The notes beneath the pieces are model-generated. The model made no database searches, was not told the DNA's origin, and worked only from the letters and a program-made list of their open reading frames with translations. DNA of 64,000 nt, from positions 1,728,001 through 1,792,000 of the forward strand of contig OZ244048.1 in NCBI GenBank assembly GCA_965215265.1. Direction: 5' to 3'. A program made the position numbers and the translations under genes. Shown in pieces: positions 1 to 64,000 of the stretch. How positions within the stretch are numbered: position 1 is the stretch's first letter; each line of letters opens with the position of its first letter. The stretch comes from Candidatus Poribacteria bacterium. Its GTDB lineage: Bacteria; Poribacteria; WGA-4E; WGA-3G.

Positions 1-1179
1 GCACCGTCTGGACAAGCTATCTGGTCGGATATGGGTGTGCGTTCTGCGCGTGCGGTTGTGAATTTATCGGCGAAAGGGCTGACGATGAGAGATATCGTAA
101 CGTCTGAGTCGATCAGGAATGCGATGGTGGTTCATGCTGCGTTTGGTGGTTCGACGAATCTGTTGTTACACATCCCGGCAATAGCGCATGCAGCAGGGTT
201 ACGCCGTCCGACGGTGGATGATTGGCGTGAAGTTAACAGCGAGGTGCCGCGGCTTGTAGATGTGCTGCCGAACGGGCCGGTTGGGCATCCGACGGTAAGG
301 GTGTTCCTGGCTGGTGGTGTGCCGGAAGTGATGCTGCATCTGCGTGAATTAGGCTGCCTGAACGAAGATGTGCTAACGGCGACCGGCGAGCCCCTGCGTC
401 ACAATCTGGATTGGTGGGAGACCTCAGAGAGGCGTGCGCGAGTTAGGGAGCTGTTGATGGTACGGGATGGGGTTAAAGCGGATACGGTGATTCTGAGTCC
501 TGATGCGGCGTCTGCGGCCGGGTTGACGAGTACGGTAACCTTTCCGCGTGGGAATCTTGCTCCGGAGGGTTCAGTTATCAAGAGTACGGCAATAGATGGG
601 AGTGTTATCGATTCAGATGGTGTTTATCGTATGACGGGTCCGGCGCGTGTTTTCGTGCGTGAATCGGATGCCATCCAAGCGCTAAAACGGAGCGGTGAGG
701 GTAGCATCAAGCCGGGTGACGTTATGGTTCTATGTTGTCGGGGGCCGCTGGGTACGGGGATGGAGGAGGTTTATCAAGTCACGGCTGCGCTAAAACATCT
801 TTCGTTTGGTAAGGAGATAGCGCTGATAACGGATGCTCGGTTTTCAGGGGTTTCGACGGGTGCATGTATAGGTCACGTTGGTCCGGAGGCGCTTGCTGGC
901 GGTCCGATAGGGAAGGTGGTTGATGGTGACATTATCCGGATTGAGATTGATACGCGTCGGCTAGAGGGCAGCATCGATTTGGTGGGGCATAATGATGAGC
1001 GTTTTGGTTCGGTTGCTGGTGCTAATATTCTGTCAGAACGTGGGTTGCGTGCTGACCTGGAGCCGGATGTTGCGCTGCCTGATGATACGCGTTTGTGGGC
1101 GGCGCTGCAAGCGGTAGGGGGTGGCACGTGGGGTGGCTGTGTTTACGATGTAGACGCTATCATCACTGCGCTGGCTTAG
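1..1179 (+). CDS. IlvD/Edd-family dehydratase (YjhG/YagF xylonate dehydratase-like), 5' part outside window
   Basis: Motifs [43 protein letters not shown]; frame is open from base 1. Confidence 0.9.
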
Positions 1180-2156
1180 ATTGAAGATGGCACACCCACC
1201 CGCCCAACGCCTAATTGAGCTGTGTTTACGATGTAGACGCTATCATCAAGGCACTGGCTTAGATTGAAGATGGCATACCCATCCAACTCCCGTCAGTGTT
1301 GTATTATTGGTAGCGGCAGCTGGCGTGCTATAGATGGTGCGCACCCGCCCAACGCCTAGTTGAGTAGACGCTATCATCACTGCGCCGTCTTAGATTACGG
1401 AATGTTAGGTCGCATCTATGCCAAACCTCTATAATAGAAAAAGGATAAGCAGATATTGGGTGCCCGTTGTGCTGTATATGGGCTTGATTTTCGCGGTTTC
1501 GTCGTTGGAGCAACCGCCTTTACCGGTGCCTGAATTCGAGTGGGTGACGATTGACAAGTTGTACCATTTCGTTGAGTACGCGATACTTGGCGGGTTGCTG
1601 GCGATGGCGTTTGTGAATGCGTCGCCGAGGCGATTGCCGAAGCAGTGGAGATGGGGTGCCGCGGTGGTTATCTCAATACTTTATGGTGCGAGCGACGAAT
1701 GGCACCAGACCTTCGTTCCTGGTAGACTTGCGACCGTGGCGGATTGGGTGGCTGATGCGTTGGGTGCAATTGTGGGGGTGTTAGGTATGTATCTCTATTA
1801 TCGGAAACGGGACGTGAGTGATGAGGGACGCTAACCGCATGGCGAACTATAGATGGAGCCCGCCCACCCCATTCCTGTTAGGTATGTATGTCTATTATCG
1901 GAATTGTATTATTGGCAGCGGCGGCTGGCGTGCTATAGATGGAGCCCGCCCACCCCATTCCTGTATGGGGGTCTGCCCAATTCCTAGTTGAGCGGTTGGT
2001 CTCTAGTTGAAACAGATTGCTGCAAACGGTCAAAATGTGTTATAATGTGTGTCGGAGGAGATGGTGCCCACCGGACCAACTCCTGTGAGTGTTGTATTAT
2101 TGGCGGCGGCGGCTGGCGCGCTATAGATGGTGCGCACCCGCCCAACTCCTAGTTGA
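1136..2156 (+). repeat. Mosaic intergenic repeat cluster: ~96-bp element at 1268-1363 and 2059-2156, partial copies at 1186-1219, 1840-1878 and 1904-1964, plus duplicated gene 3' ends
   Basis: Shared core TTGTATTATTGG.AGCGGC.GCTGGCG.GCTATAGATGG...CCCGCCCA..CCT read directly from the sequence. Confidence 0.85.
1418..1834 (+). CDS. VanZ family membrane protein
   Basis: DKLYHFVEYAILG and YGASDEWHQTFVPGR..DWVAD motifs; hydrophobic segments. Confidence 0.88.
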   Translation: MPNLYNRKRISRYWVPVVLYMGLIFAVSSLEQPPLPVPEFEWVTIDKLYHFVEYAILGGLLAMAFVNASPRRLPKQWRWGAAVVISILYGASDEWHQTFVPGRLATVADWVADALGAIVGVLGMYLYYRKRDVSDEGR

Positions 2157-2167
2157 AAGGAATTAAG

Positions 2168-2962
2168 ATGCATCCATTTGTCGAGTTAAGCGTGCCGGAA
2201 GGTTCTATTGCCGTTCATTGGTTTGAACAGAGTAGTTACGCTTTGAAAGATAGTGCTGGTACGGTTGTCCAAATTGACCCGTATTTTCCACGTGAACGTC
2301 CTGCGGAGCGTTTTATTCATACGGAATCGCCGCTGAATGAATCTGAATTACCGACGGATTTTGTGCTGTTGACACATGCGCACGGCGACCACACCTGCTC
2401 GGAATCTATCCGTAGGATTTGGGAGACCTCTTCTGCGACGCGATTTATTGGGCCGTATGAGAGCACTGCCCAAATTTTGGCAGAGACGGGAGTTGCGGGA
2501 GCGAACGTATCGACGATAAGTGCGGGGGAATCAGTGGTGTTAACTGAGAGGTTGACGGTGCACGCGGTTTACGCAAAGCCGCGTGAGGGGGATGCAGCAG
2601 CAGGGATTGGGCCTCCGGATGTGACGCATTTGGGTTATGTAGTCGATGCTGGTGTGAAGTTTTACTTCAGCGGGGATCCGATTAATAATTTTTCGGAACA
2701 TGATTCGCTGATTTCAGCGGTGGCATTGCATGAGCCGGATGTAGGTTTTATGACGAGCCATCCAGCGGAGGGTGAGTTTCCGTTCTACGATGGTTGCGTG
2801 AAAATGGCGCAGCGTATCGGTTTGAAACATGTTGTTCCGGCGCATCGTGGCTGTTTTGTTAGTCGTGATTACGATGCGGGGGAATGGGCGTCGCAGTTTC
2901 CGTGCGATGGTCCGAGCCCGCTAATTATTGAGAGAAATTCACATATTGTTTACACGAATTGA
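2168..2962 (+). CDS. MBL-fold metallo-hydrolase (UlaG-like)
   Basis: THAHGDH metal motif, IDPYF, FYFSGD; ATG at 2168 follows AAAGGA. Confidence 0.8.
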   Translation: MHPFVELSVPEGSIAVHWFEQSSYALKDSAGTVVQIDPYFPRERPAERFIHTESPLNESELPTDFVLLTHAHGDHTCSESIRRIWETSSATRFIGPYESTAQILAETGVAGANVSTISAGESVVLTERLTVHAVYAKPREGDAAAGIGPPDVTHLGYVVDAGVKFYFSGDPINNFSEHDSLISAVALHEPDVGFMTSHPAEGEFPFYDGCVKMAQRIGLKHVVPAHRGCFVSRDYDAGEWASQFPCDGPSPLIIERNSHIVYTN

Positions 2963-2977
2963 GGTATAGATAGAGAG

Positions 2978-3505
2978 ATGTTGCTTCAAGAATCAGACAA
3001 AAAATTAGTCGGTATCGTGATGGGGAGCGATTCGGATTTGGAAAAGATGGCAGAGGCTGCTAAGGTCTTAGAGGAATTTGAGGTTCCGTTTGAGATAACG
3101 ATTTCGTCTGCGCATCGTTCGCCGTATAGGACTCTTGCTTGGGCAGAAAAGATTAAAATGATGGGTGGTGAAGTCATCATAGCGGGTGCTGGGCGTGCGG
3201 CGCATCTGGCGGGTGTTATTGCTGCGCATACAACGCTTCCGGTGATTGGTGTGCCGATTGATGGTGGTCCGCTGAATGGTGTTGATGCGCTTTACGCGAC
3301 GGTGCAGATGCCGCCGGGGGTTCCGGTCGGGACGATGGCAATCGGCTCAGGCGGTGCACGAAATGCGGGGCTGTTTGCGGTGCAAATCTTGGCCCGCAAG
3401 TTCCCTGAGCTTGATGAGAAGTTATTGGCCTACAAAAAGAAATTGAGTGAGGGTGTTTCGGAGAAAGCGCTACAATTATCAAAGGTAGGCTACCAGAATT
3501 ATTGA
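2978..3505 (+). CDS. purE: N5-CAIR mutase
   Basis: VGIVMGSDSD, SAHRSP, AGAGRAAHLAG, VQMPPGVPV. Confidence 0.97.
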   Translation: MLLQESDKKLVGIVMGSDSDLEKMAEAAKVLEEFEVPFEITISSAHRSPYRTLAWAEKIKMMGGEVIIAGAGRAAHLAGVIAAHTTLPVIGVPIDGGPLNGVDALYATVQMPPGVPVGTMAIGSGGARNAGLFAVQILARKFPELDEKLLAYKKKLSEGVSEKALQLSKVGYQNY

Positions 3506-3517
3506 GGAACTGTCGGT

Positions 3518-4189
3518 ATGGAAGTTAGCGAGTGCAGCGATACAGCTTTGTTTGATATGATGGAAGAAGAGCTGTACAGTGCGGTGATTTCGGATGCGCT
3601 TGATGGGTTTGGGTATCGTGGGCAAGTGCTCAAACATACTATTAGAGCGTTGCGTTCGGACACAGTAATTGCGGGACGTGCGGTGCCGGTTCTGTGTGCA
3701 GATGTGTATGAGGTATCTGATAACCCTTATGAGCGTGAGATTGAGGCGGTAGATAGTCTATCGCGTGACGATGTGGTGGTGTGTTCGACTCACGAGAGTG
3801 TACGTACCTGTTTTTGGGGTGAGTTGCTTTCAACTGCGGCGCGTGCACGTGGTGCACGTGGTGCAGTGATTGAAGGGTTCATCCGTGATGCGCGTCAGAT
3901 TATGGAGATGGAGTTTCCGGTGTTTACAACCGGGCTCTCGCCGGTGGATTCTAACGGGCGCGGTGAAGTCATCGCCTATAACGTTCCGATTGTGTGCGGT
4001 GGTGTGCCGGTGAATGTTGGGGATATCGTTTTCGGTGATATTGATGGGATTGTTGTGATTCCGCAATTTGTGGAAACGGACGTAATTGCTGCGGCGGTAG
4101 AGAAGGTGAGGGGTGAGAATCGGACTCGCGACGCGCTTCGGGCGGGTGCGACGCTCCGGGAAGTTTATGATAAATATGGGATTTTGTAA
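3518..4189 (+). CDS. RraA / HMG-CHA aldolase family protein
   Basis: ISDALD, WGELLSTAARARGARGAVIEGFIRD, GDIVFGDIDGIVVIP. Confidence 0.88.
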   Translation: MEVSECSDTALFDMMEEELYSAVISDALDGFGYRGQVLKHTIRALRSDTVIAGRAVPVLCADVYEVSDNPYEREIEAVDSLSRDDVVVCSTHESVRTCFWGELLSTAARARGARGAVIEGFIRDARQIMEMEFPVFTTGLSPVDSNGRGEVIAYNVPIVCGGVPVNVGDIVFGDIDGIVVIPQFVETDVIAAAVEKVRGENRTRDALRAGATLREVYDKYGIL

Positions 4190-4242
4190 GGGTGCTTGCC
4201 CGCTGCAGTCGTGAGGTTTGATGGCTTCTGTAAGGAGGAAAT

Positions 4243-4572
4243 ATGATTTATGAATTGCGTACTTATCAAGTTGTGCCGGGGAAGATGCAAAACCTGAACG
4301 CCCGGTTTGCTAAGATAACGTTGCCGCTGTTTGAAAAGCACAAGATGAAGGTAATTGGTTTTTGGGAGACAGCAATAGGGGAGGCGACGACAACGGAGCT
4401 GGTCTACCTGCTTGCGTTTGAGGATTTAGGGCATTATGAACGTGCGTGGGCTGCTTTTATCGCGGATGCGGAGTGGCAGTCGGCGAAAAGGTTGACAGAA
4501 GTAGGCGGTCCGTTGGTCAATGTGGTGGGTTCTAAGATTCTGGAACCGACGGATTATTCGCCTTTGCAGTGA
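4243..4572 (+). CDS. NIPSNAP family protein
   Basis: IYELRTY..PGK start, FIADAEW, LEPTDYSPLQ end; strong AAGGAGG RBS. Confidence 0.9.
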   Translation: MIYELRTYQVVPGKMQNLNARFAKITLPLFEKHKMKVIGFWETAIGEATTTELVYLLAFEDLGHYERAWAAFIADAEWQSAKRLTEVGGPLVNVVGSKILEPTDYSPLQ

Positions 4573-4901
4573 AATTGCCTGTTCCGAAAATAGATATGAG
4601 TGGATTATGACGCACTTTTATTTTTTGGTAAACTATGGTGGATTCTGTTTCTTGCGTCCAGCAGATGCCGCTTTGGGGCTGACTGAGAGGGTTCCTCATA
4701 CAGACGGCCCGTCATCGTGGCTACCGTCAACTTAAGTGAGTTTTCGAGACTCTTCGTTTTCATCCTATCGCGATGTCTCGCGATTTCTAGCACCTTCAGA
4801 GAGATTATACCTAAATGCAGTGTGCGCTGTTTATAGAAACGACGGAGAGTGCAGGGTGTATGTTACACGGTGTCCCGTTATCTGCACAGCATCAGCAGAA
4901 G

Positions 4902-4940
4902 AAAAAAAAACAGGGACCGCTCTGGAGAGGAGCGGCCCCT
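4902..4940 (-). terminator. Intrinsic terminator downstream of nuclease gene 5027-6121
   Basis: Stem AGGGACCGCTC/GAGCGGCCCCT with A9 run (U-tract on the - strand). Confidence 0.75.
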
Positions 4941-5002
4941 TGCGTGTTATCCACCGTTCGATAAGTTTACCGTCCGGGCTCAGATGCCCTTGCCGCGTGC
5001 GT
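4939..5002 (-). pseudogene. Orphan fragment of a surface-protein 3' end
   Basis: Translates as TRQGHLSPDGKLIERWITRK; compare TRLKGHLSADGKLTERWATLK at the end of CDS 29126-31828. Confidence 0.75.
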
Positions 5003-5026
5003 GTATCAAGGGGCGGTGGCTCTCTG

Positions 5027-6121
5027 TTACGTGTTGTTGTCGTTTTCTGCTGCCTGCAGCTGGCGGATAAGTTCTGCCCGCACCTCCGGAGATAAATTCC
5101 GAATCTCCTCCGGGCGAAGTCCGGCTATCCGCTCATCCGGACTCAGACGTGCTAACATATCCGCGCGTTCTGCAGCAGGTAACCTTGCTAACATGTTCGC
5201 CCGGTCTTCAGCAGGCATCACATCTAAGAAAGCCGCCCGGTCTTCAGCAGGTATCACATCTAAGAAAGCCGCCCGGTCTTCAGCAGGTATCACATCTAAG
5301 AAAGCCGCCCGGTCTTCAGCAGGTATCACATCTAAGAAAGCCGCCCGGTCTTCAGCAGGCATCGCATTCAACAGAGCCAGCATATCCGACAAGCTCATCA
5401 CCGACAGCAGCTTCGGACCCAAAGTCGTCGCCACTTCGCGAAGACGACTCTGAAATAAATCTCGATGTCCTTCCATTTCACAAATCTCCTCCGTGACCGC
5501 CGGCTGCAAATACAACGCGAGGTCAAAATATAACGTATTCTCTTCTGTTATCACCCGCCGCAGGAACGCACGAAACTGTTTCCGCGACGACGCAAACAGC
5601 AGCAACCAATAATTCGGTTCAACCCGCTCCACTTCATTACAAACCAATAGATGCACCGGCAGACCATCCCGATGGTGATAATGTCCCGGGGCGAGCTGCT
5701 GCCACGGCAACCCGAAAGGCGGATGTGTCAGCAGCACCCGCGGCTTCCGAGAAGACACTATCGTCAAGGTAACCTCCGTGTCTGGCACCTTATGTTCTGC
5801 GAGATAGCCGTACGCACGCATACAAATCCGGTGATACTCCGAGCCATTCAACGGGTCGTTCTGCCCTTTGAATTCGAACAGATTATACGTGCGTAAGTAA
5901 GAGAGCAGCGGGTTCGCACGCATTCTCGTGCGTGCCGCCGCGCTTTCGAGGATAGCGAGTGCATCTATACGCTGCGGCAACCGGTTCACTTCTATCTCTG
6001 TCTGGATAGAGGCACCGGGTCCAGAGAAGGGCAGCGCGAGGAATTCTTTGAAGAAAGGGTCCCAGAGTTTCCGCTTGCTTTGTGTTTCTTTAGATGTATC
6101 CGGCGCTGTCGTTTGCCTCAT
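5027..6121 (-). CDS. PD-(D/E)XK nuclease-family (Rpn-like) protein, type A, with 12-aa C-terminal repeats
   Basis: QTEIEV..LPQRID...NLFEFKG..D catalytic pattern; 36-bp tandem repeats (PAEDRAAFLDVI); near-identical paralog at 27684-28931. Confidence 0.8.
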   Translation of the reverse strand: MRQTTAPDTSKETQSKRKLWDPFFKEFLALPFSGPGASIQTEIEVNRLPQRIDALAILESAAARTRMRANPLLSYLRTYNLFEFKGQNDPLNGSEYHRICMRAYGYLAEHKVPDTEVTLTIVSSRKPRVLLTHPPFGLPWQQLAPGHYHHRDGLPVHLLVCNEVERVEPNYWLLLFASSRKQFRAFLRRVITEENTLYFDLALYLQPAVTEEICEMEGHRDLFQSRLREVATTLGPKLLSVMSLSDMLALLNAMPAEDRAAFLDVIPAEDRAAFLDVIPAEDRAAFLDVIPAEDRAAFLDVMPAEDRANMLARLPAAERADMLARLSPDERIAGLRPEEIRNLSPEVRAELIRQLQAAENDNNT

Positions 6122-6154
6122 CTATCTCCTTAGGCGCTTAACTCCTTATCATAA

Positions 6155-6184
6155 AGTATAGCAGCCTCTCTGCTTTTTTGTCAA
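6155..6184 (-). promoter_or_regulatory. Sigma70-type promoter shared by the nuclease genes (copies at 7643-7672, 27437-27466, 28965-28994)
   Basis: TTGACA-18 nt-TATACT with TG extension, nearly identical in four places. Confidence 0.75.
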
Positions 6185-6299
6185 GGCTTTTTTTTGCAGC
6201 TCCAGTGCGAAAACGGAGCCTGTTTTGACTCGTACCGTGGCATCAGATTTGCAATAACATAAACCGGTATAGTCCGGACATATACAAATTCTTCGTCTG

Positions 6300-6452
6300 T
6301 TTCAGCCCGGCACCGGCAGATTTAATAAACAACCTCGCACAAATCTCGCCAGAGATATTTTCTGTTTAGCATTCAAAACAGAGATAGGCTCCGGCGAGAT
6401 TTATACCAGAATTATCAACAGATCAGGCGTTGCTGGGCTGAAATATACAAAA
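6300..6452. repeat. Long palindromic REP/MITE-like element; relatives at 38420-38586, 55016-55094, 57365-57432
   Basis: Nested inverted repeats TTTCAGCCC/GGGCTGAAA and AAATCTCGCCAGAG/CTCCGGCGAGATTT; shared end GAAATATACAAAA. Confidence 0.75.
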
Positions 6453-6482
6453 AGGGGCAGCGACGTGAAGGTTGCCGCCCCT
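6449..6482 (-). terminator. Intrinsic terminator downstream of nuclease gene 6615-7607
   Basis: Stem AGGGGCAGCGAC/GTTGCCGCCCCT plus A-run; homologous to hairpins at 27527-27560 and 29060-29091. Confidence 0.75.
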
Positions 6483-6514
6483 GGTGAGGTAAGTTAGACT
6501 AAATCTCAGCGGGT

Positions 6515-6592
6515 TTACTCTTCCCATTTGAGCGTTGCCCACCGTTCAGCGAGTTTTCCGTCCGCACTCAGATGTCCTTTACACGTGCGTGT
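6515..6592 (-). pseudogene. Orphan fragment of a surface-protein 3' end
   Basis: Translates as TRTCKGHLSADGKLAERWATLKWEE*. Confidence 0.8.
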
Positions 6593-6614
6593 ATCAAGGG
6601 ACGGTGGCTCTCCG

Positions 6615-7607
6615 TTACGTATTGTTGTCGTTGTCAGCTGCCTCCAGTTGGCGGATAAGTTCTGCCCGCACCTCTGGAGATAAATGAAGTCCGGCTAGCC
6701 GCTCATCGGGAGTGAGTCCTTTGACACGCTCATCGGGACTCAGACTTGCTAACATATCGGCGCGTTCTTCGGCACTGAGCCCTTTCATCCGTTCGGCAGG
6801 CGGAATTCTCTCTAGAATCTCGGCCCCGAACGTGTCTGCTAACGCTTGCATTTCAGTAGTGAGTCCTTTCATCCGTTCGGCAGGCGGAATTCTCTCTAGA
6901 ATCTCGCTCCCGAACGTGTCTGCTAATGCTTGCATTTCAGTTTCATAAAAGTTCTGTTTCTTTCCCATTTGTAAAATCTCCATTGATGTTCGAGGGTGGA
7001 CCTGCGACGCATATCTAAAATAGCGCTCATTTTCTTCTGCAACTAGCTGCCTCACAAACGCACGGAATCCCGCAGCCGATGCGGTAAAAGGCAGCAACAA
7101 ATAATTCTCTCGCACCAGTTCCAGCTCGTTGCACACTAACAGATGCACTGGAAACACCTCCGTTATCTGGTAGTGTCCCGGCTTGACGTGCTCCCATTGT
7201 CCCTTGTAATAGGGCCGTGAGAGCAGGGCGCGGGGGTAGCGGGCGGAGACAATCGTCAAGGTGAGTGCCTGCTTTGAAAGCCTGTTATCAGCCAGATAAA
7301 GACAAGCGCGCGCCTGGATGCGGTAATAGTCGCTCTCTGTCAAAGCGTCGGCTTGACTTTTGAACTCTATGAGATTATGCATTCGGAAATAGCGGAAAAT
7401 CGGCTCCTCGGCGAGGAGGTTTGCCCGGTCAGCGGCGTTTCGCAAAATCACGCCGATGTCTATCGTGAGGGACAAGTAGCTGACGGCGAGTTCTGCCTGT
7501 ATCGGGATGCCGAGTCTCTCCCCCAGCTGCGCGTTGAGATTCTGTTTGAAGTGTGCGTCATAAGCCGCCCGGACGCTGCGCGGTTTTTCATCGTCTGTTC
7601 TGGGCAT
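6615..7607 (-). CDS. PD-(D/E)XK nuclease-family (Rpn-like) protein, type B
   Basis: QAELAV..L.LTID...NLIEFKSQAD; 84-bp internal duplication (TEMQALADTFG.EILERIPPAERMKGL x2); paralog at 34789-35796. Confidence 0.8.
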   Translation of the reverse strand: MPRTDDEKPRSVRAAYDAHFKQNLNAQLGERLGIPIQAELAVSYLSLTIDIGVILRNAADRANLLAEEPIFRYFRMHNLIEFKSQADALTESDYYRIQARACLYLADNRLSKQALTLTIVSARYPRALLSRPYYKGQWEHVKPGHYQITEVFPVHLLVCNELELVRENYLLLPFTASAAGFRAFVRQLVAEENERYFRYASQVHPRTSMEILQMGKKQNFYETEMQALADTFGSEILERIPPAERMKGLTTEMQALADTFGAEILERIPPAERMKGLSAEERADMLASLSPDERVKGLTPDERLAGLHLSPEVRAELIRQLEAADNDNNT

Positions 7608-7871
7608 AACTTCTCCCTCGTGCGTCTCTTTACTTCTTCTATAGTATAGCAGCCTTTCTGCTTTTTTGTCAAGGCTTTTTTTCCCTCACTTACCCTCCAT
7701 TTTTTTTGAGAGTCGTCTGTGTGTGATATCGTTAGGTTTGTGTGTGAGAAATGAGAATGCGGGCGTGCTCTTAAACTTGATTGTATTCAGCGTGTGTGTT
7801 AGAATCTTTTTATTCAGATAGCAGAAGTGCTTGAAACAGATCACAAGAGATAAAAGAGGAGTAAATAAAAG

Positions 7872-8915
7872 ATGCTGGAACTACATATCCCAGAATATGT
7901 TGTATTTGCCGTGGTTAGTGGTTTTGCGTTAGTCTCGGTGCTGGTTGCGCAAGCCGAAGCGAACAGGTCTTCAAGCAGTGAAGCGTTGCTTGCCCCGGGT
8001 GCCGAACTTGAGGCAGTGTTTAGCGACGCACATTTCACAGAGGGGGCGGCAGTCGCCCCAGACGGTACAGTCTATTTCAGCGACATTACGTTCACGGATC
8101 AGGCGGATATGCAGGCCGGCCATATCTGGAGACACGATGCGGAGACAGGCGAGACGACAGTTTTTCGTTCGCCGAGCGGGATGTCCAACGGCATGAAGTT
8201 TGACGCAGAGGGCCGTCTTGTTGTAGCAGAGGGTGCGGATTTCGGAGGTCGCCGCGTCATTCGGACAGATATGAAGAGCGGCAAAAGTGAAATCATCGCC
8301 GGTTTATATGAAGGGAGACCTTTCAATTCGCCTAATGATCTGACGATTGATGCACAGGGGCGCGTCTATTTTACAGATCCGCGCTATGCAGGGCACGAGC
8401 CCGTCGAACAGCCGATTATGGGTGTCTATCGTATCGATACTGACGGCTCTGTGCGTCTCATCGTTACAGATGCTGGAAAACCGAACGGCATCGCGGTTTC
8501 ACCGGATCAGCGTACTCTTTACGTGGTTTGCCACGACAACGGCGCGATGGGGAATCTGCCTGATGGCATGACACCGAACAGAGGACGGATGGCACTGCTC
8601 GCATACGATTTGTCGCCCGAAGGTACTGCTACCTTCCGCGAAACCGTGGTTGATTATGCACCACAGGATGGACCCGACGGTATGGTTGTTGATTCAGACG
8701 GGAATCTCTACGTCGCTGTACGCGATCAGAACCGGCCGGGGGTTTACATCTACTCGCCTGATGGTAAAGAATTGGCCTATATCCGGACTCCTGCCTTGCC
8801 GACTAATGTGGCGTTTGGTCGTGGTAAATCACGCGGGGCGCTATATATCACAGCCGGACATAGCCTCTATCGGATTGGAGTGACGACAGAGGGATATCAG
8901 CTGCCAGCGAGATAG
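7872..8915 (+). CDS. SMP-30/gluconolactonase/LRE family protein, probably secreted
   Basis: FTEG, NSPNDL, YFTDP, PNGIAVSPD, GPDGMVVD; N-terminal hydrophobic segment. Confidence 0.92.
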   Translation: MLELHIPEYVVFAVVSGFALVSVLVAQAEANRSSSSEALLAPGAELEAVFSDAHFTEGAAVAPDGTVYFSDITFTDQADMQAGHIWRHDAETGETTVFRSPSGMSNGMKFDAEGRLVVAEGADFGGRRVIRTDMKSGKSEIIAGLYEGRPFNSPNDLTIDAQGRVYFTDPRYAGHEPVEQPIMGVYRIDTDGSVRLIVTDAGKPNGIAVSPDQRTLYVVCHDNGAMGNLPDGMTPNRGRMALLAYDLSPEGTATFRETVVDYAPQDGPDGMVVDSDGNLYVAVRDQNRPGVYIYSPDGKELAYIRTPALPTNVAFGRGKSRGALYITAGHSLYRIGVTTEGYQLPAR

Positions 8916-8920
8916 CAGCC

Positions 8921-10321
8921 TTAAATATCAGGATGCAGTGTGTGCCACGTTGTGGCTTGTTCGTAGGCGTGACCCACCTGACATAAGCTCCGTTCTGACA
9001 AAGGCTTTCCGACAAATTGGATGCTGAGCGGTAACCCTTCGCTGTTCATGCCACATGGTACGGATAGCGTGGGTGCCCCGTTGTAGTCAAACGGCACGGT
9101 GAAGCGTTGGAATTTGGGTGGCCGGTCTTCATGCGCGCCGTAAAGTTTCTCTGGTGTAACGCGGTGCGGTGGGGCAGACATAGAGGGACATACGAGGACA
9201 TCAATGTCGGCGAACACCTTTTTCAGATTCCCTGTGCAGGCGGTTCTCAATTTATTGGCTTTGGCATATTCCGCGCCTGTGACGTTCGCGCCCATATCAA
9301 GCCAACCTCGGAACCATGGGCCGTAAGCGTCACGTTGAGCTGGATAAGTCGCCTCGTGTGCTGCCACTGCTTCAGCGGTACACAACGTCGGCCATGCGGA
9401 GACGTACTCATCCATGTCGGGCAGTTGAACTTCAACGATTTCTGCATTTTGTGCTGCGAGGACTTCCACGCCGGCGAGGACTGATTCAGCGAGCTCCGGG
9501 TCGATGTCTTCAGTGGCATAATTTTTGTCGAATCCGATGCGGATGTCTCGGATACCATCTCCTATTCCATCAAGCATCTGGGGCACCGGGTCCGGCAGGG
9601 AAGTCGGGTCATTTGGGTCAAAACCGGCAATCGTCTCAAATAGCACTGCAGCGTCAGCGACACTACGTGTCATGGGGCCGACGTGGTCAAGGGATTCAGC
9701 AAGCGGTAGCACGCCGTGGCGACTGACCCTGCCCCACGTCGGTTTCAATCCGACTGTCCCACACGCCGCGGCAGGGAAACGGATAGAACCGCCGGTATCA
9801 CTGCCGAGTGAACCGAAGCAGAGCCCGGCTGCCGTTGCGACACCGGAGCCGCTTGATGATGAACCGGTCCAGCGTTCGGGATTCCACGGGTTCTTCGGAA
9901 TCTCAAATTCCGGGTTGTAGCCGCCCATTGCGCCTTCGGTTAGATTGAGTTTGCCAAGTAACACGGCACCTGCTGCTTCAAGTCTCGCGACAACGGTGCT
10001 ATCAAATTCAGGCACGTGGTCTGTGAGTACTTTCGCCCCACCCATTGTGCGGACATCCTTGGTGAAACAGAGGTCCTTGACAGCGATAGGGATGCCGTGA
10101 AGCGATCCCCGGTAGTGGCCCGCACTAATCTCTGTCTCGGCTTTGTGGGCGGCAGTTATGGCGTGCTCTGTCATAACCGTTGCATAACTTTTCAATCGGC
10201 CGTCAAGTTCGGCAATGCGTTGAAGCATCGTGTATGTAACCGCGACTGGCGATAACTGTTTAGAGGCGATCTGCTCGGCAATTTCAGTGATTGTTTTGAA
10301 ATGAAGGGGCGTTTCGGGCAT
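8921..10321 (-). CDS. Amidase signature family enzyme
   Basis: LHGIPIAVKDL, GSSSSGSG, GSDTGGSIRFPAA; start placed at MPETP (ORF is open to 10351). Confidence 0.93.
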   Translation of the reverse strand: MPETPLHFKTITEIAEQIASKQLSPVAVTYTMLQRIAELDGRLKSYATVMTEHAITAAHKAETEISAGHYRGSLHGIPIAVKDLCFTKDVRTMGGAKVLTDHVPEFDSTVVARLEAAGAVLLGKLNLTEGAMGGYNPEFEIPKNPWNPERWTGSSSSGSGVATAAGLCFGSLGSDTGGSIRFPAAACGTVGLKPTWGRVSRHGVLPLAESLDHVGPMTRSVADAAVLFETIAGFDPNDPTSLPDPVPQMLDGIGDGIRDIRIGFDKNYATEDIDPELAESVLAGVEVLAAQNAEIVEVQLPDMDEYVSAWPTLCTAEAVAAHEATYPAQRDAYGPWFRGWLDMGANVTGAEYAKANKLRTACTGNLKKVFADIDVLVCPSMSAPPHRVTPEKLYGAHEDRPPKFQRFTVPFDYNGAPTLSVPCGMNSEGLPLSIQFVGKPLSERSLCQVGHAYEQATTWHTLHPDI

Positions 10322-10347
10322 GTGCTTTTCCTGATTCCTGGGATGTC

Positions 10348-11235
10348 TCAATTCGCAGCTGCTGGGCGGCTCCGTCCTAATAGGTCGAGCAGCCGATCAC
10401 TGGCATTTTGGAGCGCGTCTTCTGGCACGGGTACACTATTGCAGAGGCTAAACCGCCAATATGCCCAGTATGCGGCGTACTGTGATTGCAAAATATAGCG
10501 GGTTTGATTGGAGCGGTTGGGCGCACCGCGATGCCAGCACTGCGGGTCTTGTAGATAGATGTCGCCTGCCTTGCAGAAAACAGAGACTGGTTTATTCCCT
10601 TCAAATTCAGGGTTTTGGGTGTCGTTGGGATGTCTACCTGAGTAATGGCTGCCACGCACGTACTGCGTCGGCCCCTGTTCGATTGAATCAATATCATTCA
10701 ATGCCATCTGAACGGTGAACCACATGACCGGCATCCGCAGGCGCGGATCATGGCGTGGCATCTCATCCGTGACAGGGAAATGAACCGAGCCGTCCACATG
10801 CCACCGGTCGATCGAGAGCCCGGGCAAATTCCGTAGCACATTTTGCCCACAAAACTTACAATCCTTGCCGACGATCGCCTCGGCTAAGCTAAGGATCGGC
10901 TCGCGGAGCAGCATATCCCGGAAAATCGGGTCGAGTTCAATCGTGTTCCGCAAAATGAACGGAAGGTGTTCACCGGAGTCGCTATGTGCCCCCATCTGGA
11001 TGTATCTCACATCGGCGAGGTCCGGATTGGTTCTTTCAGCTAGGTGCGGATCCGCGAAGAATTCATCGGTTTTCTGGCGGAGTGCTGTAACCTCTTCATC
11101 AGTCAGCACCCCCGGAATATGGACGAACCCGTCGCGGAAAAATTGTTGGGCGATCTGCGCGGTTTTCTCCGTGCTGAAGGGTTCACCCTTGAGAATTGCA
11201 GTGTGAGGCATGTTTTGTTCCTCCTCTGTTCCCAT
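10348..11235 (-). CDS. Phytanoyl-CoA dioxygenase (PhyH) family
   Basis: FFRDGFVHIPGVL, WHVD, GPTQYVRGSH, WHRG..N. Confidence 0.88.
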   Translation of the reverse strand: MGTEEEQNMPHTAILKGEPFSTEKTAQIAQQFFRDGFVHIPGVLTDEEVTALRQKTDEFFADPHLAERTNPDLADVRYIQMGAHSDSGEHLPFILRNTIELDPIFRDMLLREPILSLAEAIVGKDCKFCGQNVLRNLPGLSIDRWHVDGSVHFPVTDEMPRHDPRLRMPVMWFTVQMALNDIDSIEQGPTQYVRGSHYSGRHPNDTQNPEFEGNKPVSVFCKAGDIYLQDPQCWHRGAPNRSNQTRYILQSQYAAYWAYWRFSLCNSVPVPEDALQNASDRLLDLLGRSRPAAAN

Positions 11236-11245
11236 TGAATCGCTG

Positions 11246-12265
11246 ATAGTTCCTGACCCGATTTGTTTTTTCTGTGGAAACAGTCCTTTCCTATACGATT
11301 CAGAAACTTGCTTATATTTACACTATCTAGCAGAATTATAGTAAACTCCCTAGAAGGCAGGCAAACGTTAGTTTGAATCTCGGTTAAATTTTGATATTAG
11401 AAAATTCACTGCGTCCGATGTTAAATTTGGAATCTCTGTGACTATTTCTTTTCGTCCGAGTTTGGAAAAAGACGGTTGATGTTCACGTAGTCTACGAACA
11501 CAAGAGATATCAGCGTCAAGGTGAGGTCTGATTCGTTCTAAGGCACGTTTGTAACTCGGTAGAGTAGGATGCCAGTTAGGCTCGCCCAGCACCTTTTCCA
11601 TGTAGTAAAAAGCGAAGTAGCAAGCAACTCCCTCTTCAAAATTAGTGGCATGATTTCCACCGGTCGGTGCGAGCAAATGGACTGTTTCATGGGCTAGTTG
11701 ATAGTATGCTTGCGAAGTGTTTTTAGCAGCACCAGCACATAGGTTAAGTCGAATAATGATCTGCGAATCATTTATATGCCAAATATACGGAATATCAGAA
11801 GTAAATTCTATACCCAGGATGGTGTACGAAGTATCCCGGGGACCGAATAATCTTTCAGCCTTGTCAAGCATATCCCCTAGACGAGAAGCTAATGTATAGG
11901 TGTATCTGCAGTCATTGGGCAGACGTTCTGCAACCAGCAGCTCATTATTGATCTTAATATCTTGCATGATTTGTTCCTTTTATAGTAGATTTTAGAATGA
12001 CTGATATATTTGAAGAATGTCCTCAAGAGGCTTGTCAGCATGATATTCTCGAAGCCGTTTGAGATTTGCAAAGTCATGTTCAATTAGATTCAAATCCCGC
12101 GGATACGGCAGCAGAAATAGCAATGTTGCGAAAACAGTTTAACACTTTTGAAGAAAAATGTCACTGTATTTTTCTAACTCACTATAGTTCCTGATCTGAT
12201 TCGTTTTTTCTGTGGGAACAGTCCTTTCCTATAAGATTCAGAAACTTGCTTATATTTACACTATC
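11246..12265. repeat. 82-bp direct repeat (11246-11327 and 12184-12265) flanking CDS 11368-11967
   Basis: ATAGTTCCTGA..GATT.GTTTTTTCTGTGG.AACAGTCCTTTCCTATA.GATTCAGAAACTTGCTTATATTTACACTATC in both copies. Confidence 0.92.
11368..11967 (-). CDS. Putative zincin metallopeptidase (ImmA/IrrE-like HExxH)
   Basis: QLAHETVHLL followed by NFEEGVAC (third ligand Glu). Confidence 0.65.
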   Translation of the reverse strand: MQDIKINNELLVAERLPNDCRYTYTLASRLGDMLDKAERLFGPRDTSYTILGIEFTSDIPYIWHINDSQIIIRLNLCAGAAKNTSQAYYQLAHETVHLLAPTGGNHATNFEEGVACYFAFYYMEKVLGEPNWHPTLPSYKRALERIRPHLDADISCVRRLREHQPSFSKLGRKEIVTEIPNLTSDAVNFLISKFNRDSN

Positions 12266-12385
12266 CGGTCAAATTGATAAGTTCTCATTCTATTCATATC
12301 GTCCCATGTAATTGCTTTCCATATAAGTCTTTCGTCCGTCGAATACAAATAAAAATTGTACACCCGCACTTGATAATGCTGAAAT

Positions 12386-15300
12386 TTATTCAGCAATAAT
12401 GCCATAAAGGGCAGCTACCCCTCGATCCAGTTTATCCTCAAGGACAGACACGTCGGCATTTAAATCCGCTCGTTTCGCGGAGAGAATCTCATCAACCAAC
12501 GTAACAATCGGTACTTGTTGCTGAGGTGAGACATCAGGAACCGGGAGTTGCTTCCAGTCGTCAGGGTAGAGAGAGATGTTGCTCCGCCGATTCGCTCTCA
12601 GGAAATTATGGGCGAAATTGGAATTCATCACGCCAAGCAAGAACTTCACGGAGAATCGACGGCTTGTTTTCTCAAGTTCTTCGCGTTGTGGCAAATCTGA
12701 ACGTTGGGGAGTTTCATCTTGATAACGGGTGCGTTGTTTTATCGACTTATTCCGAACGCCTGCTAAGTGATGCCAAAGAATGAATCCAATACTATTCGCT
12801 GTGAAAATGAGGTTCTGGTCATCATAACAAGCCTTTGGGTCCGGGCCAGGGTTCCGCGGGGCTAGAATGTTTTCATCAACTTCATAGAGCTCAGGGAAAT
12901 TTACTGAATTAAATAGGCTAGGTGCTCGTTCAGTTCCCCACTCTAGCCATTTGTGTGTAACAGGAATCCATCTTCCAAGATGCTTTCCTTCTACAAACGG
13001 CTTCGGATGCAACTCGTCCCTAGTGTCTGAAACTACATCTTTCTCCTTAAATGCACCTCGTGCTCTTCTTGAGTGTGCATGAACGCTCATCCCTGTTGTA
13101 ATATAACAAATTTTATCAAGTGTCACCGTTTGAATGGAGAATTGTTCAGCCCCGGTGTCTTCTGGAAAAAAGACGCGAGAGGTGAGGGACCGTTGTTCGT
13201 TCGTTGGTAAGGACGTAACGTCTCCGAACTCAAGTGCATGCACGCGGCGGTTAGGTTGATGGCGGTTTCCATCTGTCCGTTGAAACAGATAGATGAGGTT
13301 TTTCACAGCAGCGTCAAAGATTTGAAGATTGCTAAGAAAGTCAAGCCGCAGGATGCGGCTATTTTTCAAAAACCAGTCATGAGATTTCTGTGCGTATTTT
13401 GCGTGGCAGTACGCATCCGAAACGATGAGCGTTGTAAAACCGCCGGGCTTGAGGAGTTTGTAACTCCGTTCAATGAACGGAATATACAGATCCCATTTAC
13501 CGTAAAGCGTTTCATACTGATTGCTATCTCTAATTTGCTGACGTAACGTTTGTAGTCCTTCTGCGTCTGCCCGGACGTAGGGCGGGTTGCCGATGGTAAT
13601 GTTAAAACCCTCTGCGAGCCCGAACATCCATTCTGGGTCGAAAAAGTCAGCAGAAGCGTTCTGATCGTAGGGGTCCCAGGCGGCGATTTCTTGGGCGGTG
13701 CTGCTCGGTAAACCGAGCACGTTGAGCAATTTGCCAATTTCGGCACGGAGGACGGCATCTCGTTCGCGATAGCGTGTTTTGGTACGCGGTGTGCGTGCTG
13801 TAAAGTGGCGACGGCGTACCGCTTCAAGTTCTTTCTCTTTTTTTATAATTTCTGGGGTACGGAGAGACAATTGACCTGTGATACCGAGGAGCGCGTTTGC
13901 GGAGACAAACTTGGTTTCTAGATTTGGGAGGGGACGCACGCCGCGGTTTTCGAGCGTGTCGTCGATTTTCTGATCGACAATGAGAGAGATGAAGCATCGA
14001 AGTTTGGCTATCTGTGCGGCAACCGGCTGGATATCTACGCCGTAGATGCAGTTTTCAATTAGGAAGAGTTTGCGGCCGTAGTCGAGCTCGTTCCGTTCGA
14101 ACGCCTCATTGATATTGTTGATTTCCCCTTCAAGGTCGCGGATGGTGTTCTCTCTAACTGTGCTGTCGTCTATTGCCTCGGCTGCTTTGATGGTGTTTTC
14201 TACTCTGGCAATCTGTCGTTGTCTCCACCGGTCGTTGCGCGGGTCGAGTTTTGCGAGGATGAAAACGAGTTTATGCAGCACGCCCATTGGGAAGGCGCCC
14301 GAGCCGCAGGCAGGGTCGAGAATCTTGAGGGTATCGATGGCTCTTATCAGCTGCGTGGTTTCCTCGTCGTTAAATTGATGGGGTGCGTCGTTATAGGCGA
14401 TTAGGTGTCGGAGTCTCTTTTCAATATCAGATGTCTCTGAGTCGGACATTGTCGTCTGCTGTGTCTCAAGTTCGGTTTTGAGGTAGGCAACGAGCGATTC
14501 GTTAACCATATAGTCGACGATTTCACGCGGTGTGTAGAAAGAGCCGGTCTGCTTGCGGGCGGTTACGCCGGTTTCGGGGTTGTAGGCAGCCAGCAGGTTT
14601 TCGAAGACTTTTCCGAGTAATTCAGGATCAAGCGCGATTTCCTCCTCGATCGGTGTGTTCTCGGTAATCGTAAATTTGTATCGGTGGAGGATTTCAATCA
14701 ACCCGCTGACTTTGTAGCGCTTGCCTTTTGTATCGTAGAACTTGTTGAGGTCCACGTTCTTTTCTTCGGAAAAGAAAAGGAAATTGGGAACAGAGAGCGG
14801 ATTGTCATCCCGGTCGGAGAAGCCGTCAACTCGTAGGACGTTTTTGGACTCTCCCTTGACTTTCTTATCGAGACACTCGAACAGCCCGCCATTAAGAAAA
14901 GGTATCTGCTCAAACAAGCGGAGTGCCTCGTCTGCATCGTTAAAATACGACTTATAGCGGTAGAGCGATGTGATATTGTAGTGTTGTCGTCCGTCGCCGC
15001 GGAATTTGCGGTTAGTGGGCTTTTCGGGAGTGTTCATCTCCTGATTAAGCGTCGCGAAGAAAAGGTTTTGGAGGATCGCCTTGTAATAGGTGCTCTCCTG
15101 CGGTTCGGTGTTAACAAGGATTTTCTCTATCTCTCTCTGCGTAAAGAGTGTATCTGGCACTAATCTCTTTTCCTTGATGAACCAGGCGAAAATCAAGCGT
15201 GTAATCAAGCGGATGACACTGGTGGCGTTTCGGATTCCACTATCTGCCCCGGCATCGTATGGAAATGTTACGTTCTCCACTGCCCAGAAATACCAGTGGG

Positions 15301-15997
15301 AGAGTTCGCGATAGAACTGTCTGTTTAGTTCTTGAATATCCAGTGTTTTTGTCCAGGCGCGATGCAGTTCAACAAAGTTGCTAAAACCGTGCACTCTGAA
15401 TAATTCCTCGCACGACAGTTCAAACAGAATTTTGATGTGAGCCGGATGCGGTGCTTGGAAGTCGATATCCTTAATCAGCGTTACCTTTTCGAGTACATCT
15501 TTGGTGCCATCGCGTTTATGTAAACGCCGGTTGATGACGGCGAAGGTTAAGGTTTGTCCGTGCTGGAAGATTATCATAGCGGGCATCGGGGTGAGTTTGT
15601 TGATTTCGCGGGTGATGTTGGCGAGCTGTGTACGGGTGTAAGTGTTTGCCTGTAGCTTCAGCGCAAAGAATAGGTAGGACTCAATAATGGTGTTATCAAT
15701 TTGTTGATTGTTGAAGGGGAGGCGTTTTTGAGTGCTTCCGGAGATTTCTTCTGCTGTCAGTTGGAACAGTAAATCGATTGATTCCCATTCATTTACGAGT
15801 GCCCGTTCCTTGTTGAGTTTACCAAACAGATCGAAATTGGAAATAAACGCTTCGGCGAGATTAGATTCAAAATCCACGGTTATTTCGCTTTGGTAGCCGA
15901 GTGTGTTAAGCAGGTTTCTGGCATTCCTGACTAGGGAGTGGTGGGGAAAATCTTTTAGTGCTTGTTCAATGTTTTTCATCGCGTGCAGTCTGTTCAT
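12386..15997 (-). CDS. Large type IIG/Eco57I-like DNA adenine methyltransferase with TaqI-like C-terminal target recognition domain
   Basis: GSFYTP, ILDPACGSGAF (motif I), YGVDI, IGNPPY (motif IV); ATGA overlap with the upstream helicase stop. Confidence 0.9.
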   Translation of the reverse strand: MNRLHAMKNIEQALKDFPHHSLVRNARNLLNTLGYQSEITVDFESNLAEAFISNFDLFGKLNKERALVNEWESIDLLFQLTAEEISGSTQKRLPFNNQQIDNTIIESYLFFALKLQANTYTRTQLANITREINKLTPMPAMIIFQHGQTLTFAVINRRLHKRDGTKDVLEKVTLIKDIDFQAPHPAHIKILFELSCEELFRVHGFSNFVELHRAWTKTLDIQELNRQFYRELSHWYFWAVENVTFPYDAGADSGIRNATSVIRLITRLIFAWFIKEKRLVPDTLFTQREIEKILVNTEPQESTYYKAILQNLFFATLNQEMNTPEKPTNRKFRGDGRQHYNITSLYRYKSYFNDADEALRLFEQIPFLNGGLFECLDKKVKGESKNVLRVDGFSDRDDNPLSVPNFLFFSEEKNVDLNKFYDTKGKRYKVSGLIEILHRYKFTITENTPIEEEIALDPELLGKVFENLLAAYNPETGVTARKQTGSFYTPREIVDYMVNESLVAYLKTELETQQTTMSDSETSDIEKRLRHLIAYNDAPHQFNDEETTQLIRAIDTLKILDPACGSGAFPMGVLHKLVFILAKLDPRNDRWRQRQIARVENTIKAAEAIDDSTVRENTIRDLEGEINNINEAFERNELDYGRKLFLIENCIYGVDIQPVAAQIAKLRCFISLIVDQKIDDTLENRGVRPLPNLETKFVSANALLGITGQLSLRTPEIIKKEKELEAVRRRHFTARTPRTKTRYRERDAVLRAEIGKLLNVLGLPSSTAQEIAAWDPYDQNASADFFDPEWMFGLAEGFNITIGNPPYVRADAEGLQTLRQQIRDSNQYETLYGKWDLYIPFIERSYKLLKPGGFTTLIVSDAYCHAKYAQKSHDWFLKNSRILRLDFLSNLQIFDAAVKNLIYLFQRTDGNRHQPNRRVHALEFGDVTSLPTNEQRSLTSRVFFPEDTGAEQFSIQTVTLDKICYITTGMSVHAHSRRARGAFKEKDVVSDTRDELHPKPFVEGKHLGRWIPVTHKWLEWGTERAPSLFNSVNFPELYEVDENILAPRNPGPDPKACYDDQNLIFTANSIGFILWHHLAGVRNKSIKQRTRYQDETPQRSDLPQREELEKTSRRFSVKFLLGVMNSNFAHNFLRANRRSNISLYPDDWKQLPVPDVSPQQQVPIVTLVDEILSAKRADLNADVSVLEDKLDRGVAALYGIIAE

Positions 15998-18900
15998 TGA
16001 ATCACCAGCCATGTAATAAGTTCAAAATCAGTTGTATTGCTAACCTGTTTTTGTTGCTTTAGCATCTTACCGCTGCGGCTTGATAAGAGGTTGCCGATGG
16101 CACGTTTTTGGTAGGTGCGCGTGATTGAGTTAACAGCTTTCTGGAGGAGGGCGTTGTAGTGCGTCATATTTTCTCCGTTGTGGGTGTGTTTGTCAAACAG
16201 GGTGCACAACTCTTCATACGGCTGCTTGACTCCTGCACAGAGTTGTCGGTACATCTCAAATATCTGTTTGGGTTGTGCAAAAGTAAAGCGTACGATGCCG
16301 TCGTCGCGAATGTAGACAAGAAAGTAGGGTTGCAAGGGGTTTATCTGTTCATTTCCGGTTGAATCACCTTTTTGACGCAAACAGAAAATGACACCTTTGG
16401 TTATGGTTTGATAATCGGGATGTGATGGTACAACGGCATAAAGTCCGAAAGGTGCATCTTCAAGGCGCTTGCGGTTGCTTTGAATATAATTCACCAAGTC
16501 GATACGGAATTCATCTAGGTTAAATTCATTGAGTACGACGTTTTCGCTGAAATCTTCGAGGTCTAGGACTTCATCTTTGAGTTTTAGTAGTTGCCGGTCT
16601 CGGTATTTGAGTTCATCTGTGAGGTGTTCCTGAATATTTTCTGGTTGTAGGAGGTTGTCGCCCTGGGTTGCGGCGATATCCACGAGTGCCATTCGTGCCT
16701 CGACGCGATTTTTGAGTTTGATGTAGCGGTTGAGGTCTGGTGTCGGCCAAAAGTTGACAAGTTTGACGTTGCGATTGATACTACCGATGCGGTCTATTCT
16801 GCCGAAGCGTTGAATGATACGGACTGGGTTCCAGTGAATGTCGTAGTTAATGAGATAATCACAGTCTTGCAAGTTTTGGCCTTCGGAAATGCAGTCTGTG
16901 CCAATCAAGAGGTCAATTTCGGCATCTTGTGGCATAGAATCTATCGCGGCGCGTTTTCTGGATTCTGGAGAGAAATTGGTTAGGATATGTTCAAATTTGC
17001 TACGGCCGAAAGTTGTTTTATTCCCGCTTGTGCCTCCGGATACCATTGCGGTATGAATTCCGAATTCTTCGGATGCCCATTGCTGTAAAGCGTCGTAAAG
17101 ATAGGTGGCTGTATCCGCAAAAGCGGTAAAGATTAATACTTTACGATTTGGGTTGCCGTTCCGGTCAGTGGTAGGATTTTTTACCTTTTCAGCAATTAAT
17201 TCCTGGAGTTTGGCGAGTTTTGCATCACGTTCAGGCGTAATGTCCTTTGCGTAAATATAAGGCAGCTCAAGTTGCTCCTGGTCACGGTTCAGGTCTGCTA
17301 ACCACCTTTCGACGTCAAGGTGTGCCATTTTGAAGACCAGTTTTTTCCCTACCTGCATCGCTGCTTGTAACTCTTCGTCGTCAAGTTCCTCAATTTGAAT
17401 CTCTTCCAGGCTAAGTTCAGAATTTTCATCTTGGAATTTTTGGAACCGTTCGATGCGTTTTTTTAGATCGTCAAGTTTTGCGATGGTTCGTTCCAACGTA
17501 ATAGCAAAGGAGTGGACGGAACTTTCCAAGCGTTTAAGAAAGTTCACCTTCATCATGCCGATTAGGTAGTATTCCCGGTCGGTTTGTTTGAAATTTTTAA
17601 TCTGTCCCAAATCATATTCGTCATAATATTCGGGCAGAATATATTTTGAAGGGTTGAATAGAGAAAGTTGGTAGTTGGAAATTTCTTCGTTTAATTCGTC
17701 GTAAGATAGGAACTGACGTTTCAGATCAATCTCGGAGTAGACAGAAACGGGCTTGGTTCGTTTGGGGAATCCGCCTAGTTTTTTTAGCGATTCGGGATAG
17801 TATTTTTCAATATGTTTTCGCGAACGCGCAATAGTCAATTCATCGAGCAGTATGAAAAAAGCGGAGCTGAGTTTTTCCAATAAATCTCGGGTGTGCCGTC
17901 TCTCTTTCTCTTTTGTCCAGTGTGTGAAAGTTCTTTGTGCATCTGCGAGCGTACTTTTCAGGCTATCGATACTTAACGATTCTCGAAAAGCATCATCTTG
18001 GTTTGCGGTAAGAAAAGAGATTTGATTCCGTAGTTCTTTCAAATCATTGTTGACAGGCGTTGCGGAAAGCAGCAGCACCTTGGTTTTGATACCGTTCTGG
18101 ATAATATCTTCCATTAATCGCTGGTATCGGCTTTTGCTAATCAAGTTTCCGTCTTCGTCCCGTTTGCCCTGTGTATTGTTTCGAAAGTTGTGTGACTCGT
18201 CAATAACAACCAAGTCATAGTTTCCCCAATTGAGGGTTTCGAGATTAATGTTTCCGGAGTATCCACTATCCCGGCTGAGGTCTGTGTGGGATAGGACTGC
18301 GTATCTAAATCCGTCTTTGAGGAACAGGTTGAGCTCACTATTATTTTCTGCTTGATAAATCGTCCAATTGTCCCGGAGTTTTTTGGGGCATAACACCAGT
18401 ACGTTCTGGTTGCGCAATTCAAAGTACTTGATGATTGCGAGAGCCTCAAAGGTTTTGCCGAGGCCGACACTATCAGCGATGATACAACCGTTGTGTCGAA
18501 GGATTTTGTTAATTGCGCCTTTTACTCCATCCTTTTGAAATTCAAACAGGTAATTCCAGATGTGTGTATCAGTGAGCTGCACATCCTCTGTGAGGAGTCC
18601 ATCTTTTTCTTGCTGTTCTAGGAATTGCCCAAAAATGTGATAAAGCGTTTTATAATAAATGAACTCCGGGGCGTGGTTTTGATAGAGTTGTTCGAGGTAT
18701 GATAAGACTTCCGCTTTAACATCCTCTACAAGTTCGTCGTTATCCCAGATGGTATCGAACCACATTTTGAGTGCGTGCCGGTCTCGGTTGCTGTCCACCT
18801 CCAAATTGAGTTCGATGTTATTGGCGTTTGAGCTGATTCCGAGTCCGCGTACGGTAAAATTGGAGCTACCGACTATTGCCTCCTCCACCCCGTTATTAGA

Positions 18901-19296
18901 GATATAGTACATCTTGCCGTGCATCAAATTAGAGTTTTGAATTGAGCGGATGTGAACCTTTTCTCGAATCCAGTCTGCGCATGCTTTTGCAATCCAATTC
19001 TGTTTTAACCGGTCGTCAAATTCTAAGCCTTCGTCCTCAATCTTAAACGCTTTTTTGTTGCTGGAGGCTGAATCGATCTGTTTGATAAAACGCGGTTCAC
19101 CGTACAGGAACCGGAGTTCTTTAATGTCTGTGAGTTGTGTTCTGAGTGCCTGAAAAGCATAAATTGTGAAGTATGCGGAGACAATAGAGAGGGATGTTCC
19201 GTCTTCTATTTTGGATTTCAGAAAATCCCCAACGTTTCTCGCGCAGAAGTTATCTAGGATTCCGGATTCTTGGAAAGATGAGTTATGACTTGCCAT
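15994..19296 (-). CDS. PLD-nuclease / SNF2-like helicase fusion
   Basis: HGKMY...GSSNFT (PLD), ADSVGLGKT (Walker A), IDESHNFRN, LSATP, SEGQNLQ, QRFGRIDR. Confidence 0.9.
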   Translation of the reverse strand: MASHNSSFQESGILDNFCARNVGDFLKSKIEDGTSLSIVSAYFTIYAFQALRTQLTDIKELRFLYGEPRFIKQIDSASSNKKAFKIEDEGLEFDDRLKQNWIAKACADWIREKVHIRSIQNSNLMHGKMYYISNNGVEEAIVGSSNFTVRGLGISSNANNIELNLEVDSNRDRHALKMWFDTIWDNDELVEDVKAEVLSYLEQLYQNHAPEFIYYKTLYHIFGQFLEQQEKDGLLTEDVQLTDTHIWNYLFEFQKDGVKGAINKILRHNGCIIADSVGLGKTFEALAIIKYFELRNQNVLVLCPKKLRDNWTIYQAENNSELNLFLKDGFRYAVLSHTDLSRDSGYSGNINLETLNWGNYDLVVIDESHNFRNNTQGKRDEDGNLISKSRYQRLMEDIIQNGIKTKVLLLSATPVNNDLKELRNQISFLTANQDDAFRESLSIDSLKSTLADAQRTFTHWTKEKERRHTRDLLEKLSSAFFILLDELTIARSRKHIEKYYPESLKKLGGFPKRTKPVSVYSEIDLKRQFLSYDELNEEISNYQLSLFNPSKYILPEYYDEYDLGQIKNFKQTDREYYLIGMMKVNFLKRLESSVHSFAITLERTIAKLDDLKKRIERFQKFQDENSELSLEEIQIEELDDEELQAAMQVGKKLVFKMAHLDVERWLADLNRDQEQLELPYIYAKDITPERDAKLAKLQELIAEKVKNPTTDRNGNPNRKVLIFTAFADTATYLYDALQQWASEEFGIHTAMVSGGTSGNKTTFGRSKFEHILTNFSPESRKRAAIDSMPQDAEIDLLIGTDCISEGQNLQDCDYLINYDIHWNPVRIIQRFGRIDRIGSINRNVKLVNFWPTPDLNRYIKLKNRVEARMALVDIAATQGDNLLQPENIQEHLTDELKYRDRQLLKLKDEVLDLEDFSENVVLNEFNLDEFRIDLVNYIQSNRKRLEDAPFGLYAVVPSHPDYQTITKGVIFCLRQKGDSTGNEQINPLQPYFLVYIRDDGIVRFTFAQPKQIFEMYRQLCAGVKQPYEELCTLFDKHTHNGENMTHYNALLQKAVNSITRTYQKRAIGNLLSSRSGKMLKQQKQVSNTTDFELITWLVIQ

Positions 19297-19499
19297 AGGT
19301 TATTCGCAACCTTTCTGATAGTTTTAGGGTTTTAAGAGACGCAATCCGTTTTCGGTTAATAGATAATCCTTTTCGTAAGCAAGTTAGCAAATTTTATGAA
19401 ATTCCCCCTTAAGACGTTATAAGATACCAAGTTTTGAAAAAATTTTCAAGAAAAAGCAGATGCGTTTTGTGGGGGGCTCCATTATCAATTAATTATATT

Positions 19500-20957
19500 T
19501 CACTCCAAATAATCCATCTCCGGTCGTAAGTTCCAGCGGTATGTATCGGCTGGTTGTGTGTTTCTTGCCCATGTGCTGAGAATTTGCGTGTCGATGCGTT
19601 TGGCTGTCATTTGCTGGACAATCAGGTCAAGGTTCCATCCGTCGAGTACTTTCTCTGTCAAATGTGTCAAGATTTCTCGGCATGCGGGTTCGTCTGCGAG
19701 GTCATTTAATTCGTGTGGGTCTTGCTTCAAGTTGAAAAGCTGCGGCGGCTGCCCGTGATAGTAATTTAACTTCCACTCGTCTTGTCGAATCATTCGTTGA
19801 TAGCATGCTTGGTCGGTACAGTATTCAGAGAAGGCGATATTTTGCCAGTTTGTGTCCGTCTGACGTATAAGGGGGAGGGTACTTCGTCCGCGAGCATTCG
19901 GCAAAGGTGGCGTTCCGAGTGCATCGAGCATCGTCGCGTTCAAATCCAACGAGCTAATGACCTTGTCACATCGTTTTCCGTTGGGTAGAACGCCGGGCCA
20001 AGAGAGAATGGCAGGTACCTTTACCGAATGCTCATAGAATGTCTGTTTCCACCAGAGTCCGTGCTCGCCGAGCTGCTCGCCGTGGTCGGAGGTATAGAGA
20101 ATTAGAGTGTTCTCATCGAGAGTGTTTTCTCGGAGTGCTGTTAGGATTTGCCCGATCATAAGATCCATGCGTGTGACCAATGCCCAATAGGCTGTGCGTG
20201 CGCGCAGGATTTCAGTTTTTGGGACTTCAACGATTCCACATTTTTGTCGCCACCATCGGAAGTGCGGATGCAATTTCCGTGAAAAAGGTTCTGGATTTTG
20301 TGGCATCGTCATCCGTCCGTGATAAATTTGATAATCCGCTTGGCGTGCGACGAAGGGTTGGTGCGGTAGCATAAACCCGACGGAAATTGAGAAGGGTGTG
20401 TCCAATAAGCCTACGCGTTTTTGAACTCCGAGTCGGTTGAGATACTTCACCGTTGCGGCTGTCACATCTTCGTCGTGGACCTGATATGCACTTTGTCCTG
20501 CGCCGGATTTTTGGAGACTGATGCGTGCTGGGCCGGCTGTTCCGGAGAGTTCGCCGTGGTCAACGCCTCTACCGCCTGGGTGATTCGGGCCGTGGTCGCC
20601 GACGAGCCGTTCGGTGTAGCCGTGCAGCTGATCTGGGCCGAGGGCGTGCATTCGTCCAATCAGCACAGGTTGATAGCCTGCAGCCCCCATCGCGTGGGCA
20701 AACGTCGGAATTCCGGAATCCAAGATGTGGCTGTTCGTCCATACGCCGTTTTCATAGGGGTATCGCCCGGTTAACATGGACATGCGCGATGGTACACAAA
20801 TTGGTGAAGGACAATAGACGTTTTCAAACACGATGCCTTCGGAGGCAAGCTTATCAAGATGCGGGGTTTGGACAAGCGGATCTCCGTAACATCCTGTTAC
20901 ATAAGGGTTGTGCTGGTCAGAATGAATGTATAATAGATTGGGCATTGAATTTCGCAT
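19500..20957 (-). CDS. Sulfatase (choline-sulfatase-like)
   Basis: SDQH, CVPSRMSMLTGRY, GRMH, SDHGE; exact start uncertain. Confidence 0.92.
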   Translation of the reverse strand: MRNSMPNLLYIHSDQHNPYVTGCYGDPLVQTPHLDKLASEGIVFENVYCPSPICVPSRMSMLTGRYPYENGVWTNSHILDSGIPTFAHAMGAAGYQPVLIGRMHALGPDQLHGYTERLVGDHGPNHPGGRGVDHGELSGTAGPARISLQKSGAGQSAYQVHDEDVTAATVKYLNRLGVQKRVGLLDTPFSISVGFMLPHQPFVARQADYQIYHGRMTMPQNPEPFSRKLHPHFRWWRQKCGIVEVPKTEILRARTAYWALVTRMDLMIGQILTALRENTLDENTLILYTSDHGEQLGEHGLWWKQTFYEHSVKVPAILSWPGVLPNGKRCDKVISSLDLNATMLDALGTPPLPNARGRSTLPLIRQTDTNWQNIAFSEYCTDQACYQRMIRQDEWKLNYYHGQPPQLFNLKQDPHELNDLADEPACREILTHLTEKVLDGWNLDLIVQQMTAKRIDTQILSTWARNTQPADTYRWNLRPEMDYLE

Positions 20958-20990
20958 TTCAGTCTCCTTGGTAAGCCTCTCTGGATTTCT

Positions 20991-21072
20991 ATTATACATA
21001 AGTGAGGTTTTTTGTCAAGAGAATATGGATTTTCATGATAGACTTGACAGTAAATGTGATGTGTTGTATCAT
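20991..21072. promoter_or_regulatory. Divergent sigma70 promoters
   Basis: - strand TTGACA-16-TATAAT (21018-20991); + strand TTGACA-17-TATCAT (21044-21072). Confidence 0.7.
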
Positions 21073-21114
21073 GAATAACATGAATAGCATGAATAGCATG
21101 AATAGCATGAAAAC
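21070..21114 (+). repeat. 9-bp tandem repeat (CATGAATAG)x~5
   Basis: Read directly from the sequence. Confidence 0.9.
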
Positions 21115-21185
21115 GAATGCGATCGGAATCTTGCGGTAAAATCAAAAAAACCTCAAAATTTACGGATACAAAGGTGGAACCAAAA

Positions 21186-23090
21186 ATGAAACATGTATTT
21201 CGTATGCTATTTCTGCTGCTTGTTTTTGTTTTTCAATCACAAGCAGAAGAGGTATTAGTCCCAGACCCACAATTACGTAGCGTTATCAGAGAAACGCTCG
21301 AACTGTCTGACGACACCATTTTGACGGACTCTCATCTTCAGTCGCTAACCAATTTAGACAAGTGGGAGGCAGGTGTCCGAGACTTAACGGGTCTTGAACA
21401 TGCTACCGAATTGAAATACTTGTCGCTCCAGCGGAGTTTTATACAGAATTTATCACCGGTGTCGGGCTTGATACAACTCAAAGGTCTGTATCTGGGTGGG
21501 AATGAAATCACAGACGTTAGTCCACTTAGCGGTCTTATCAATCTTGAGGCACTACATCTATGGGGCAACCAAATCAGAGATTTTGCACCACTTGCGAGTC
21601 TTGTGAATCTTAGAGAACTACATATAAGCAGTAATTTGGGGTATGACATTAGTCCGCTTGCGCATCTAAATATCACTGATTTTCAATATGAAATATTTTG
21701 TGAGATTCATAGCTCTCTTGTATCGGAGCGAGTCGAGAATCGCGATTATCCATCAGTTTTTGCTGCATGGGCAAACATTATCAACATGCCCACGCTATCG
21801 GATGCAGACCGGTTAGCGTATCACGATCTATATATGTGTTGTCCCCTGTTTGGCTTACGCTTTGTTGAGACTCTGGGCGGCATCCAATTGGTTGGGGATA
21901 TTTCGGAGGCAATAAAGCAACGCGAAGCATTACAAGAACAAAACCCGAATCTCATAATGCTTGTTGGTATCCCATATTTTAGTGGTGTAGGGGTGGGTGG
22001 TTATCCAGAAGATTGGGCTAATTGGCTGCGCGACGACAATGGTAAAATAGTGATTGACCCATTTTGGCAAGAAGCACTACTCGATTTCACGTTACCCGAA
22101 ACACAAGCATGGGCAATAGCACATGCAGCAGCTGTCGCACAATGCGGGCTTTTTGATGGAATCTTTTTAGACCACTGGAATGAGGACAGTAGACTTTACC
22201 CATACCGAAGCGTAGAAGTCGAACACACAGCAAGGGACGCTATACTACAAGGGATACGCGCTGAAGTTGGCGATGAATTTCTGATTATGGTGAACACCAA
22301 CGAAGCGAAGATCCCAAGGTGGGCATCGTATGTCAATGGCACTTTCATGGAAGCATTGCCAAATATATCAACGGAATTCAACGAGTTTCAGGGCCGTGGC
22401 TATACGCGCGATGGGCTTCTTGAAATCGAAAGCACGCTCATTTGGTCAGAAGAAAACTTGCGTGAACCCCGGATCAACGGACTGGAAGGGTGGGGTCTGA
22501 TTGAAGAACCGCCGGATTCGCCGCGCAACCGGCAATGGATGCGTCTGTTCACCACGCTCAGCCTGACACATTCAGATGGTTATGTGTTGTATGTGCTCGG
22601 GAGCGGGAGTTTAGAACATGAGCATCCCTGGGACAATGCGTTTTTGTCAGCAACTTACGGGCATGTGAATCAAGTATCCCATGTCCATGACCATGACCAT
22701 TATTGGTATGATTTTTGGGATGCCGAGCTCGGTAAACCGATTAGCGGAAAGGCACAACGCTATGACAACCGTGATGGTGTATTCATCCGGGAGTACACCA
22801 ACGGCTGGGCTGTCTATAACCGGAGCGGCAAAGAACAACAGATCCAACTTCCAGAGAAAGTGTCGGGAGTTGCAAGCGATGTAGTAGGCACACAGCATGT
22901 GCTTGCTGATTTAGATGGGGAAATTTACCTGAAAGTCAAAGTTGTTGTTGCGGATCTCAATGGTGACGGCATTGTCAGTATCTTGGATTTAGTGATTGTG
23001 GCGAATAACTTAGGGGAGACAAGTCCTGATCTCAATGGCGACGGCGTGGTGAATATTCTTGATCTTGTGCTTGTCGCGAACGCTTTCTAA
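21186..23090 (+). CDS. Secreted LRR + putative glycoside-hydrolase-like domain + dockerin protein
   Basis: Signal peptide, internalin-type LRRs, FDGIFLD motif, two DLNGDG.V.ILDLV dockerin repeats. Confidence 0.82.
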   Translation: MKHVFRMLFLLLVFVFQSQAEEVLVPDPQLRSVIRETLELSDDTILTDSHLQSLTNLDKWEAGVRDLTGLEHATELKYLSLQRSFIQNLSPVSGLIQLKGLYLGGNEITDVSPLSGLINLEALHLWGNQIRDFAPLASLVNLRELHISSNLGYDISPLAHLNITDFQYEIFCEIHSSLVSERVENRDYPSVFAAWANIINMPTLSDADRLAYHDLYMCCPLFGLRFVETLGGIQLVGDISEAIKQREALQEQNPNLIMLVGIPYFSGVGVGGYPEDWANWLRDDNGKIVIDPFWQEALLDFTLPETQAWAIAHAAAVAQCGLFDGIFLDHWNEDSRLYPYRSVEVEHTARDAILQGIRAEVGDEFLIMVNTNEAKIPRWASYVNGTFMEALPNISTEFNEFQGRGYTRDGLLEIESTLIWSEENLREPRINGLEGWGLIEEPPDSPRNRQWMRLFTTLSLTHSDGYVLYVLGSGSLEHEHPWDNAFLSATYGHVNQVSHVHDHDHYWYDFWDAELGKPISGKAQRYDNRDGVFIREYTNGWAVYNRSGKEQQIQLPEKVSGVASDVVGTQHVLADLDGEIYLKVKVVVADLNGDGIVSILDLVIVANNLGETSPDLNGDGVVNILDLVLVANAF

Positions 23091-23329
23091 TGGGAACTAA
23101 AAAGACTTCAGATATCCATCTAACCCTTAGGGCAAGCAGGAGCGTCACATTGTGGACACTCAAAGACAAAGCAGGGAATATTACGGGTGGAAAGCTGTCA
23201 TCCGAGGCGAGTGCGAGCGGAAAAGAGAAACTCTATCAGCAATTTCTCTATATGTTCGAACTGATGTTGACCGAGAAACCAGAAATAATGAATTCTATCA
23301 AAACCCTTGGGTTAAAATCAGGAGTGTAA
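23090..23329 (+). CDS. Hypothetical small protein
   Basis: ORF coupled by a TAATG overlap; no recognised motif. Confidence 0.35.
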   Translation: MGTKKTSDIHLTLRASRSVTLWTLKDKAGNITGGKLSSEASASGKEKLYQQFLYMFELMLTEKPEIMNSIKTLGLKSGV

Positions 23330-23376
23330 GAGCATAACAAGCGAAATAATAGTTTAATTTTAGGGAGGGGATTCCA

Positions 23377-24189
23377 ATGGACACTATGAATGGGTTTGTC
23401 AATGGCCAGTCAAATAAAATATCAGCGCATCCGTTTCCATCGAGGTGTCCGGAGGTTGACATCGTTGAAAGTGCTGAGTGCATCACGGAAGTGGATTGTC
23501 CGGAATTGCAATGGTGGTTCACAGTTCCACAGATGGGCGAACCTTACTTTTGGGCAGGGTACGACGCAGAAACGAAGCAACTGGCTGAGGTAACAGAGAT
23601 AATTCCTGTTTTGCCTGCAACTATACGAGGTTTTGATTGTGTTGAGCTGCGGGTAAAGCGCTGGACGGCACAAGATGACAGTCCGGCTGGCCCGGATTTG
23701 ATGTACGCCACATTAGATGCAGACACAGCAAAGTGGATTGCGATTGTCAACATGTTAGATGGCAGAAAGATTTTTGACACAGTCGGAGATAATTATTTTG
23801 AATCGGATTGGGGTGGCGCGACGAGTCGGCGCATCGTTGACGATGGACGTTACCAGCGGCAGCCCGACGGGACATATAAAATTGGCGATGGAGAAGGCAG
23901 CGGTGCTGGCACATATAACGTAACCATCGGTGAAAACACCTTCCACTGTCTCCGCGTTTTAGATATTGATACTTCCGAACCGGAGCATGGTGGGCTCAAT
24001 GAGGTGTTTATTGAGAAAGGCGGACGCACCGTCTTGCACAGACGTTACCATGGACGATACGTTCTAGAACCCGATTTAGTGGAGAAATTGCCTAATAATC
24101 GTCGAATTGTGGTTAATGATAAAATCTATGTGCATGCCGATTTTTCGGGTAAGGCACACGATGATATTACGCAGACAGCGTTGGGGTAA
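23377..24189 (+). CDS. Hypothetical protein resembling the C-terminal extension of some ECF sigma factors
   Basis: GGAGG RBS; ELQWWFTVP..GE..WAGYD, Y.VTIG..F.CLRVLD, GRTVLHRR pattern recognised from memory. Confidence 0.6.
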   Translation: MDTMNGFVNGQSNKISAHPFPSRCPEVDIVESAECITEVDCPELQWWFTVPQMGEPYFWAGYDAETKQLAEVTEIIPVLPATIRGFDCVELRVKRWTAQDDSPAGPDLMYATLDADTAKWIAIVNMLDGRKIFDTVGDNYFESDWGGATSRRIVDDGRYQRQPDGTYKIGDGEGSGAGTYNVTIGENTFHCLRVLDIDTSEPEHGGLNEVFIEKGGRTVLHRRYHGRYVLEPDLVEKLPNNRRIVVNDKIYVHADFSGKAHDDITQTALG

Positions 24190-24281
24190 CCTGCTCGCTG
24201 TTCAGGCACTATGGAACGGACAGAGTAAGATAACTGGCAGCACAATGTCATAAGGTGTCATAAGGCAATCAGTTCAGTTTT

Positions 24282-25109
24282 ATGTCGGGACATGCTATGG
24301 CTTTTCAATTTCAGGATTCAATGGTAGATGAATATCTTTCGCAAGGGTATTTAGTTTTTCGAGGGATTGTTCCGCCAAGCTTGCTCACAGATTTGCGCCG
24401 TGAGGCAGAGAAAGCGAGAGACTTAGCGCATGCGCTTAGCGGACCTCAAACGCAGCGAATTCAGCCGTTATCAAACTATGCTGAGGAGTTAAATCTGCAG
24501 CCTTTTTATGACTATACCGAACTGCCTGAGCTTCGTGATGCAATTCAACGTTTGCTCGGTGCCAATTACACGCATGGGCATGTTGATATTATGGGGCTGC
24601 TCGTTGAGCCGCTTGAGCATCCATGGCATATCGGTTGGCATCGAGATGGTGTTGTTGAAGTGCCGCCCGAAGCACGGGATGAGAGTGTCACTGCAAAGTT
24701 GGCAGAAGTCTGGTACGATTTACGGCACTTCAATCAAGTAAACTGTGCGATTTATGCGGATTCCTGCACGTGGTTTGTCCCCGGCAGCCATCTGCGACAA
24801 TGGGATGTGGGTGGGGAACGGCAGACAACAGGCGACGCGAAACTACGAAGACCTGCCGAAGGGATGTCTGACGTTGAAATGGAGCGGTTGTGTCTTGAAC
24901 ATTGCCGGCAATTTCCTGGTGCGGTTCAGGTGCATCTCGGTCCGGGGGATTTCATGGTGTATAGAAACCTTGCGTGGCATACCGGAAATTACATCCCCTA
25001 TCAACCGCGTGCAACGATTCACGATGTTGTTCGGTATGAAGGGAAAAAGGATTGGACAGATTGGCAGCAGACAAAGTTGGAAGCGGTTAAACGCATGAAA
25101 GAGAGATGA
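24282..25109 (+). CDS. PhyH family dioxygenase
   Basis: QGYLVFRG, WHRD, VPGSH, AWHTG. Confidence 0.85.
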   Translation: MSGHAMAFQFQDSMVDEYLSQGYLVFRGIVPPSLLTDLRREAEKARDLAHALSGPQTQRIQPLSNYAEELNLQPFYDYTELPELRDAIQRLLGANYTHGHVDIMGLLVEPLEHPWHIGWHRDGVVEVPPEARDESVTAKLAEVWYDLRHFNQVNCAIYADSCTWFVPGSHLRQWDVGGERQTTGDAKLRRPAEGMSDVEMERLCLEHCRQFPGAVQVHLGPGDFMVYRNLAWHTGNYIPYQPRATIHDVVRYEGKKDWTDWQQTKLEAVKRMKER

Positions 25110-25213
25110 GATGTCTCGGGCCCTGGGGGAGGCCTCCTCACCCGAGTCAAAGTGTCTAAAGTTTTTTTGGTAAAAGATGAATGCTTGGCGATGAGGTTAG
25201 AGGTTAACGGATA

Positions 25214-27298
25214 ATGAGAGCAAGTCACTTATCGGTTGGATATGTTACGGTGATTGTGTTAGTGGTGTTACATCTGCTGCCGGTCTGGGGTTTCAAGTAT
25301 TTTCCGACTCAAGATGGGGCGAGTCATATTTATAACGCCTATGTGCTGAAGGAGTACCACAAGCACGAAAACTACCGGTTACGGGAAGTTTATGAACTAA
25401 ATCCGACCTTCTTCCCGAATTGGACCTCGCATGCGCTGCTAGTCGTACTGCTGTATGTCTTCCCCCCGCTTGTCTGCGAAAAGATAGTGCTGACTCTCTG
25501 TATTGGGCTTCTACCGTTTGCACTCTTCTATTTTCTCAAGGGTGTTCAGAAGAGGAACCTGGTTTTTGGTCTTCTTGGGTTTATGTATGCTTACAACTAC
25601 CTGCTTCACATGGGTTTCTACAATTTTGTTCTCAGCATGTCTCTGTTTTTCTTCACTCTTGGCTATTGGTGGAGAGTTAAAGATAAGCTGCGGGTGGCAA
25701 ACATTGTGTGGCTCTATCTCTTATTGTTGGCGACTTACTTCACGCACTACCACTCCTATGCGCTGCTTCTTGTATCGCTGACGTTCTTCGCACTCTTTTC
25801 ATCGGTTTTCGATGTGCTGTACGGTGTATGGGGTTCTAAGGAAACATCACAGCCGCTGATGCATCGCTTCAAGGCGGGCGTGACAAAGCTCAAACCGGCG
25901 TTGACTTTCCTCGGTACGCTTGTGCCTGCGTACTTTATTTTGTTCTCCTACTATCTCTACCTTGCGGATAGCCATGGCGGTGATAGTAGTCATAAAGGCT
26001 TTGAATGGCTGATGGACTATTTCTTTGGTATGAAATCGCTTGTCGCGTTTCGGGATGAGCACGTGTTGATTGGGCGGTTGCTGCTTGTATTTTTTGCGGT
26101 TGCCTTCTTGCTCACAGTGATTCACCGGATTCGGGATTACTATCAAATAGAATCGGAGCGAGGTGGTGTGCGTCTCTGGGTGTGCGTTGTGCGCCCAATG
26201 GATGGGTTTCTGATTATGGCAGTGCTCACCACCGTGATGTATTTTATAGCCCCGTGGTCTGGTTACAGCGGGGGTTGGATAAATGATCGGTTTCATTTAT
26301 ATATCTTCATGATGTTGCTTCCGTTCTTTGCGGTTAATCTGCATCGTTACATAAACTATGGAGTAGCAGGGGTCATCATTGCGCTATCCTTGTGGCATCT
26401 CGGTTACAATGTTCACACCTACGCATTACTGAATAGAGACATAGCGAATGCTCTGACATCGGACGGTCTGTATAAGAGAGATACGATTCTCACGAGTGAA
26501 CCGGGGGAATGGGGTGGGTTCTCGGATTCGCTCGGTTTTGAGCCGAAGTACGTTGAGCCGTTCGGGCATATTGAGTGTCTGCTCGCGTTAAAAATGGGTA
26601 TAGGCTATCTTGACAACTATGAGGCGGATACCGACCATTTTCCGCTGCGCTACAAGCAAAAAGAACTTCCAGCTGACTTTGCGATTATATGGCGGACAGA
26701 ATATGACGATGTCGCGGGTTTAGAGCAAGAGTATGAGCTTATCCATTCCAATGACTATAACCGCCTCTATCGTCGTAGGCGTGCAGCACCGAACCTTGAA
26801 ATGTGGGGCGGGCGGACCGCCATCACATTTGATATGCAACCGGATGATGGAGAGCTCGCAACAGGGCACATCGCTGTGTCTGCAGATACGGTTTACACCG
26901 ACGGTGGATACGGTTGGCTGGTCGAATCAGAACGAGATGACTTTATAGGTGATGCGGCAGTTGAACAGCCTTATCAGGATAGTATCCTTGGAAAAGCAGA
27001 TGGTGTGTTTAGAGTAGCACTGCCCAATGGTACATATAAAGTAACCGTCCATTTGAGTGCTGTGGAATCAGAACCGCTGGAGCTCAATCTTATTGCGAAC
27101 CGGGCGCAGCAGATTAAGCGGCTGCGGCTTCCTATTGGAAACGAGAGGGTTGATAGGCATTACACTATCACGATTAGCGATGAACATCTAACCCAGGTGA
27201 TATATACCCGCGGGAAAGGCGAGTATAAACGTTGGGGTTGGTGTGGGTTTACTGTTCAATCCATCGATGGCGGGCCGCGCTTGCGTATTCCGGAATAA
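25214..27298 (+). CDS. Polytopic membrane protein (GT-C glycosyltransferase-like) with C-terminal beta-sandwich domain
   Basis: PTQDGASH, MGFYNF, ~11 hydrophobic segments, GYGW...FRVALPNGTYKV. Confidence 0.65.
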   Translation: MRASHLSVGYVTVIVLVVLHLLPVWGFKYFPTQDGASHIYNAYVLKEYHKHENYRLREVYELNPTFFPNWTSHALLVVLLYVFPPLVCEKIVLTLCIGLLPFALFYFLKGVQKRNLVFGLLGFMYAYNYLLHMGFYNFVLSMSLFFFTLGYWWRVKDKLRVANIVWLYLLLLATYFTHYHSYALLLVSLTFFALFSSVFDVLYGVWGSKETSQPLMHRFKAGVTKLKPALTFLGTLVPAYFILFSYYLYLADSHGGDSSHKGFEWLMDYFFGMKSLVAFRDEHVLIGRLLLVFFAVAFLLTVIHRIRDYYQIESERGGVRLWVCVVRPMDGFLIMAVLTTVMYFIAPWSGYSGGWINDRFHLYIFMMLLPFFAVNLHRYINYGVAGVIIALSLWHLGYNVHTYALLNRDIANALTSDGLYKRDTILTSEPGEWGGFSDSLGFEPKYVEPFGHIECLLALKMGIGYLDNYEADTDHFPLRYKQKELPADFAIIWRTEYDDVAGLEQEYELIHSNDYNRLYRRRRAAPNLEMWGGRTAITFDMQPDDGELATGHIAVSADTVYTDGGYGWLVESERDDFIGDAAVEQPYQDSILGKADGVFRVALPNGTYKVTVHLSAVESEPLELNLIANRAQQIKRLRLPIGNERVDRHYTITISDEHLTQVIYTRGKGEYKRWGWCGFTVQSIDGGPRLRIPE

Positions 27299-27374
27299 AC
27301 CGAGAAACGTTAGCATTGTATCGTGGGCTGGTAAACCGGGGTGTCGGCGATTGCGGCGAGAAACACCGTGATTG

Positions 27375-27403
27375 GATGTATCTGGTGCGGTAGTTTGCCT
27401 CAT
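27375..27403 (-). pseudogene. 5' stub of a type A nuclease gene (MRQTTAPDTS) with its own promoter
   Basis: First 10 residues and the upstream ~65 bp match those of 5027-6121; then similarity is lost. Confidence 0.8.
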
Positions 27404-27518
27404 CTATCTGCTTAGGCGCTTCACTTCTGATAATAAAGTATAGCAGCCTCTCTATTATTTTGTCAAGACAACCTTCACGTTTTGCCTCGCAGGGCGGCCT
27501 CGGTGCTTCTCTGAAAGC

Positions 27519-27560
27519 AAAAAAAACCAGGGGCAGCCATATGAGGGTGGCTGCCCCTGG
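27519..27560 (-). terminator. Intrinsic terminator
   Basis: CCAGGGGCAGCCA/TGGCTGCCCCTGG stem plus A8 run. Confidence 0.85.
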
Positions 27561-27602
27561 TTTAGGTTAGTTTAGTTTAGTTTAACTTAGCATTCACAGC
27601 GT

Positions 27603-27683
27603 TTATTCTTCCGATTTGAGCGTTGCCCAGCGTTCTGTGAGTTTTCCGTCTGCACTCAGATACCCTCTCAACCGCGTCTTCTG
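27603..27683 (-). pseudogene. Orphan fragment of a surface-protein 3' end
   Basis: Translates as QKTRLRGYLSADGKLTERWATLKSEE*, directly after the nuclease TAG. Confidence 0.85.
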
Positions 27684-28931
27684 CTACGTGTCGGTGTGGT
27701 TGTCAGCTGCCTCCAGCTGCCGCACGAGTTCCGCGCGCACCTCCGCAGATAAATTCTGAATCTCCGCCGGCGACAAACTCTGAAATGCCTTGACGCGCTC
27801 CTCGGGACTCAGGCGTGCCAACATATCGGCCCGTTCTGCCGCGGGTAGACTCGCTAACATATCGGCCCGGTCTGCCGCAGATAACCTTGCTAACATGTCC
27901 GCACGTTCTGCGGCGGGTAAACTCGCCAACATATCGGCCCGGTCTGCCGCAGATAACCTTGCTAACATGTCCGCACGTTCTGCGGCGGGTAAACTCGCCA
28001 ACATATCGGCCCGGTCTGCCGCAGATAACCTTGCTAACATGTCCGCACGTTCTGCGGCGGGTAAACTCGCCAACATATCGGCCCGGTCTGCCGCAGATAA
28101 CCTTGCTAACATGTCCGCCCGGTCTTCAGCAGGCAGCCGTGCGAGCAGATCCGCCCGGTCTTGAGGACTCAAGCGGGCGAGCATGTCCGCACGCTCCTCC
28201 GATGTCAGCGCCGACAGCAGCTTCGGACCTAAAGTCGTCGCAACTTCGCGAAGACGACTCTGAAAGAAATCTTGACGGCCTTCCATTTCACAAACCTCCT
28301 CCGTGACTTCCGGCTGCAAATACAACGCGGAGTCAAAATATAACGTATTCTCTTCTGTTATCACCCGCCGCAGGAACGCACGAAACTGTTTCTGCGACGA
28401 CGCAAACAGCAGCAACCAATAATTCGGCTCAACCAGTGCCACTTCATTGCAAACCAACAGATGCACCGGCACGCCATCCATCAACCGATAATGCCCCGCC
28501 GCCAACGGCTCCCACGGCTCCCCAAAAGGTGGGCGGGAGAGCAGCGCCCGCGGCTTCCGAGACGATACTATCGTCAGGGTTAACTCGGTTGCAGGCACCT
28601 GCTTATCTGCCAGATAACCACGCGCACGCATACAAATCCGGTGATACGCCGATTCATTCAACGGGTCGTTTTGTCCTTTGAATTCAAACAGATTATGCGT
28701 GCGTAAGTAAGAGAGCAGCGGGTTGGCACGCACTCTCGCGCGGGCTGCGGCGCTTTCGAGGAGAGCGAGTGCATCTATACGCTGCGGCAACCGGTTCACT
28801 TCTATCTCTGTCTGGATAGAGGCACCCAGCCCAGAGAAGGGTAGGGCGAGGAACTCTTTGAAGAAAGGGTCCCAGAGTTTCCGTTTGCTTTGTGTTTCTT
28901 TAGATGTCTCCGGCACTGTCGTTTGCCTCAT
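27684..28931 (-). CDS. PD-(D/E)XK nuclease-family (Rpn-like) protein, type A, with expanded 12/24-aa repeats
   Basis: Same N-domain as 5027-6121; (ADMLARLSAADRADMLASLPAAER)x4. Confidence 0.8.
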   Translation of the reverse strand: MRQTTVPETSKETQSKRKLWDPFFKEFLALPFSGLGASIQTEIEVNRLPQRIDALALLESAAARARVRANPLLSYLRTHNLFEFKGQNDPLNESAYHRICMRARGYLADKQVPATELTLTIVSSRKPRALLSRPPFGEPWEPLAAGHYRLMDGVPVHLLVCNEVALVEPNYWLLLFASSQKQFRAFLRRVITEENTLYFDSALYLQPEVTEEVCEMEGRQDFFQSRLREVATTLGPKLLSALTSEERADMLARLSPQDRADLLARLPAEDRADMLARLSAADRADMLASLPAAERADMLARLSAADRADMLASLPAAERADMLARLSAADRADMLASLPAAERADMLARLSAADRADMLASLPAAERADMLARLSPEERVKAFQSLSPAEIQNLSAEVRAELVRQLEAADNHTDT

Positions 28932-29051
28932 CTATCTGCTTAGACGCTCCACTTCTCATAATAAAGTATAGCAGCCTTTCTGCTTTTTTGTCAAGGCCGT
29001 CTCCAGATTTGGCTTCTCAAGGTGGCCTCGGTGCTTCTCTCTATCCAAAGC

Positions 29052-29091
29052 AAAAAAATAGGGGCAACCACTTGTGAGGGTGGCTGCCCCT
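29052..29091 (-). terminator. Intrinsic terminator of surface protein gene 29126-31828
   Basis: AGGGGCAACCAC/GTGGCTGCCCCT stem plus A-run. Confidence 0.8.
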
Positions 29092-29125
29092 GGTTTGGGT
29101 TAGGTGAGTTTAGCATTCACAGCGT

Positions 29126-31828
29126 TTATTCTTCCGATTTGAGCGTTGCCCAGCGTTCTGTGAGTTTCCCATCTGCACTCAGATGCCCTTTCAAGCGGGT
29201 TGTCTGCAGCGTCTGCTGCACACCTGCGTTGGAGACATCTTCAATGCGGTAGTAATACACCACATTCGGTTTGGCAGACGTATCCGTCCAACTATAGTCG
29301 TTGCGTTCGCCAGTGGTGCCGGCCCCTGCAATCAACTCGGAGTTTATCTTTGTGAAGGTGCCGTTGCGCGCATCGCTCCGCAGCAGGTTGAATCCTGCGT
29401 TGTTCAACTCGGATTCGGTTGCCCAACTGATGACGATAGCGCCTTCTACGCGTTTCGCGGTGAAGGCAGAGAGCGCCACGGGCAGCGGGCCGCCGCCCCG
29501 ATAGCCGGGAGTGCCTTCATCCTCGGCATTGCCGTAGAAGGTGTCGCGCTGCGCCTCGTTCAAAGAGGTGTTGGCGGCTAGCACCCAACCCGCTTCGGTG
29601 GTGCCGTCTTCGGCAACTGCGCCGGTGGCGCGGCTAGCGCTGCCGTAGCGGCGGATGATGGAGCTGCGCCCGTCTTCAAGCATTGGCAGCTCCCACGCAG
29701 GTTCTTCCCCTCGCCCGACATAGTTGCCAACCGTATCCACCACGGGCTTGACACCAGAGGCTTCTTTGCCATATAACGTCAACTTGAAGGCGGTGGTGGC
29801 TAGCACCGGCGAACGCCGTTCCAAGTCCAGTTTATCGCGATAAGCACTCTCACGCCGCAGGTTGATGACACGTGCATCAGGGAAGTGGCCAGAGGTGCGC
29901 CCGGTGTCTGTCACGATGAGCAGCGTCTGGTTCGGGGGGATTATCTTACCGCCTACGAATTTGAGCGTCACATCTGGGCGAACGGCGGTGTCGGTGGTGG
30001 CATCTTGTTGGATGCGGAGCGTCCAGTCGTTCAGATTCACCGCTTCGGTTAGAGAACTATTGTGCAGCTCTATCCACTGCGGCAGCCGGTTGTCTGTGTC
30101 GAACATAATCTCGCTGATGGAGACTTGGCCCGCGGCGGATTTATCTTTCACTACACCGTTCTGATACCCGGGGGTACCGCCATACGCGTCTGCGTTCGGG
30201 GTATCGCGATCCCAGCCTATGCCGGTGAAACCGCGTTTGCTCCACGCGTTTTCCGCGAAGTTGTTCTCATTGTCGCGCTGATACACTGACCCTTCCTTGA
30301 ACGCCTCATCTATATCCTTAAAGATGTCCTTGTCGGGATCCGGTGTCGCCTGCAGTGGCCAAACCTCCGTATTGTAGTTCTGAGAATCATGCGTCCCTAC
30401 AAACGGAACGAAAACAGCACCTGCCGCATCTTCTATGTGAATCGGCTTATTCTCTTTATCTTTCCCATTCCGCAGCAGCAACAAGAACTTACCGTCTGCG
30501 GGAAGGTTGAGGCCGGATACAACTACGTATTGGTGCGTCGCACCATGCTGCACCTCATCCGCATCGTCCACACCCAGATTGTTCCCACCAGCGAGAAAGT
30601 TTCCTTCGGGATTGCTGTTCGCAACGAGTAACACACCCCCGCCGGCAATACTCTTATCAGGCAGCGTCACAAGCACCTTCTCGGTGCGCGCAGACGCATC
30701 GCCTGTCACAAGCGTGAGCTCCCACTCTTTGATACTGACGGCGGCATCCGTGTCGTTTCGCAGCTCTATCCAATCTAGGCTGTCAGACGTGTGATTCCCT
30801 ACTTCGTTGATGACAATCTTTCGACCTTCGAAACTCGTCCGGTCTCCGGCGGCGATACGCTGAGACGGGGTCGAACCAGGGGTGCCGATACGCTGCCCAC
30901 CGAGGTTTATGCTCGGCGCAGAGGACGCTTGCCAGTTATCGGAACGGTTACCGTCTTCGACTTCAGCCTTGGCAAAATCTATGCTCCTATACATCGAAAC
31001 CAGAGACGCAGACGCGGCTTCATCAGTTGCCACGGTGCGCCCACCTCCACCGGGCACCTCCCAGTAGCCCAGCCCTAGATTGCTTATGCTATCTATCACC
31101 AGATACGGAGTCTCTCCTATTGTCACTTCCGCACGATTCACCAGGTCGCCTGTCGTAAAATACAACGCCCAATCGTCCGCTACGGCAGTGGCGGCAACCG
31201 CTTTTACTGCATACAGCTCTAGCCACTGGCCAGACGACGACGGCGTTTGACTCGCATCTTCGCCCCACAACACTTCACTTATGACCACATCACCTTTCGC
31301 GGCACCGCCGGTGGTTAGCTTCGGCGCTATCAATTCTATCGTCCCACCATTACGGAAAAATTCGCTCAAGTTACGAGTCAGGGTTTCTACAGGTGCAACA
31401 GCACTGGAGATACCATGCGTTGTGGATGAGCTTCCCTCTTGGGTCAATACCTCAAAACCGCCCGCTGCCAACGCTGAAAGCGTGAAGTAGTCCAATTTCG
31501 CGTCAGGGCGAAGTATCGTCAAGTCGTCTAACGCTGACAACTCATCGGGGATATCCGATACTTGCGTTCCCCGGAGATCCAGCTCTTCCAAGTTCGTGAG
31601 GCTTGACAACGCAGAGATATCCTCTACTGGCGTATTACTGATATCCAACTTTTTCAAGGTGGTGAGAGTTGCCAGAGACGAGACATCCTCTACTTCCGTT
31701 CCAGAGAGATCCAGCTCTTCCAAGCTCGTGAGGGCTGAATGCGCTGCGAAAGGCAACGCTATTACAAGGCCGGCTAATAATACAACAATGCACAACGGCA
31801 TTTTTTTTCCTAATGCTTTCGAATACAT
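29126..31828 (-). CDS. Secreted surface protein: LRRs + three lamin-tail-like domains + LPV-type C-terminal domain with GKLTERWATLK tail
   Basis: Signal peptide; VVISEV..QWLELY, IVINEV..DWIELRN, VSISEIM..QWIELHN; GTPG motifs; GGAGG RBS. Confidence 0.85.
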   Translation of the reverse strand: MYSKALGKKMPLCIVVLLAGLVIALPFAAHSALTSLEELDLSGTEVEDVSSLATLTTLKKLDISNTPVEDISALSSLTNLEELDLRGTQVSDIPDELSALDDLTILRPDAKLDYFTLSALAAGGFEVLTQEGSSSTTHGISSAVAPVETLTRNLSEFFRNGGTIELIAPKLTTGGAAKGDVVISEVLWGEDASQTPSSSGQWLELYAVKAVAATAVADDWALYFTTGDLVNRAEVTIGETPYLVIDSISNLGLGYWEVPGGGGRTVATDEAASASLVSMYRSIDFAKAEVEDGNRSDNWQASSAPSINLGGQRIGTPGSTPSQRIAAGDRTSFEGRKIVINEVGNHTSDSLDWIELRNDTDAAVSIKEWELTLVTGDASARTEKVLVTLPDKSIAGGGVLLVANSNPEGNFLAGGNNLGVDDADEVQHGATHQYVVVSGLNLPADGKFLLLLRNGKDKENKPIHIEDAAGAVFVPFVGTHDSQNYNTEVWPLQATPDPDKDIFKDIDEAFKEGSVYQRDNENNFAENAWSKRGFTGIGWDRDTPNADAYGGTPGYQNGVVKDKSAAGQVSISEIMFDTDNRLPQWIELHNSSLTEAVNLNDWTLRIQQDATTDTAVRPDVTLKFVGGKIIPPNQTLLIVTDTGRTSGHFPDARVINLRRESAYRDKLDLERRSPVLATTAFKLTLYGKEASGVKPVVDTVGNYVGRGEEPAWELPMLEDGRSSIIRRYGSASRATGAVAEDGTTEAGWVLAANTSLNEAQRDTFYGNAEDEGTPGYRGGGPLPVALSAFTAKRVEGAIVISWATESELNNAGFNLLRSDARNGTFTKINSELIAGAGTTGERNDYSWTDTSAKPNVVYYYRIEDVSNAGVQQTLQTTRLKGHLSADGKLTERWATLKSEE

Positions 31829-31848
31829 TACTTTACCTCCAAGTTTAG

Positions 31849-33537
31849 TTAATTTGTTGATGACAGCGCTGAAATATCCGACACTTCCGTATCACTAAGA
31901 TCCAGCACTTTCAAGTTGGTTAGGTCTGACAGAGGTGTGATATCCTCTACTGGCGTTCCCGAGAGATCCAGCTCTTCCAAGTTCGTGAGGCTTGACAGCG
32001 CTGAAATATCCGACACTTGCGTATCACTAAGATCCAACTCTTTCAAGTTGGTTGCGGATTGAAGGAAAGTCAGATCGCTAACGTCTGAGCCACTTAGATC
32101 GAGGCTTGTCAATTCTAGCAGATTTGCCTGGGTGACAGTCGTCCCCGCGGGGATGTTGAGTTCCTCCCTGATTCCCGCAAGGAGCGCCGCATCCCGAACC
32201 GTATTTACAGACACCGTCAGGGCTTCCGAGGCCTGGCTCATGTTGCCCGCTATGTCCACTGTGGCATTCTCAGGCACCGTTATTTCCACATCTCCGTCAA
32301 AATTCAACGGCGGCGTGATAGTCGCTCTGTAGACTTTGAAGGCTGCACTGCGTCGTCTCACCTCATTCGATTCATCCGGCTGTTTCATATCGAGGGCATG
32401 AAACATCAGATCGGAAACGGTCCAACCGTCGAGTTCCATACCTTCAGAATCCGTAAACACGAAATCTTCTGCTGTGAAGCTATCGTCTCTCGTGGTTTCC
32501 GCAATGGTACTTGTCCCTCCGGCACCAGCTCCCGAATTAGAAAACTTGATCTCTATCTCAAAGTCACCTGTTTCAATGGTTTCAGTCGACGGAAATTTGT
32601 ACACGAACGTGCTTGCACGGATGGTATCTACCCCGTGTGAATAGGTATTTACCCCGTTTGAAACACTGGGAGCATACACGTAAAAATAACCTGCTCCGTA
32701 TCTGGCTTCTGTACTATAGAACCGGGTGGTCGGATGATCTTTCCACCTATTGTTGCCGCCCCATGGAAGAGGATCATCAGTAATCAGGTTGGCAGAAGTA
32801 ATAGCAGCCTCCCGTTCTGATTTTATCTGATTCGGCCCTGCTTCTGTCGACCATCCTGCGCCCTGCGTTAGGTCTTCCTCGGCTATAGCAAAGAAACCGT
32901 GCCTATCAAGAGCAGTATTTATCCCATTGAAATCGTTATCGTTATCAGCTGAACTGACCTCATACTCAAAGGTTAAGGTTGCACCACCAGCGGTGGTCTG
33001 GTAATACGTATTATCAGCTTGAACTGTATAATGGGAATCGCTGAAAGTGCCAGCTGCTATCCCTGTGAGGGAATCCAAGTTAAGAGAGAACCATCTACTT
33101 GCACCATCGAAGTGCAATTGGAGACGAAGATCCTTATGGACAAACACGTCAACATCGAAAACGAACTGAATTTGAATCGTATCACCGGCGTTATAGAAGC
33201 CAGCCGTTATAGGACTCGCATGAGCCTTATCAGTAGAATAACCTGTCTCCGCATCCACGAGACCCTCAGTCACTAGATGGTTCCCAGCTCTTGCTAAATC
33301 CTGTGAACTCCAGCCCTCATCTCCTCTAAAATTAGCCCAACCTGCATCTTCGGCTGCTTTGTGAAACGTAGCAAACATAGATGTACCAGTATGCGAGGGA
33401 TTATTCACTATAATGTTCTGTAACACAGCTGCTTGAGCGTGAGCAGATGTCGAAATTACCGAGGAGATAAATCCGACACTCAACACGCAAACTAAAAAAC
33501 CTACTAATGATAATGGAAAAGCAAAGTTTCCTTTCAT
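31849..33537 (-). CDS. Secreted Ig-like + LRR surface protein
   Basis: Signal peptide ending AHA; YRATITP...VPENATVDIAGN Ig-like motif; C-terminal LDLS.T.VSDISAL LRRs. Confidence 0.8.
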   Translation of the reverse strand: MKGNFAFPLSLVGFLVCVLSVGFISSVISTSAHAQAAVLQNIIVNNPSHTGTSMFATFHKAAEDAGWANFRGDEGWSSQDLARAGNHLVTEGLVDAETGYSTDKAHASPITAGFYNAGDTIQIQFVFDVDVFVHKDLRLQLHFDGASRWFSLNLDSLTGIAAGTFSDSHYTVQADNTYYQTTAGGATLTFEYEVSSADNDNDFNGINTALDRHGFFAIAEEDLTQGAGWSTEAGPNQIKSEREAAITSANLITDDPLPWGGNNRWKDHPTTRFYSTEARYGAGYFYVYAPSVSNGVNTYSHGVDTIRASTFVYKFPSTETIETGDFEIEIKFSNSGAGAGGTSTIAETTRDDSFTAEDFVFTDSEGMELDGWTVSDLMFHALDMKQPDESNEVRRRSAAFKVYRATITPPLNFDGDVEITVPENATVDIAGNMSQASEALTVSVNTVRDAALLAGIREELNIPAGTTVTQANLLELTSLDLSGSDVSDLTFLQSATNLKELDLSDTQVSDISALSSLTNLEELDLSGTPVEDITPLSDLTNLKVLDLSDTEVSDISALSSTN

Positions 33538-33630
33538 TTTATTTAATTCCTCATTTATTTTTTTTGCACTCATTATGCAAAATTTATAACCTTCTGGCTA
33601 AGTTATCGAACCAAAAAACACTTTAACTAT

Positions 33631-33815
33631 ATTATAACACAAACCACGAAAAACGTCAACTTTTTTTCCTGGTTTATCGCACATTTATACAAGCTATCGA
33701 TATAAACTAAAAGACGTTGTAAATATAGGAATGTCTCATTAATTAATTGAATCACAAAATCACTACTATATTACAATACAAATATATTATAACACAAAAA
33801 TCCGGAATATGTCAA
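33631..33815 (-). promoter_or_regulatory. Two tandem extended -10 sigma70 promoters
   Basis: TTGACG-17-TATAAT (33659-33631) and TTGACA-18-TATAAT (33815-33786). Confidence 0.7.
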
Positions 33816-34078
33816 CTTTTTTTATTGAATCCACGTCCGCTGCCCTCTTCTCAGGGAGACACGGCTTGCTGTGCCATCTGACTAATTAGTGACTTTTCAC
33901 CCACCGACTTGAGTCCGGTGGTAAAAAGGGCCAATTGGACTTAATGAGATAACGATGAAAGCGAATTGTAAGTTACGCGCTGAGACACTTTTTTGTTGAT
34001 ATTCAATCCAGAATCTCGCTGCCGATTGATGTCCGAGGGTGGACCTGCGAGCGGGTATCAAGGGACGGCGGCTCTCCG

Positions 34079-34366
34079 TTAGGTGTCGGTGTGGTTGTCA
34101 GCTGCCACCAGCTGTCGGACAAGCTCTGCCCGCACCTCCGCAGATAAATTCTGAATCTCCGCCGGGCGAAGTCCGGCTAACCGCTCATCGGGGCTGAGTC
34201 CTTTGACACGCTCATCGGGGCTCAGCCGTGCTAACATGTCGGCACGCTCTTCGGGAGTGAGTCCTTTCATCCGTTCGGCAGGCGGAATTCTCGCCAGAAT
34301 CTCGGTGCCGAACGTGTCTGCCAATGCTTGCATTTCGGTGTCGTAAAAGTTCTGTCTTTTTCCCAT
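34079..34366 (-). CDS. Stand-alone 95-aa tail protein (candidate antitoxin cassette)
   Basis: GGAG-9 nt-ATG; MGKRQNFYDTEMQ...ADNHTDT*. Confidence 0.6.
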   Translation of the reverse strand: MGKRQNFYDTEMQALADTFGTEILARIPPAERMKGLTPEERADMLARLSPDERVKGLSPDERLAGLRPAEIQNLSAEVRAELVRQLVAADNHTDT

Positions 34367-34433
34367 TTGTAATATCTCCAATGATGTACGAGGGTGGACC
34401 TGCGAGCGGGTATCAAGGAATAGGGACTCTCCG

Positions 34434-34721
34434 TTAGGTGTCGGTGTGGTTGTCAGCTGCCACCAGCTGTCGGACAAGCTCTGCCCGCACCTCCGCAGAT
34501 AAATTCTGAATCTCCGCCGGGCGAAGTCCGGCTAACCGCTCATCGGGGCTGAGTCCTTTGACACGCTCATCGGGGCTCAGCCGTGCTAACATGTCGGCAC
34601 GCTCTTCGGGAGTGAGTCCTTTCATCCGTTCGGCAGGCGGAATTCTCGCCAGAATCTCGGTGCCGAACGTGTCTGCTAATGCTTGCATTTCGGTGTCGTA
34701 AAAGTTCTGTCTTTTTCCCAT
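34434..34721 (-). CDS. Stand-alone 95-aa tail protein (candidate antitoxin cassette)
   Basis: Same protein sequence as 34079-34366. Confidence 0.6.
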   Translation of the reverse strand: MGKRQNFYDTEMQALADTFGTEILARIPPAERMKGLTPEERADMLARLSPDERVKGLSPDERLAGLRPAEIQNLSAEVRAELVRQLVAADNHTDT

Positions 34722-34788
34722 TTGTAATATCTCCAATGATGTACGAGGGTGGACCTGCGAGCGGGTATCAAGGAATAGGGACTCTCCG

Positions 34789-35796
34789 TTAGGTGTCGGT
34801 GTCGTTGTCAGCTGCCACCAGCTGTCGGACAAGCTCTGCCCGCACCTCCGCAGATAAATTCTGAATCTCCGCCGGCGACAAACCTTGAAATGCCTTGACG
34901 CGTTCATCGGGGCTAAGTCCTTTGACGCGTTCATCGGCACTCAGGCGTGCTAACATATCCGCCCGGTCCTGAGGGCTCAAGCGGGCCAGCATGTCCGTGC
35001 GGGCTTCAGCGGGCAGCCGTGCTAACATGTCGGCACGCTCTTCGGGAGTGAGTCCTTTCATCCGTTCGGCAGGCGGAATTCTCGCCAGAATCTCGGTGCC
35101 GAACGTGTCTGCCAATGCTTGCATTTCGGTGTCGTAAAAGTTCTGTCTTTTTCCCATTTGTAATATCTCCATTGATGTTTGAGGGTGGACCTGCGAGGCA
35201 TATCTAAAATAGCGCTCATTTTCTTCTGCAACTAGCTGCCTCACAAACGCACGGAATTGTTCCGCTGATGCCGTAAAAGGCAGCAACAAATAATTCTCTC
35301 GCACCAGTTCCAGCTCGTTGCACACTAACAGATGCACTGGAAACGTCTCCGTTATCTGGTAGTGTCCCGGCTTGACGCGTTCCCATTGTCCCTTGTAATA
35401 AGGCCGCGAGAGCAGTGCGCGAGGGTAGCGGGCGGAGACAATCGTCAAGGTGAGTACCTGCTTTGAAAGCCTGTTATCAGCCAGATAAAGACACGCACGC
35501 GCCTGGATGCGGTAATAGTCGCTCTCTGTCAAAGCGTCGGCTTGACTTTTGAACTCTATGAGATTATGCGTTCGGAAGTAGCGGAAAATCGGCTCTTCGG
35601 CGAGGAGGTTTGCCCGGTCAGCGGTGTCTCGCAAAATCACGCAGATGTCTATCGTGAGAGGCAGGTAGCTGACGGCGAGTTCTGCCTGTATCGGCAGCCC
35701 GAGTCGCTCTCCGAGCTGCGCGTTGAGATTCTGTTTGAAGCACGCATCATAAGCCGCCCGGACACCGCGCGGTTTTTCATCGCCTGCTCTGCGCAT
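34789..35796 (-). CDS. PD-(D/E)XK nuclease-family (Rpn-like) protein, type B
   Basis: N-domain nearly identical to 6615-7607; different tail. Confidence 0.8.
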   Translation of the reverse strand: MRRAGDEKPRGVRAAYDACFKQNLNAQLGERLGLPIQAELAVSYLPLTIDICVILRDTADRANLLAEEPIFRYFRTHNLIEFKSQADALTESDYYRIQARACLYLADNRLSKQVLTLTIVSARYPRALLSRPYYKGQWERVKPGHYQITETFPVHLLVCNELELVRENYLLLPFTASAEQFRAFVRQLVAEENERYFRYASQVHPQTSMEILQMGKRQNFYDTEMQALADTFGTEILARIPPAERMKGLTPEERADMLARLPAEARTDMLARLSPQDRADMLARLSADERVKGLSPDERVKAFQGLSPAEIQNLSAEVRAELVRQLVAADNDTDT

Positions 35797-35839
35797 AACT
35801 CCTCCATCCTGACTCTCTTTACTTTACTTCTTCTTATGT

Positions 35840-36109
35840 ATTGTAAAAGGGTGAGAAAAAATGTCAACCCATTTTACGTGATGTTGCCTCAAACCGGTTC
35901 GGCAACTCACTTTTAATTAAGTATACCTGCAATGTAAAAAAAATGTCAACTTTTTTCTCTTATATTATGATACCCGCAATCTGAGAAAATTTCAACTCTT
36001 TTTTTTCGAATTCCTGAATCGGTTTCCGTTCCGAAATAAACACTACAGAATTGCACGAATTTTCGAGAGTTAACAATAATATTATATCTCAAGCCCCAAA
36101 GTTTGTCAA
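35840..36109 (-). promoter_or_regulatory. Stack of four sigma70-like promoters
   Basis: TTGACA-16-TACAAT, TTGACA-18-TATACT, TTGAAA-17-TATCAT, TTGACA-17-TATAAT. Confidence 0.6.
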
Positions 36110-36450
36110 CTCTATTTTCGGTTTTTTTCGGAATCCGGACGCGCTGCCCCGCAAAAACTTGTAAAATATGTGGAATCGGTGTGTTCACAGAAGCATCGGT
36201 CTCCGTATTTAAACCGCAGCGGGTGAGCCGCAGGTGCACCTGCCGTGCTACTCCTCCGTTCCATTCTCCGCAGCCAGCAACTGCCGCGCCAGTTTCACAC
36301 GCATCTCCATCGACAAGCCCCGGAGCACCTCCACCAATTCGGCGTGAGACATCGCTTTGAAAAATAGACTTGATATTTTAAATTTAACTTGATATAATAA
36401 TCTAATCTAAACTGAGGTATAATACGAAAACTGCAACCAGAGGTTGTCAC

Positions 36451-36866
36451 ATGAAAAAATATAATCTCTTTATTAGTCATTCGTGGGCCTACGACAATCA
36501 ATATCAAAATCTAATCAATTTGCTTGATGCAAGGCCATATTTCCACTATAGCAACTATTCCGTACCCAAAGACGATCCGCTACATACCAGCGGAACGGAC
36601 CGAGCATTGTATAATGCGATAAAAAATCAGATAACGCCTAGCAGTATTGTGCTGATATTGGCAGGCATTTACGCAAGCTATAGCAAATGGATCGACAAAG
36701 AAATCCAGATTGCACAAACTGAGTACTGGACTCCCAAACCGATTCTTGCTATTGAACCTTGGGGGAGTCAAAATACATCTGCCAAGGTAAAGGAAAGGAT
36801 GCCGCGGATAAAATCGTTGGCTGGAATACGGACAGCATTGTCTCTGCAATTCGGGAGTTAGCGTGA
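36451..36866 (+). pseudogene. MTH538/ThsB-like TIR domain protein, frameshifted near the C-terminus
   Basis: LFISHSW, SKWIDKEI (catalytic Glu), KPILAI; AAGGA duplication at 36790-36799 displaces ADKIVGWNTDSIVSAIRELA*. Confidence 0.8.
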
Positions 36867-37330
36867 ACATGGACGGAAAACAGGAATTGCTAGAAATCTA
36901 CAAACTCCACGCGGAACTCGCCAACAGTGTCAGCAAGCAACGGGTTACCGCAAACCGTTTCTATATGCTGGTCTTGTCTGGATTGTCGGTGCTTTTCTCC
37001 GCGTTCCTACAACGCAGAAATGGAGTACCCCTATCGTGGCTCATGATAGGCTTTGGGTTACTCGGTACACTTTTGGCAGCAGCATGGTATATTATCATCC
37101 GCTCCTATCGTCAACTGAATTCTGGGAAATTCAAGGCATTGCATGAATTGGAGGAAAAACTCGCCTATCCGTTTTTCAAACGCGAATGGGAATTGCTGCA
37201 GGAAGGCACAGAACGAAAAACCTATTGGCGACTCACCATTGTTGAGACGTTTGTTCCGGTGATCTTCTTTGTCTGTTTTGCAGTGTTGTTGATAATTGGC
37301 ATTTGTTTACTCTTTATTGACGGAGCCTGA
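36863..37330 (+). CDS. Small 3-TM membrane protein (RipA/8xMP-like candidate effector)
   Basis: LEIYKL..E.A..VS.QR..ANRFY, W..IIRSYRQLNSGKF..HELE..L...F..EW; GTGA overlap with the restored TIR stop. Confidence 0.7.
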   Translation: MNMDGKQELLEIYKLHAELANSVSKQRVTANRFYMLVLSGLSVLFSAFLQRRNGVPLSWLMIGFGLLGTLLAAAWYIIIRSYRQLNSGKFKALHELEEKLAYPFFKREWELLQEGTERKTYWRLTIVETFVPVIFFVCFAVLLIIGICLLFIDGA

Positions 37331-37401
37331 GATGTCTTATTCAAAATGATAATGATTCGCATCGCCTTGATGGCAACGGATGGCGACATTTCAGCGCAAG
37401 A

Positions 37402-38418
37402 CTACGAACAACTCAAGCATGATTTCCTAGACTCAGGAATTGAGGTTGAAGAGGTGTAACGTTCCACTGCCGTCAATACCTGCTCTACCGTAATTCCGTC
37501 AATCACGGTACAACTTCCAGCGCCGCACCCCCCCGGCCGCCGCCCCGGATGACATGGATTACACCCGAGCTCTACCCGGCTCCGTACGACAGTGTGCTGC
37601 TGCCCATAGGGGCCGCTTCTATGATGGTTGGTTGAGCCAAAGAGCGCAATAACCGGTGTACCTACCGCAGCAGCGATGTGCATCGGGCCAGTGTCGTTGC
37701 CGATGTAGACATCACACGCTGAGATTAACGCGGCGAGATGCCGTAAGTCTTCTGTTTTGACGACAAGCGGTGAGGTGTCCATCATGCTTACGACTTGTGC
37801 TTGGAGCGCACGCTCGTTTGGCCCCGCAAAAAGTAAGATTGAGGCTGCTTGTTTTTGAGGTAAGGCACTCGCGAGCTGAGCATATTTGGCGGGACTCCAC
37901 AGCTTGTATGCCCAATTCCCGCCTGGGTGGATGCCGATGAGGCGGCTTTCTGGCAGGACTCCGTTTCTGCTTAGAAATTGCTGTGCTTCTTTCCGTTCCA
38001 CAGATGTCAGTTGCAGGCGAGGTCGCGCGTCTGTTATCTCAATTCCGTGCCGCCGGAGTACCTCCAAGTAACGCGTAACGGCGTGCAGATTGCCGCGTTC
38101 ATGTCCCATTGCCCAGTGCTGCGCACCGATGAACCGCGCCGTGAGACTATCTCGTAGATTGACGACTAAGTCTATTTTTTTTTCACGCAGCAGCCTTATC
38201 AACCGCAGTCTGCCTTTCCAACCGATGTGCTCGCCTCTATTATCGTAAATATAGACAGCATCGATTTGCGGGTCCGGGGATAGCAGCGCCGCTACGGGTG
38301 TACCGACAAGGAAGGCGATGTCCGAATTAGGAAAGTGCTGGCGCAACGGTTGGATAACAGCCGTAGACAATACGGCATCGCCGATAAAACTAAAACTAAA
38401 GACCAGAATTTTCCGCAT
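37402..38418 (-). CDS. GT9 glycosyltransferase (heptosyltransferase-like)
   Basis: IGDAVL, GIHPGG..KLW, GNDTGPMHIAAAVGTP. Confidence 0.92.
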   Translation of the reverse strand: MRKILVFSFSFIGDAVLSTAVIQPLRQHFPNSDIAFLVGTPVAALLSPDPQIDAVYIYDNRGEHIGWKGRLRLIRLLREKKIDLVVNLRDSLTARFIGAQHWAMGHERGNLHAVTRYLEVLRRHGIEITDARPRLQLTSVERKEAQQFLSRNGVLPESRLIGIHPGGNWAYKLWSPAKYAQLASALPQKQAASILLFAGPNERALQAQVVSMMDTSPLVVKTEDLRHLAALISACDVYIGNDTGPMHIAAAVGTPVIALFGSTNHHRSGPYGQQHTVVRSRVELGCNPCHPGRRPGGCGAGSCTVIDGITVEQVLTAVERYTSSTSIPESRKSCLSCS

Positions 38419-38704
38419 ATTTGTATACTGCAGCACGTCAACGCCTGCTGTTTTGCTAAATACTTTACAAATCTCGCCAGAGGTTTATTATGTATAGAAT
38501 CGTAACATCAAAGGATTTGGGCGGGCGACGAGATTTACATCGGAGCTGGCAAAACATAACCGTCGATGGTACGGAAATATACAAAAAATGGTGTCGTCTA
38601 CAAACTCATAAGAAGATAATATAGCGGTGGCACGAACAGAGAGACCTTATCGCCTCTATCGCCTCTGACAAAATAGGCATGTGAGGTTTGGTCCCAGACA
38701 AGCA

Positions 38705-39952
38705 CTATCGCTCCTGAAAACAGAAAGATTCTATCAATTCTACAGCGGTGGTGATGCCGTCCTCTGATTCCATTTGTGTGCCTAACCGCTGTGCCTGCTC
38801 AGCCATTGCCGGTGTTTCCAAGACCTGCCCGATTCGCTTCGCGAGCCGGTTTGCTGTCATGTTGCGACGGTGCAAGATTCTGGGTGCCACCCCAAGGGCG
38901 TGGAGGAGTTTTCCCCAATACGGTTGATCTGCGTGGTGCGGCACGACAACCGATGGTACTTTCGCACGACAGGCGGCCGTGGTCGTACCCGCCCCACCGT
39001 GATGTACAACGCAACATGCCTGAGGAAATAGCCAACGGTGCGGTACGTAGTCGGTGAAAAAAATGTCCGGCAAACTGTCTACCCTTCTCAATTGTCCCCA
39101 TCCAGCTTGGATGATGGCCCGCCGGTTCACTTGTCTAACACCATCTATGAGAATTTGGCTTGTCTCACGTCCATTTGTACCACCCATAGAACCGAACGAG
39201 ATAATAACCGGCGGCGTGCCATTCTCCAGAAAATCACGCAATTCCGATGGTGTGCAGTAGTCCGGCTCATCCAAATACCAAGCGCCCGTGATTTTGTAGT
39301 TCTCTGGGAAATCCGTCTGCCTGCAGAACGTAGGGGAGGCAGCGATGAGATTCAAGTGTGGCGAATATTTTCCTTCGAACGCCACAGATTTTCGTGCCGT
39401 GCCACCGACAGTCGTTATAAATTGATTAAAAAGCGGGTTGATGACCCGACCGACGCGCAGCTCTGCCAATTTCCACACAACGGAATTGAAGAGAGGACCC
39501 CAATTCGGGAACGGATACGGGGCAGTATACCGGGATTTAATGAAACCAGGGCAGTAGGTTACGGTAAACCACGGTACCCCGTTGCGGATGGCGGCTTCTT
39601 GTGCCGGCAGGTCCACCGAGTGGCATATTGCAAGGTCGTAGCCTCTCATCGCAGGTAGGCAATCGTCGTACCATTTTTTTCCACGGTTCAAAATGCCTTC
39701 CTCAGCGATGATGCGGAAGTGACGCAGTGGGTCACGCATCCGAATGACGGTGTCCATCACCTTATGGAATTCTGCCAGGTCAAAACTCACCCTGACCTCG
39801 TGGAAATCCATGCCGAGCTCATCTATCCGTTCTCTGTATAACGCAGGCGCACAGACGCGTATCTGATGCCCACGGTGCCGTAAACGTTGTGCCAACGCCA
39901 AAACAGGATACACATCGCCTGTTGAACCCCAGGCACTGAATACAATTTTCAC
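38705..39952 (-). CDS. GT1/GT28-type glycosyltransferase
   Basis: GSTGDVYP, SFGSM, VHHGGAGTT, DQPYWG. Confidence 0.9.
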   Translation of the reverse strand: MKIVFSAWGSTGDVYPVLALAQRLRHRGHQIRVCAPALYRERIDELGMDFHEVRVSFDLAEFHKVMDTVIRMRDPLRHFRIIAEEGILNRGKKWYDDCLPAMRGYDLAICHSVDLPAQEAAIRNGVPWFTVTYCPGFIKSRYTAPYPFPNWGPLFNSVVWKLAELRVGRVINPLFNQFITTVGGTARKSVAFEGKYSPHLNLIAASPTFCRQTDFPENYKITGAWYLDEPDYCTPSELRDFLENGTPPVIISFGSMGGTNGRETSQILIDGVRQVNRRAIIQAGWGQLRRVDSLPDIFFTDYVPHRWLFPQACCVVHHGGAGTTTAACRAKVPSVVVPHHADQPYWGKLLHALGVAPRILHRRNMTANRLAKRIGQVLETPAMAEQAQRLGTQMESEDGITTAVELIESFCFQER

Positions 39953-40983
39953 AATCGCTCCTCAACGGCTTTCCAGACAGTATTGACAGCGAGTTTTTTT
40001 GTACATTCCCACCCGATTTTACACTTATGCGCGCTGCACGGCCAACAAGGCATATCTCGCCGTACAATGGACGCGTTTTCGCTTAGCGGATGCCAGACCA
40101 CATGATCCGTAGGTCCAAAAATTGCCACCGTCGGTACATCTAAAGCGGCGGCGATGTGCATAGGACCGGAATCGTTGCAAACGACGAGGGCACAGCAGTT
40201 TAAAAGAGCCGCCAACTTGCGAATTGTTGTCGGTGCGTGGATGATAACATTATGCCGCATTATTTGCTGGATATTACGCGCCAGCCCTGCCTCATCCGGC
40301 CCGTGCAAGAGCAGTATAGTAGCGTTATACTGGGCCGCCAGCATGTCAGCGAGCGCTGCGTACTCTTCTTCCGGCCAACGTTTATCGTGAGAGCTCCCCC
40401 CCGGGTGAATGCCGATGAGCATGTCTTCTCCACATAAATTCCAAGCAGCAATCCGTTCTTTGGCGTTGGCAATTTCATTCGGAGTGAGTCGCAACACGAG
40501 CTGCCGGGTGCCTTCGCCTAGACAAATTAACCGCACCAATTCCAAGTTTCTGTCAACTTCGTGGGTTTCACCTTTCTGGTATCTGCCGTGCCAGGCATGC
40601 GTGAACGTGGATTTGAACCGTTTCTGATACCGCCCCAGGCGGTAGGGGGCACCAGAGAGAGAAGCCACCAGATGCGGCCATGTTGCAGTTTGCATCGCTA
40701 CGACGAGTTGAAAACGTTCGCGGCGCAGTGCACGGTAGAATCGGAGCCGCTCCCTTAATCGTTCATGTTTCCCGTCACGGTTGAACCGAAGAATCCGGTC
40801 AACATCAGGATTACCGAGTAGAATTGAGGCATTAAGCGGACCTGCCAGTACCGTAATTTCTGCATCTGGATAATTTTGCCGGAGTAACGCTATCGCAGGG
40901 GTAGAGTTCAGCATATCTCCGATGCCATCCATGCGGATGATGAGGATTTTGTCGATATCTGGCAGTATCTCTCCATGTCGCAT
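39949..40983 (-). CDS. GT9 glycosyltransferase
   Basis: IGDML..TP, HPGGS..KRWP, NDSGPMHIAAAL. Confidence 0.92.
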   Translation of the reverse strand: MRHGEILPDIDKILIIRMDGIGDMLNSTPAIALLRQNYPDAEITVLAGPLNASILLGNPDVDRILRFNRDGKHERLRERLRFYRALRRERFQLVVAMQTATWPHLVASLSGAPYRLGRYQKRFKSTFTHAWHGRYQKGETHEVDRNLELVRLICLGEGTRQLVLRLTPNEIANAKERIAAWNLCGEDMLIGIHPGGSSHDKRWPEEEYAALADMLAAQYNATILLLHGPDEAGLARNIQQIMRHNVIIHAPTTIRKLAALLNCCALVVCNDSGPMHIAAALDVPTVAIFGPTDHVVWHPLSENASIVRRDMPCWPCSAHKCKIGWECTKKLAVNTVWKAVEERL

Positions 40984-41196
40984 TGTGTTTCCTTGTCCGT
41001 AAGTGCGGCACCAACCGACTGAAAAGTGTATAAAAAACGTGCGGGTAAATGCTAGTTCGTATTATACCATAAAGTTTTTATTATACCATAAAATAGTTTA
41101 CAAGCCAAATCCAGGCTTAAATAGGGAATAGGCATCAGAATTGATATTGGACAAAAAAGTTTGCATCGCCGCTACTCCCTATGGTATCATAGAAAC

Positions 41197-43074
41197 ATGC
41201 ACGCAACTGATGATACCCAGAAAACCTCATTACGCCGTTTTGTCCTCAGCGTTCTCGGATTCGGTTCTATTCTCATTATTCTCACCTGTTATTGGATAAT
41301 TTCTGCAGAAAATCGGGTTGTGTGGGAGTTAACGGATTTCTCTATTTTCCCGACCGTGCTTTTCACGTTTTTTCTTCTGGCTGCGATGGCACCGTTTTTA
41401 AGACGCATCCTCAAAAGCGGTATGCCAACATCACGTGAACTGGCGATGACGTATACCATGGTCTCTGTTGCAACTGCGCTGGCTGGGCATGACATTGTCC
41501 GGCAGTTGGTACCCATGATTGCAAACGCCGGCTGGTTCGCAACGCCAGAAAACGAATGGGATGCGCTCTTCTTCCGGTTCATGCCCACGTGGTTGACAAT
41601 TACCGACCGGCGGATTCTACACGGGTATTTTGAAGGGGATGATACGTTTTGGCAAGTGCCGTATATGGAGGCGTGGTTGTTGCCAATTGTTGCGTGGAGT
41701 GCCCTAGTTATCGTCTTGCTGTTCATGATGCTGTGCATTAACCTGATCATCCGACAGCAGTGGATAGAACACGAGAAACTAAGTTACCCGCTCACGACGC
41801 TCCCGATTGAGCTGCTAGGCAATACCTCTGTTCTCTTGCGCAATAGACTCGTTTGGCTCGGTTTAGGGCTTGCGTTCGGATTGGAAATGCTCGCCGGGTT
41901 CAATTATCTGTTTCCGGTCATCCCGTCTCTCAAAATCAAGTATCAACTCTACTTTGCAGAGCGTCCGTGGAATGCGATGGGCCGTTTGCCCATCTATGTG
42001 TATCCGTTCGCGATTGGATTAGGGTTCCTGATGCCGTTGCAGTTATCTCTGTCGTTTTGGGTTTTCTATCTGTTTTGGGGTGTGCAGCGGGTTGTTTTTA
42101 GTGGGCTCGGCTGGACAACAGCGATAGGGTTACAAACAGAACAGCGCGCGGGGGCGTGGCTGGGCATTGGCACGCTTGCTTTGTTGACAAGCCGCCGCCA
42201 GATTTTGGCTGTGCTGCGCGGCGTTTTCTCCTTTGGCGAGAAAAACGGTCTTTACCGACTAGCAGTCTTTGGGTTGATAGGCGGGTTAGTCTTCGTGTTG
42301 GTATTTTGGAACCTCGCGGGGCTATCCGCCTGGGTTGCCTTCGGGTATTTCAGCATCTACTTGGTATTGTGCATTGCGATGACACGGATGCGGGCAGAAC
42401 TAGGACCGCCAACCCATGAATTGCACGGCATGCATCCCGACCGGATTATGCTACTTTTCGCAGGCAGTCGTCCGTTGGGGGCACAGAATCTAACAAACAC
42501 AACCTTACTGTCTTGGTTGGCGTATGGTTACCGGTGCCATCCGATGCCGCATCAGTTAGAAGCTTTCAAAATCGGCAGCTACTTCCGATTCCGCCAACGT
42601 CGGCTGATTGTTGCCTTAATCGTTGCTTCTATTGTAGGTACAGTCATCTCTATCCTTGGGCATGTTGCACTCTATTATGAGTACCGCTTTGCACGATGGG
42701 GTGTGGGTGAATTTAACCGTTTGGAAAGTTGGATAACTGCACCGCGTGCCCCTAACTTCGCAGCAGTTCAGCACATCGCTTTTGGGTTTCTGTTTACTGT
42801 CGGACTGACGTTTCTCAAACGTCAGTTTCTGTGGTGGCCTTTCTATCCGGTAGGTTACGCAGTCGGTAACGGTTGGGCCATCGGATGGATGTGGTTCTCA
42901 ATTTGCTTAGGCTGGCTCTTCAAGCAGCTACTGTTCACAGGCGGCGGTGTTCGTGCGTTTCGCAAGGCGTTGCCGCTGTTCTTGGGGTTCATTTTTGGGC
43001 AGTTCCTGGCTGGGAGTTTGTGGAGTTTACTGGGTGTGTTGCTCAACATGAACATGTACACCCTCTTCCCGTGA
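41197..43074 (+). CDS. DUF6785/DUF6784-type polytopic membrane protein (OPT-like)
   Basis: ATPENEW, RQQWIEHEKLSYPL, WWPFYPVGY; paralog at 60352-62370. Confidence 0.75.
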   Translation: MHATDDTQKTSLRRFVLSVLGFGSILIILTCYWIISAENRVVWELTDFSIFPTVLFTFFLLAAMAPFLRRILKSGMPTSRELAMTYTMVSVATALAGHDIVRQLVPMIANAGWFATPENEWDALFFRFMPTWLTITDRRILHGYFEGDDTFWQVPYMEAWLLPIVAWSALVIVLLFMMLCINLIIRQQWIEHEKLSYPLTTLPIELLGNTSVLLRNRLVWLGLGLAFGLEMLAGFNYLFPVIPSLKIKYQLYFAERPWNAMGRLPIYVYPFAIGLGFLMPLQLSLSFWVFYLFWGVQRVVFSGLGWTTAIGLQTEQRAGAWLGIGTLALLTSRRQILAVLRGVFSFGEKNGLYRLAVFGLIGGLVFVLVFWNLAGLSAWVAFGYFSIYLVLCIAMTRMRAELGPPTHELHGMHPDRIMLLFAGSRPLGAQNLTNTTLLSWLAYGYRCHPMPHQLEAFKIGSYFRFRQRRLIVALIVASIVGTVISILGHVALYYEYRFARWGVGEFNRLESWITAPRAPNFAAVQHIAFGFLFTVGLTFLKRQFLWWPFYPVGYAVGNGWAIGWMWFSICLGWLFKQLLFTGGGVRAFRKALPLFLGFIFGQFLAGSLWSLLGVLLNMNMYTLFP

Positions 43075-43078
43075 GCAT

Positions 43079-43423
43079 TTAAAAGTCTTTGAGCGCCTCT
43101 TCTTCAGAAGGGAAAACGCCGATACTTTGGGTTAACCCGATGGTATTGAAGATATTTCGGACTTGCTTAGACGGATGCGCGACGCGCAAAACTTGCTCTT
43201 TATCGCGTATCTTCCAGAGCAATTTGATGATGCCACCGAACCCACTACTAGTGATGAAGCTACGCTGCTCAAAATTAAGCAGCAGTTTCCCGCCTTTTTG
43301 CATATCTGCTTCAGCGTACGCCTCTGCGAGTCTCGTTTCCGATGTCTCAGTGAGGTAGCCTGTGATGTCAAAGATAACGGTTTCGCCTAAGTGTCGAATA
43401 GAGAGTTGATGATCCGGTCTCAC
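43079..43423 (-). CDS. STAS domain anti-sigma factor antagonist
   Basis: FITSSGFG, VRNIFNTIGL, SEEEAL. Confidence 0.85.
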   Translation of the reverse strand: MRPDHQLSIRHLGETVIFDITGYLTETSETRLAEAYAEADMQKGGKLLLNFEQRSFITSSGFGGIIKLLWKIRDKEQVLRVAHPSKQVRNIFNTIGLTQSIGVFPSEEEALKDF

Positions 43424-43546
43424 TGTTTCCTCCTTATAGGAATATCCTTTAATTCCAATGCGTTGCGAAAAACTACTGATATAGGTTGAAATAAAAATCC
43501 TAATTCTTCAGTTTTTGTCAACTTTGTGGACAAAAGGCCTGTTATG

Positions 43547-44470
43547 TTAATTGGGCTGGTGTTTAGGCTGTTGATACACAAGCGACTGATTTTCCAGATG
43601 TAGCCACGTCTCAAACTGGCGTGTGCCCTCGCAAAGTTGAATCACCCGTGCACCGCGCGGGAAATCGGCTCTGCCGTAGGTATTGTAGCCTGTTGCTCTC
43701 CCGTAGCAGAGCCGAATTCCGTGTAGAGTTCCACAGAAATCGTTAATGTGGTCGTGCCCGACGAAAGTTCCTAGCACATCACCTGCGTTGTGCATCGCTG
43801 CAAAAAAGCCTGAATTGACAGACGGCGCGCAAACGTCCTCATATTTCACACCATAGCAGGTGTATTTGTTCCAAATTTCTTCGTACTCCGGAAGAGGTAT
43901 GTGAAAAAAAGCGAGTGCTGGAAGCGGTTGCCCAGCTGTGGTTCTGAACATAGCCGATTCCCGAAGATACCACGCAATTTGTTCCGGTTGAATCCATGCA
44001 TAACCCCCGATATCCGTGGGGGCGTAACTACCAGAGTCGATAAAATAGAGTAGCGCGGCCGGTGTGTCGCCCTCTGCACTAGCAACGGTTAAAACATAAT
44101 TGCCGACTCCCGGAACCTCTGCAGGGCCTGGTTGTACGAGGGCGTTGGTGCTTTCCATCATGATTTCCATCAATTCGTCCCGATTTGCAGTGCCCTCGTC
44201 ATCATGGTTACCGAAAACCGCTGTCCACGGCACGCCACAATGCTCCATAATTTGGATAACTTGTCGAAGCGAGACACACGCATCATGACACCCACCGCCT
44301 GCTAGTATATCACCTGTTAATACAACGAGGTTAGGTTTCTCCGCTGATACAATTTCCACCATTAACGCTTCGGATTGCCGATCTGCAGGTTCGCCATTAT
44401 GCCAATGTATATCGGTAAACTGCACAATCTTGAAGCATCTATTCTCCGCAAACTGCAATTTGAATTTCAC
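43547..44470 (-). CDS. Calcineurin-like metallophosphoesterase
   Basis: TDIH, TGD, GNHD, FFHIP, GHDH.ND. Confidence 0.92.
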   Translation of the reverse strand: MKFKLQFAENRCFKIVQFTDIHWHNGEPADRQSEALMVEIVSAEKPNLVVLTGDILAGGGCHDACVSLRQVIQIMEHCGVPWTAVFGNHDDEGTANRDELMEIMMESTNALVQPGPAEVPGVGNYVLTVASAEGDTPAALLYFIDSGSYAPTDIGGYAWIQPEQIAWYLRESAMFRTTAGQPLPALAFFHIPLPEYEEIWNKYTCYGVKYEDVCAPSVNSGFFAAMHNAGDVLGTFVGHDHINDFCGTLHGIRLCYGRATGYNTYGRADFPRGARVIQLCEGTRQFETWLHLENQSLVYQQPKHQPN

Positions 44471-44665
44471 AAATTAACTCCGTCTCTCGGAATGAGTTCT
44501 TTAGAAAAATCCCATGTTACTATATCATAATTGAAAAAAAAAGCAAGAAATTTATTGAGTCAAAAAATAGACTTGCAGGCTGCAACTTTTCATGTTAACA
44601 TATTTCTATAATTAATTGAATTGTAAATGCAACAGCGGCTTTTTCTCTGTTTATGAGCCAATCCC

Positions 44666-45487
44666 ATGATGAAAAAAAAACGTTCGGCACACACCTATGA
44701 TATTGAGACTGTGATCCTATCAAATGATGAAGTTGCAGAGGCACATTATCTTTTGCGGTGTGCGTGTCCCGAAATTGCACGAGATGCACTTCCGGGTCAG
44801 TTTGTTCATGTACTGATTTCGGATGGTTCCGGGTTGTTACTCCGCCGGCCGTTTACTATCTATTCGGTTGCCGGTTCCGAGATAACGGTGCTTTATCAGG
44901 TTATTGGAGACGGGACAAAGCGGTTGGCCAGAATGACAAAAGGGACACCATTACGGGTATTGGGTGCATTGGGGAATACGTTTGATATCACAAGGCACCC
45001 GGATCCGGCGATTTTAGTCGGAGGGGGTGCTGGCATCGCTTCGTTAATGCTACTGGCAGCAGCGTTGCACGCTGGTGGAATCAGGACAGTCGGCTTAGTG
45101 GGGGCACAACATCAGGCGAGACTGCTGAGTGTGGCAGATTTAGAAGCGATCGGCATTCCGGTGCATATCGCGACAGATGATGGAAGCATCGGACATCACG
45201 GGTTTATTACTGAGCTCCTTGAGATGCTGCTCGACAAAACCGCGTGGCAGCACGCGACTATTTATGCGTGCGGACCGCACGGAATGCTTGCAGCTGTGGC
45301 AAAGATTGCCGCTAAATTTGAGATGCCGACGCAGGTCGCGATGGAAAATAGGATGGGCTGCGCTATGGGCGTTTGCCTCGGATGTGTTTGTCCCGTCCGG
45401 ATTGATGGCGATGTCTTTGAATATCAACGCGTTTGCACAGAAGGCCCGGTCTTTAATGCGACTGATATCGTGTGGAACCTATCATAG
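44666..45487 (+). CDS. pyrK: Dihydroorotate dehydrogenase electron transfer subunit
   Basis: PGQF, LRRPF, TDDGS.G, CGP, MGCAMGVCLGC...CTEGPVF. Confidence 0.92.
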   Translation: MMKKKRSAHTYDIETVILSNDEVAEAHYLLRCACPEIARDALPGQFVHVLISDGSGLLLRRPFTIYSVAGSEITVLYQVIGDGTKRLARMTKGTPLRVLGALGNTFDITRHPDPAILVGGGAGIASLMLLAAALHAGGIRTVGLVGAQHQARLLSVADLEAIGIPVHIATDDGSIGHHGFITELLEMLLDKTAWQHATIYACGPHGMLAAVAKIAAKFEMPTQVAMENRMGCAMGVCLGCVCPVRIDGDVFEYQRVCTEGPVFNATDIVWNLS

Positions 45488-45533
45488 CATATACATGTGT
45501 GCCAAGTGCCGCACCTAAATAGAACAAAAAAAA

Positions 45534-46595
45534 ATGGAAAAAACCTTTTATCAGGAATTAATAAAAATAAGTTTACAAGACGAGTTACTTCCAGACGCTG
45601 TCTGTTTAGAACTTTTAACTTCGGCAGAGGTAGAGTTGCTCGCTCTGTTAAATGCAGCATATCAGGTACGCAAAACCTATTTTCAGAACGAGGTCCAACT
45701 GCATATCCTCAACAATGCACAGAACGGCTACTGCCCAGAGGATTGCCACTATTGTGCACAAGCGAGTTCTGCGACTGCAGAGATTGCCAGCTATCCGTTA
45801 AAGCCCGATGCCGAAATTTTAGCGGAAGCGGAACAGGCGTTTCAATCGGGTGCACATCGCTACTGTATTGTCATGAGCGGGCGCGGTCCTTCCCAAAAAC
45901 GGGTTCAGCAGCTCGCAGCGCTAATTCAAACTGTTAAAGCAAAATATCCGATTGAGGTATGTCTCTCTGTAGGATTGATTGATGAAGACGCTGCCGAGAC
46001 GTTGAAAGCGGCTGGGTTGGATCGGTTGAACCATAACCTGAATACCTCAGAAACTTATTATCCGACGATATGTAGCACGCATACTTATCAGGACAGGATG
46101 AAGACGTTGAAATCTGCACAGGCGGTCGGATTGGCGTGCTGTTCGGGTGTGATTGTTGGTATGGGCGAAGGGCACATTGACATCATTAAGGTAGCCAACA
46201 CTTTGCGGCAGTTGGAAGTCGCTTCTATCCCGCTTAACTTTTTCCTTCCGATATCTGGAACCCAACTTCCAGCATCCCCGCCACTGACACCGGCGTATTG
46301 TCTGCGCGTACTGTGTGTCTATCGTTTCCTGAATCCGCGTGCAGAGATCCGGGTAGCAGCCGGTCGGGAACACCACTTGCGGAGCATGGAGGTGATGGCA
46401 CTCTATCCTGCGAATTCGCTGTTCATGGAGGGCTATCTGAATGCGAAGGGCGCGGCAGCATCAAACACGCTCCAGATGATTGAAGATGCCGGGTTCACTG
46501 TCAAAGGAAACCCGGAGCCCTCACCACAAAGGAAAGGAGAAGTGCGCCTAAAAGCACTGGAGGTGCTGCGTCCACGTATCGATGCCAATGTTTAG
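45534..46595 (+). CDS. bioB: Biotin synthase
   Basis: CPEDCHYCAQ, NHNLNTS, CSG.IVGMGE, SIPLNF, ANSLF. Confidence 0.95.
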   Translation: MEKTFYQELIKISLQDELLPDAVCLELLTSAEVELLALLNAAYQVRKTYFQNEVQLHILNNAQNGYCPEDCHYCAQASSATAEIASYPLKPDAEILAEAEQAFQSGAHRYCIVMSGRGPSQKRVQQLAALIQTVKAKYPIEVCLSVGLIDEDAAETLKAAGLDRLNHNLNTSETYYPTICSTHTYQDRMKTLKSAQAVGLACCSGVIVGMGEGHIDIIKVANTLRQLEVASIPLNFFLPISGTQLPASPPLTPAYCLRVLCVYRFLNPRAEIRVAAGREHHLRSMEVMALYPANSLFMEGYLNAKGAAASNTLQMIEDAGFTVKGNPEPSPQRKGEVRLKALEVLRPRIDANV

Positions 46596-46802
46596 TTCTT
46601 GTATCGCAAGCAGGAGATTGCTACCACATCATCTCTAAACAGTGCCCCAGTCTGAAGCGAAAGAAAGATGAAGCAATCAAGCATCTCGTTTGCCATTCGG
46701 TAGCGGTTCATTGGTAAAGATCAGGAAAATTACAAACGGATAACACATCACGGGCAAATATACCTTGATTTTCTTGGAAGCAGGGTTTGATATGCCTTTG
46801 TG

Positions 46803-47789
46803 TTAATAGCAATCGCAGCATCCTTCCTGGATATCCAATTGAAGTTGTATTGTACTACTATCCGGTGTTGTTAGTGGCGTGCCGGGTCTGATTTTTTGAA
46901 AATCGATATGCCGAATGTCCTCGGGAATGAGAAAATATGGTTTTAACCGTTCCCAATCTGTGTCAACAATTGTAACGATTTCGCCACGGTGGAGACTGAC
47001 CCAAGCGTCGCCGATTTTAGCATCTGGAGCTGTCTGCTCTAACTTTCTTTGTGTGATTTTGACGTACTCGCTGTCGATATCTATGCCGATAACCTTTCGT
47101 CCGAGCCTTGCCGCTGCAACGGCTGTGGTGCCAGTTCCCATAAACGGGTCTAATATTACATCGCCTTCGTCGGTACTCATCAGAATCAGACGTTCTAAAA
47201 GATGTACTGGAAGTTGGCAGGGGTGGGCATCCCGGTGTTTGTTGTGACGGATACGGTGAATATCTGACCAGGTATCAGAAACAAGCGGCCCAAACGGGTG
47301 TAAAATCTTTTTTTTGCCACCGTAGTCTTTTGCTAAGTAGCCACATTTCCTACATCGCTTATGTGGATATCGGAGCTCATAGAATTTGTGCTCTCGCCTA
47401 TTTTTTACGTAAAACAGAATACCGTAGTGTGATGGCTGCAAGGTTTTGCCCATCGGTGCAGTCGGGGCATCCCAGGCAATCCAGTGGCGAAACTCAGCGA
47501 CTTGATTGAGGAAACCGGCGTAATACGTGAGCCACTTTGGGATATTGTGGACAAAAATCGAACCAGTCGGTTTCGTAACCCGCACCATTTCTAAGAGCCA
47601 TTGCTGACACCAGCTGAGGTAGGTATCATCGGCTTTGCTGTCTTTATACCTACTGTACTTCTTGTTAAGATTAAAGGGCGGATCGGCAAATGTAACATCA
47701 ACACTGTCAGCAGGAAACTGCTTCATGACTGCTAAGCAATCGCCTTCTATGATTTTGTTGAGGAATTTTTCCACGTTATCGTTATCCAA
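46803..47789 (-). CDS. Beta-class N4-C/N6-A DNA methyltransferase
   Basis: ADPPFN precedes HPCQLP and LDPFMGTGTT. Confidence 0.9.
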   Translation of the reverse strand: MDNDNVEKFLNKIIEGDCLAVMKQFPADSVDVTFADPPFNLNKKYSRYKDSKADDTYLSWCQQWLLEMVRVTKPTGSIFVHNIPKWLTYYAGFLNQVAEFRHWIAWDAPTAPMGKTLQPSHYGILFYVKNRREHKFYELRYPHKRCRKCGYLAKDYGGKKKILHPFGPLVSDTWSDIHRIRHNKHRDAHPCQLPVHLLERLILMSTDEGDVILDPFMGTGTTAVAAARLGRKVIGIDIDSEYVKITQRKLEQTAPDAKIGDAWVSLHRGEIVTIVDTDWERLKPYFLIPEDIRHIDFQKIRPGTPLTTPDSSTIQLQLDIQEGCCDCY

Positions 47790-49077
47790 TTTGCGTTACA
47801 CCGCCCATATACGGTTGCAGCACTGCGGGTACTCGCACGCTGCCGTCCGGGTTCTGATACGTCTCGAGAAGTGCGATGACGACGCGCGGTAAGGCTGTCC
47901 CGGAGGCATTCAGTGTATGAATGAACTCTAGCTTTGCGCCGGCCTTTCTACGGAATCGGATGTTGGTGCGCCGCGCCTGGAATGCTTCAAAGTTACTACA
48001 AGAAGAGACCTCTAAAAACCGCTGCGCTGCAGGTGCCCAGACTTCAATATCGTAGCATTTAGCAGCGGCAAAGGAGAGCTCCACCGTGCAATGTTGTACC
48101 ACGCGGTAAGCCAATCCGAGGGCTTGGAGGACGCTCTCCGCATTGGCAAGGAGTGATTCGTGCTCTGCATAGGAGGTTTCAGGGGTAGTGAACTTGACCA
48201 TCTCTACCTTATCAAACTGATGGACGCGTTGTAAGCCGCGCGTGTCCCTCCCGTAAGCACCTGCTTCGCGTCGGAAACAGGGAGTATAGGCAGTGTAGTA
48301 GATGGGCAAGTCATCAGCACTCAAAATCTCACCAGCGAGGAGATTCGTAACCGGGACTTCCGCTGTCGGAATTAGGAACAAGTCGCTGTCGGGGTTCTGT
48401 TCGTCCCGGTCGCATCGGTACATATCCGACTCAAATTTCGGGAGTTGTCCTGTGCCTGTCATTGTCGGACGGTTTGCCAAGAAAGGCGGCGAGACCTCGG
48501 TGTATCCGTGCCGCGTAGTGTGCAGATCCAACATGAAATTGATTAAGGCACGTTCCAGTCTCGCACCTAAACCTTTAAAAAGAAGGAAGTTGCTACCGGA
48601 CACTTTTGCAGCGCGTTGAAAATCGACAATATCCAATTTTTCAGCGACTTCCCAGTGGGGTTTCAATTCAAAATCGAATTTTGGCAGTTCGCCCCAAGTT
48701 TTGATTTCAGTGTTGTCCGCTTCGCTGGTGCCGATAGGGGTACTTGCCTCCGGCATGTTTGGGATTGTCAGCAGTATTCCATCGATGTCGGTTTTCGTCT
48801 GGTTAGTTTCCAGCGTAAGTTTTTTTATTTTTTGGGATAGTTCGCGCATCTCCGCGATAGTTTCTGTTGCATCTTCATTCGCCTTTTTGCGCGCGGCGAT
48901 CTGCTGAGAAACAGTATTCTGGTGTGCTTTCAGGTTTTGAGTCTCCGTCAAATTTTTGCGCCACCGCGTATCTAATTCAAGCAGCCGGTTTAAGTCCGAG
49001 AGTGCATCACTCTGTCTATGGTGTAGCATCTGTCTAACAGCTTCACTATTTTCGCGAATAAATTTCAGGTCTAACAT
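47782..49077 (-). CDS. serS: Serine--tRNA ligase
   Basis: MLDLKFIR, LIPTAEVP, FRREAG, HQFDKVE, EVSSCSN, HTLNASG. Confidence 0.98.
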   Translation of the reverse strand: MLDLKFIRENSEAVRQMLHHRQSDALSDLNRLLELDTRWRKNLTETQNLKAHQNTVSQQIAARKKANEDATETIAEMRELSQKIKKLTLETNQTKTDIDGILLTIPNMPEASTPIGTSEADNTEIKTWGELPKFDFELKPHWEVAEKLDIVDFQRAAKVSGSNFLLFKGLGARLERALINFMLDLHTTRHGYTEVSPPFLANRPTMTGTGQLPKFESDMYRCDRDEQNPDSDLFLIPTAEVPVTNLLAGEILSADDLPIYYTAYTPCFRREAGAYGRDTRGLQRVHQFDKVEMVKFTTPETSYAEHESLLANAESVLQALGLAYRVVQHCTVELSFAAAKCYDIEVWAPAAQRFLEVSSCSNFEAFQARRTNIRFRRKAGAKLEFIHTLNASGTALPRVVIALLETYQNPDGSVRVPAVLQPYMGGVTQIG

Positions 49078-49217
49078 TGGGATTCCCCTGCTCGCTTATG
49101 GGCGGGATTTGTAAACCCGCTGCGCATGATGATAGCTAATTATTATCGGATATAGCAACAAGAAAAGCCACAGAATTTTTAGCAATTGCTGTGACTTTGA
49201 TGCGTCTGGAAAAAAAA

Positions 49218-49292
49218 CGGGCCCGACGGGACTTGAACCCGCGACCTCCTGCGTGACAGGCAGGCGCGCTAAACCAACTGCGCCACGAGCCC
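49218..49292 (-). tRNA. tRNA-Asp(GTC)
   Basis: GGGCTCG/CGGGCCC acceptor stem, CTGTCAC anticodon loop, GGTTCAAGTCC T arm. Confidence 0.95.
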
Positions 49293-49389
49293 CGAAGAAA
49301 TATTTAGGCAACGGATAGGTGAACTGCACATCTGCTTGTGAGAACCGCCGTATCTGATAATTGGAACCGATGTAGTGCTTTGTCAAAAA

Positions 49390-49464
49390 CGGGCCCGACG
49401 GGACTTGAACCCGCGACCTCCTGCGTGACAGGCAGGCGCGCTAAACCAACTGCGCCACGAGCCC
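49390..49464 (-). tRNA. tRNA-Asp(GTC), identical second copy
   Basis: Identical to 49218-49292. Confidence 0.95.
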
Positions 49465-49519
49465 TCAAATGCTTGTGTAACCGGAAACACGCTAAACGCC
49501 ATCTCCGCTACCTAACAGG

Positions 49520-49593
49520 TAGGCGGGACAGGACTTGAACCTGTGACCTACAGCTTGTAAGGCTGTCGCTCTAGCCACCTGAGCTACCCGCCC
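49520..49593 (-). tRNA. tRNA-Val(TAC)
   Basis: GGGCGGGTAGCTCAG...CTTACAA...GGTTCAAGTCCTGTCCCGCCTA. Confidence 0.95.
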
Positions 49594-49711
49594 AAAAGGA
49601 GATTTCGGAAAACCTCAAGGACGTTATTAAGTATACCACAAAATTTGACAGTTGTCAAGAAAAATTAACTTTTTTCAAAAAAATATTGTTTTTTAAATAG
49701 TACACTGGCGG

Positions 49712-50416
49712 TTATTTGCGTGGTGCATCATTGCCACGATACGAACGTTCACCACGGACGAGAACCTTCTTCGGGTTATCCGCTGGTGCGAGTTCATCCG
49801 CACTGTGATAGCCGAGTGTCATGCTCATCCGGGTACCGTCCGTGCGATTGATGCCTGCAGAGTGGATGAGCATACTGTCAATAGCAAGCAGACCGCCGGC
49901 CGGCATAGGTAGCGGGATTGCTTGCCCGGCGGCAATCTTCTGGATGTCGTCATCTTTTAAGTTGGCGAAAGCCGGAAGGTGATGCGACCCGGGCACAACG
50001 CGCGTGCAACCGTTTTCCAAATGCGTCTCTTCCAAGTAGACCAGGACGGTGGCGATGGTCCGAGACCAGTGGCGGACATCGCGATGCAATTCGAGCGAAT
50101 GGGTTGAACCGGCATCGCGGAGGTAGATGTGATTATGGCGGTTAAGCACGTACTCTATATTTTTCCCCAATAATGATTCCAGAGGGTCTAGGATTTCAGC
50201 GGAGGTTATTGTTTCTCGGAATATACCGCCGCGCTCCCAAATTGCAGAAATTCGGATGATCCTGTCGCCTTGACGGGCAACAGGTTCAACCGATTCCGCC
50301 ATATCTTTCAATGCTGCAGCCTTGATGGCATCAACCTGGGCAGCGGAAACTTGCGTTGGGAATTTGATGAACCCGTTGTGACGGAAGAGTTGAATTTCTT
50401 GAGATGTGAGTCTCAT
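49712..50416 (-). CDS. PhyH family dioxygenase
   Basis: FRHNGF, LHRD, ENGCTRVVPGSH, HSAGIN. Confidence 0.9.
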   Translation of the reverse strand: MRLTSQEIQLFRHNGFIKFPTQVSAAQVDAIKAAALKDMAESVEPVARQGDRIIRISAIWERGGIFRETITSAEILDPLESLLGKNIEYVLNRHNHIYLRDAGSTHSLELHRDVRHWSRTIATVLVYLEETHLENGCTRVVPGSHHLPAFANLKDDDIQKIAAGQAIPLPMPAGGLLAIDSMLIHSAGINRTDGTRMSMTLGYHSADELAPADNPKKVLVRGERSYRGNDAPRK

Positions 50417-50810
50417 CGGTTTACCTTGTTTGTGACGCTGGATGCTGGTATTGTGTTTAAATGACTTATTTTAGCATAGATTTTAAAAGTGTGTCAACAG
50501 AAAATTCTTTTTTTCAGAATCCACGGACATCCGGGTCAGTTTAACCGCCTAAATCCCCTTATCAGACGGAATCTTACCCATAAATTACCCCTGGGTTACC
50601 GCGATTAGGAGTTAGCTCCTACAAACAGCCGATCGACAGGCGATAAATCGCCCTAGTTCAAACAGATCTTTTTTGGAAGTAGCAGGAAGTCGGCCTCAGT
50701 GCGGTTCCATCCTCGTATTCGCGGGCTAATAAAAAATTGGTAACGAAACATGAGAATATTGCGTTTTATAAAGTATTACATCTTATTTAAACAGAAAGGA
50801 AGTGTAAAAC

Positions 50811-52211
50811 ATGAAACCGTTGCATTTCTTGCTTTTGGTGTTAGCCTTATTGATATCAGGATGTGCGGGGAGTTATAAAGAAGTATCAAAATTACACTAT
50901 GCGTATGCGACTGGAGAAAAACGTGCGACGCTAACAGAGTGGCGTGAACTGATTTCAGCGTTTGAAAACGTCATTCGTACCGATGAACAAGGTCCCTGGG
51001 CGGATGATGCCCAATACGGGATTGCGTCTTGTTGGATATGGCGCGCCAAGGGCGGGGAAGCAGAAGCCTTGCCGCAGGCGATGAAGACTTTGCAAACATT
51101 GATTCAACTGTATGGCGACTCGCCGTATGTACCGAATTCGCACTATTGGTTAGGACGGTGCTACGCGCATAGTGGACACAATTCCCAAGCGATTATGCAG
51201 TATCAACTTGTGATGAACCGTTATGCTCATACGGATGTGGCTGAGTATGCACGGCTAGAATTAGCACGTGCATACTCAAAACAAGGATACGTTTCCCGCG
51301 CCGAAACTCTCTATACGGCAGGAATTGAATCCGCAAAGAAACCGGAGATTGCGGCAGTAGCGGCCGAGGAGATGAAGCGGCTCCTTGCACAGCAGGCACA
51401 AAGCAGACCAGGTTCCAGGACGCGTGGCTCTAAAAAGCGACCGGTGAAGCAGCCCGCTCAGACCTCTGTAAAAAAGAACGTTCCGAAGTTAGACACAGTT
51501 TCCCCAGAATCGTTAACACGCGATCTAGGTTTAACTGCGAAGACAATTGTCATCGACGCAGGACACGGCGGGAAAGACCCGGGTGCCTTAGGGATGCAGG
51601 GCAATCAGGAAAAACTCGTTGCACTTAGCATCTCGAAAAAGTTGCGACAGAGCTTAGTTAAAAGAGGCTACAAGGTGCTGCTGACGCGCGACACCAACAG
51701 GTTTATTCCGCTAAAAGAACGGACGGCATTTGCGACACAGCACAAGGCGGATTTATTCATCAGCATCCACGCCAACGCCAGTAAGAATCCTGAAGCGAAA
51801 GGAATTGAAACCTACTATTTAGATGTTAAGAGTACAGATAAAGCCGCGGAACGGATAGCAGCACGCGAAAACGCAGACTCCGGCTATAGCATTCAAGAAC
51901 TCAATAAACTGTTAGAGGGTTTGGTTATGGAGAGTAAAAGTGCGGACAGTCAAAGACTTGCGACACAAGTGCAGCAGGAATTGGTGAAAGCGACAGGGGC
52001 TGTCAACCGCGGTGTCAAACATGCACGCTTTGTGGTGCTTATTGGCACGAGAGTACCGGCTATCTTGATTGAAACTGGTTTTATGACGCATTCAACGGAA
52101 GGGAAACGTCTCACGACGACAGCGTATCAACAGAAAATTGCAACTGCAATTGCCATCGGGATTGACAAGTTTTTGAAGCAAACTTCCGCTAACCAACTCG
52201 CACAAAAATAG
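50811..52211 (+). CDS. Lipoprotein N-acetylmuramoyl-L-alanine amidase with N-terminal TPR region
   Basis: Lipobox ISGC; IDAGHGGKDPG, FISIHAN, ILIETGF. Confidence 0.92.
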   Translation: MKPLHFLLLVLALLISGCAGSYKEVSKLHYAYATGEKRATLTEWRELISAFENVIRTDEQGPWADDAQYGIASCWIWRAKGGEAEALPQAMKTLQTLIQLYGDSPYVPNSHYWLGRCYAHSGHNSQAIMQYQLVMNRYAHTDVAEYARLELARAYSKQGYVSRAETLYTAGIESAKKPEIAAVAAEEMKRLLAQQAQSRPGSRTRGSKKRPVKQPAQTSVKKNVPKLDTVSPESLTRDLGLTAKTIVIDAGHGGKDPGALGMQGNQEKLVALSISKKLRQSLVKRGYKVLLTRDTNRFIPLKERTAFATQHKADLFISIHANASKNPEAKGIETYYLDVKSTDKAAERIAARENADSGYSIQELNKLLEGLVMESKSADSQRLATQVQQELVKATGAVNRGVKHARFVVLIGTRVPAILIETGFMTHSTEGKRLTTTAYQQKIATAIAIGIDKFLKQTSANQLAQK

Positions 52212-52272
52212 ATATCGGCCAGACTCATAACGCAAGTGTGCCAATTCGCACCTTCTAAAGGAGAAAGCAGCT

Positions 52273-54276
52273 ATGCTTTTCAAACAGGATGCTCGCCCCA
52301 TCTTGAATCAGAAGTCTTTTCAAAACTTTAGACACTGTATCACACTCTTTTTCTTTATTTTCTCTACGTTTCTCTATAGTCGTGCGTCCACAGTTTTTGC
52401 ACAAGCAGCGGATATCGGGATTATCTTACCGCAGTCGGATGTGAGTTATGCACGTTCTGTTAGTAAACGACTGACGCGGCTGTTGAACAGTATCGGGCTG
52501 GCTGCGGATACCTATGAAGAAGCCTCTATTTCAGAGCAACACCTGAAACGGTTGGTTGTTTTGCCGCTGAACACAGAAGTATCGACAAAGACTGCTAACC
52601 TCCTGACAGATTTCGTGGGGCGCGGAGGCAAACTGTTGGTAACGTACGGGCTTGCAGATGAAGTAGCGGACCTTCTTGCTTTGCGCAAAACCGGATGGCT
52701 CAAGGAGGAGGAAGCAGGACAGTTTGCTGCTGTGCATCTAAACGCACCGGAGATATCGGGCATACCGTCATCTGTCCGGCAGGCATCGTGGAACATTACG
52801 CTGGCTGAGCCAACTGCACCGCAAACTAAAATTATCGGTTATTGGCATACTGAGAGCGGTGAATCCACTGGCTATCCTGCGCTGTTCGTCGGGGGAGGCG
52901 GGGCATTCTTCAGTCACATTTTTCTCTCGGACGACATTGAGACAAAAAAGCGGTTACTCGCTGCACTGTTGGGACACTTAGTGCCTGAATTTCGGCGTGC
53001 GATTGCCGAACACGCCGTGGATAATGTCACTACGATTGGACACACAAAAGATAGTGAGGCTTTGAGGCAATTTGTTGTACTGCACGGGGTGCCGGAGGCA
53101 CGCGAAGCGTTAAAAATCGGGCAGGATTTGGTTCAGCACGCACGAGATGCTTATGCACGTTCGGAATATGAGACAGCGATATCCACAATCCGCGCAGGAC
53201 GTGACGTGCTTTCAAGAGCCTACTCTCTGTCGCAGACGAGCGTTGCAACGGAGGGACGCGCCGTCTGGAATCATTCTGGACTTGGCGCGTATCCGGGGGA
53301 TTGGGAACGCTCGGCGCAGGAATTAGCAGCGGCAGGCGTGAACATGATTCTGCCGAATATGGCGTGGGGCGGCATCGCACATTACCGTAGCGAATTTCTG
53401 CCACCTAGTGAGAAGTTTGCACAATACGGAGACCAGATTGAACAGTGTGTTAAGGCAGCACACCGGCACGGATTAGAGGTGCATATCTGGAAAATTACGT
53501 GGAATCTGGAAGGTGCACCCACTGAATTCCAAGAAAAAATGAGAAAGACTGGACGCACACAAGTCTCTGCGAAGGGCGAACAGCTTAATTGGCTTTGTCC
53601 ATCCCAACCTGAAAATGTTCAGTTGGAGTTAAGCAGTTTGCTGGAAATCGTGAAGAATTACGATATAGATGGCATCCATCTTGACTATATCCGTTATCCG
53701 GGTTCGCATGCGTGCTATTGTCAGCAGTGCCGTAAAAGGTTTATCGTCGCCACAAAAAAGCAGGTGAACGAATGGCCGGCAGCGGTGTTGCCAGGGACCG
53801 GAAAGTACGGTGCTGAGTATACTACTTGGCGGACAGAGCAGATAACCCGGTTGGTCCGGATGCTCCACAAACGTGCACGTGCTGTGAAGCATGACATCAA
53901 AATCTCCGCCGCGGTCTTCGGGGGCTATCCAGCGTGTGTCTCATCAATTGGTCAGGATTGGGTTGCGTGGGCCAAAGCAGGCTACCTCGATTTTGTCTGC
54001 CCGATGAACTATACAGAGGAAATGAGTTATTTCACCGAGTTGTTAGAGAACCAACTCGCTTTGCTGCCGCAAGGGGTTGCTATCTACCCCGGCATCGGCG
54101 CGACTGCCTCTAATTCCATACTCACAGCGGATAGCGTGGTAGGTCAAATTTACCTCGCGCGCTACTTAGGGGCTGCCGGATGGACGATTTTTGACTATTC
54201 GGCTGATATTTCCCACTCTGTTCTGCCTGCCATCGCGATGGGGCTCGGAACACGAAAAGCAGTACCACCCCACTAA
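52273..54276 (+). CDS. GHL10-like glycoside hydrolase
   Basis: AHRHGLEVHIW, LCPSQPE, DGIHLDYIRYP, QDWVAW...PMNY. Confidence 0.85.
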   Translation: MLFKQDARPILNQKSFQNFRHCITLFFFIFSTFLYSRASTVFAQAADIGIILPQSDVSYARSVSKRLTRLLNSIGLAADTYEEASISEQHLKRLVVLPLNTEVSTKTANLLTDFVGRGGKLLVTYGLADEVADLLALRKTGWLKEEEAGQFAAVHLNAPEISGIPSSVRQASWNITLAEPTAPQTKIIGYWHTESGESTGYPALFVGGGGAFFSHIFLSDDIETKKRLLAALLGHLVPEFRRAIAEHAVDNVTTIGHTKDSEALRQFVVLHGVPEAREALKIGQDLVQHARDAYARSEYETAISTIRAGRDVLSRAYSLSQTSVATEGRAVWNHSGLGAYPGDWERSAQELAAAGVNMILPNMAWGGIAHYRSEFLPPSEKFAQYGDQIEQCVKAAHRHGLEVHIWKITWNLEGAPTEFQEKMRKTGRTQVSAKGEQLNWLCPSQPENVQLELSSLLEIVKNYDIDGIHLDYIRYPGSHACYCQQCRKRFIVATKKQVNEWPAAVLPGTGKYGAEYTTWRTEQITRLVRMLHKRARAVKHDIKISAAVFGGYPACVSSIGQDWVAWAKAGYLDFVCPMNYTEEMSYFTELLENQLALLPQGVAIYPGIGATASNSILTADSVVGQIYLARYLGAAGWTIFDYSADISHSVLPAIAMGLGTRKAVPPH

Positions 54277-54986
54277 TTTTGAACACAGCACAAAATATCA
54301 TATAGATTTGAGACTGAGTAGGCTGGGCATCCGTCCCCCATTTTCGGTATCAACACATCTGATTGTCTATTGATGAAAACGCTTGTCATGCCTACACGGT
54401 TGGCACCAATGATGTCGTTTTGAATAGAATCACCGACAAACACAGTTTCTTCCGGTAAAACGTCAGCACATTCACAAGCCGATTTGAAGATTTTGATATT
54501 CGGTTTTCTGACACCCACCTCATCAGAAATCGTCAGCGAATCAATACGTTCGCTGAGTCCAAGGTGTTTGACTTTAGAAAGTTGACTGTCAGGATGTTTA
54601 TCGTGTGCACCGTTTGTAATGATACCGACATGGTATGTGCGTAACTCCTCAAGCACCGTAACATCTTCGTAAAGACGTAAACGCGTGAGGTAGTGGAAAC
54701 TGAGAAAGTCGTTGAATTCTTCTATAATTTTACCTGTGGACAAACATAGTTCTTTGAATACATACTGGAAACGTAAGTCTCTCACTTCTGCCATGGAGAG
54801 CTTCCCGGCGTTGAGTTGCTGAAAAAGTAGCTGATGAACTGTTGTCCATGCCCTTGTAAGATCTTCTTCCGAAACCTCAGGCTTCTGCTTGCATAAAAAC
54901 TGAAATGTCTCTCTTTTTGCGATGCCCCATGCTGTATCGGAGTCGCAGAGCGTTCCATCAAGGTCAAAGAATACTGCCTTAATCAT
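54273..54986 (-). CDS. HAD family hydrolase
   Basis: FDLDGTL, ITNG, KP...F, VGDS..NDI.GA. Confidence 0.93.
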   Translation of the reverse strand: MIKAVFFDLDGTLCDSDTAWGIAKRETFQFLCKQKPEVSEEDLTRAWTTVHQLLFQQLNAGKLSMAEVRDLRFQYVFKELCLSTGKIIEEFNDFLSFHYLTRLRLYEDVTVLEELRTYHVGIITNGAHDKHPDSQLSKVKHLGLSERIDSLTISDEVGVRKPNIKIFKSACECADVLPEETVFVGDSIQNDIIGANRVGMTSVFINRQSDVLIPKMGDGCPAYSVSNLYDILCCVQN

Positions 54987-55578
54987 CGCAACACCTTAGG
55001 GATCATAATCTAGTGAGGCTCCGACGAGATTTTTCGTATAGTGCAGCCCGCAACAAGGCTGCTGCAATGTTAAACCCTTTACAAATCTCGCCAGTGGGTT
55101 CTGAGTCATCGTTTTAATTTTTCCAATCAATTCGCAGTAGACACAACTCATATTAACACATCCACTGCTATTTAATCAAAAAATAAACAAAAGTGAACAT
55201 ACATTCCTCGTTTTGTGTCCAAAACAGGGATAAACCTGTAATCTGAACCGCCTCGGTTTTGACAGCGTCAAAAAAATTGGACAAAATGCACCCCTTGTGG
55301 TATCCTTTTATAATAAACTTGTAGACAGGATTTTCACCGCAAAGGATTTGGGTGGGTGTCCTGTCCGTTGAAAAACAAACGGGCATAATGAAAATAGCAC
55401 TGCTGTCGGATTCTCTCAATGCCATGGATTTCCATGACTCCTCATCCAGACAGCAGGCTGACAGCCCAAAATCGGTTGACATCGCTCTGGAAACTCTCGG
55501 TTGAGACATAGCAGCGCCAAAGAAAAGCCGTGTCTGGTTTCCTTTAGCGAAAGCCGGCACCTGAAAGGAGAACACATA

Positions 55579-57042
55579 ATGAAACGTCACAAAACGCAGG
55601 TGCCAGAGATTCTCGCCAGCCGTTTTTTTCACATCTCCTGCCTTGTGTGCATCCTAGCACTCGGCGGCCTCTACCTATATACACAATGGGAGCTTGGTCG
55701 CCTGGCTGAACAACGCCCACCGGCTCTAGAGAAGGACCAGGAATCCATGGGCGAAGAGACGGTGCCCGACACCCGCGAAGAAATGCCACGCTGGCAAATG
55801 GAGCAAGCGAAGCGCCGAGCCGAACAAGCACGCATCGTTGAAAAATGGCGTGCCCGCGGCGAAGCCCTCGGGCTTTTTGATGAACAGGACTTCGGTTGGT
55901 TCGCAAGGCTTGCTGAAGACGCAGAGCTGCGCGGCATTGATCCGGAAAAACTCTGGCGTGTTGATGAGTTACTCGGACAGTGTCAAGGGGGTAAAATATC
56001 CTTCGCCTCGTATGAAGAACAAGCGGTTGCCATTCTCACAGAGGGGATGGATGCACTGACGGCCGCGAAGTATCTCGAACAATACTTTCCCGGTGTGCAT
56101 GAGGAACAAGTCAAAGAACTGGCGAACCAAGCGATGCGTGAGAACCCCGGTGACTTTGAGACGCTGTTCCTCTGGGCGAAATACCTGCCATACGACCCAT
56201 TTGGGGAGAACCCAGAACGGGTCATCGCCTACCGCAAACTCGTTGAAATGCGCCCAAACTCGGTGGACGCGCTGTATCACTTGGGTAATGTCCTGATGTG
56301 GTTTTCCCCTGCAGAAGCACTTGAAATGTTTAAGCGTGCGAACAAACTCAAGCCTCAAAGAGGGATACTCTTAGATATGGGCTTTGCCTACGAAAGGTTA
56401 GCCGACTACGATGCCGCGATGGATGTCTATTCAAAAGCGATTGAACAGAGAAGGCAGATAGAAGAGGCGCAAGGGCACCCCATACACGAACATCGGTTAG
56501 CAAAGGCTTTTTTTGAAGGTCTCAAAGCAGGGACACCACGTGTTCCACCGCTAGCGAGCACCATTTCAGACATAGGTGCCGCCGCGAAGGCAACTGAAAC
56601 CTTCGCCCGAGAAACCCTCCCGCAAGGCCCGCCCGAAACGGTAGACGCGCCCTTTGAAACAGTTGGGGCGGCGGAAATACCGCCTCCCCCCGCACCTGGG
56701 TTCAGCGAGGGAGAACGCGCCGACATCGCTCAATACCTCACCGAGATGAACGATGCCCAATACGCGGAACTCAAGCAGTTCCTCAAAGCCGAAATCCCCG
56801 AACTCTTCGAGTTTTTGGAATCGTCAACGGTTAGCTTAGAAAGCACGGAAATCCCCGAAACCTTGAACCTGCCAGACGCACGCCAAGGCGGAGTTTCCGA
56901 TACATCCTCCCCGCAAGCCGGGCTCGCTCGCAGCTTGCAGCAACTCCGTGCGGACTCCCCGGAACTCGCCGCGCAAGTCGAAAGGCACCTCCGCCGCCGC
57001 ATGCCAAAACGCCAACACCCACAAGAAAGGAGCAACCAATGA
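55579..57042 (+). CDS. Membrane-anchored TPR protein
   Basis: AAGGAG RBS; one TM segment; TPR-like helices (DALYHLG, LDMGFAYERL); Pro-rich linker. Confidence 0.7.
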   Translation: MKRHKTQVPEILASRFFHISCLVCILALGGLYLYTQWELGRLAEQRPPALEKDQESMGEETVPDTREEMPRWQMEQAKRRAEQARIVEKWRARGEALGLFDEQDFGWFARLAEDAELRGIDPEKLWRVDELLGQCQGGKISFASYEEQAVAILTEGMDALTAAKYLEQYFPGVHEEQVKELANQAMRENPGDFETLFLWAKYLPYDPFGENPERVIAYRKLVEMRPNSVDALYHLGNVLMWFSPAEALEMFKRANKLKPQRGILLDMGFAYERLADYDAAMDVYSKAIEQRRQIEEAQGHPIHEHRLAKAFFEGLKAGTPRVPPLASTISDIGAAAKATETFARETLPQGPPETVDAPFETVGAAEIPPPPAPGFSEGERADIAQYLTEMNDAQYAELKQFLKAEIPELFEFLESSTVSLESTEIPETLNLPDARQGGVSDTSSPQAGLARSLQQLRADSPELAAQVERHLRRRMPKRQHPQERSNQ

Positions 57043-57437
57043 AACTCTCAGCACTCAGCCTGATTTTTTTCACGTCGATGTTAATCCATACTGCCCCTCA
57101 CGCCGCCGCAAACATCAGTCTGGCTAGCACTGCACCCCTTAATAATTGGTATCCGCAGGGCGGTTCACATAGCAACACCGTCGCCCTCACCTTCAACATC
57201 CAAAATCCGGCCCGGAAAGGGCGTGTCAACTTTCGCCTCGAAAATACCACAAACTGGAAAGGTTACTGCACCAACATAGGTACACAGACAGGCCCCGACC
57301 TGCAGCTGCTCTCTGGAGATCAGATCCCTAGGCAGGAAAGGCAACCAAACATACCGGGATGCTGTTTTTGTATATTTCAGCCCCATCAACGCTTAGGTAT
57401 CGACAGCCCGTGTGAAAATCTCGTCGGAGCCTCTTGA
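57039..57437 (+). pseudogene. Secreted protein N-terminus, probably truncated; 3' end runs into a palindromic repeat element
   Basis: AAGGAG RBS, ATGA coupling, signal peptide; last ~24 codons come from the repeat at 57365-57432. Confidence 0.5.
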
Positions 57438-57690
57438 TGTTTAGTCTCTAAATTAAACCCTCCTTCTCCAACTCCGATACACAGACAATCGGGCATGAGA
57501 TTGGGCATCACCCGCTGCGTCACTATAGTTGAGTGTGAGTGCCAGGTCATCCGCGGCATGTAAGATCTTAGATTCGGGTTGGGCCCCAATTTATCAATGA
57601 GTGCCGCTTCTAATAAATCAAACTTTTCGTCTAAATTCGGGACATTTGTTTGACTCAGTTCGTGAGTTAACTCATTTAGTTCATCAACCG

Positions 57691-57939
57691 TCAAGCCGCC
57701 ATAACGCTCAGGTTCGTTACCGCCTCCCGCTTCTGCCTTCTCCGTATTTCCATCCCCATGAGTGTGATTTCCTGCATGGTTACATCCTGTGTTTTCGCTA
57801 AAGGATTTGGGTGGGCGGGCGCCCCTGCATTCAAAGCATCATCTTCTTCAATGGCGACAGTAAAGTTCGCAATTGCCATGTACGTCATTAGCATCATTAA
57901 TCTTAGTGCGTTGAATTTGCGCCACGTAATACGCTTCAT
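57691..57939 (-). CDS. Hypothetical small protein (overlaps a second small ORF, 57386-57694)
   Basis: ORF only; no recognised motif. Confidence 0.3.
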   Translation of the reverse strand: MKRITWRKFNALRLMMLMTYMAIANFTVAIEEDDALNAGAPAHPNPLAKTQDVTMQEITLMGMEIRRRQKREAVTNLSVMAA

Positions 57940-58090
57940 TCCCCAATCCTTTTTGGTCCTGTTAAAGCAACTGTTGGGACCTCGTATCGTCTTCCTGAAT
58001 GGTACGGGTTCATGCTACATATAGAATAGGCTGCTTGCAACCGTGAGAATACAGAAGAAGAGACAAATGAGCAAAGCGATTAGGCACAAT

Positions 58091-58168
58091 TGTTGGTAGT
58101 AGGACGCGAGGTACACTGTTGGTAGTAGGACGCGAGGTACACTGTTGGTAGTAGGACGCGAGGTACAC
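58091..58168 (+). repeat. Perfect 26-bp tandem repeat x3
   Basis: TGTTGGTAGTAGGACGCGAGGTACAC x3, no spacers. Confidence 0.97.
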
Positions 58169-58612
58169 AGATTACTGGCCCGGTTAGCAGCTATACTTGG
58201 TATTCATCTCATACTTGAGAGGCTTATCTACGAGTTAAATTAAGGTGTAGCATACACCCATGCTAATATTTCAATCTCGTTATCGAGAGGCTTCTCGCAT
58301 GGATAATATATTACCATACTTTAACCAGAGAAATCAAGGAAAAATATAGGGGCATTTCATTTTCAACATTTTCTCATATTTTCGAAGGATGTCACGAGCC
58401 GGTGCTTAATCCTATAGCGGAGTCTTACGATTTAGCCCTCGTTCTTAACGGAGAACGAAATAGCCCTATAATAGGGGTTGATTTATAGCATGAAATTAAG
58501 TATAATATGAACAATCTGTGGGATTTTAGGTCAAAAACAGAGAGTAGCTCTTATCAACGACTTCTATAAACATGCCTTTTCAAATCAACAAGGCGAAGGA
58601 GATTTTCACGGA

Positions 58613-60067
58613 ATGGCAAAAAAACCGAATATCTTATTTCTCATGAGTGATGAACACAGTCCACACGCTATTGGGTGCGAAGGCAACGAGATTGTGCAAA
58701 CGCCGAATCTCGATCAGCTTGCAGCATCGGGGAGTTACTTTGAGAAGGCATATTGTCAAGTGCCGCTCTGCACGCCTTCACGGATGTGCATGCTGACAGG
58801 GAAATATGCACATCGATGCTCTGCATGGAATAACGGTTCTGTGCTGTTCCCGGAGCATCTTACAATGCCAGCGCACTTTGCAAACCACGGATATAGCACC
58901 GCGCTTATTGGCAAGATGCACTTCGGTGGCAAGGAACAGAACAACGGTTTCCAACACCGGCCGTATGGTGACTTGCGCGGATATGCCGGGCATCAAACCG
59001 ACCCGCTGCACGGGCCACCCGGCACTCGGGAGCGAACACGCCAAGCAGGCATCTCCGAAATCCCACCGAGTCTTTTGCAAGAGAGAGTCATCAACACCGA
59101 AACGGTTGAATACTTAAGAGCACACCCACCTGAGCAACCGTGGTTCCTCCTTGCGAGTTATAGCCGTCCGCACTTTCCGCTCACTGTCCCGAAACGACTT
59201 TTTGATAAGTATTGGCCCCATAATGTGGACATGCCGAACATTCCACCGGGGCATTTGGAACAGACACACCCGTTTGCAAAAGGGCTCCGAGACAATTTCA
59301 AGACCGAAGATATCCCTGAGGAAGAAACACGGAAAGCACGGGCAGCTTACTACGCGTGTTGTGAATTCTTGGACGAATGTATCGGCGATTTATTGGCACT
59401 TCTGGAACGGGATGGCCTGTTAGACAATACGATCATCGTCTATACGACTGACCACGGGGAGATGGCAGGCGAGCACGGGCAGTGGTGGAAATCGAGCTAC
59501 TATGAAGCAGCTGCCCGAGTGCCCTTGATTATTGCAGATAGGCGTGAGGAGAATCAGCTGGGGCACGTCCCCTCCCCAGTTGAATTAAATGATCTGTTTC
59601 CAACGTTATGTGCGCGTGCAGATGTTCCAATTCCGAATGGATTGGACGGTGCAGATCTGACACAGCTCATGGCAGGGAACGCGGAAGACTGGCGCAACAC
59701 GGCGATAACCGAATACTGGTCTAACCAATCGACCGGCCCGATGCGAATGCTCCGCACATCACGCTATAAATACGTCGCCTTTCCAGAGGATGAGTCGATC
59801 TTGTTTGATTTGGAGACAGACCCGGACGAATTTGAGAACCTCGCCGGGAAGGCTGAATATCGGCAATTGGAAGCAGGTTTAGACGAACAACTGATGGCGG
59901 GATTCAGTTGGGAAGCAGTTGAGCAACAGAAGGCTGAAGATAGGGAGCGAAGCAAAACCTTTGCAGAGCCATGGGGGCGAGGCACACCTAATCAGTATAC
60001 ATTACCTGACGGGAGAGTTGTGGATGCGGAAACTTGTCTCTATCGTCCCTCAGTGAGGGATGCGTAA
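58613..60067 (+). CDS. Sulfatase
   Basis: PNILFLMSDEH, CTPSRMCMLTG, GKMH, TDHGE. Confidence 0.93.
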   Translation: MAKKPNILFLMSDEHSPHAIGCEGNEIVQTPNLDQLAASGSYFEKAYCQVPLCTPSRMCMLTGKYAHRCSAWNNGSVLFPEHLTMPAHFANHGYSTALIGKMHFGGKEQNNGFQHRPYGDLRGYAGHQTDPLHGPPGTRERTRQAGISEIPPSLLQERVINTETVEYLRAHPPEQPWFLLASYSRPHFPLTVPKRLFDKYWPHNVDMPNIPPGHLEQTHPFAKGLRDNFKTEDIPEEETRKARAAYYACCEFLDECIGDLLALLERDGLLDNTIIVYTTDHGEMAGEHGQWWKSSYYEAAARVPLIIADRREENQLGHVPSPVELNDLFPTLCARADVPIPNGLDGADLTQLMAGNAEDWRNTAITEYWSNQSTGPMRMLRTSRYKYVAFPEDESILFDLETDPDEFENLAGKAEYRQLEAGLDEQLMAGFSWEAVEQQKAEDRERSKTFAEPWGRGTPNQYTLPDGRVVDAETCLYRPSVRDA

Positions 60068-60351
60068 TACGAGTGGGGCTAAAGTAGCACGCCACATGCA
60101 GCAAGAAAAGCACACCCACAAGCGACTCCGTGGCCTGGGACCGCGCTGAAGAGAGGAACCGAGCACGTTCCACATCTAAAGACGAGCGATAAATTGTTCT
60201 TCTACAAACCCGATTTGTCGCGGACGCACATCTGCAAGAATGGAGAAGCCTCGGCCAAAAAGCCATCGACGAGATCTGCACAACAAGGCTCATGCCCAGT
60301 TGTCCTGAACCTTTCCAGCGACGAAAAGACTATTAACGTTAGAGAATATGC

Positions 60352-62370
60352 ATGCCAAACACCCCTAACCGAAGAACGACTATACCTCAAAAAAGCAATG
60401 AAGCAGCGCGCCTGCGATTTCCTGCGATTGTAGTAGGATTGCTCTTAGTGGGCGCGATGTGTGCAATCACACCGTATAACAACTATTTCTTACAGAATTC
60501 CAAGATTGCCGGTAACCATCTCCCTGTCGGCTCTATCTTTGGCATCCTGCTGTTGGTGTTTTTTGTAAATGTACCGCTGCGGAAGTTGATGCAACGTCGC
60601 AGTTTTGCCTTTTCTTCACTCGAGTTAACGGTTATCTGGATGATGCTGATTGTCGCTGTCGGTATCCCTTCAATGGGGTTGTTGCAGTTTCTCCTGCCTT
60701 CGCTGGTAGCACTCCGTTATTTTGCAACGACAGAGAACGATTGGGCAGAAACGCTCCATCCGCATATCCCGGATTGGTTAGTCGTTATGGATGTACGTGC
60801 GTCAACCGACTTCTATGAGGGCATTTCTCCGGGTGAAAACGTTCCGTGGCTGCTCTGGCTCAAGCCTCTTCTCATTTGGGGACTTTTTGTCCTTGTGTTT
60901 TATATCACAACGTTTTGCCTGTCCACAATTCTACGCAAACAGTGGGTAGAACGAGAACGGTTTTCGTTTCCGTTAATTCAGATTCCTATCCAATTAGCGG
61001 CGGAGCCCCCCCGTGGCACGCTGCTCAACACCTTCTTTAAAAATAGGCTGCTATGGGCAGGAATGGCATTGCCTGTGGTGTTGCACCTCATCAACGGTCT
61101 ACATGCACACTTTCCGACGGTGCCCGAAATTCCGCTTATCTACAACATCTATCAGGTGTTTACGGAGAAGCCGTGGCATACACTCGGTTGGTGGCCAGCG
61201 ATGCGACTCGTGATCTATTTTTCGGTCATTGGGATAGCGTCGCTGCTAACGCTTGAGGTGTCGTTTAGTCTCTGGTTTTTCTATCTCTTTTTTAAACTCC
61301 AATACATTATCATGAATGCAAGTGGATTGAGCATTAGCCCGTGGATTAGTTGTAGCCGGCAAGTGATGGGTGGTTATCTTGTCTTTGTTCCGGCTGTTTT
61401 CTGGATTGGGCGTGAACACATCTCGACAATTTTTAGAAAGACGTTCGGTCTGGGAGCGGCTCGGCCTTCGCGCATGGGCACTTTTTCCGAGTCCCGCACG
61501 ATAGACGATTCCAACGAACCAGTCTCCTATCGTGTAGCACTGCTCGGATTTGTGATAGGCTTTTTAACTCTCACTGTCTTCTTGGTGATGGCGGGTGTGA
61601 CAACATGGGTTGCCGTCGTAACTCTGCTTTCGATCTTCGTTACCTCTATTGTGTTGTCGTGGATGGTCGTGAATGGTGGGTTGTTGTTGGTGCAAGCCCC
61701 CTTTTTCCCTTCAGAGTACATTGATATTACGTTAGGTTCGGGCGCGTTAGGGCAGAAGAGCCTCGCGATTCTGAGTTTTCAGCGGACGTTCCTGCGGGAT
61801 TGGGGCGAATTCATGATGCCCAACTTTCTGCACAGTTTCAAAGCCGCGGACGAGGTGCGTCTCGCACGTCGCCGGATTCTTCCGATCCTGGGCATCGCCA
61901 TTGCGGTGGCTATCCTCGTTTCTGTTTACTTTTCTCTCACGCTCATCTACAACAAAGGTGCGCTGTTCCTGCAGAGTTGGAGTTTCGTAGTCGCGCCACG
62001 CAACTATTTTCAACGGATGAGTAGTCTCATCGAATTCCCCGTAGAGACAAAGTGGGACGAGGTTTACAGTATGATTGCAGGTGCCGGCTTTACGGGGTTT
62101 ATGCTCTGGATGCGCCAGCATTTTGTGTGGTGGTCCCTCCACCCGATCGGTTATTTGCTCGGTGCAACTTATCCGCCCTTTCACCTCTGGTCGTCCATTT
62201 TAATTGGGTGGTTCATTAAGTACAGTTCGCTCAAGTTTGGCGGTGCATCGACATATCGGAAACTCCGGCCTGTGGCATTCGGGTTAATTTTCGGGGAGTA
62301 TGTGATGGTTGGCGTGTGGATGATAGTCGGGTTTTTCACGGGGATTGGGTACTTTGCACTGCCATCGTAG
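60352..62370 (+). CDS. DUF6785/DUF6784-type polytopic membrane protein
   Basis: GNHLP, ATTENDW, RKQWVERERFSFPL, WWSLHPIGY. Confidence 0.78.
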   Translation: MPNTPNRRTTIPQKSNEAARLRFPAIVVGLLLVGAMCAITPYNNYFLQNSKIAGNHLPVGSIFGILLLVFFVNVPLRKLMQRRSFAFSSLELTVIWMMLIVAVGIPSMGLLQFLLPSLVALRYFATTENDWAETLHPHIPDWLVVMDVRASTDFYEGISPGENVPWLLWLKPLLIWGLFVLVFYITTFCLSTILRKQWVERERFSFPLIQIPIQLAAEPPRGTLLNTFFKNRLLWAGMALPVVLHLINGLHAHFPTVPEIPLIYNIYQVFTEKPWHTLGWWPAMRLVIYFSVIGIASLLTLEVSFSLWFFYLFFKLQYIIMNASGLSISPWISCSRQVMGGYLVFVPAVFWIGREHISTIFRKTFGLGAARPSRMGTFSESRTIDDSNEPVSYRVALLGFVIGFLTLTVFLVMAGVTTWVAVVTLLSIFVTSIVLSWMVVNGGLLLVQAPFFPSEYIDITLGSGALGQKSLAILSFQRTFLRDWGEFMMPNFLHSFKAADEVRLARRRILPILGIAIAVAILVSVYFSLTLIYNKGALFLQSWSFVVAPRNYFQRMSSLIEFPVETKWDEVYSMIAGAGFTGFMLWMRQHFVWWSLHPIGYLLGATYPPFHLWSSILIGWFIKYSSLKFGGASTYRKLRPVAFGLIFGEYVMVGVWMIVGFFTGIGYFALPS

Positions 62371-62435
62371 CTATTCGTCACGGCGAGAGGACCTTCCCAC
62401 TGCCCTGCAAGAGGCGGAAACGCTTACCATTCTGT

Positions 62436-63090
62436 TTACGAAACCGTATCGTTTCCGTTTTCAGAGAGATGATGGACAACGGCAAGCGGTGTTGCAGCGA
62501 GGAGCCCCGCATCAATCGGAATAACAACCCCGGAAATCCATCGTGATTCTTCACTCGCTAGAAAAACGGCTGCCCAAGCAACATCCCATGCGGTGCCTTC
62601 TGTACCGAGTGGTGCGATAAGTCTGCGCCGTTCCCGCTCGGCTTCACTTAAATACGGTGCCGGAAATGAGGCGTAGAGGTGCCCCGGTGCGATACAGTTA
62701 GTGCGGATATTATCGCGGCCGTGGTGTACTGCCATGACCTTGGTAGTTGAGATCATGCCGCCCTTTGCAGCGGCATAAGGGACGTTCCGGACAGAACCTG
62801 CACGCAATGCGTCAATTGATGAGACATTGATGATGGAACCGCCGCCTGCTTCCGCCATCCGCGGCACGGCATGCTTGCATGCCATAATCATGCTCTTGAG
62901 ATTAACATCCATGACGCGGTCCCACTTTTCCTCTTCGACTTGCGTTACCATGCCGGAGCCGCCTAAGCCGACGTTGTTAAACAGGACGCTCAGGCTCCCA
63001 AACTGTGTAACGGCGGTATCTACCATCGCGGCGCAGTCTGTTTCTTTGGAGACATCTCCGATGAACACAGCTGCTTCACCGCCTTCTGCC
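62436..63090 (-). pseudogene. SDR oxidoreductase lacking its N-terminal Rossmann motif
   Basis: NNVG, NVSS, YAAAKG, NCIAPG present; no GxxxGxG; homology ends at ~63090. Confidence 0.8.
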
Positions 63091-63747
63091 CAAGTTGACG
63101 GAGGAACTGAAGTCGAAAGACGACGCAGAGACCCGCTTCTCATGCAGAACGACCTCATTAACACCGCGAAAATTACCTGGGAATACCTAGGCATCGACCG
63201 GCTCGTTACAACCGCCCGTGCGAAACTTCAATATAATATCGATTTCGACAATCACAATCAACATTACGAAGTCGGAATTTTCAAAATGCTCTATCGACTG
63301 AGACCTTCCAAATCACTCGAAATCAGTCCTATGTTCAAATACACCGTCCGAAACGGATTCCGGATGGCTGAGGACCGGCTTGAAGACCTCGTCTTGAAAG
63401 AGGAAATCGAGGGGGCGCTCCTTACCCGCCGCCTACGACTCCGCAAAATAGAACAGGCGGATGTACGCGATATGACACCCGCACTCATCCTCAAAGTCGT
63501 CTATCAATTCACAAAAACCATCAAACTTACCGGCGGCGGACAGATTCTGCTCTTTAACGACATGATTAATGACGATAACGATTTTGTGCGGCAAGCCCTA
63601 TTGGCGGAGCTGGAAAAGAGTTTTGTCGCGTACCGCAAGCAACTCTTTCTGCACATCGGCGCCCGATACATAGATCAGCGTGCAATAGGTGAAGTGAATG
63701 ATCAGAATTTCATGGAGCTCTTCGTGCGGGTTTTTGGCAAATTCTAA
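63091..63747 (+). pseudogene. 3' part of a probable outer-membrane beta-barrel protein, 5' end missing
   Basis: Alternating beta-strand pattern and terminal FVRVFGKF; upstream of 63091 the ORF is just the antisense of the SDR. Confidence 0.55.
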
Positions 63748-63786
63748 AAGTTTTTTTTGATGATAATCCGGATGTGAGAAAAAGGT

Positions 63787-63940
63787 TTGCCAAAAAGTAT
63801 TGTTTTCGGCTAAAATGTGTTCGTCTCTTTTTTAATTCGGAAAAAAGAGTTGCCAAAAAACGTTCATTGTGCAATAATGCGAACTAACCTTTGAGTCAGA
63901 CAAAAAAAGTTTGCCAAAAAGTGTTGTTTTCGGCTAAAAT
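63787..63940 (+). promoter_or_regulatory. Three tandem promoter-like repeats
   Basis: TTGCCA-18-TAAAAT (63787-63816, 63911-63940) and TTGCCA-17-AATAAT (63850-63878). Confidence 0.6.
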
Positions 63941-64000
63941 GCCTTAACTCGAATCAGACAGGGAAAACTCAAAAAGATGAAACACCGAGAGTCCGTTTAC

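Follow-up and report, generated by a model that had tools for sequence, protein, structure and literature searches.

In a Candidatus Poribacteria genome (assembly GCA_965215265.1), a family of Rpn-like nuclease genes carries a conserved Shine-Dalgarno (SD) sequence and ATG inside each gene, and probably represents a new gene-within-gene nuclease/antitoxin family in which every gene encodes a full-length protein (L) and a tail-only protein (S) of a proposed toxin-antitoxin or abortive-infection type defence. The evidence is drawn from a window of 64,000 nucleotides on contig OZ244048.1, to which all coordinates refer, and from homologs in the same genome and phylum; the four window genes, their internal start sites, promoter-like sites, tail repeats and cassettes are on the minus strand.

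The 4.8-Mb genome holds 26 paralogs and one fragment of the family, 17 of the copies being of type A, with identities among copies of 74-87%, i.e. not near-identical. In each gene product, the N-terminal PD-(D/E)XK nuclease domain spans ~175 residues and is joined through three linker helices to a helical tail of 9-12-residue repeats (27- or 36-nt units) in variable number. Paralog tails in this genome span 69-238 aa and differ in length by whole 9- or 12-aa units, the 36-nt DNA units showing 97% matches, so that the variation of repeat number between copies seen in Rpn is also present here. Within the window, type A is represented by A1 (364 aa, 5027..6121; ORF and translation), with a PD-(D/E)XK-like N domain and 12-aa tail repeats (array at 5198..5401, 36-nt unit, 4.7 copies, 97% matches), and by A2 (415 aa, 27684..28931; ORF and repeat scan), with a long 36/72-nt array in its tail (27816-28161). 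Type B is represented by B1 (330 aa, 6615..7607; ORF, family membership, AF2 model), with an 84-nt tail repeat present twice (6776-6941), and by B2 (335 aa, 34789..35796; ORF). The neighbours of A1 and B1 are metabolic genes, and a defence-island context is not evident there.

The N domain is a predicted PD-(D/E)XK nuclease fold, as the initial annotation had proposed. The AF2 model of the B1 protein was confident (pLDDT 87.3), and its best structural matches were restriction-endonuclease-fold nucleases. Of the predicted active-site residues, D50 (in ..ID..) and K83 are invariant and E81 occurs in 36/39 aligned homologs (E81 and K83 in N.(I/F)EFK); the fold with catalytic acidic residues plus Lys/Gln is a trait of the Rpn family, and the L.PEERL.GL-type repeats described earlier are likewise present. 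PD-(D/E)XK nucleases among the closest systems are NucS/EndoMS (2vld), McrC (6hz4), AF1548 (1y88), Can2/Card1 and the Avs nuclease domains.

The family had also been described as looking distinct from canonical Rpn, and profile comparison agrees. None of the four window proteins matched PF04754 (Transposase_31), PF12784 (PDDEXK_2) or an Rpn model at E<=1 in Pfam plus NCBIfam, and PF04754/PF12784 matches were found in 0/39 aligned homologs at E<=0.01. Alignment of the N domain against the genome's own 24 canonical Rpn genes gave an hhalign probability of 0.65% (E 0.088); since the Rpn HMM finds these 24 true Rpn genes, the search works in this genome. No Pfam, NCBIfam or PADLOC model matched the N domain.

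In all four window genes, an SD and ATG lie in frame where the nuclease domain meets the tail, and the coordinates and product lengths first reported were correct on re-check. In A1, GGAGGAG (5492-5486) is followed after a 9-nt spacer by ATG (5476-5474), opening a 149-aa product (ORF 5027-5476); in A2, GGAGGAGGT (28302-28294), a 7-nt spacer and ATG (28286-28284) precede a 200-aa product. The window type B genes have only the 4-mer GGAG, at 6981-6978 in B1 (9-nt spacer, ATG 6968-6966, 117 aa) and at 35170-35167 in B2 (9-nt spacer, ATG 35157-35155, 122 aa). The site is positionally equivalent in types A and B, as had been noted, with N domains only ~40% identical. The ATG had further been placed exactly at the start of the variable tail; the tail module does begin there, and the repeat-variable part starts ~33 codons later. 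The 3' end of the genome's 16S rRNA carries the anti-SD CCTCCTTTCT, and GGAG occurs 5-10 nt upstream of 1.8% of 14,406 internal in-frame ATGs versus 23.8% of 1,926 presumptive starts. Together these show that the organism uses SD sequences and make a chance origin of the internal SD unlikely. Across the genome, xxG GAG N9 ATG stands at the junction in 27/27 family ORFs.

The same start site recurs in free-standing tail cassettes after B2. Cassette 1 (34434..34761) comprises a homology block from 34761, GGAG at 34734-34731, ATG at 34721-34719 and a 95-aa ORF ending at 34434; cassette 2 (34079..34406) has GGAG at 34379-34376, ATG at 34366-34364 and a 95-aa ORF of identical translation, the two ORFs differing by one base. 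A third, truncated cassette start (34000..34051) begins its homology block at 34051 and has the SD/ATG segment deleted. The cassettes form a 355-nt tandem array (98% matches) with homology blocks, B2 included, starting at 35197, 34761, 34406 and 34051 and ATGs at 35157, 34721 and 34366. These orphan cassettes at 34 kb had been described as beginning at the internal start site; cassettes 1 and 2 do carry it, but the shared sequence begins 40 nt upstream of the ATG, that is, 27 nt before GGAG. Cassette 1 is out of frame with B2, and a sensible protein can therefore start only at the conserved ATG. Separate S genes downstream of L are thus a further Rpn-type trait present here, and the arrangement also occurs in other genomes (L008, L032, L052, L053, L054, L061, L063), where the free-standing tail ORFs (67-100 aa) likewise begin with this Met, with stop codons just upstream of the SD in L008, L032 and L052. 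Free-standing tail genes in two genera are under purifying selection (dN/dS 0.10-0.43 at dS 0.17-0.57), four of them have a common non-nuclease upstream flank, and for some genomes with tail-only genes the search recovered no full-length copy.

The tandem array, with its 98% matches and the 40-nt homology block upstream of the ATG, could also be read as a store of mainly silent donors, S being made but not as an antitoxin, and cassette exchange by gene conversion diversifying the nuclease tail, for instance its target or partner specificity. Tail ends of the form EVRAELVRQL..ADN.TDT, common to types A, B and D despite their differing N domains, suggest such exchange between paralogs. We give this reading a small chance of being correct, since cassettes 1 and 2 retain an intact SD, ATG and open frame, a scan of the locus found no terminator-like site between B2 and the cassettes, and silent donors would not persist under purifying selection as tail-only genes do where no full-length copy was found.

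Conservation of the internal start was assessed on 42 full-length homologs made non-redundant at <80% aa, of which 8 belong to this genome and 34 to others in the phylum. All 42 have the junction Met, and at least 4 nt of AGGAGG lie 4-12 nt upstream of its ATG in each of them (AGGAGG 17, AGGAG 14, GGAG 5, GGAGG 4, GAGG 1, AGGA 1), so that the Rpn-type in-frame ribosome-binding site (RBS) and start codon at the tail start are present in every family ORF of the genome and every homolog of this set. The residue encoded by codon -5 varies (K20, E9, R5, M3, others), yet the third base of this codon is G in 40/42; codon -4 is Glu in 38/42, encoded by GAG in 36 of these 38. G-ending K/E/Q codons make up 66/70 at the SD codons versus 918/2087 (44%) elsewhere in the same genes, counts that are non-independent events because the homologs are mutually related; the column-rank test, which places the third bases of these SD codons 2nd and 4th for conservation among 269 alignment columns, answers this in part. 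The Lys codons adjoining the SD are mostly AAA (G-ending in 3/16 and 2/23). Changes of residue or codon phase also leave the motif in place (ATG AGG AGG; GAA GGA GTG; CGG GAG with a 6-nt spacer), and a distant metagenome homolog has GAGGAG-N9-ATG. Over 50 nt at the junction ATG, mRNA structure is lower than in the rest of the gene (mean z +0.99); this segment falls within the gene's least-structured 10% in 19/42 genes, and the spacer has an AT content of 67% versus 53% for the gene.

This synonymous-site conservation, a check put forward with the initial annotation, is strong evidence for a selected internal start in the family, and a separate small protein probably arises from the tail as well, since an RBS and start codon are kept inside each gene. 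Purifying selection on the free-standing tail genes lends indirect support to translation of the short product; among the runs listed for this stretch of DNA, none is catalogued as RNA. The gene-within-gene proposal thereby gains nucleotide-level support across divergent homologs, together with free-standing tail genes that reuse both SD and ATG. An SD arising as an accident of codon usage was rejected on the codon -5 and GAG counts.

It is unlikely that only the full-length protein is made, with GGAG and ATG as by-products of a conserved Lys/Glu-Glu...Met peptide at the domain boundary. Glu -4 and the junction Met are indeed conserved as residues, so protein-level constraint may account for some of the signal, and in the AF2 model the Met closes helix 205-214 within a helical region. 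A peptide constraint would not, however, fix G third bases where AAA/GAA are synonymous, keep codon -5 G-ending over at least four amino acids, restore the motif in another codon phase (GAA GGA G..), or account for free-standing tails that begin with the junction Met, follow stop codons and show purifying selection. SD-like internal sequences have been proposed as translational pause sites, and the position at a domain junction would suit a programmed pause for folding of the nuclease domain before the tail, with no initiation; this we regard as very unlikely, since a pause needs neither an invariant ATG 6-9 nt downstream nor an AT-rich spacer and low local mRNA structure, and leaves unexplained the free-standing tail genes with the same SD and ATG. 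Despite 26 copies in 4.8 Mb and the frequent annotation of canonical Rpn genes as putative transposases (PMC10400941), the family can scarcely be an insertion sequence multiplied by transposition. A1/B1 lack flanking terminal inverted repeats (of the only four 14-18-nt pairs detected, none encloses a gene). Among the type A copies, 17 in number, conservation is continuous and high (0.78-0.95) only across the final 100 alignment columns, which cover ~70 nt before the start codon; further upstream and downstream, similarity is partial and interrupted, with no defined shared ends. The copies are also too diverged to be near-identical.

A sigma-70-like promoter (TTGACA-18-TATACT, 11/12, with TG extension) precedes A1 at 6155..6184, with equivalents at 7643-7672 for B1, 28965-28994 for A2 and 35920-35949 for B2, all predicted by consensus scan only. 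The same scan gave a weak internal promoter-like site in A1 (GTGATA-16-TATATT, 9/12; 5527..5554), ending ~50 nt before the internal ATG, and its copy in A2 (28337-28364), both taken as leads only, and flagged none in the window type B genes. A terminator-like hairpin follows A1 (4912..4940, minus strand), with a similar one after A2 (27524-27563). The full-length start is preceded by AAGCAG, not AAGGAG, in 14/17 type A copies, which fits low translation of L and higher translation of S.

The toxin-antitoxin or anti-phage role is proposed only by point-by-point analogy with Rpn (RpnL/RpnS; Zhong et al. 2023, PMC10400941; PF04754/COG5464). Shared features are an N-terminal PD-(D/E)XK domain with a helical variable-repeat tail, an RBS and ATG in frame where the tail begins, encoded within Lys/Glu-Glu..Met (K240, E241 and M244 of E. 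coli RpnA, whose RBS and internal start were destroyed by K240R+E241D+M244L), extra free-standing S genes downstream from duplication, and many copies per genome (one Bacillus thuringiensis has 26), patchily distributed and lacking transposon ends. In contrast, the nuclease domain here has no detectable sequence similarity to that of Rpn; its active site is E-F-K versus IEHQS in the co-resident Rpn genes; its repeats are MgtE_N-like, of 9-12 residues (27- or 36-nt), versus 4 residues in Rpn; and the predicted S is 69-238 aa versus about 5 kDa for RpnA-S. Among the 24 canonical Rpn genes sharing this genome, the 4-aa repeats vary in number and the sequence at the tail start is ATG GAG GTA N6 ATG in 23 and GAG GAG GAA AAA ATC ATG in one. 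The Cas10d/Cas11d small subunit of type I-D CRISPR, cited in PMC10400941, is likewise a C-terminal fragment from an internal start in a gene within a gene, but its two products cooperate in one complex and the protein family is unrelated.

By this analogy, each gene would be read twice, ribosomes from the 5' ATG giving L and ribosomes at the conserved internal SD starting at the junction Met to give S (69-238 aa in this genome). S would bind the identical tail segment of L and hold the nuclease inactive, as in RpnL/RpnS, repeat number would decide which S pairs with which L, and the pair would act as a toxin-antitoxin or abortive-infection type module, L being toxic and the system defending against phage. 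Tandem duplication downstream of L would supply the extra S copies (34079-34761), translated from the same SD and ATG.

A broader reading, tentative and on balance doubtful, is that this is a second PD-(D/E)XK family, unrelated to Rpn in sequence and profile, with an Rpn-like internal start, repeat tail and spare S, reached by convergence or very old divergence. Tail-only genes that purifying selection maintains where no nuclease copy was found would then be free-living 'orphan antitoxins'. If so, the gene-within-gene antitoxin would not be peculiar to Rpn, and orphan antitoxins could protect against nuclease genes that enter the cell, or play another part in conflicts of strains and mobile elements within the sponge microbiome. 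A commentary on Rpn asks whether internal-start antitoxins are 'a tip of a proverbial iceberg' (PMC10400984); the present family would be a concrete second case, one that the existing Pfam, NCBIfam and PADLOC models do not detect. Both the nuclease family and its predicted small products escape gene callers and defence finders, and one 4.8-Mb symbiont genome carries about 50 gene-within-gene nuclease candidates (26 of this family, 24 Rpn). L/S pairs with a 9-12-aa repeat unit, testable as a set, could reveal how partner specificity is written into the number of repeats. A literature search turned up no publication dealing with this family or with Rpn in Poribacteria, the ortholog and DUF4351 lists of the Rpn paper's Dataset S1/SI lying outside its scope.

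Scores of the window tails against MgtE_N (PF03448) were 46.5 (A1), 84.0 (A2) and 31.8 (B2) bits, above the gathering cut-off of 25.9, and 13.8 bits, below it, for B1, with E-values of 5.7e-12 to 1.2e-23 in the A1/A2 tails; the match reflects helical repeats and implies no transporter (TIGR00400 far below cut-off). DUF4351 (PF14261), the domain assigned to separate RpnS genes in PMC10400941, occurs in free-standing RpnS-type proteins such as YpaA/RpnE-Ss. Like the free-standing tails here, these are encoded by small genes for the tail alone, placed either downstream of a nuclease gene or away from it. The window tails match MgtE_N instead, and 1/39 aligned homologs has a DUF4351 tail on this N domain. 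Judged by eye, the ends of P0017 and P0055 resemble DUF4351-tail sequence.

Reading of the DNA bore out the initial annotation, which had placed an internal Shine-Dalgarno (SD) motif and an in-frame ATG in all four Rpn-like nuclease genes of the window, each on the - strand: A1 (5027-6121; GGAGGAG, 9 nt, ATG at 5476, 149-aa product), A2 (27684-28931; GGAGGAGGT, 7 nt, ATG at 28286, 200 aa), B1 (6615-7607; GGAG, 9 nt, ATG at 6968, 117 aa), and B2 (34789-35796; GGAG, 9 nt, ATG at 35157, 122 aa). The site is equivalent in types A and B, as had been claimed, falling in the same alignment column of genes whose N domains share ~40% identity. Within the window, the 36-nt DNA units of the tail repeats show up to 97% matches. 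The single 16S gene of this genome has the 3' end ...GGATCACCTCCTTTCT. Using long ORFs outside the new family as crude gene models, GGAG was found 5-10 nt upstream of 23.8% of 1,926 first ATGs vs 1.8% of 14,406 internal in-frame ATGs, and AGGAG, in the same comparison, upstream of 16.2% vs 0.26%. Since SD-ATG spacers at presumptive starts of this genome peak at 6-9 nt, the 7-9 nt spacers of the window genes are typical of real starts. The internal SD/ATG motif is genuine and well beyond what chance would give.

A1 and B1 served as queries against the whole genome (a single contig of 4.83 Mb), yielding 26 full-length paralogs (17 type A, 5 type B, 3 type C, 1 type D) and one fragment. All 27 ORFs carry xxG GAG NNN NNN NNN ATG at the junction, and the paralogs' tails run 69-238 aa after the Met, differing by whole 9- or 12-residue units. 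One type B paralog with an internal deletion (G000:C1:2224886-2225671, this genome) has its nuclease core (..FTASA) fused to MEILQM, SD and ATG being kept. Across 1.84 billion representative proteins, all of them scanned, 657 relatives passed E≤1e-3 and 78 passed E≤1e-10. The phylum is Poribacteria, a label that one homolog bears. A 15-member profile, run against 176 genomes of the phylum, placed the family in 37 of them and in 10 of 31 genera, with expansion in a few genomes; copy numbers per genome are lower bounds, no more than 13 candidates being scored in each. No family match came from the one further genome in the genus (sister species G069; one contig, 95% complete). Metagenome contigs gave one locus, L075, matched by query protein P0040; P0054 had no relative among the genome contigs searched, and viral contigs held no close relative of P0002 or P0022, by a method that detects close relatives only. 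Among the sequencing runs listed for the stretch, none is RNA, and contigs of four runs compared with 4900-7800 gave short fragments of this multi-copy family only, uninformative on starts, ends, and repeat-number variation.

For conservation analysis, every profile-matching ORF at 70 loci from other genomes was aligned and combined with the 26 paralogs, giving 76 full-length genes, with partial and tail-only ORFs left out. Greedy clustering at 80% amino acid identity removed 34, leaving 42 non-redundant genes (8 from this genome, 34 from others). All 42 have the junction Met, where the tail begins. Codon -5, counted from this Met, is G-ending in 40/42, with a varying residue (K in 20, E in 9, R in 5, M in 3, and others), and the following codon (-4) encodes Glu in 38/42, being GAG in 36 of these 38. 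Elsewhere in the 42 genes, 918 of 2,087 K/E/Q codons (44%) are G-ending, and Lys codons flanking the junction ATG are mostly AAA (G-ending in 3/16 before and 2/23 after). Because phylogeny is common to all columns, these were ranked against each other; among 269 well-occupied columns, third-base conservation ranked the Met first and the two SD codons second and fourth. Synonymous-site conservation of the SD, which had been proposed as a check, was found in the homologs, with third bases nearly always G (n=42).

At least 4 bases of AGGAGG lie 4-12 nt upstream of the junction ATG in 42/42 genes, and the full hexamer in 17. The motif also occurs recoded, as ATG AGG AGG in locus L041 and ATG AGG AGA in L042, as GAA GGA GTG (AAGGAG in another codon phase; L046, L050), and as CGG GAG with a 6-nt spacer (L021, L022, L049); the distant metagenome homolog L075 has GAGGAG-N9-ATG. 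These variants show the internal SD motif being retained through recoding. The 50 nt centred on the junction ATG are more weakly folded than other windows of the gene (mean z +0.99) and fall within the least-structured tenth of their own gene in 19/42 cases, and the 9-nt spacer is 67% AT vs 53% for the genes. A wider protein alignment, without DNA, had Met at the junction column in 27/39 members, most of the other 12 being the most distant subgroup. The internal start is, in our judgement, likely functional.

Free-standing tails were found downstream of B2, where a 355-nt unit is present in 2.4 copies at 98%. Each cassette carries the 40 nt that precede the internal ATG, GGAG among them, and then a tail ORF of 95 aa (ATGs at 34721 and 34366, - strand); in a third copy, which starts at 34051, the SD/ATG segment is missing. 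The cassettes do not share the frame of the B2 stop, and compared with the B2 tail theirs are shorter by two 36-nt units plus 9 nt. A sequence scan flagged neither promoter-like nor terminator-like sites in the stretch separating B2 from the cassettes, so the cassettes probably share the B2 transcript, with translation starting at the conserved SD/ATG. The same arrangement of a full-length gene followed by a tail gene was present at seven loci in other genomes (L008, L032, L052, L053, L054, L061, L063), with stop codons directly 5' of the SD in L008, L032, and L052, and the phylum profile search found tail ORFs only in a dozen genomes. Tail-only genes of 67-85 aa under purifying selection were seen in genus g15 (L031, L064, L065, L067) and genus g6 (L027, L029, L030, L068, L069), and some of the genomes with such genes yielded no full-length nuclease gene.

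Selection was analysed by the Nei-Gojobori method on 11 chosen of 19 tail ORFs, forming two evident orthologous groups, with dN/dS of 0.10-0.28 (10 pairs) in the first and 0.11-0.43 (15 pairs, dS 0.17-0.57) in the second; within the groups, indels of entire repeat units also occur. In the second group, four genes retain GGAGG-N9-ATG behind a shared upstream flank that bears no relation to the nuclease domain. This purifying selection, together with GGAGG-N9-ATG behind a non-nuclease flank, indicates that the tail constitutes an independent protein, beginning at the junction Met. Prediction of a tail homodimer scored 0.23 and 0.31 (mark 0.42), which speaks neither for nor against a dimer.

A near-consensus promoter-like site (TTGACA-18-TATACT, 11/12) was found at each of the four window genes, and type A has in addition a weak internal promoter-like site (9/12) ~50 nt before the internal ATG. 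At the 5' start of type A, the upstream motif, 4 nt from the ATG (window 6122-6135 in A1, 28932-28945 in A2), is AAGCAG in 14/17 copies, including A2, and AAGGAG in 3, including A1. Judged by this sequence, AAGCAG in place of AAGGAG would favour the tail-only product (S) over the full-length product (L), and L of type A may be translated poorly.

Pfam matches were confined to the tails and consisted of MgtE_N helical repeats (84 bits in A2), and nothing exceeded the cut-offs in NCBIfam or PADLOC. B1 was modelled with AF2 from a 39-sequence alignment (pLDDT 87.3, pTM 0.72); the model runs in the order helix, three strands, helix, fourth strand, further strands, three linker helices to residue 214, and helical tail (pLDDT ~70-80). 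Can2, Card1, Avs3/4, BamHI, FokI, and NucC were also among its structural matches; a Foldseek search of the PDB had no match at E≤0.001, and searching PDB sequences with a profile brought up chance helical matches only. No solved Rpn-like chain was among the structural matches listed, and Rpn and the new family may nonetheless be related. The 30 nearest ESM Atlas clusters are without names, and the nearest named ones (score 0.91), taken as leads only, carry PF04754 on 16% and DUF4351 on 25% of members.

An HMM search found 24 canonical Rpn genes elsewhere in this genome, all above the PF04754 cut-off, some in tandem arrays (for example G000:C1 1264848-1265474, 3218155-3221289 with three in a row, and 4143936-4145995), so that with the 26 new-family genes there are ~50 Rpn-like genes in 4.8 Mb. 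They have an IEHQS motif, tails with variable numbers of GIEQ/GIER/GREE four-residue repeats, and, at the tail start, a GGAGG-type SD 8 nt before a conserved Met (ATG GAG GTA N6 ATG in 23/24, GAG GAG GAA AAA ATC ATG in 1/24), matching Rpn as described by Zhong et al. (PMC10400941). According to that study, small RpnS proteins arise from an internal start (abolished in RpnA by K240R+E241D+M244L), RpnS binding to RpnL blocks the nuclease activity of RpnL, four-residue repeats tune the specificity of this binding, some rpn genes have extra rpnSs genes (DUF4351) downstream, arrays arise via tandem duplication, and rpn genes are without transposon ends.

The new family is like Rpn at sequence level in its internal start, tail repeats, extra S genes, tandem duplication, and lack of transposon ends. 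A transposon was rejected, as no inverted repeats flank the genes and continuous high conservation of paralog flanks is limited to the final 100 alignment columns (~70 nt ahead of the start codon), similarity being partial and interrupted further out. The distinctness from canonical Rpn suspected in the initial annotation held: profile comparison of the N domain with the genome's 24 Rpn genes showed no similarity (hhalign probability 0.65%), and PF04754 and PF12784 match 0/39 members. A DUF4351 tail was found on 1/39, two others having similar-looking ends by eye. In five genomes compared (G069, G029, G030, G007, G117), four of them selected because they have the new family, the two families seem to expand and shrink in parallel, with neither in G069, at least 13 new-family and 14 Rpn genes in G029, and at least 13 and 7 in G030. 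By sequence the new family lies outside Rpn, yet it appears to work like Rpn; by this analogy, the best current model is a toxin-antitoxin mechanism of the Rpn kind, and it is a reasonably probable one. A literature search, with the supplements of PMC10400941 outside its scope, found no paper on the new family, which would be a first candidate answer to the question, raised in PMC10400984, whether intragenic antitoxins extend beyond Rpn.

A defence-island context of A1/B1 was not evident, the neighbours being metabolic genes. An Eco57I-type N6 methylase (1,208 aa) adjoins a 1,100-aa PLD-nuclease/SNF2-helicase fusion (12386-19296, - strand), the two probably forming a pair for restriction or defence at a distance of 5-12 kb from the Rpn-like genes. 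Three large ORFs lie at 21117-23090 and 29126-33573, the first with leucine-rich repeats, GHL15, and a dockerin domain, the third (31849-33573) with LDLS..VSDIS-type repeats in translation, and the last two with internal 66-nt tandem repeats; eukaryote-like repeat proteins of this kind are typical of sponge symbionts. Three tRNA genes stand in tandem at 49218-49593 (- strand).

Follow-up and report, generated by a model that had tools for sequence, protein, structure and literature searches.

The 64,000-nt window analyzed here, the whole stretch of DNA under study, comes from a bacterium related to sponge-associated Poribacteria and carries a gene whose product is a predicted PD-(D/E)xK nuclease with a helical tail rich in repeats; behind the gene stand two complete 355-bp units that each encode only a tail, and the remnant of a third. 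We favor, with a probability of about 0.55, the reading that these cassettes are partial tandem duplicates translated as free tails, which likely bind and restrain the predicted nuclease as RpnS and RpnSs restrain RpnL. Translation as free tail proteins is suggested because the units keep an SD word, an ATG, and a complete 95-codon frame. The features of the locus and of its paralogs in the window are collected in Table 1.

Table 1. Coordinates of the tail-bearing gene, its downstream array, and related genes in the window
Feature	Position	Strand	Description
Four sigma-70-like promoter matches upstream of gene	36109-36081, 35995-35967, 35949-35920, 35867-35840	-	consensus matches only
Tail-bearing gene	34789-35796	-	335 aa
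N-terminal domain, residues 1-213	35158..35796	-	predicted PD-(D/E)xK nuclease fold; D50, E81, K83 invariant
Predicted internal translation start	35155..35170	-	GGAG (35170-35167), 9-nt spacer, ATG of Met214 (35157-35155)
In-gene tail	34789..35157	-	122 aa, MgtE_N-type helical repeat, three ADMLARL 12-aa repeats
Spacer 1	34722..34788	-	32 nt of 3' flank, duplication junction, 37-nt pre-ATG segment with GGAG (34734-34731, leader of the next unit)
Stand-alone tail cassette 1	34434..34721	-	95 aa, own SD and ATG
Spacer 2	34367..34433	-	junction as in spacer 1; bridged by a 151-nt contig
Stand-alone tail cassette 2	34079..34366	-	95 aa; protein identical to cassette 1, one synonymous difference
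Decayed third unit	34008..34078	-	same junction, SD/ATG stretch deleted, homology stops at 34008
Downstream flank	33780..34007	-	~91% shared with two sister loci at genome 4.10 Mb
Cassette-free type B paralog	6615..7607	-	3' flank in the 'empty' state
Type A paralog	5027..6121	-	364 aa
Type A paralog	27684..28931	-	415 aa, 200-aa tail

In terms of fold, the N-terminal domain of the 35796-34789 gene product is modeled by AF2 with pLDDT mostly above 90, and all 24 aligned family sequences share D50, E81, and K83. The best structural match of residues 5-175 is NucS (2vld; Z 8.6, rmsd 3.3, 101 residues aligned), the second is McrC (6hz4_M; Z 8.5), and further matches include AF1548, VC1899, Can2, Card1, FokI, and BglII, with many restriction and CRISPR-ancillary nucleases among them; these PD-(D/E)xK matches span Z 5.4-8.6, middling values that can reflect a common arrangement. 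A Foldseek search of the model against the PDB gave nothing at E ≤ 1e-3, its top rows being at chance level except for the MgtE domains that match the tail, and a PDB sequence search gave no match below E 0.05. The N-terminal domain has no Pfam match even at E 10 and no NCBIfam match, and PADLOC recognized neither the gene nor the cassette, nor a canonical Rpn. The closest ESM Atlas clusters are hypothetical proteins without a name, PF04754 and DUF4351 clusters appearing only at scores of 0.90-0.91 and serving as a lead only, and a metagenome scan with the full-length protein yielded 79 pattern matches, none of them confirmed. The N-domain family comprises 1488 cluster representatives at E ≤ 1e-3 in a library of 1.8 billion proteins.

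The in-gene tail matches Pfam MgtE_N (PF03448) over residues 246-318 (E 2.1e-7; 31.8 bits, above the curated cut-off of 25.9), and the cytoplasmic domains of MgtE match the tail model over residues 234-332 with Z 6.0-6.8. The tail thus resembles the MgtE N-terminal and FliG-type helical repeats in both sequence and predicted fold; unlike MgtE, the protein has no CBS or membrane domain, its repeat number varies, and the repeat stands in a nuclease-like context. The 95-aa cassette taken alone gives a low-confidence fold made up entirely of short helices (pLDDT 64.8), which was left out of the fold search, and has no Pfam match over the cut-off.

The boundary between the two domains bears the marks of a translation start. 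Met214, the first residue of the tail, is invariant in all 24 aligned sequences, and GGAG(G) lies 8-9 nt before the tail Met in 31 of 31 copies in the genome, which span four subfamilies with 45-60% N-domain identity. Among 16 orthologous loci, 15 have AAGGAG before the tail Met and the sixteenth has AAAGAGG; three divergent loci carry GGAG or AGGAG 6-7 nt upstream of it. An SD-like word is likewise present in 25 of 25 further loci with a recognized motif, including loci from Chloroflexota and a Defluviitaleaceae MAG, these 25 having been drawn from 36 by leaving out eleven that the pattern did not recognize, and many being records of the 16-ortholog set. In the 16-ortholog codon alignment, codon variation is absent from only 8 of 110 conserved degenerate columns, among them Glu -4 and Leu -2 relative to Met214: Glu -4 is GAG and Leu -2 is TTA in 16/16, and Lys -5 is AAG in 15/16, whereas elsewhere in the alignment Lys is encoded by AAA and AAG at 80:44 and Glu by GAG and GAA at 84:87. 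An invariant Met, a conserved SD, and suppressed synonymous variation together predict an internal start, which would yield the tail as a separate small protein.

Tandem Repeats Finder reports the array as a 355-bp repeat at 34027-34875 (2.4 copies, 98% matches, score 1642), and together with the open reading frames this confirms the layout described in an earlier note on this DNA, namely a gene, two 355-bp units, and a degenerate third. Each complete unit begins 37 nt before its ATG, close to the 35 bp first estimated, and carries GGAG, a 9-nt spacer, and the ATG, the same signal as at the internal ATG at 35157. In the third unit the junction is kept; the SD/ATG stretch has been deleted, as the note had it. 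Over 357 positions the two complete units show six differences, of which one is a synonymous change and the other five cluster in the 3' spacer, so that they are distinguishable copies; their 3' spacers are of two types. The region of the catalytic residues D50, E81, and K83 is absent from the cassettes, and no other ORF pairs with them.

That the cassettes are mosaics rather than plain copies of the adjacent gene was also borne out. They read HPRTS, ERLAGLRP, and ADNHTDT where the gene reads HPQTS, ERVKAFQGLSP, and ADNDTDT, and they have one ADMLARL repeat each against three in the gene's tail, while in-gene tail and cassettes have an identical 135-nt head and a near-identical end. No full-length paralog has a tail that matches the 95-aa cassette, the best being its own neighbor at 75% over 122 columns.

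Twenty-six full-length paralogs are present in the genome, with tails of 69-238 aa built from 12-aa units; in relatives the tail repeat units are of 4, 9, or 10 aa, and the tails of one sister-strain pair (L064/L065) differ by a single 10-aa unit. The last 90 nt of the 27684..28931 gene (A27) and of the type B gene at 34789 (B35) are 90% identical, whereas their N-domains are only 60% identical. This pattern indicates, at the level of sequence comparison, that tail ends are exchanged between paralogs and that gene conversion acts among tails. Because of gene conversion with the in-gene tails, dN/dS on the cassettes is uninformative.

Tails standing alone behind a family gene have at least five independent origins; the SD word, the ATG, and an open frame are kept in four of five, the fifth having decayed. 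In the host genome, type B loci carry one junction and four intact cassettes across three loci, the gene-cassette-remnant layout with its junction being found twice more at genome 4.10 Mb, and a type C locus carries a stand-alone tail with a different junction. Intact stand-alone tails also lie downstream of family genes in locus L070 and in the Defluviitaleaceae MAG (L072), the latter one four-residue unit off its in-gene tail and followed by a G+C-rich hairpin; in G068 the stand-alone tail has decayed (ATG to ATA, plus a stop). The five independent duplicates all start before the SD, 14-165 nt upstream of the internal ATG; no duplicate starts within the tail or includes the catalytic core. 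Four more stand-alone tail proteins of 92-146 aa are called in other assemblies. Type A genes, 17 in number, have zero stand-alone tails and only four fragments of 22-30 aa.

Every type B array terminates in a decayed unit. A sister of the third unit at genome 4.10 Mb is longer and keeps its ATG, followed by a premature TAG at codon 5. The decayed units imply that some copies are not maintained. Cassette and neighboring in-gene tail differ in length at all type B loci (95 vs 122, 125 vs 167, and 170 vs 77 aa), and it is with the 167-aa tail of a gene lying 2 kb upstream, rather than with the 77-aa tail of its own neighbor, that the 170-aa cassette at genome 4.1043 Mb shares 93% identity.

Promoter-like sites number 10 in 33600-36400 against 2.5 expected from shuffles, all being consensus matches only; none was found between the 35796-34789 gene and the cassettes, nor was a terminator-like site. 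A 12/12 promoter-like site (33815-33786) ends the downstream flank and faces the next gene. A ThsB-like TIR gene adjoins the array locus. Around relatives, one of 46 flanking ORFs matched a defence family (AbiTii; 46 of 63 candidate ORFs scanned), with no clear enrichment. Inverted repeats of at least 60 nt flank no family copy within the window. A 63-nt stretch of the argJ 3' end is repeated directly on both sides of the G068 gene, a sequence arrangement that appears to fit tandem duplication plus deletion better than transposition.

The closest parallel is the Rpn system of E. coli, in which RpnS is made from an internal start and blocks RpnL, and separate rpnSs genes of independent origins lie downstream of rpnE (ypaA) and rpnC (rpnCSs), the ypaA product being made in the cell (Zhong et al. 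2023, PMC10400941). The present family likewise combines a predicted PD-(D/E)xK-type N-domain with a variable C-terminal tail and a putative start signal at the domain boundary, has hypervariable tail repeat numbers and many paralogs per genome, and has extra stand-alone tail genes directly downstream with several independent origins. Distant members of its N-domain family even carry the DUF4351 tail: this RpnS-type domain is found in 2 of 67 scanned distant relatives at E ≤ 1e-3 and more weakly in 4 more of 7 rescanned, and one distant relative (P0106) has QQGM four-residue repeats.

Unlike Rpn, the N-domain has no sequence similarity to PF04754 or TIGR01784, and its catalytic signature is D...E-x-K. 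PF04754 gave no match for the gene at E ≤ 0.1 or for the N-domain alone at E ≤ 10, TIGR01784 gave none, and hhalign of 17 N-domains against four canonical Rpn proteins of the same genome returned a probability of 0.2%; the PF04754 profile search does pick up 24 true family genes in other parts of the host genome. Membership of YhgA/Rpn by sequence is accordingly rejected, so that of the Rpn/YhgA link drawn in the earlier note the architecture stands (predicted fold, conserved Met and SD, variable tail, downstream tails) and the family assignment does not. The tail also differs, being an MgtE_N-like multi-helix array with 12-residue (36-bp) units where the Rpn tail is a DUF4351 bundle of three helices with 4-residue units. 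The locus is further set apart from Rpn by its pair of tandem stand-alone copies followed by a remnant, and by cassette repeat numbers that differ from the neighbor's. As with stand-alone DUF4351 (PF14261) genes, the small gene is the tail of a neighboring nuclease-type gene; unlike them, the cassettes are of the MgtE_N tail type, and DUF4351 matches neither gene nor cassette.

Stand-alone RpnS genes downstream of rpn genes are thus already known (PMC10400941); what is new is an Rpn-like family without a Pfam, NCBIfam, or PADLOC profile that carries tandem spare tail genes. Searches of literature listings and abstracts on Poribacteria Rpn, DUF4351, and intragenic antitoxins since 2023 found no paper describing the N-domain family, although Dataset S1 and the SI figures among the supplements of PMC10400941 may list related tails.

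A second parallel, to the silent modules of CdiA-CT/Rhs-CT arrays, extends to the placement of 3' gene pieces behind a full-length gene, with shared homology that allows tip replacement by recombination. A CdiA-CT/Rhs orphan piece consists of the toxin tip and its own immunity gene, usually without a start signal, whereas the cassettes of the present locus lack the predicted toxic domain, which is N-terminal, are not accompanied by an immunity gene, and have SD and ATG. Silent modules of the CdiA-CT/Rhs type, the form of tail donor that had been proposed earlier, were rejected: the nuclease-like domain is absent, no partner ORF is present, and each cassette has its own SD and ATG.

The favored reading can be rationalized as follows. 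The full-length protein would cut DNA and be toxic or defensive, and through use of the internal ATG each gene of the family would also yield a tail protein. The cassettes would be co-transcribed with the gene and then translated, and the free tails may inhibit the full-length protein, to whose tail they would bind. A cassette would most likely originate near the domain boundary through unequal recombination or slippage and would spread with the locus; its repeat number may change by slippage of the 36-bp repeats, and it may be lost through deletion, a point mutation, or fusion with the N-domain upstream, the last of which would exchange the tail.

Several observations count against an antidote role. 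The repeat numbers of cassette and neighbor are mismatched in all three type B loci, and in Rpn a one-repeat mismatch abolishes inhibition (PMC10400941). All 17 type A genes are without a cassette, some copies have decayed, the N-domain is not recognizably Rpn by sequence, and the defence-island context is weak. Gene conversion of tails could also hold the cassette frames open without selection on the cassettes.

The cassettes could instead be functionless, neutral by-products that have not decayed because they are recent or because gene conversion overwrites them too frequently. Because tails rich in 36-bp repeats are common to 26 paralogs, unequal crossing-over and slippage would keep yielding partial duplicates, and such an origin is consistent with the few differences between cassettes 1 and 2, the decayed units that close every type B array, the dead G068 copy, the exchange of tail ends between subfamilies, the repeat numbers unlike those of the neighboring gene, and the lack of a promoter-like site of the cassettes' own. 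We nevertheless regard it as unlikely, as the five independent duplicates all start upstream of the internal ATG and keep the SD without taking in the catalytic core, and as three type B loci have diverged by ~9% in their shared non-coding flank, yet four of four cassettes keep SD, ATG, and frame. Intact stand-alone tails in other assemblies and the making of the equivalent ypaA product in E. coli also argue against it.

That the cassettes serve mainly as a recombination reservoir, in which deletion fuses the N-domain to a different tail and switches specificity, seems to us distinctly improbable: silent donors need neither SD nor ATG, yet four of the five independent copies keep both, and the 26 full-length paralogs already supply many donor tails. 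The sequence would permit such a switch, since with an identical head and a near-identical end a single crossover would exchange the 122-aa tail for the 95-aa one; tails are mosaic between paralogs, and loss of rpnSs by fusion with the N-terminal domain is reported for Rpn (PMC10400941). Finally, the array might be a mis-expanded repeat in a single-contig assembly, and among the short contigs of four public runs from four studies none spans the whole array, the depth being uninterpretable. Those four were among 22 listed runs, none of them an RNA run. Such an artefact is hardly credible given that the units differ at six positions and have 3' spacers of two types, that the gene-cassette-remnant layout and junction recur at the two sister loci, that a 151-nt contig from an independent run of a second study bridges the spacer-to-cassette junction (34276-34426), and that stand-alone tails are called in other assemblies.

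A more speculative extension of the antidote reading, which we consider rather improbable, is that the stand-alone tails, instead of duplicating the neighbor's antidote, are cross-acting keys among the 26 paralogous nucleases. If pairing requires a full-length protein whose repeat architecture matches that of the free tail, a cassette whose repeat number differs from its neighbor's would silence a sibling paralog elsewhere in the genome, the 170-aa cassette being an example. The set of armed nucleases would then be rewired again and again as cassettes are gained, lost, fused, or altered by slippage, and the symbiont genome would possess a heritable, combinatorial switchboard that serves defence or self-restraint.

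A commentary on Rpn asks whether intragenic antitoxins are unique to that system or the tip of an iceberg (PMC10400984). The family described here would be a second nuclease-like family with the same logic, having a predicted internal start that is conserved, tails tuned by repeat number, and stand-alone tail genes that recur, with a tail fold and a repeat period different from those of Rpn. If confirmed, the gene-within-gene antidote principle would have evolved or spread beyond PF04754, and the tails of 69-238 aa would offer a natural series in which to test the effect of repeat number on partner specificity. Part of the striking expansion of Rpn-like genes in this organism, of which there are ~59 in three families in a 4.8-Mb genome, would then be accounted for as well.

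On the minus strand of 34008–35796, the 335-aa gene is followed by two units of 355 bp and by a third, truncated one; Tandem Repeats Finder reports an array at 34027–34875 with a period of 355, 2.4 copies, 98% matches, and a score of 1642. Each full unit has its ATG 37 nt from the unit start, with GGAG and a 9-nt spacer in front of it, the same signal that stands inside the gene ahead of Met214 (35170–35155). Both full units encode one identical 95-aa protein; the 6 differences between them, over 357 positions, are one synonymous change and five changes within an 8-nt stretch of the 3′ spacer. The duplication junction lies 32 nt past the stop codon, after which the gene's pre-ATG segment begins again, and the 3′ flank before the junction is like that of cassette-free paralogs. 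The mosaic that the earlier note read in the cassettes (HPRTS, ERLAGLRP, ADNHTDT, and fewer repeats) is correct.

Coordinates of the array and of associated features (C1, the contig containing the window; L001 and L014, other loci of the family)
Feature	Position	Strand	Basis or remark
335-aa ORF	window 34789-35796	-	sequence
Stand-alone tail ORF, 95 aa	window 34434-34721	-	sequence
Stand-alone tail ORF, 95 aa	window 34079-34366	-	sequence
TIR and 8xMP genes	window 36451-37330	+	Pfam
Promoter-like elements	window 33786-33815, 35840-36109; L001 119-163, 2309-2353, 4158-4202		
Repeated type A upstream region	window 27372-27689 and 28900-29212		
Orphan type A tail-head fragments	C1:1720183-1720272, 4202098-4202187, 4366097-4366162, 437379-437468		
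argJ 3′-end direct repeat, 63 nt	L014 1378-1440 and 2598-2660		
More decayed argJ piece, sister genome	L014 1072-1141 and 2525-2594		
Canonical Rpn (PF04754) genes, examples	C1:1264782-1265867, 3218089-3221736, 4143870-4146451		outside window
Third Rpn-like family, examples	C1:958444-959484, 4279772-4280779, 149699-150679		

The first 213 residues match no Pfam family even at E 10, and none in NCBIfam or PADLOC. The AlphaFold2 model of this N-terminal domain, from a 24-sequence alignment, has pLDDT mostly above 90, and its top matches among 48,161 representative PDB chains are the PD-(D/E)xK nucleases NucS (Z 8.6), McrC (Z 8.5), AF1548 (Z 7.6), and VC1899 (Z 7.5), followed by Can2, Card1, FokI, BglII, and BamHI, with Z values that the search tool's own warning places in a middling range. 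Asp50, Glu81, and Lys83 are invariant in the alignment and lie where expected, in the strands ...ID... and ...EFK.... The tail, made up of 12-residue units such as ERADMLARLSPQ, matches MgtE_N in Pfam (E 2.1e-7, above the cut-off), and its model matches MgtE cytoplasmic domains with Z 6.0–6.8. Directly upstream of the gene, on the opposite strand, a ThsB-like TIR gene (136 aa; PF08937, E 2.3e-16) abuts a gene for an 8xMP octameric membrane protein (155 aa; PF24838, E 6.2e-35), and the pair may be a two-gene defence module. Elsewhere in the window are two 100% identical 80-nt copies, 172 nt apart (49213–49292 and 49385–49464), which by their appearance we take to be candidate tandem tRNA genes.

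All 24 aligned sequences share Met214, which coincides with the drop in model confidence between the predicted N-domain and tail. GGAG or GGAGG stands 8–9 nt ahead of this Met in 31 of 31 copies in the window's genome (5 stand-alone pieces besides the 26 genes), and this Shine-Dalgarno (SD) word is kept although the encoded residues vary among subfamilies (M/L/E-E-I/V). Fifteen of 16 orthologous loci from other genomes have AAGGAG and the remaining one AAAGAGG; three divergent loci carry GGAG or AGGAG 6–7 nt upstream. In the codon alignment of the 16 orthologs, 8 of 110 conserved degenerate columns are without codon variation, among them Glu −4 (GAG in 16/16, versus GAG 84 : GAA 87 elsewhere) and Leu −2 (TTA in 16/16), and AAG encodes Lys −5 in 15 of 16, versus AAA 80 : AAG 44 elsewhere. 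An SD-like word is present in 25 of 25 loci in which the pattern recognised the motif (of 36 loci, the 11 unrecognised standing outside the count), many of these being the same records as in the ortholog counts. The comparative evidence points to a predicted internal translation start at Met214.

Stand-alone tails arose in five independent events. In type B, the subfamily of the window gene, one junction is found at three loci, namely the window, where there are two cassettes, and both members of a 2.1-kb tandem pair (4.1009–4.1053 Mb of the genome), which have one cassette each (125 and 170 aa). At the end of every type B array stand a decayed unit and a common flank, about 91% identical; the decayed unit of the sister locus keeps its ATG and has TAG at codon 5, and that of the window has in addition lost the SD/ATG stretch, the deletion claimed in the earlier note. 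The type C event in the same genome is a 433–460-bp duplication starting 55 codons ahead of the Met. In the sister genome G068, the copy begins exactly at the SD, with ATG changed to ATA plus a stop codon; locus L070 has an intact SD-ATG-tail frame behind a scrap of N-domain; and L072, from Defluviitaleaceae, has an intact copy starting 30 codons ahead of the Met, one four-residue unit apart from the in-gene tail and followed by a G+C-rich hairpin. The starting point of all five events is upstream of the SD, and Asp50, Glu81, and Lys83 are absent from every one of them. Four more stand-alone tail proteins (92–146 aa) are called in other assemblies. None was found behind the 17 type A genes of the window's genome, in which four orphan fragments (22–30 aa) of the type A tail head lie outside any family gene. 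In G068, the family gene and dead tail copy lie between 63-nt direct repeats (98%) of the argJ 3′ end, an arrangement that resembles the product of tandem duplication and later deletion rather than of transposition; in other relatives the family gene is upstream of argJ.

The genome, one contig of 4,833,177 bp in which the window spans 1728001–1792000, has 26 full-length paralogs (17 type A, 5 type B, 1 type B′, and 3 type C) with tails of 69 to 238 aa. The N-domain is present in 28 of 176 genomes of the phylum; most of these carry one or two copies, and three or four show expansions. Named relatives come from Candidatus Poribacteria MAGs, a few Chloroflexota, one Defluviitaleaceae MAG, and others. 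A profile of 17 N-domains retrieved 1488 cluster representatives (E <= 1e-3) from a library of 1.84 billion proteins. A Pfam scan of 67 among the best 150 of these left 65 without a Pfam family and found two ending in DUF4351, with weaker DUF4351 matches in four more of seven rescanned relatives; the distant relative P0106 has QQGM four-residue repeats. The sister-strain orthologs L064 (Anaerolineales HSG25) and L065 (HSG24) have a DUF4351-like end and are exactly one 10-residue LLAEREKQQA unit apart (440 vs 430 aa, open frame).

The architecture is reminiscent of the E. coli Rpn proteins, which Zhong et al. (PMC10400941) showed to be toxic PD-(D/E)xK endonucleases blocked by RpnS tails translated from an internal start, with strain-variable four-residue tail repeats that set specificity. 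The same paper reports stand-alone RpnS proteins annotated under DUF4351 and separate, expressed rpnSs genes of independent origins (ypaA after rpnE, rpnCSs after rpnC), which can disappear by deletion or fusion with an N-terminal domain; a commentary by Koonin (PMC10400984) emphasizes the second copies of RpnS and raises the question of whether the principle extends further. The Rpn/YhgA likeness drawn in the earlier note holds for architecture and for spare tail genes of the same kind but fails for membership by sequence, the window gene having no PF04754 or TIGR01784 match and an hhalign probability of 0.2% versus canonical Rpn; its tail, with 12-residue units, is of a different fold. The genome also contains 24 true PF04754 genes, several in tandem, with GIEQ/GIER/GREE four-residue repeats and tails of 81 to 113 aa in steps of four residues, and about nine copies of a third Rpn-like family, which has the N-terminus MAQDYDNMAKELL and GIEQ-type repeat tails; together, the three families amount to about 59 Rpn-like genes in 4.8 Mb. 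Two orphan DUF4351-like tail fragments lie at C1:355457–356071 and C1:283987–284328.

Four promoter-like sites precede the gene, and the stretch between gene and cassettes has neither a promoter-like nor a terminator-like site, so that co-transcription would be the simplest reading. Near-consensus promoter-like elements, with an A-run ahead of the −35 hexamer, are repeated around family loci, and the genome has 18 occurrences of AAAAGTTGACA versus about 3 expected. About 300 nt upstream of the type A gene 27684–28931 (minus strand), including its first codons, recur just downstream (79–87% identity), and other parts of the genome have short pieces of type A N-termini (e.g., C1:1565163–1565321).

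The gene, the two units, and the degenerate third reported in the earlier note are all present in the sequence, and the observation is real. That the array is an assembly artefact is most unlikely. Paralogs have exchanged tail ends: over its last 90 nt, the window gene is 90% identical to a type A gene with only 60% identical N-domain DNA, and only 73% identical to the other type B gene, with which it shares 93% identity in the N-domain. At the three type B loci, cassette and neighbouring tail are never equal (95 vs 122, 125 vs 167, and 170 vs 77 aa), and the 170-aa cassette shares 93% identity with the tail (167 aa) of the gene lying 2 kb upstream. Cassettes serving chiefly as donors for tail swaps are possible, at rather long odds. 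The main rival, that they have no function and arise as by-products of the tail's strong tendency to recombine, is doubtful but deserves more weight.

The best reading of the locus is a gene-within-gene module like that of Rpn, from a family without annotation, followed by stand-alone tail genes in tandem that would be born by partial duplication and then be subject to birth and death. Judged from architecture, conservation, and precedent, the free tails would probably act as antidotes (probability about 0.55).
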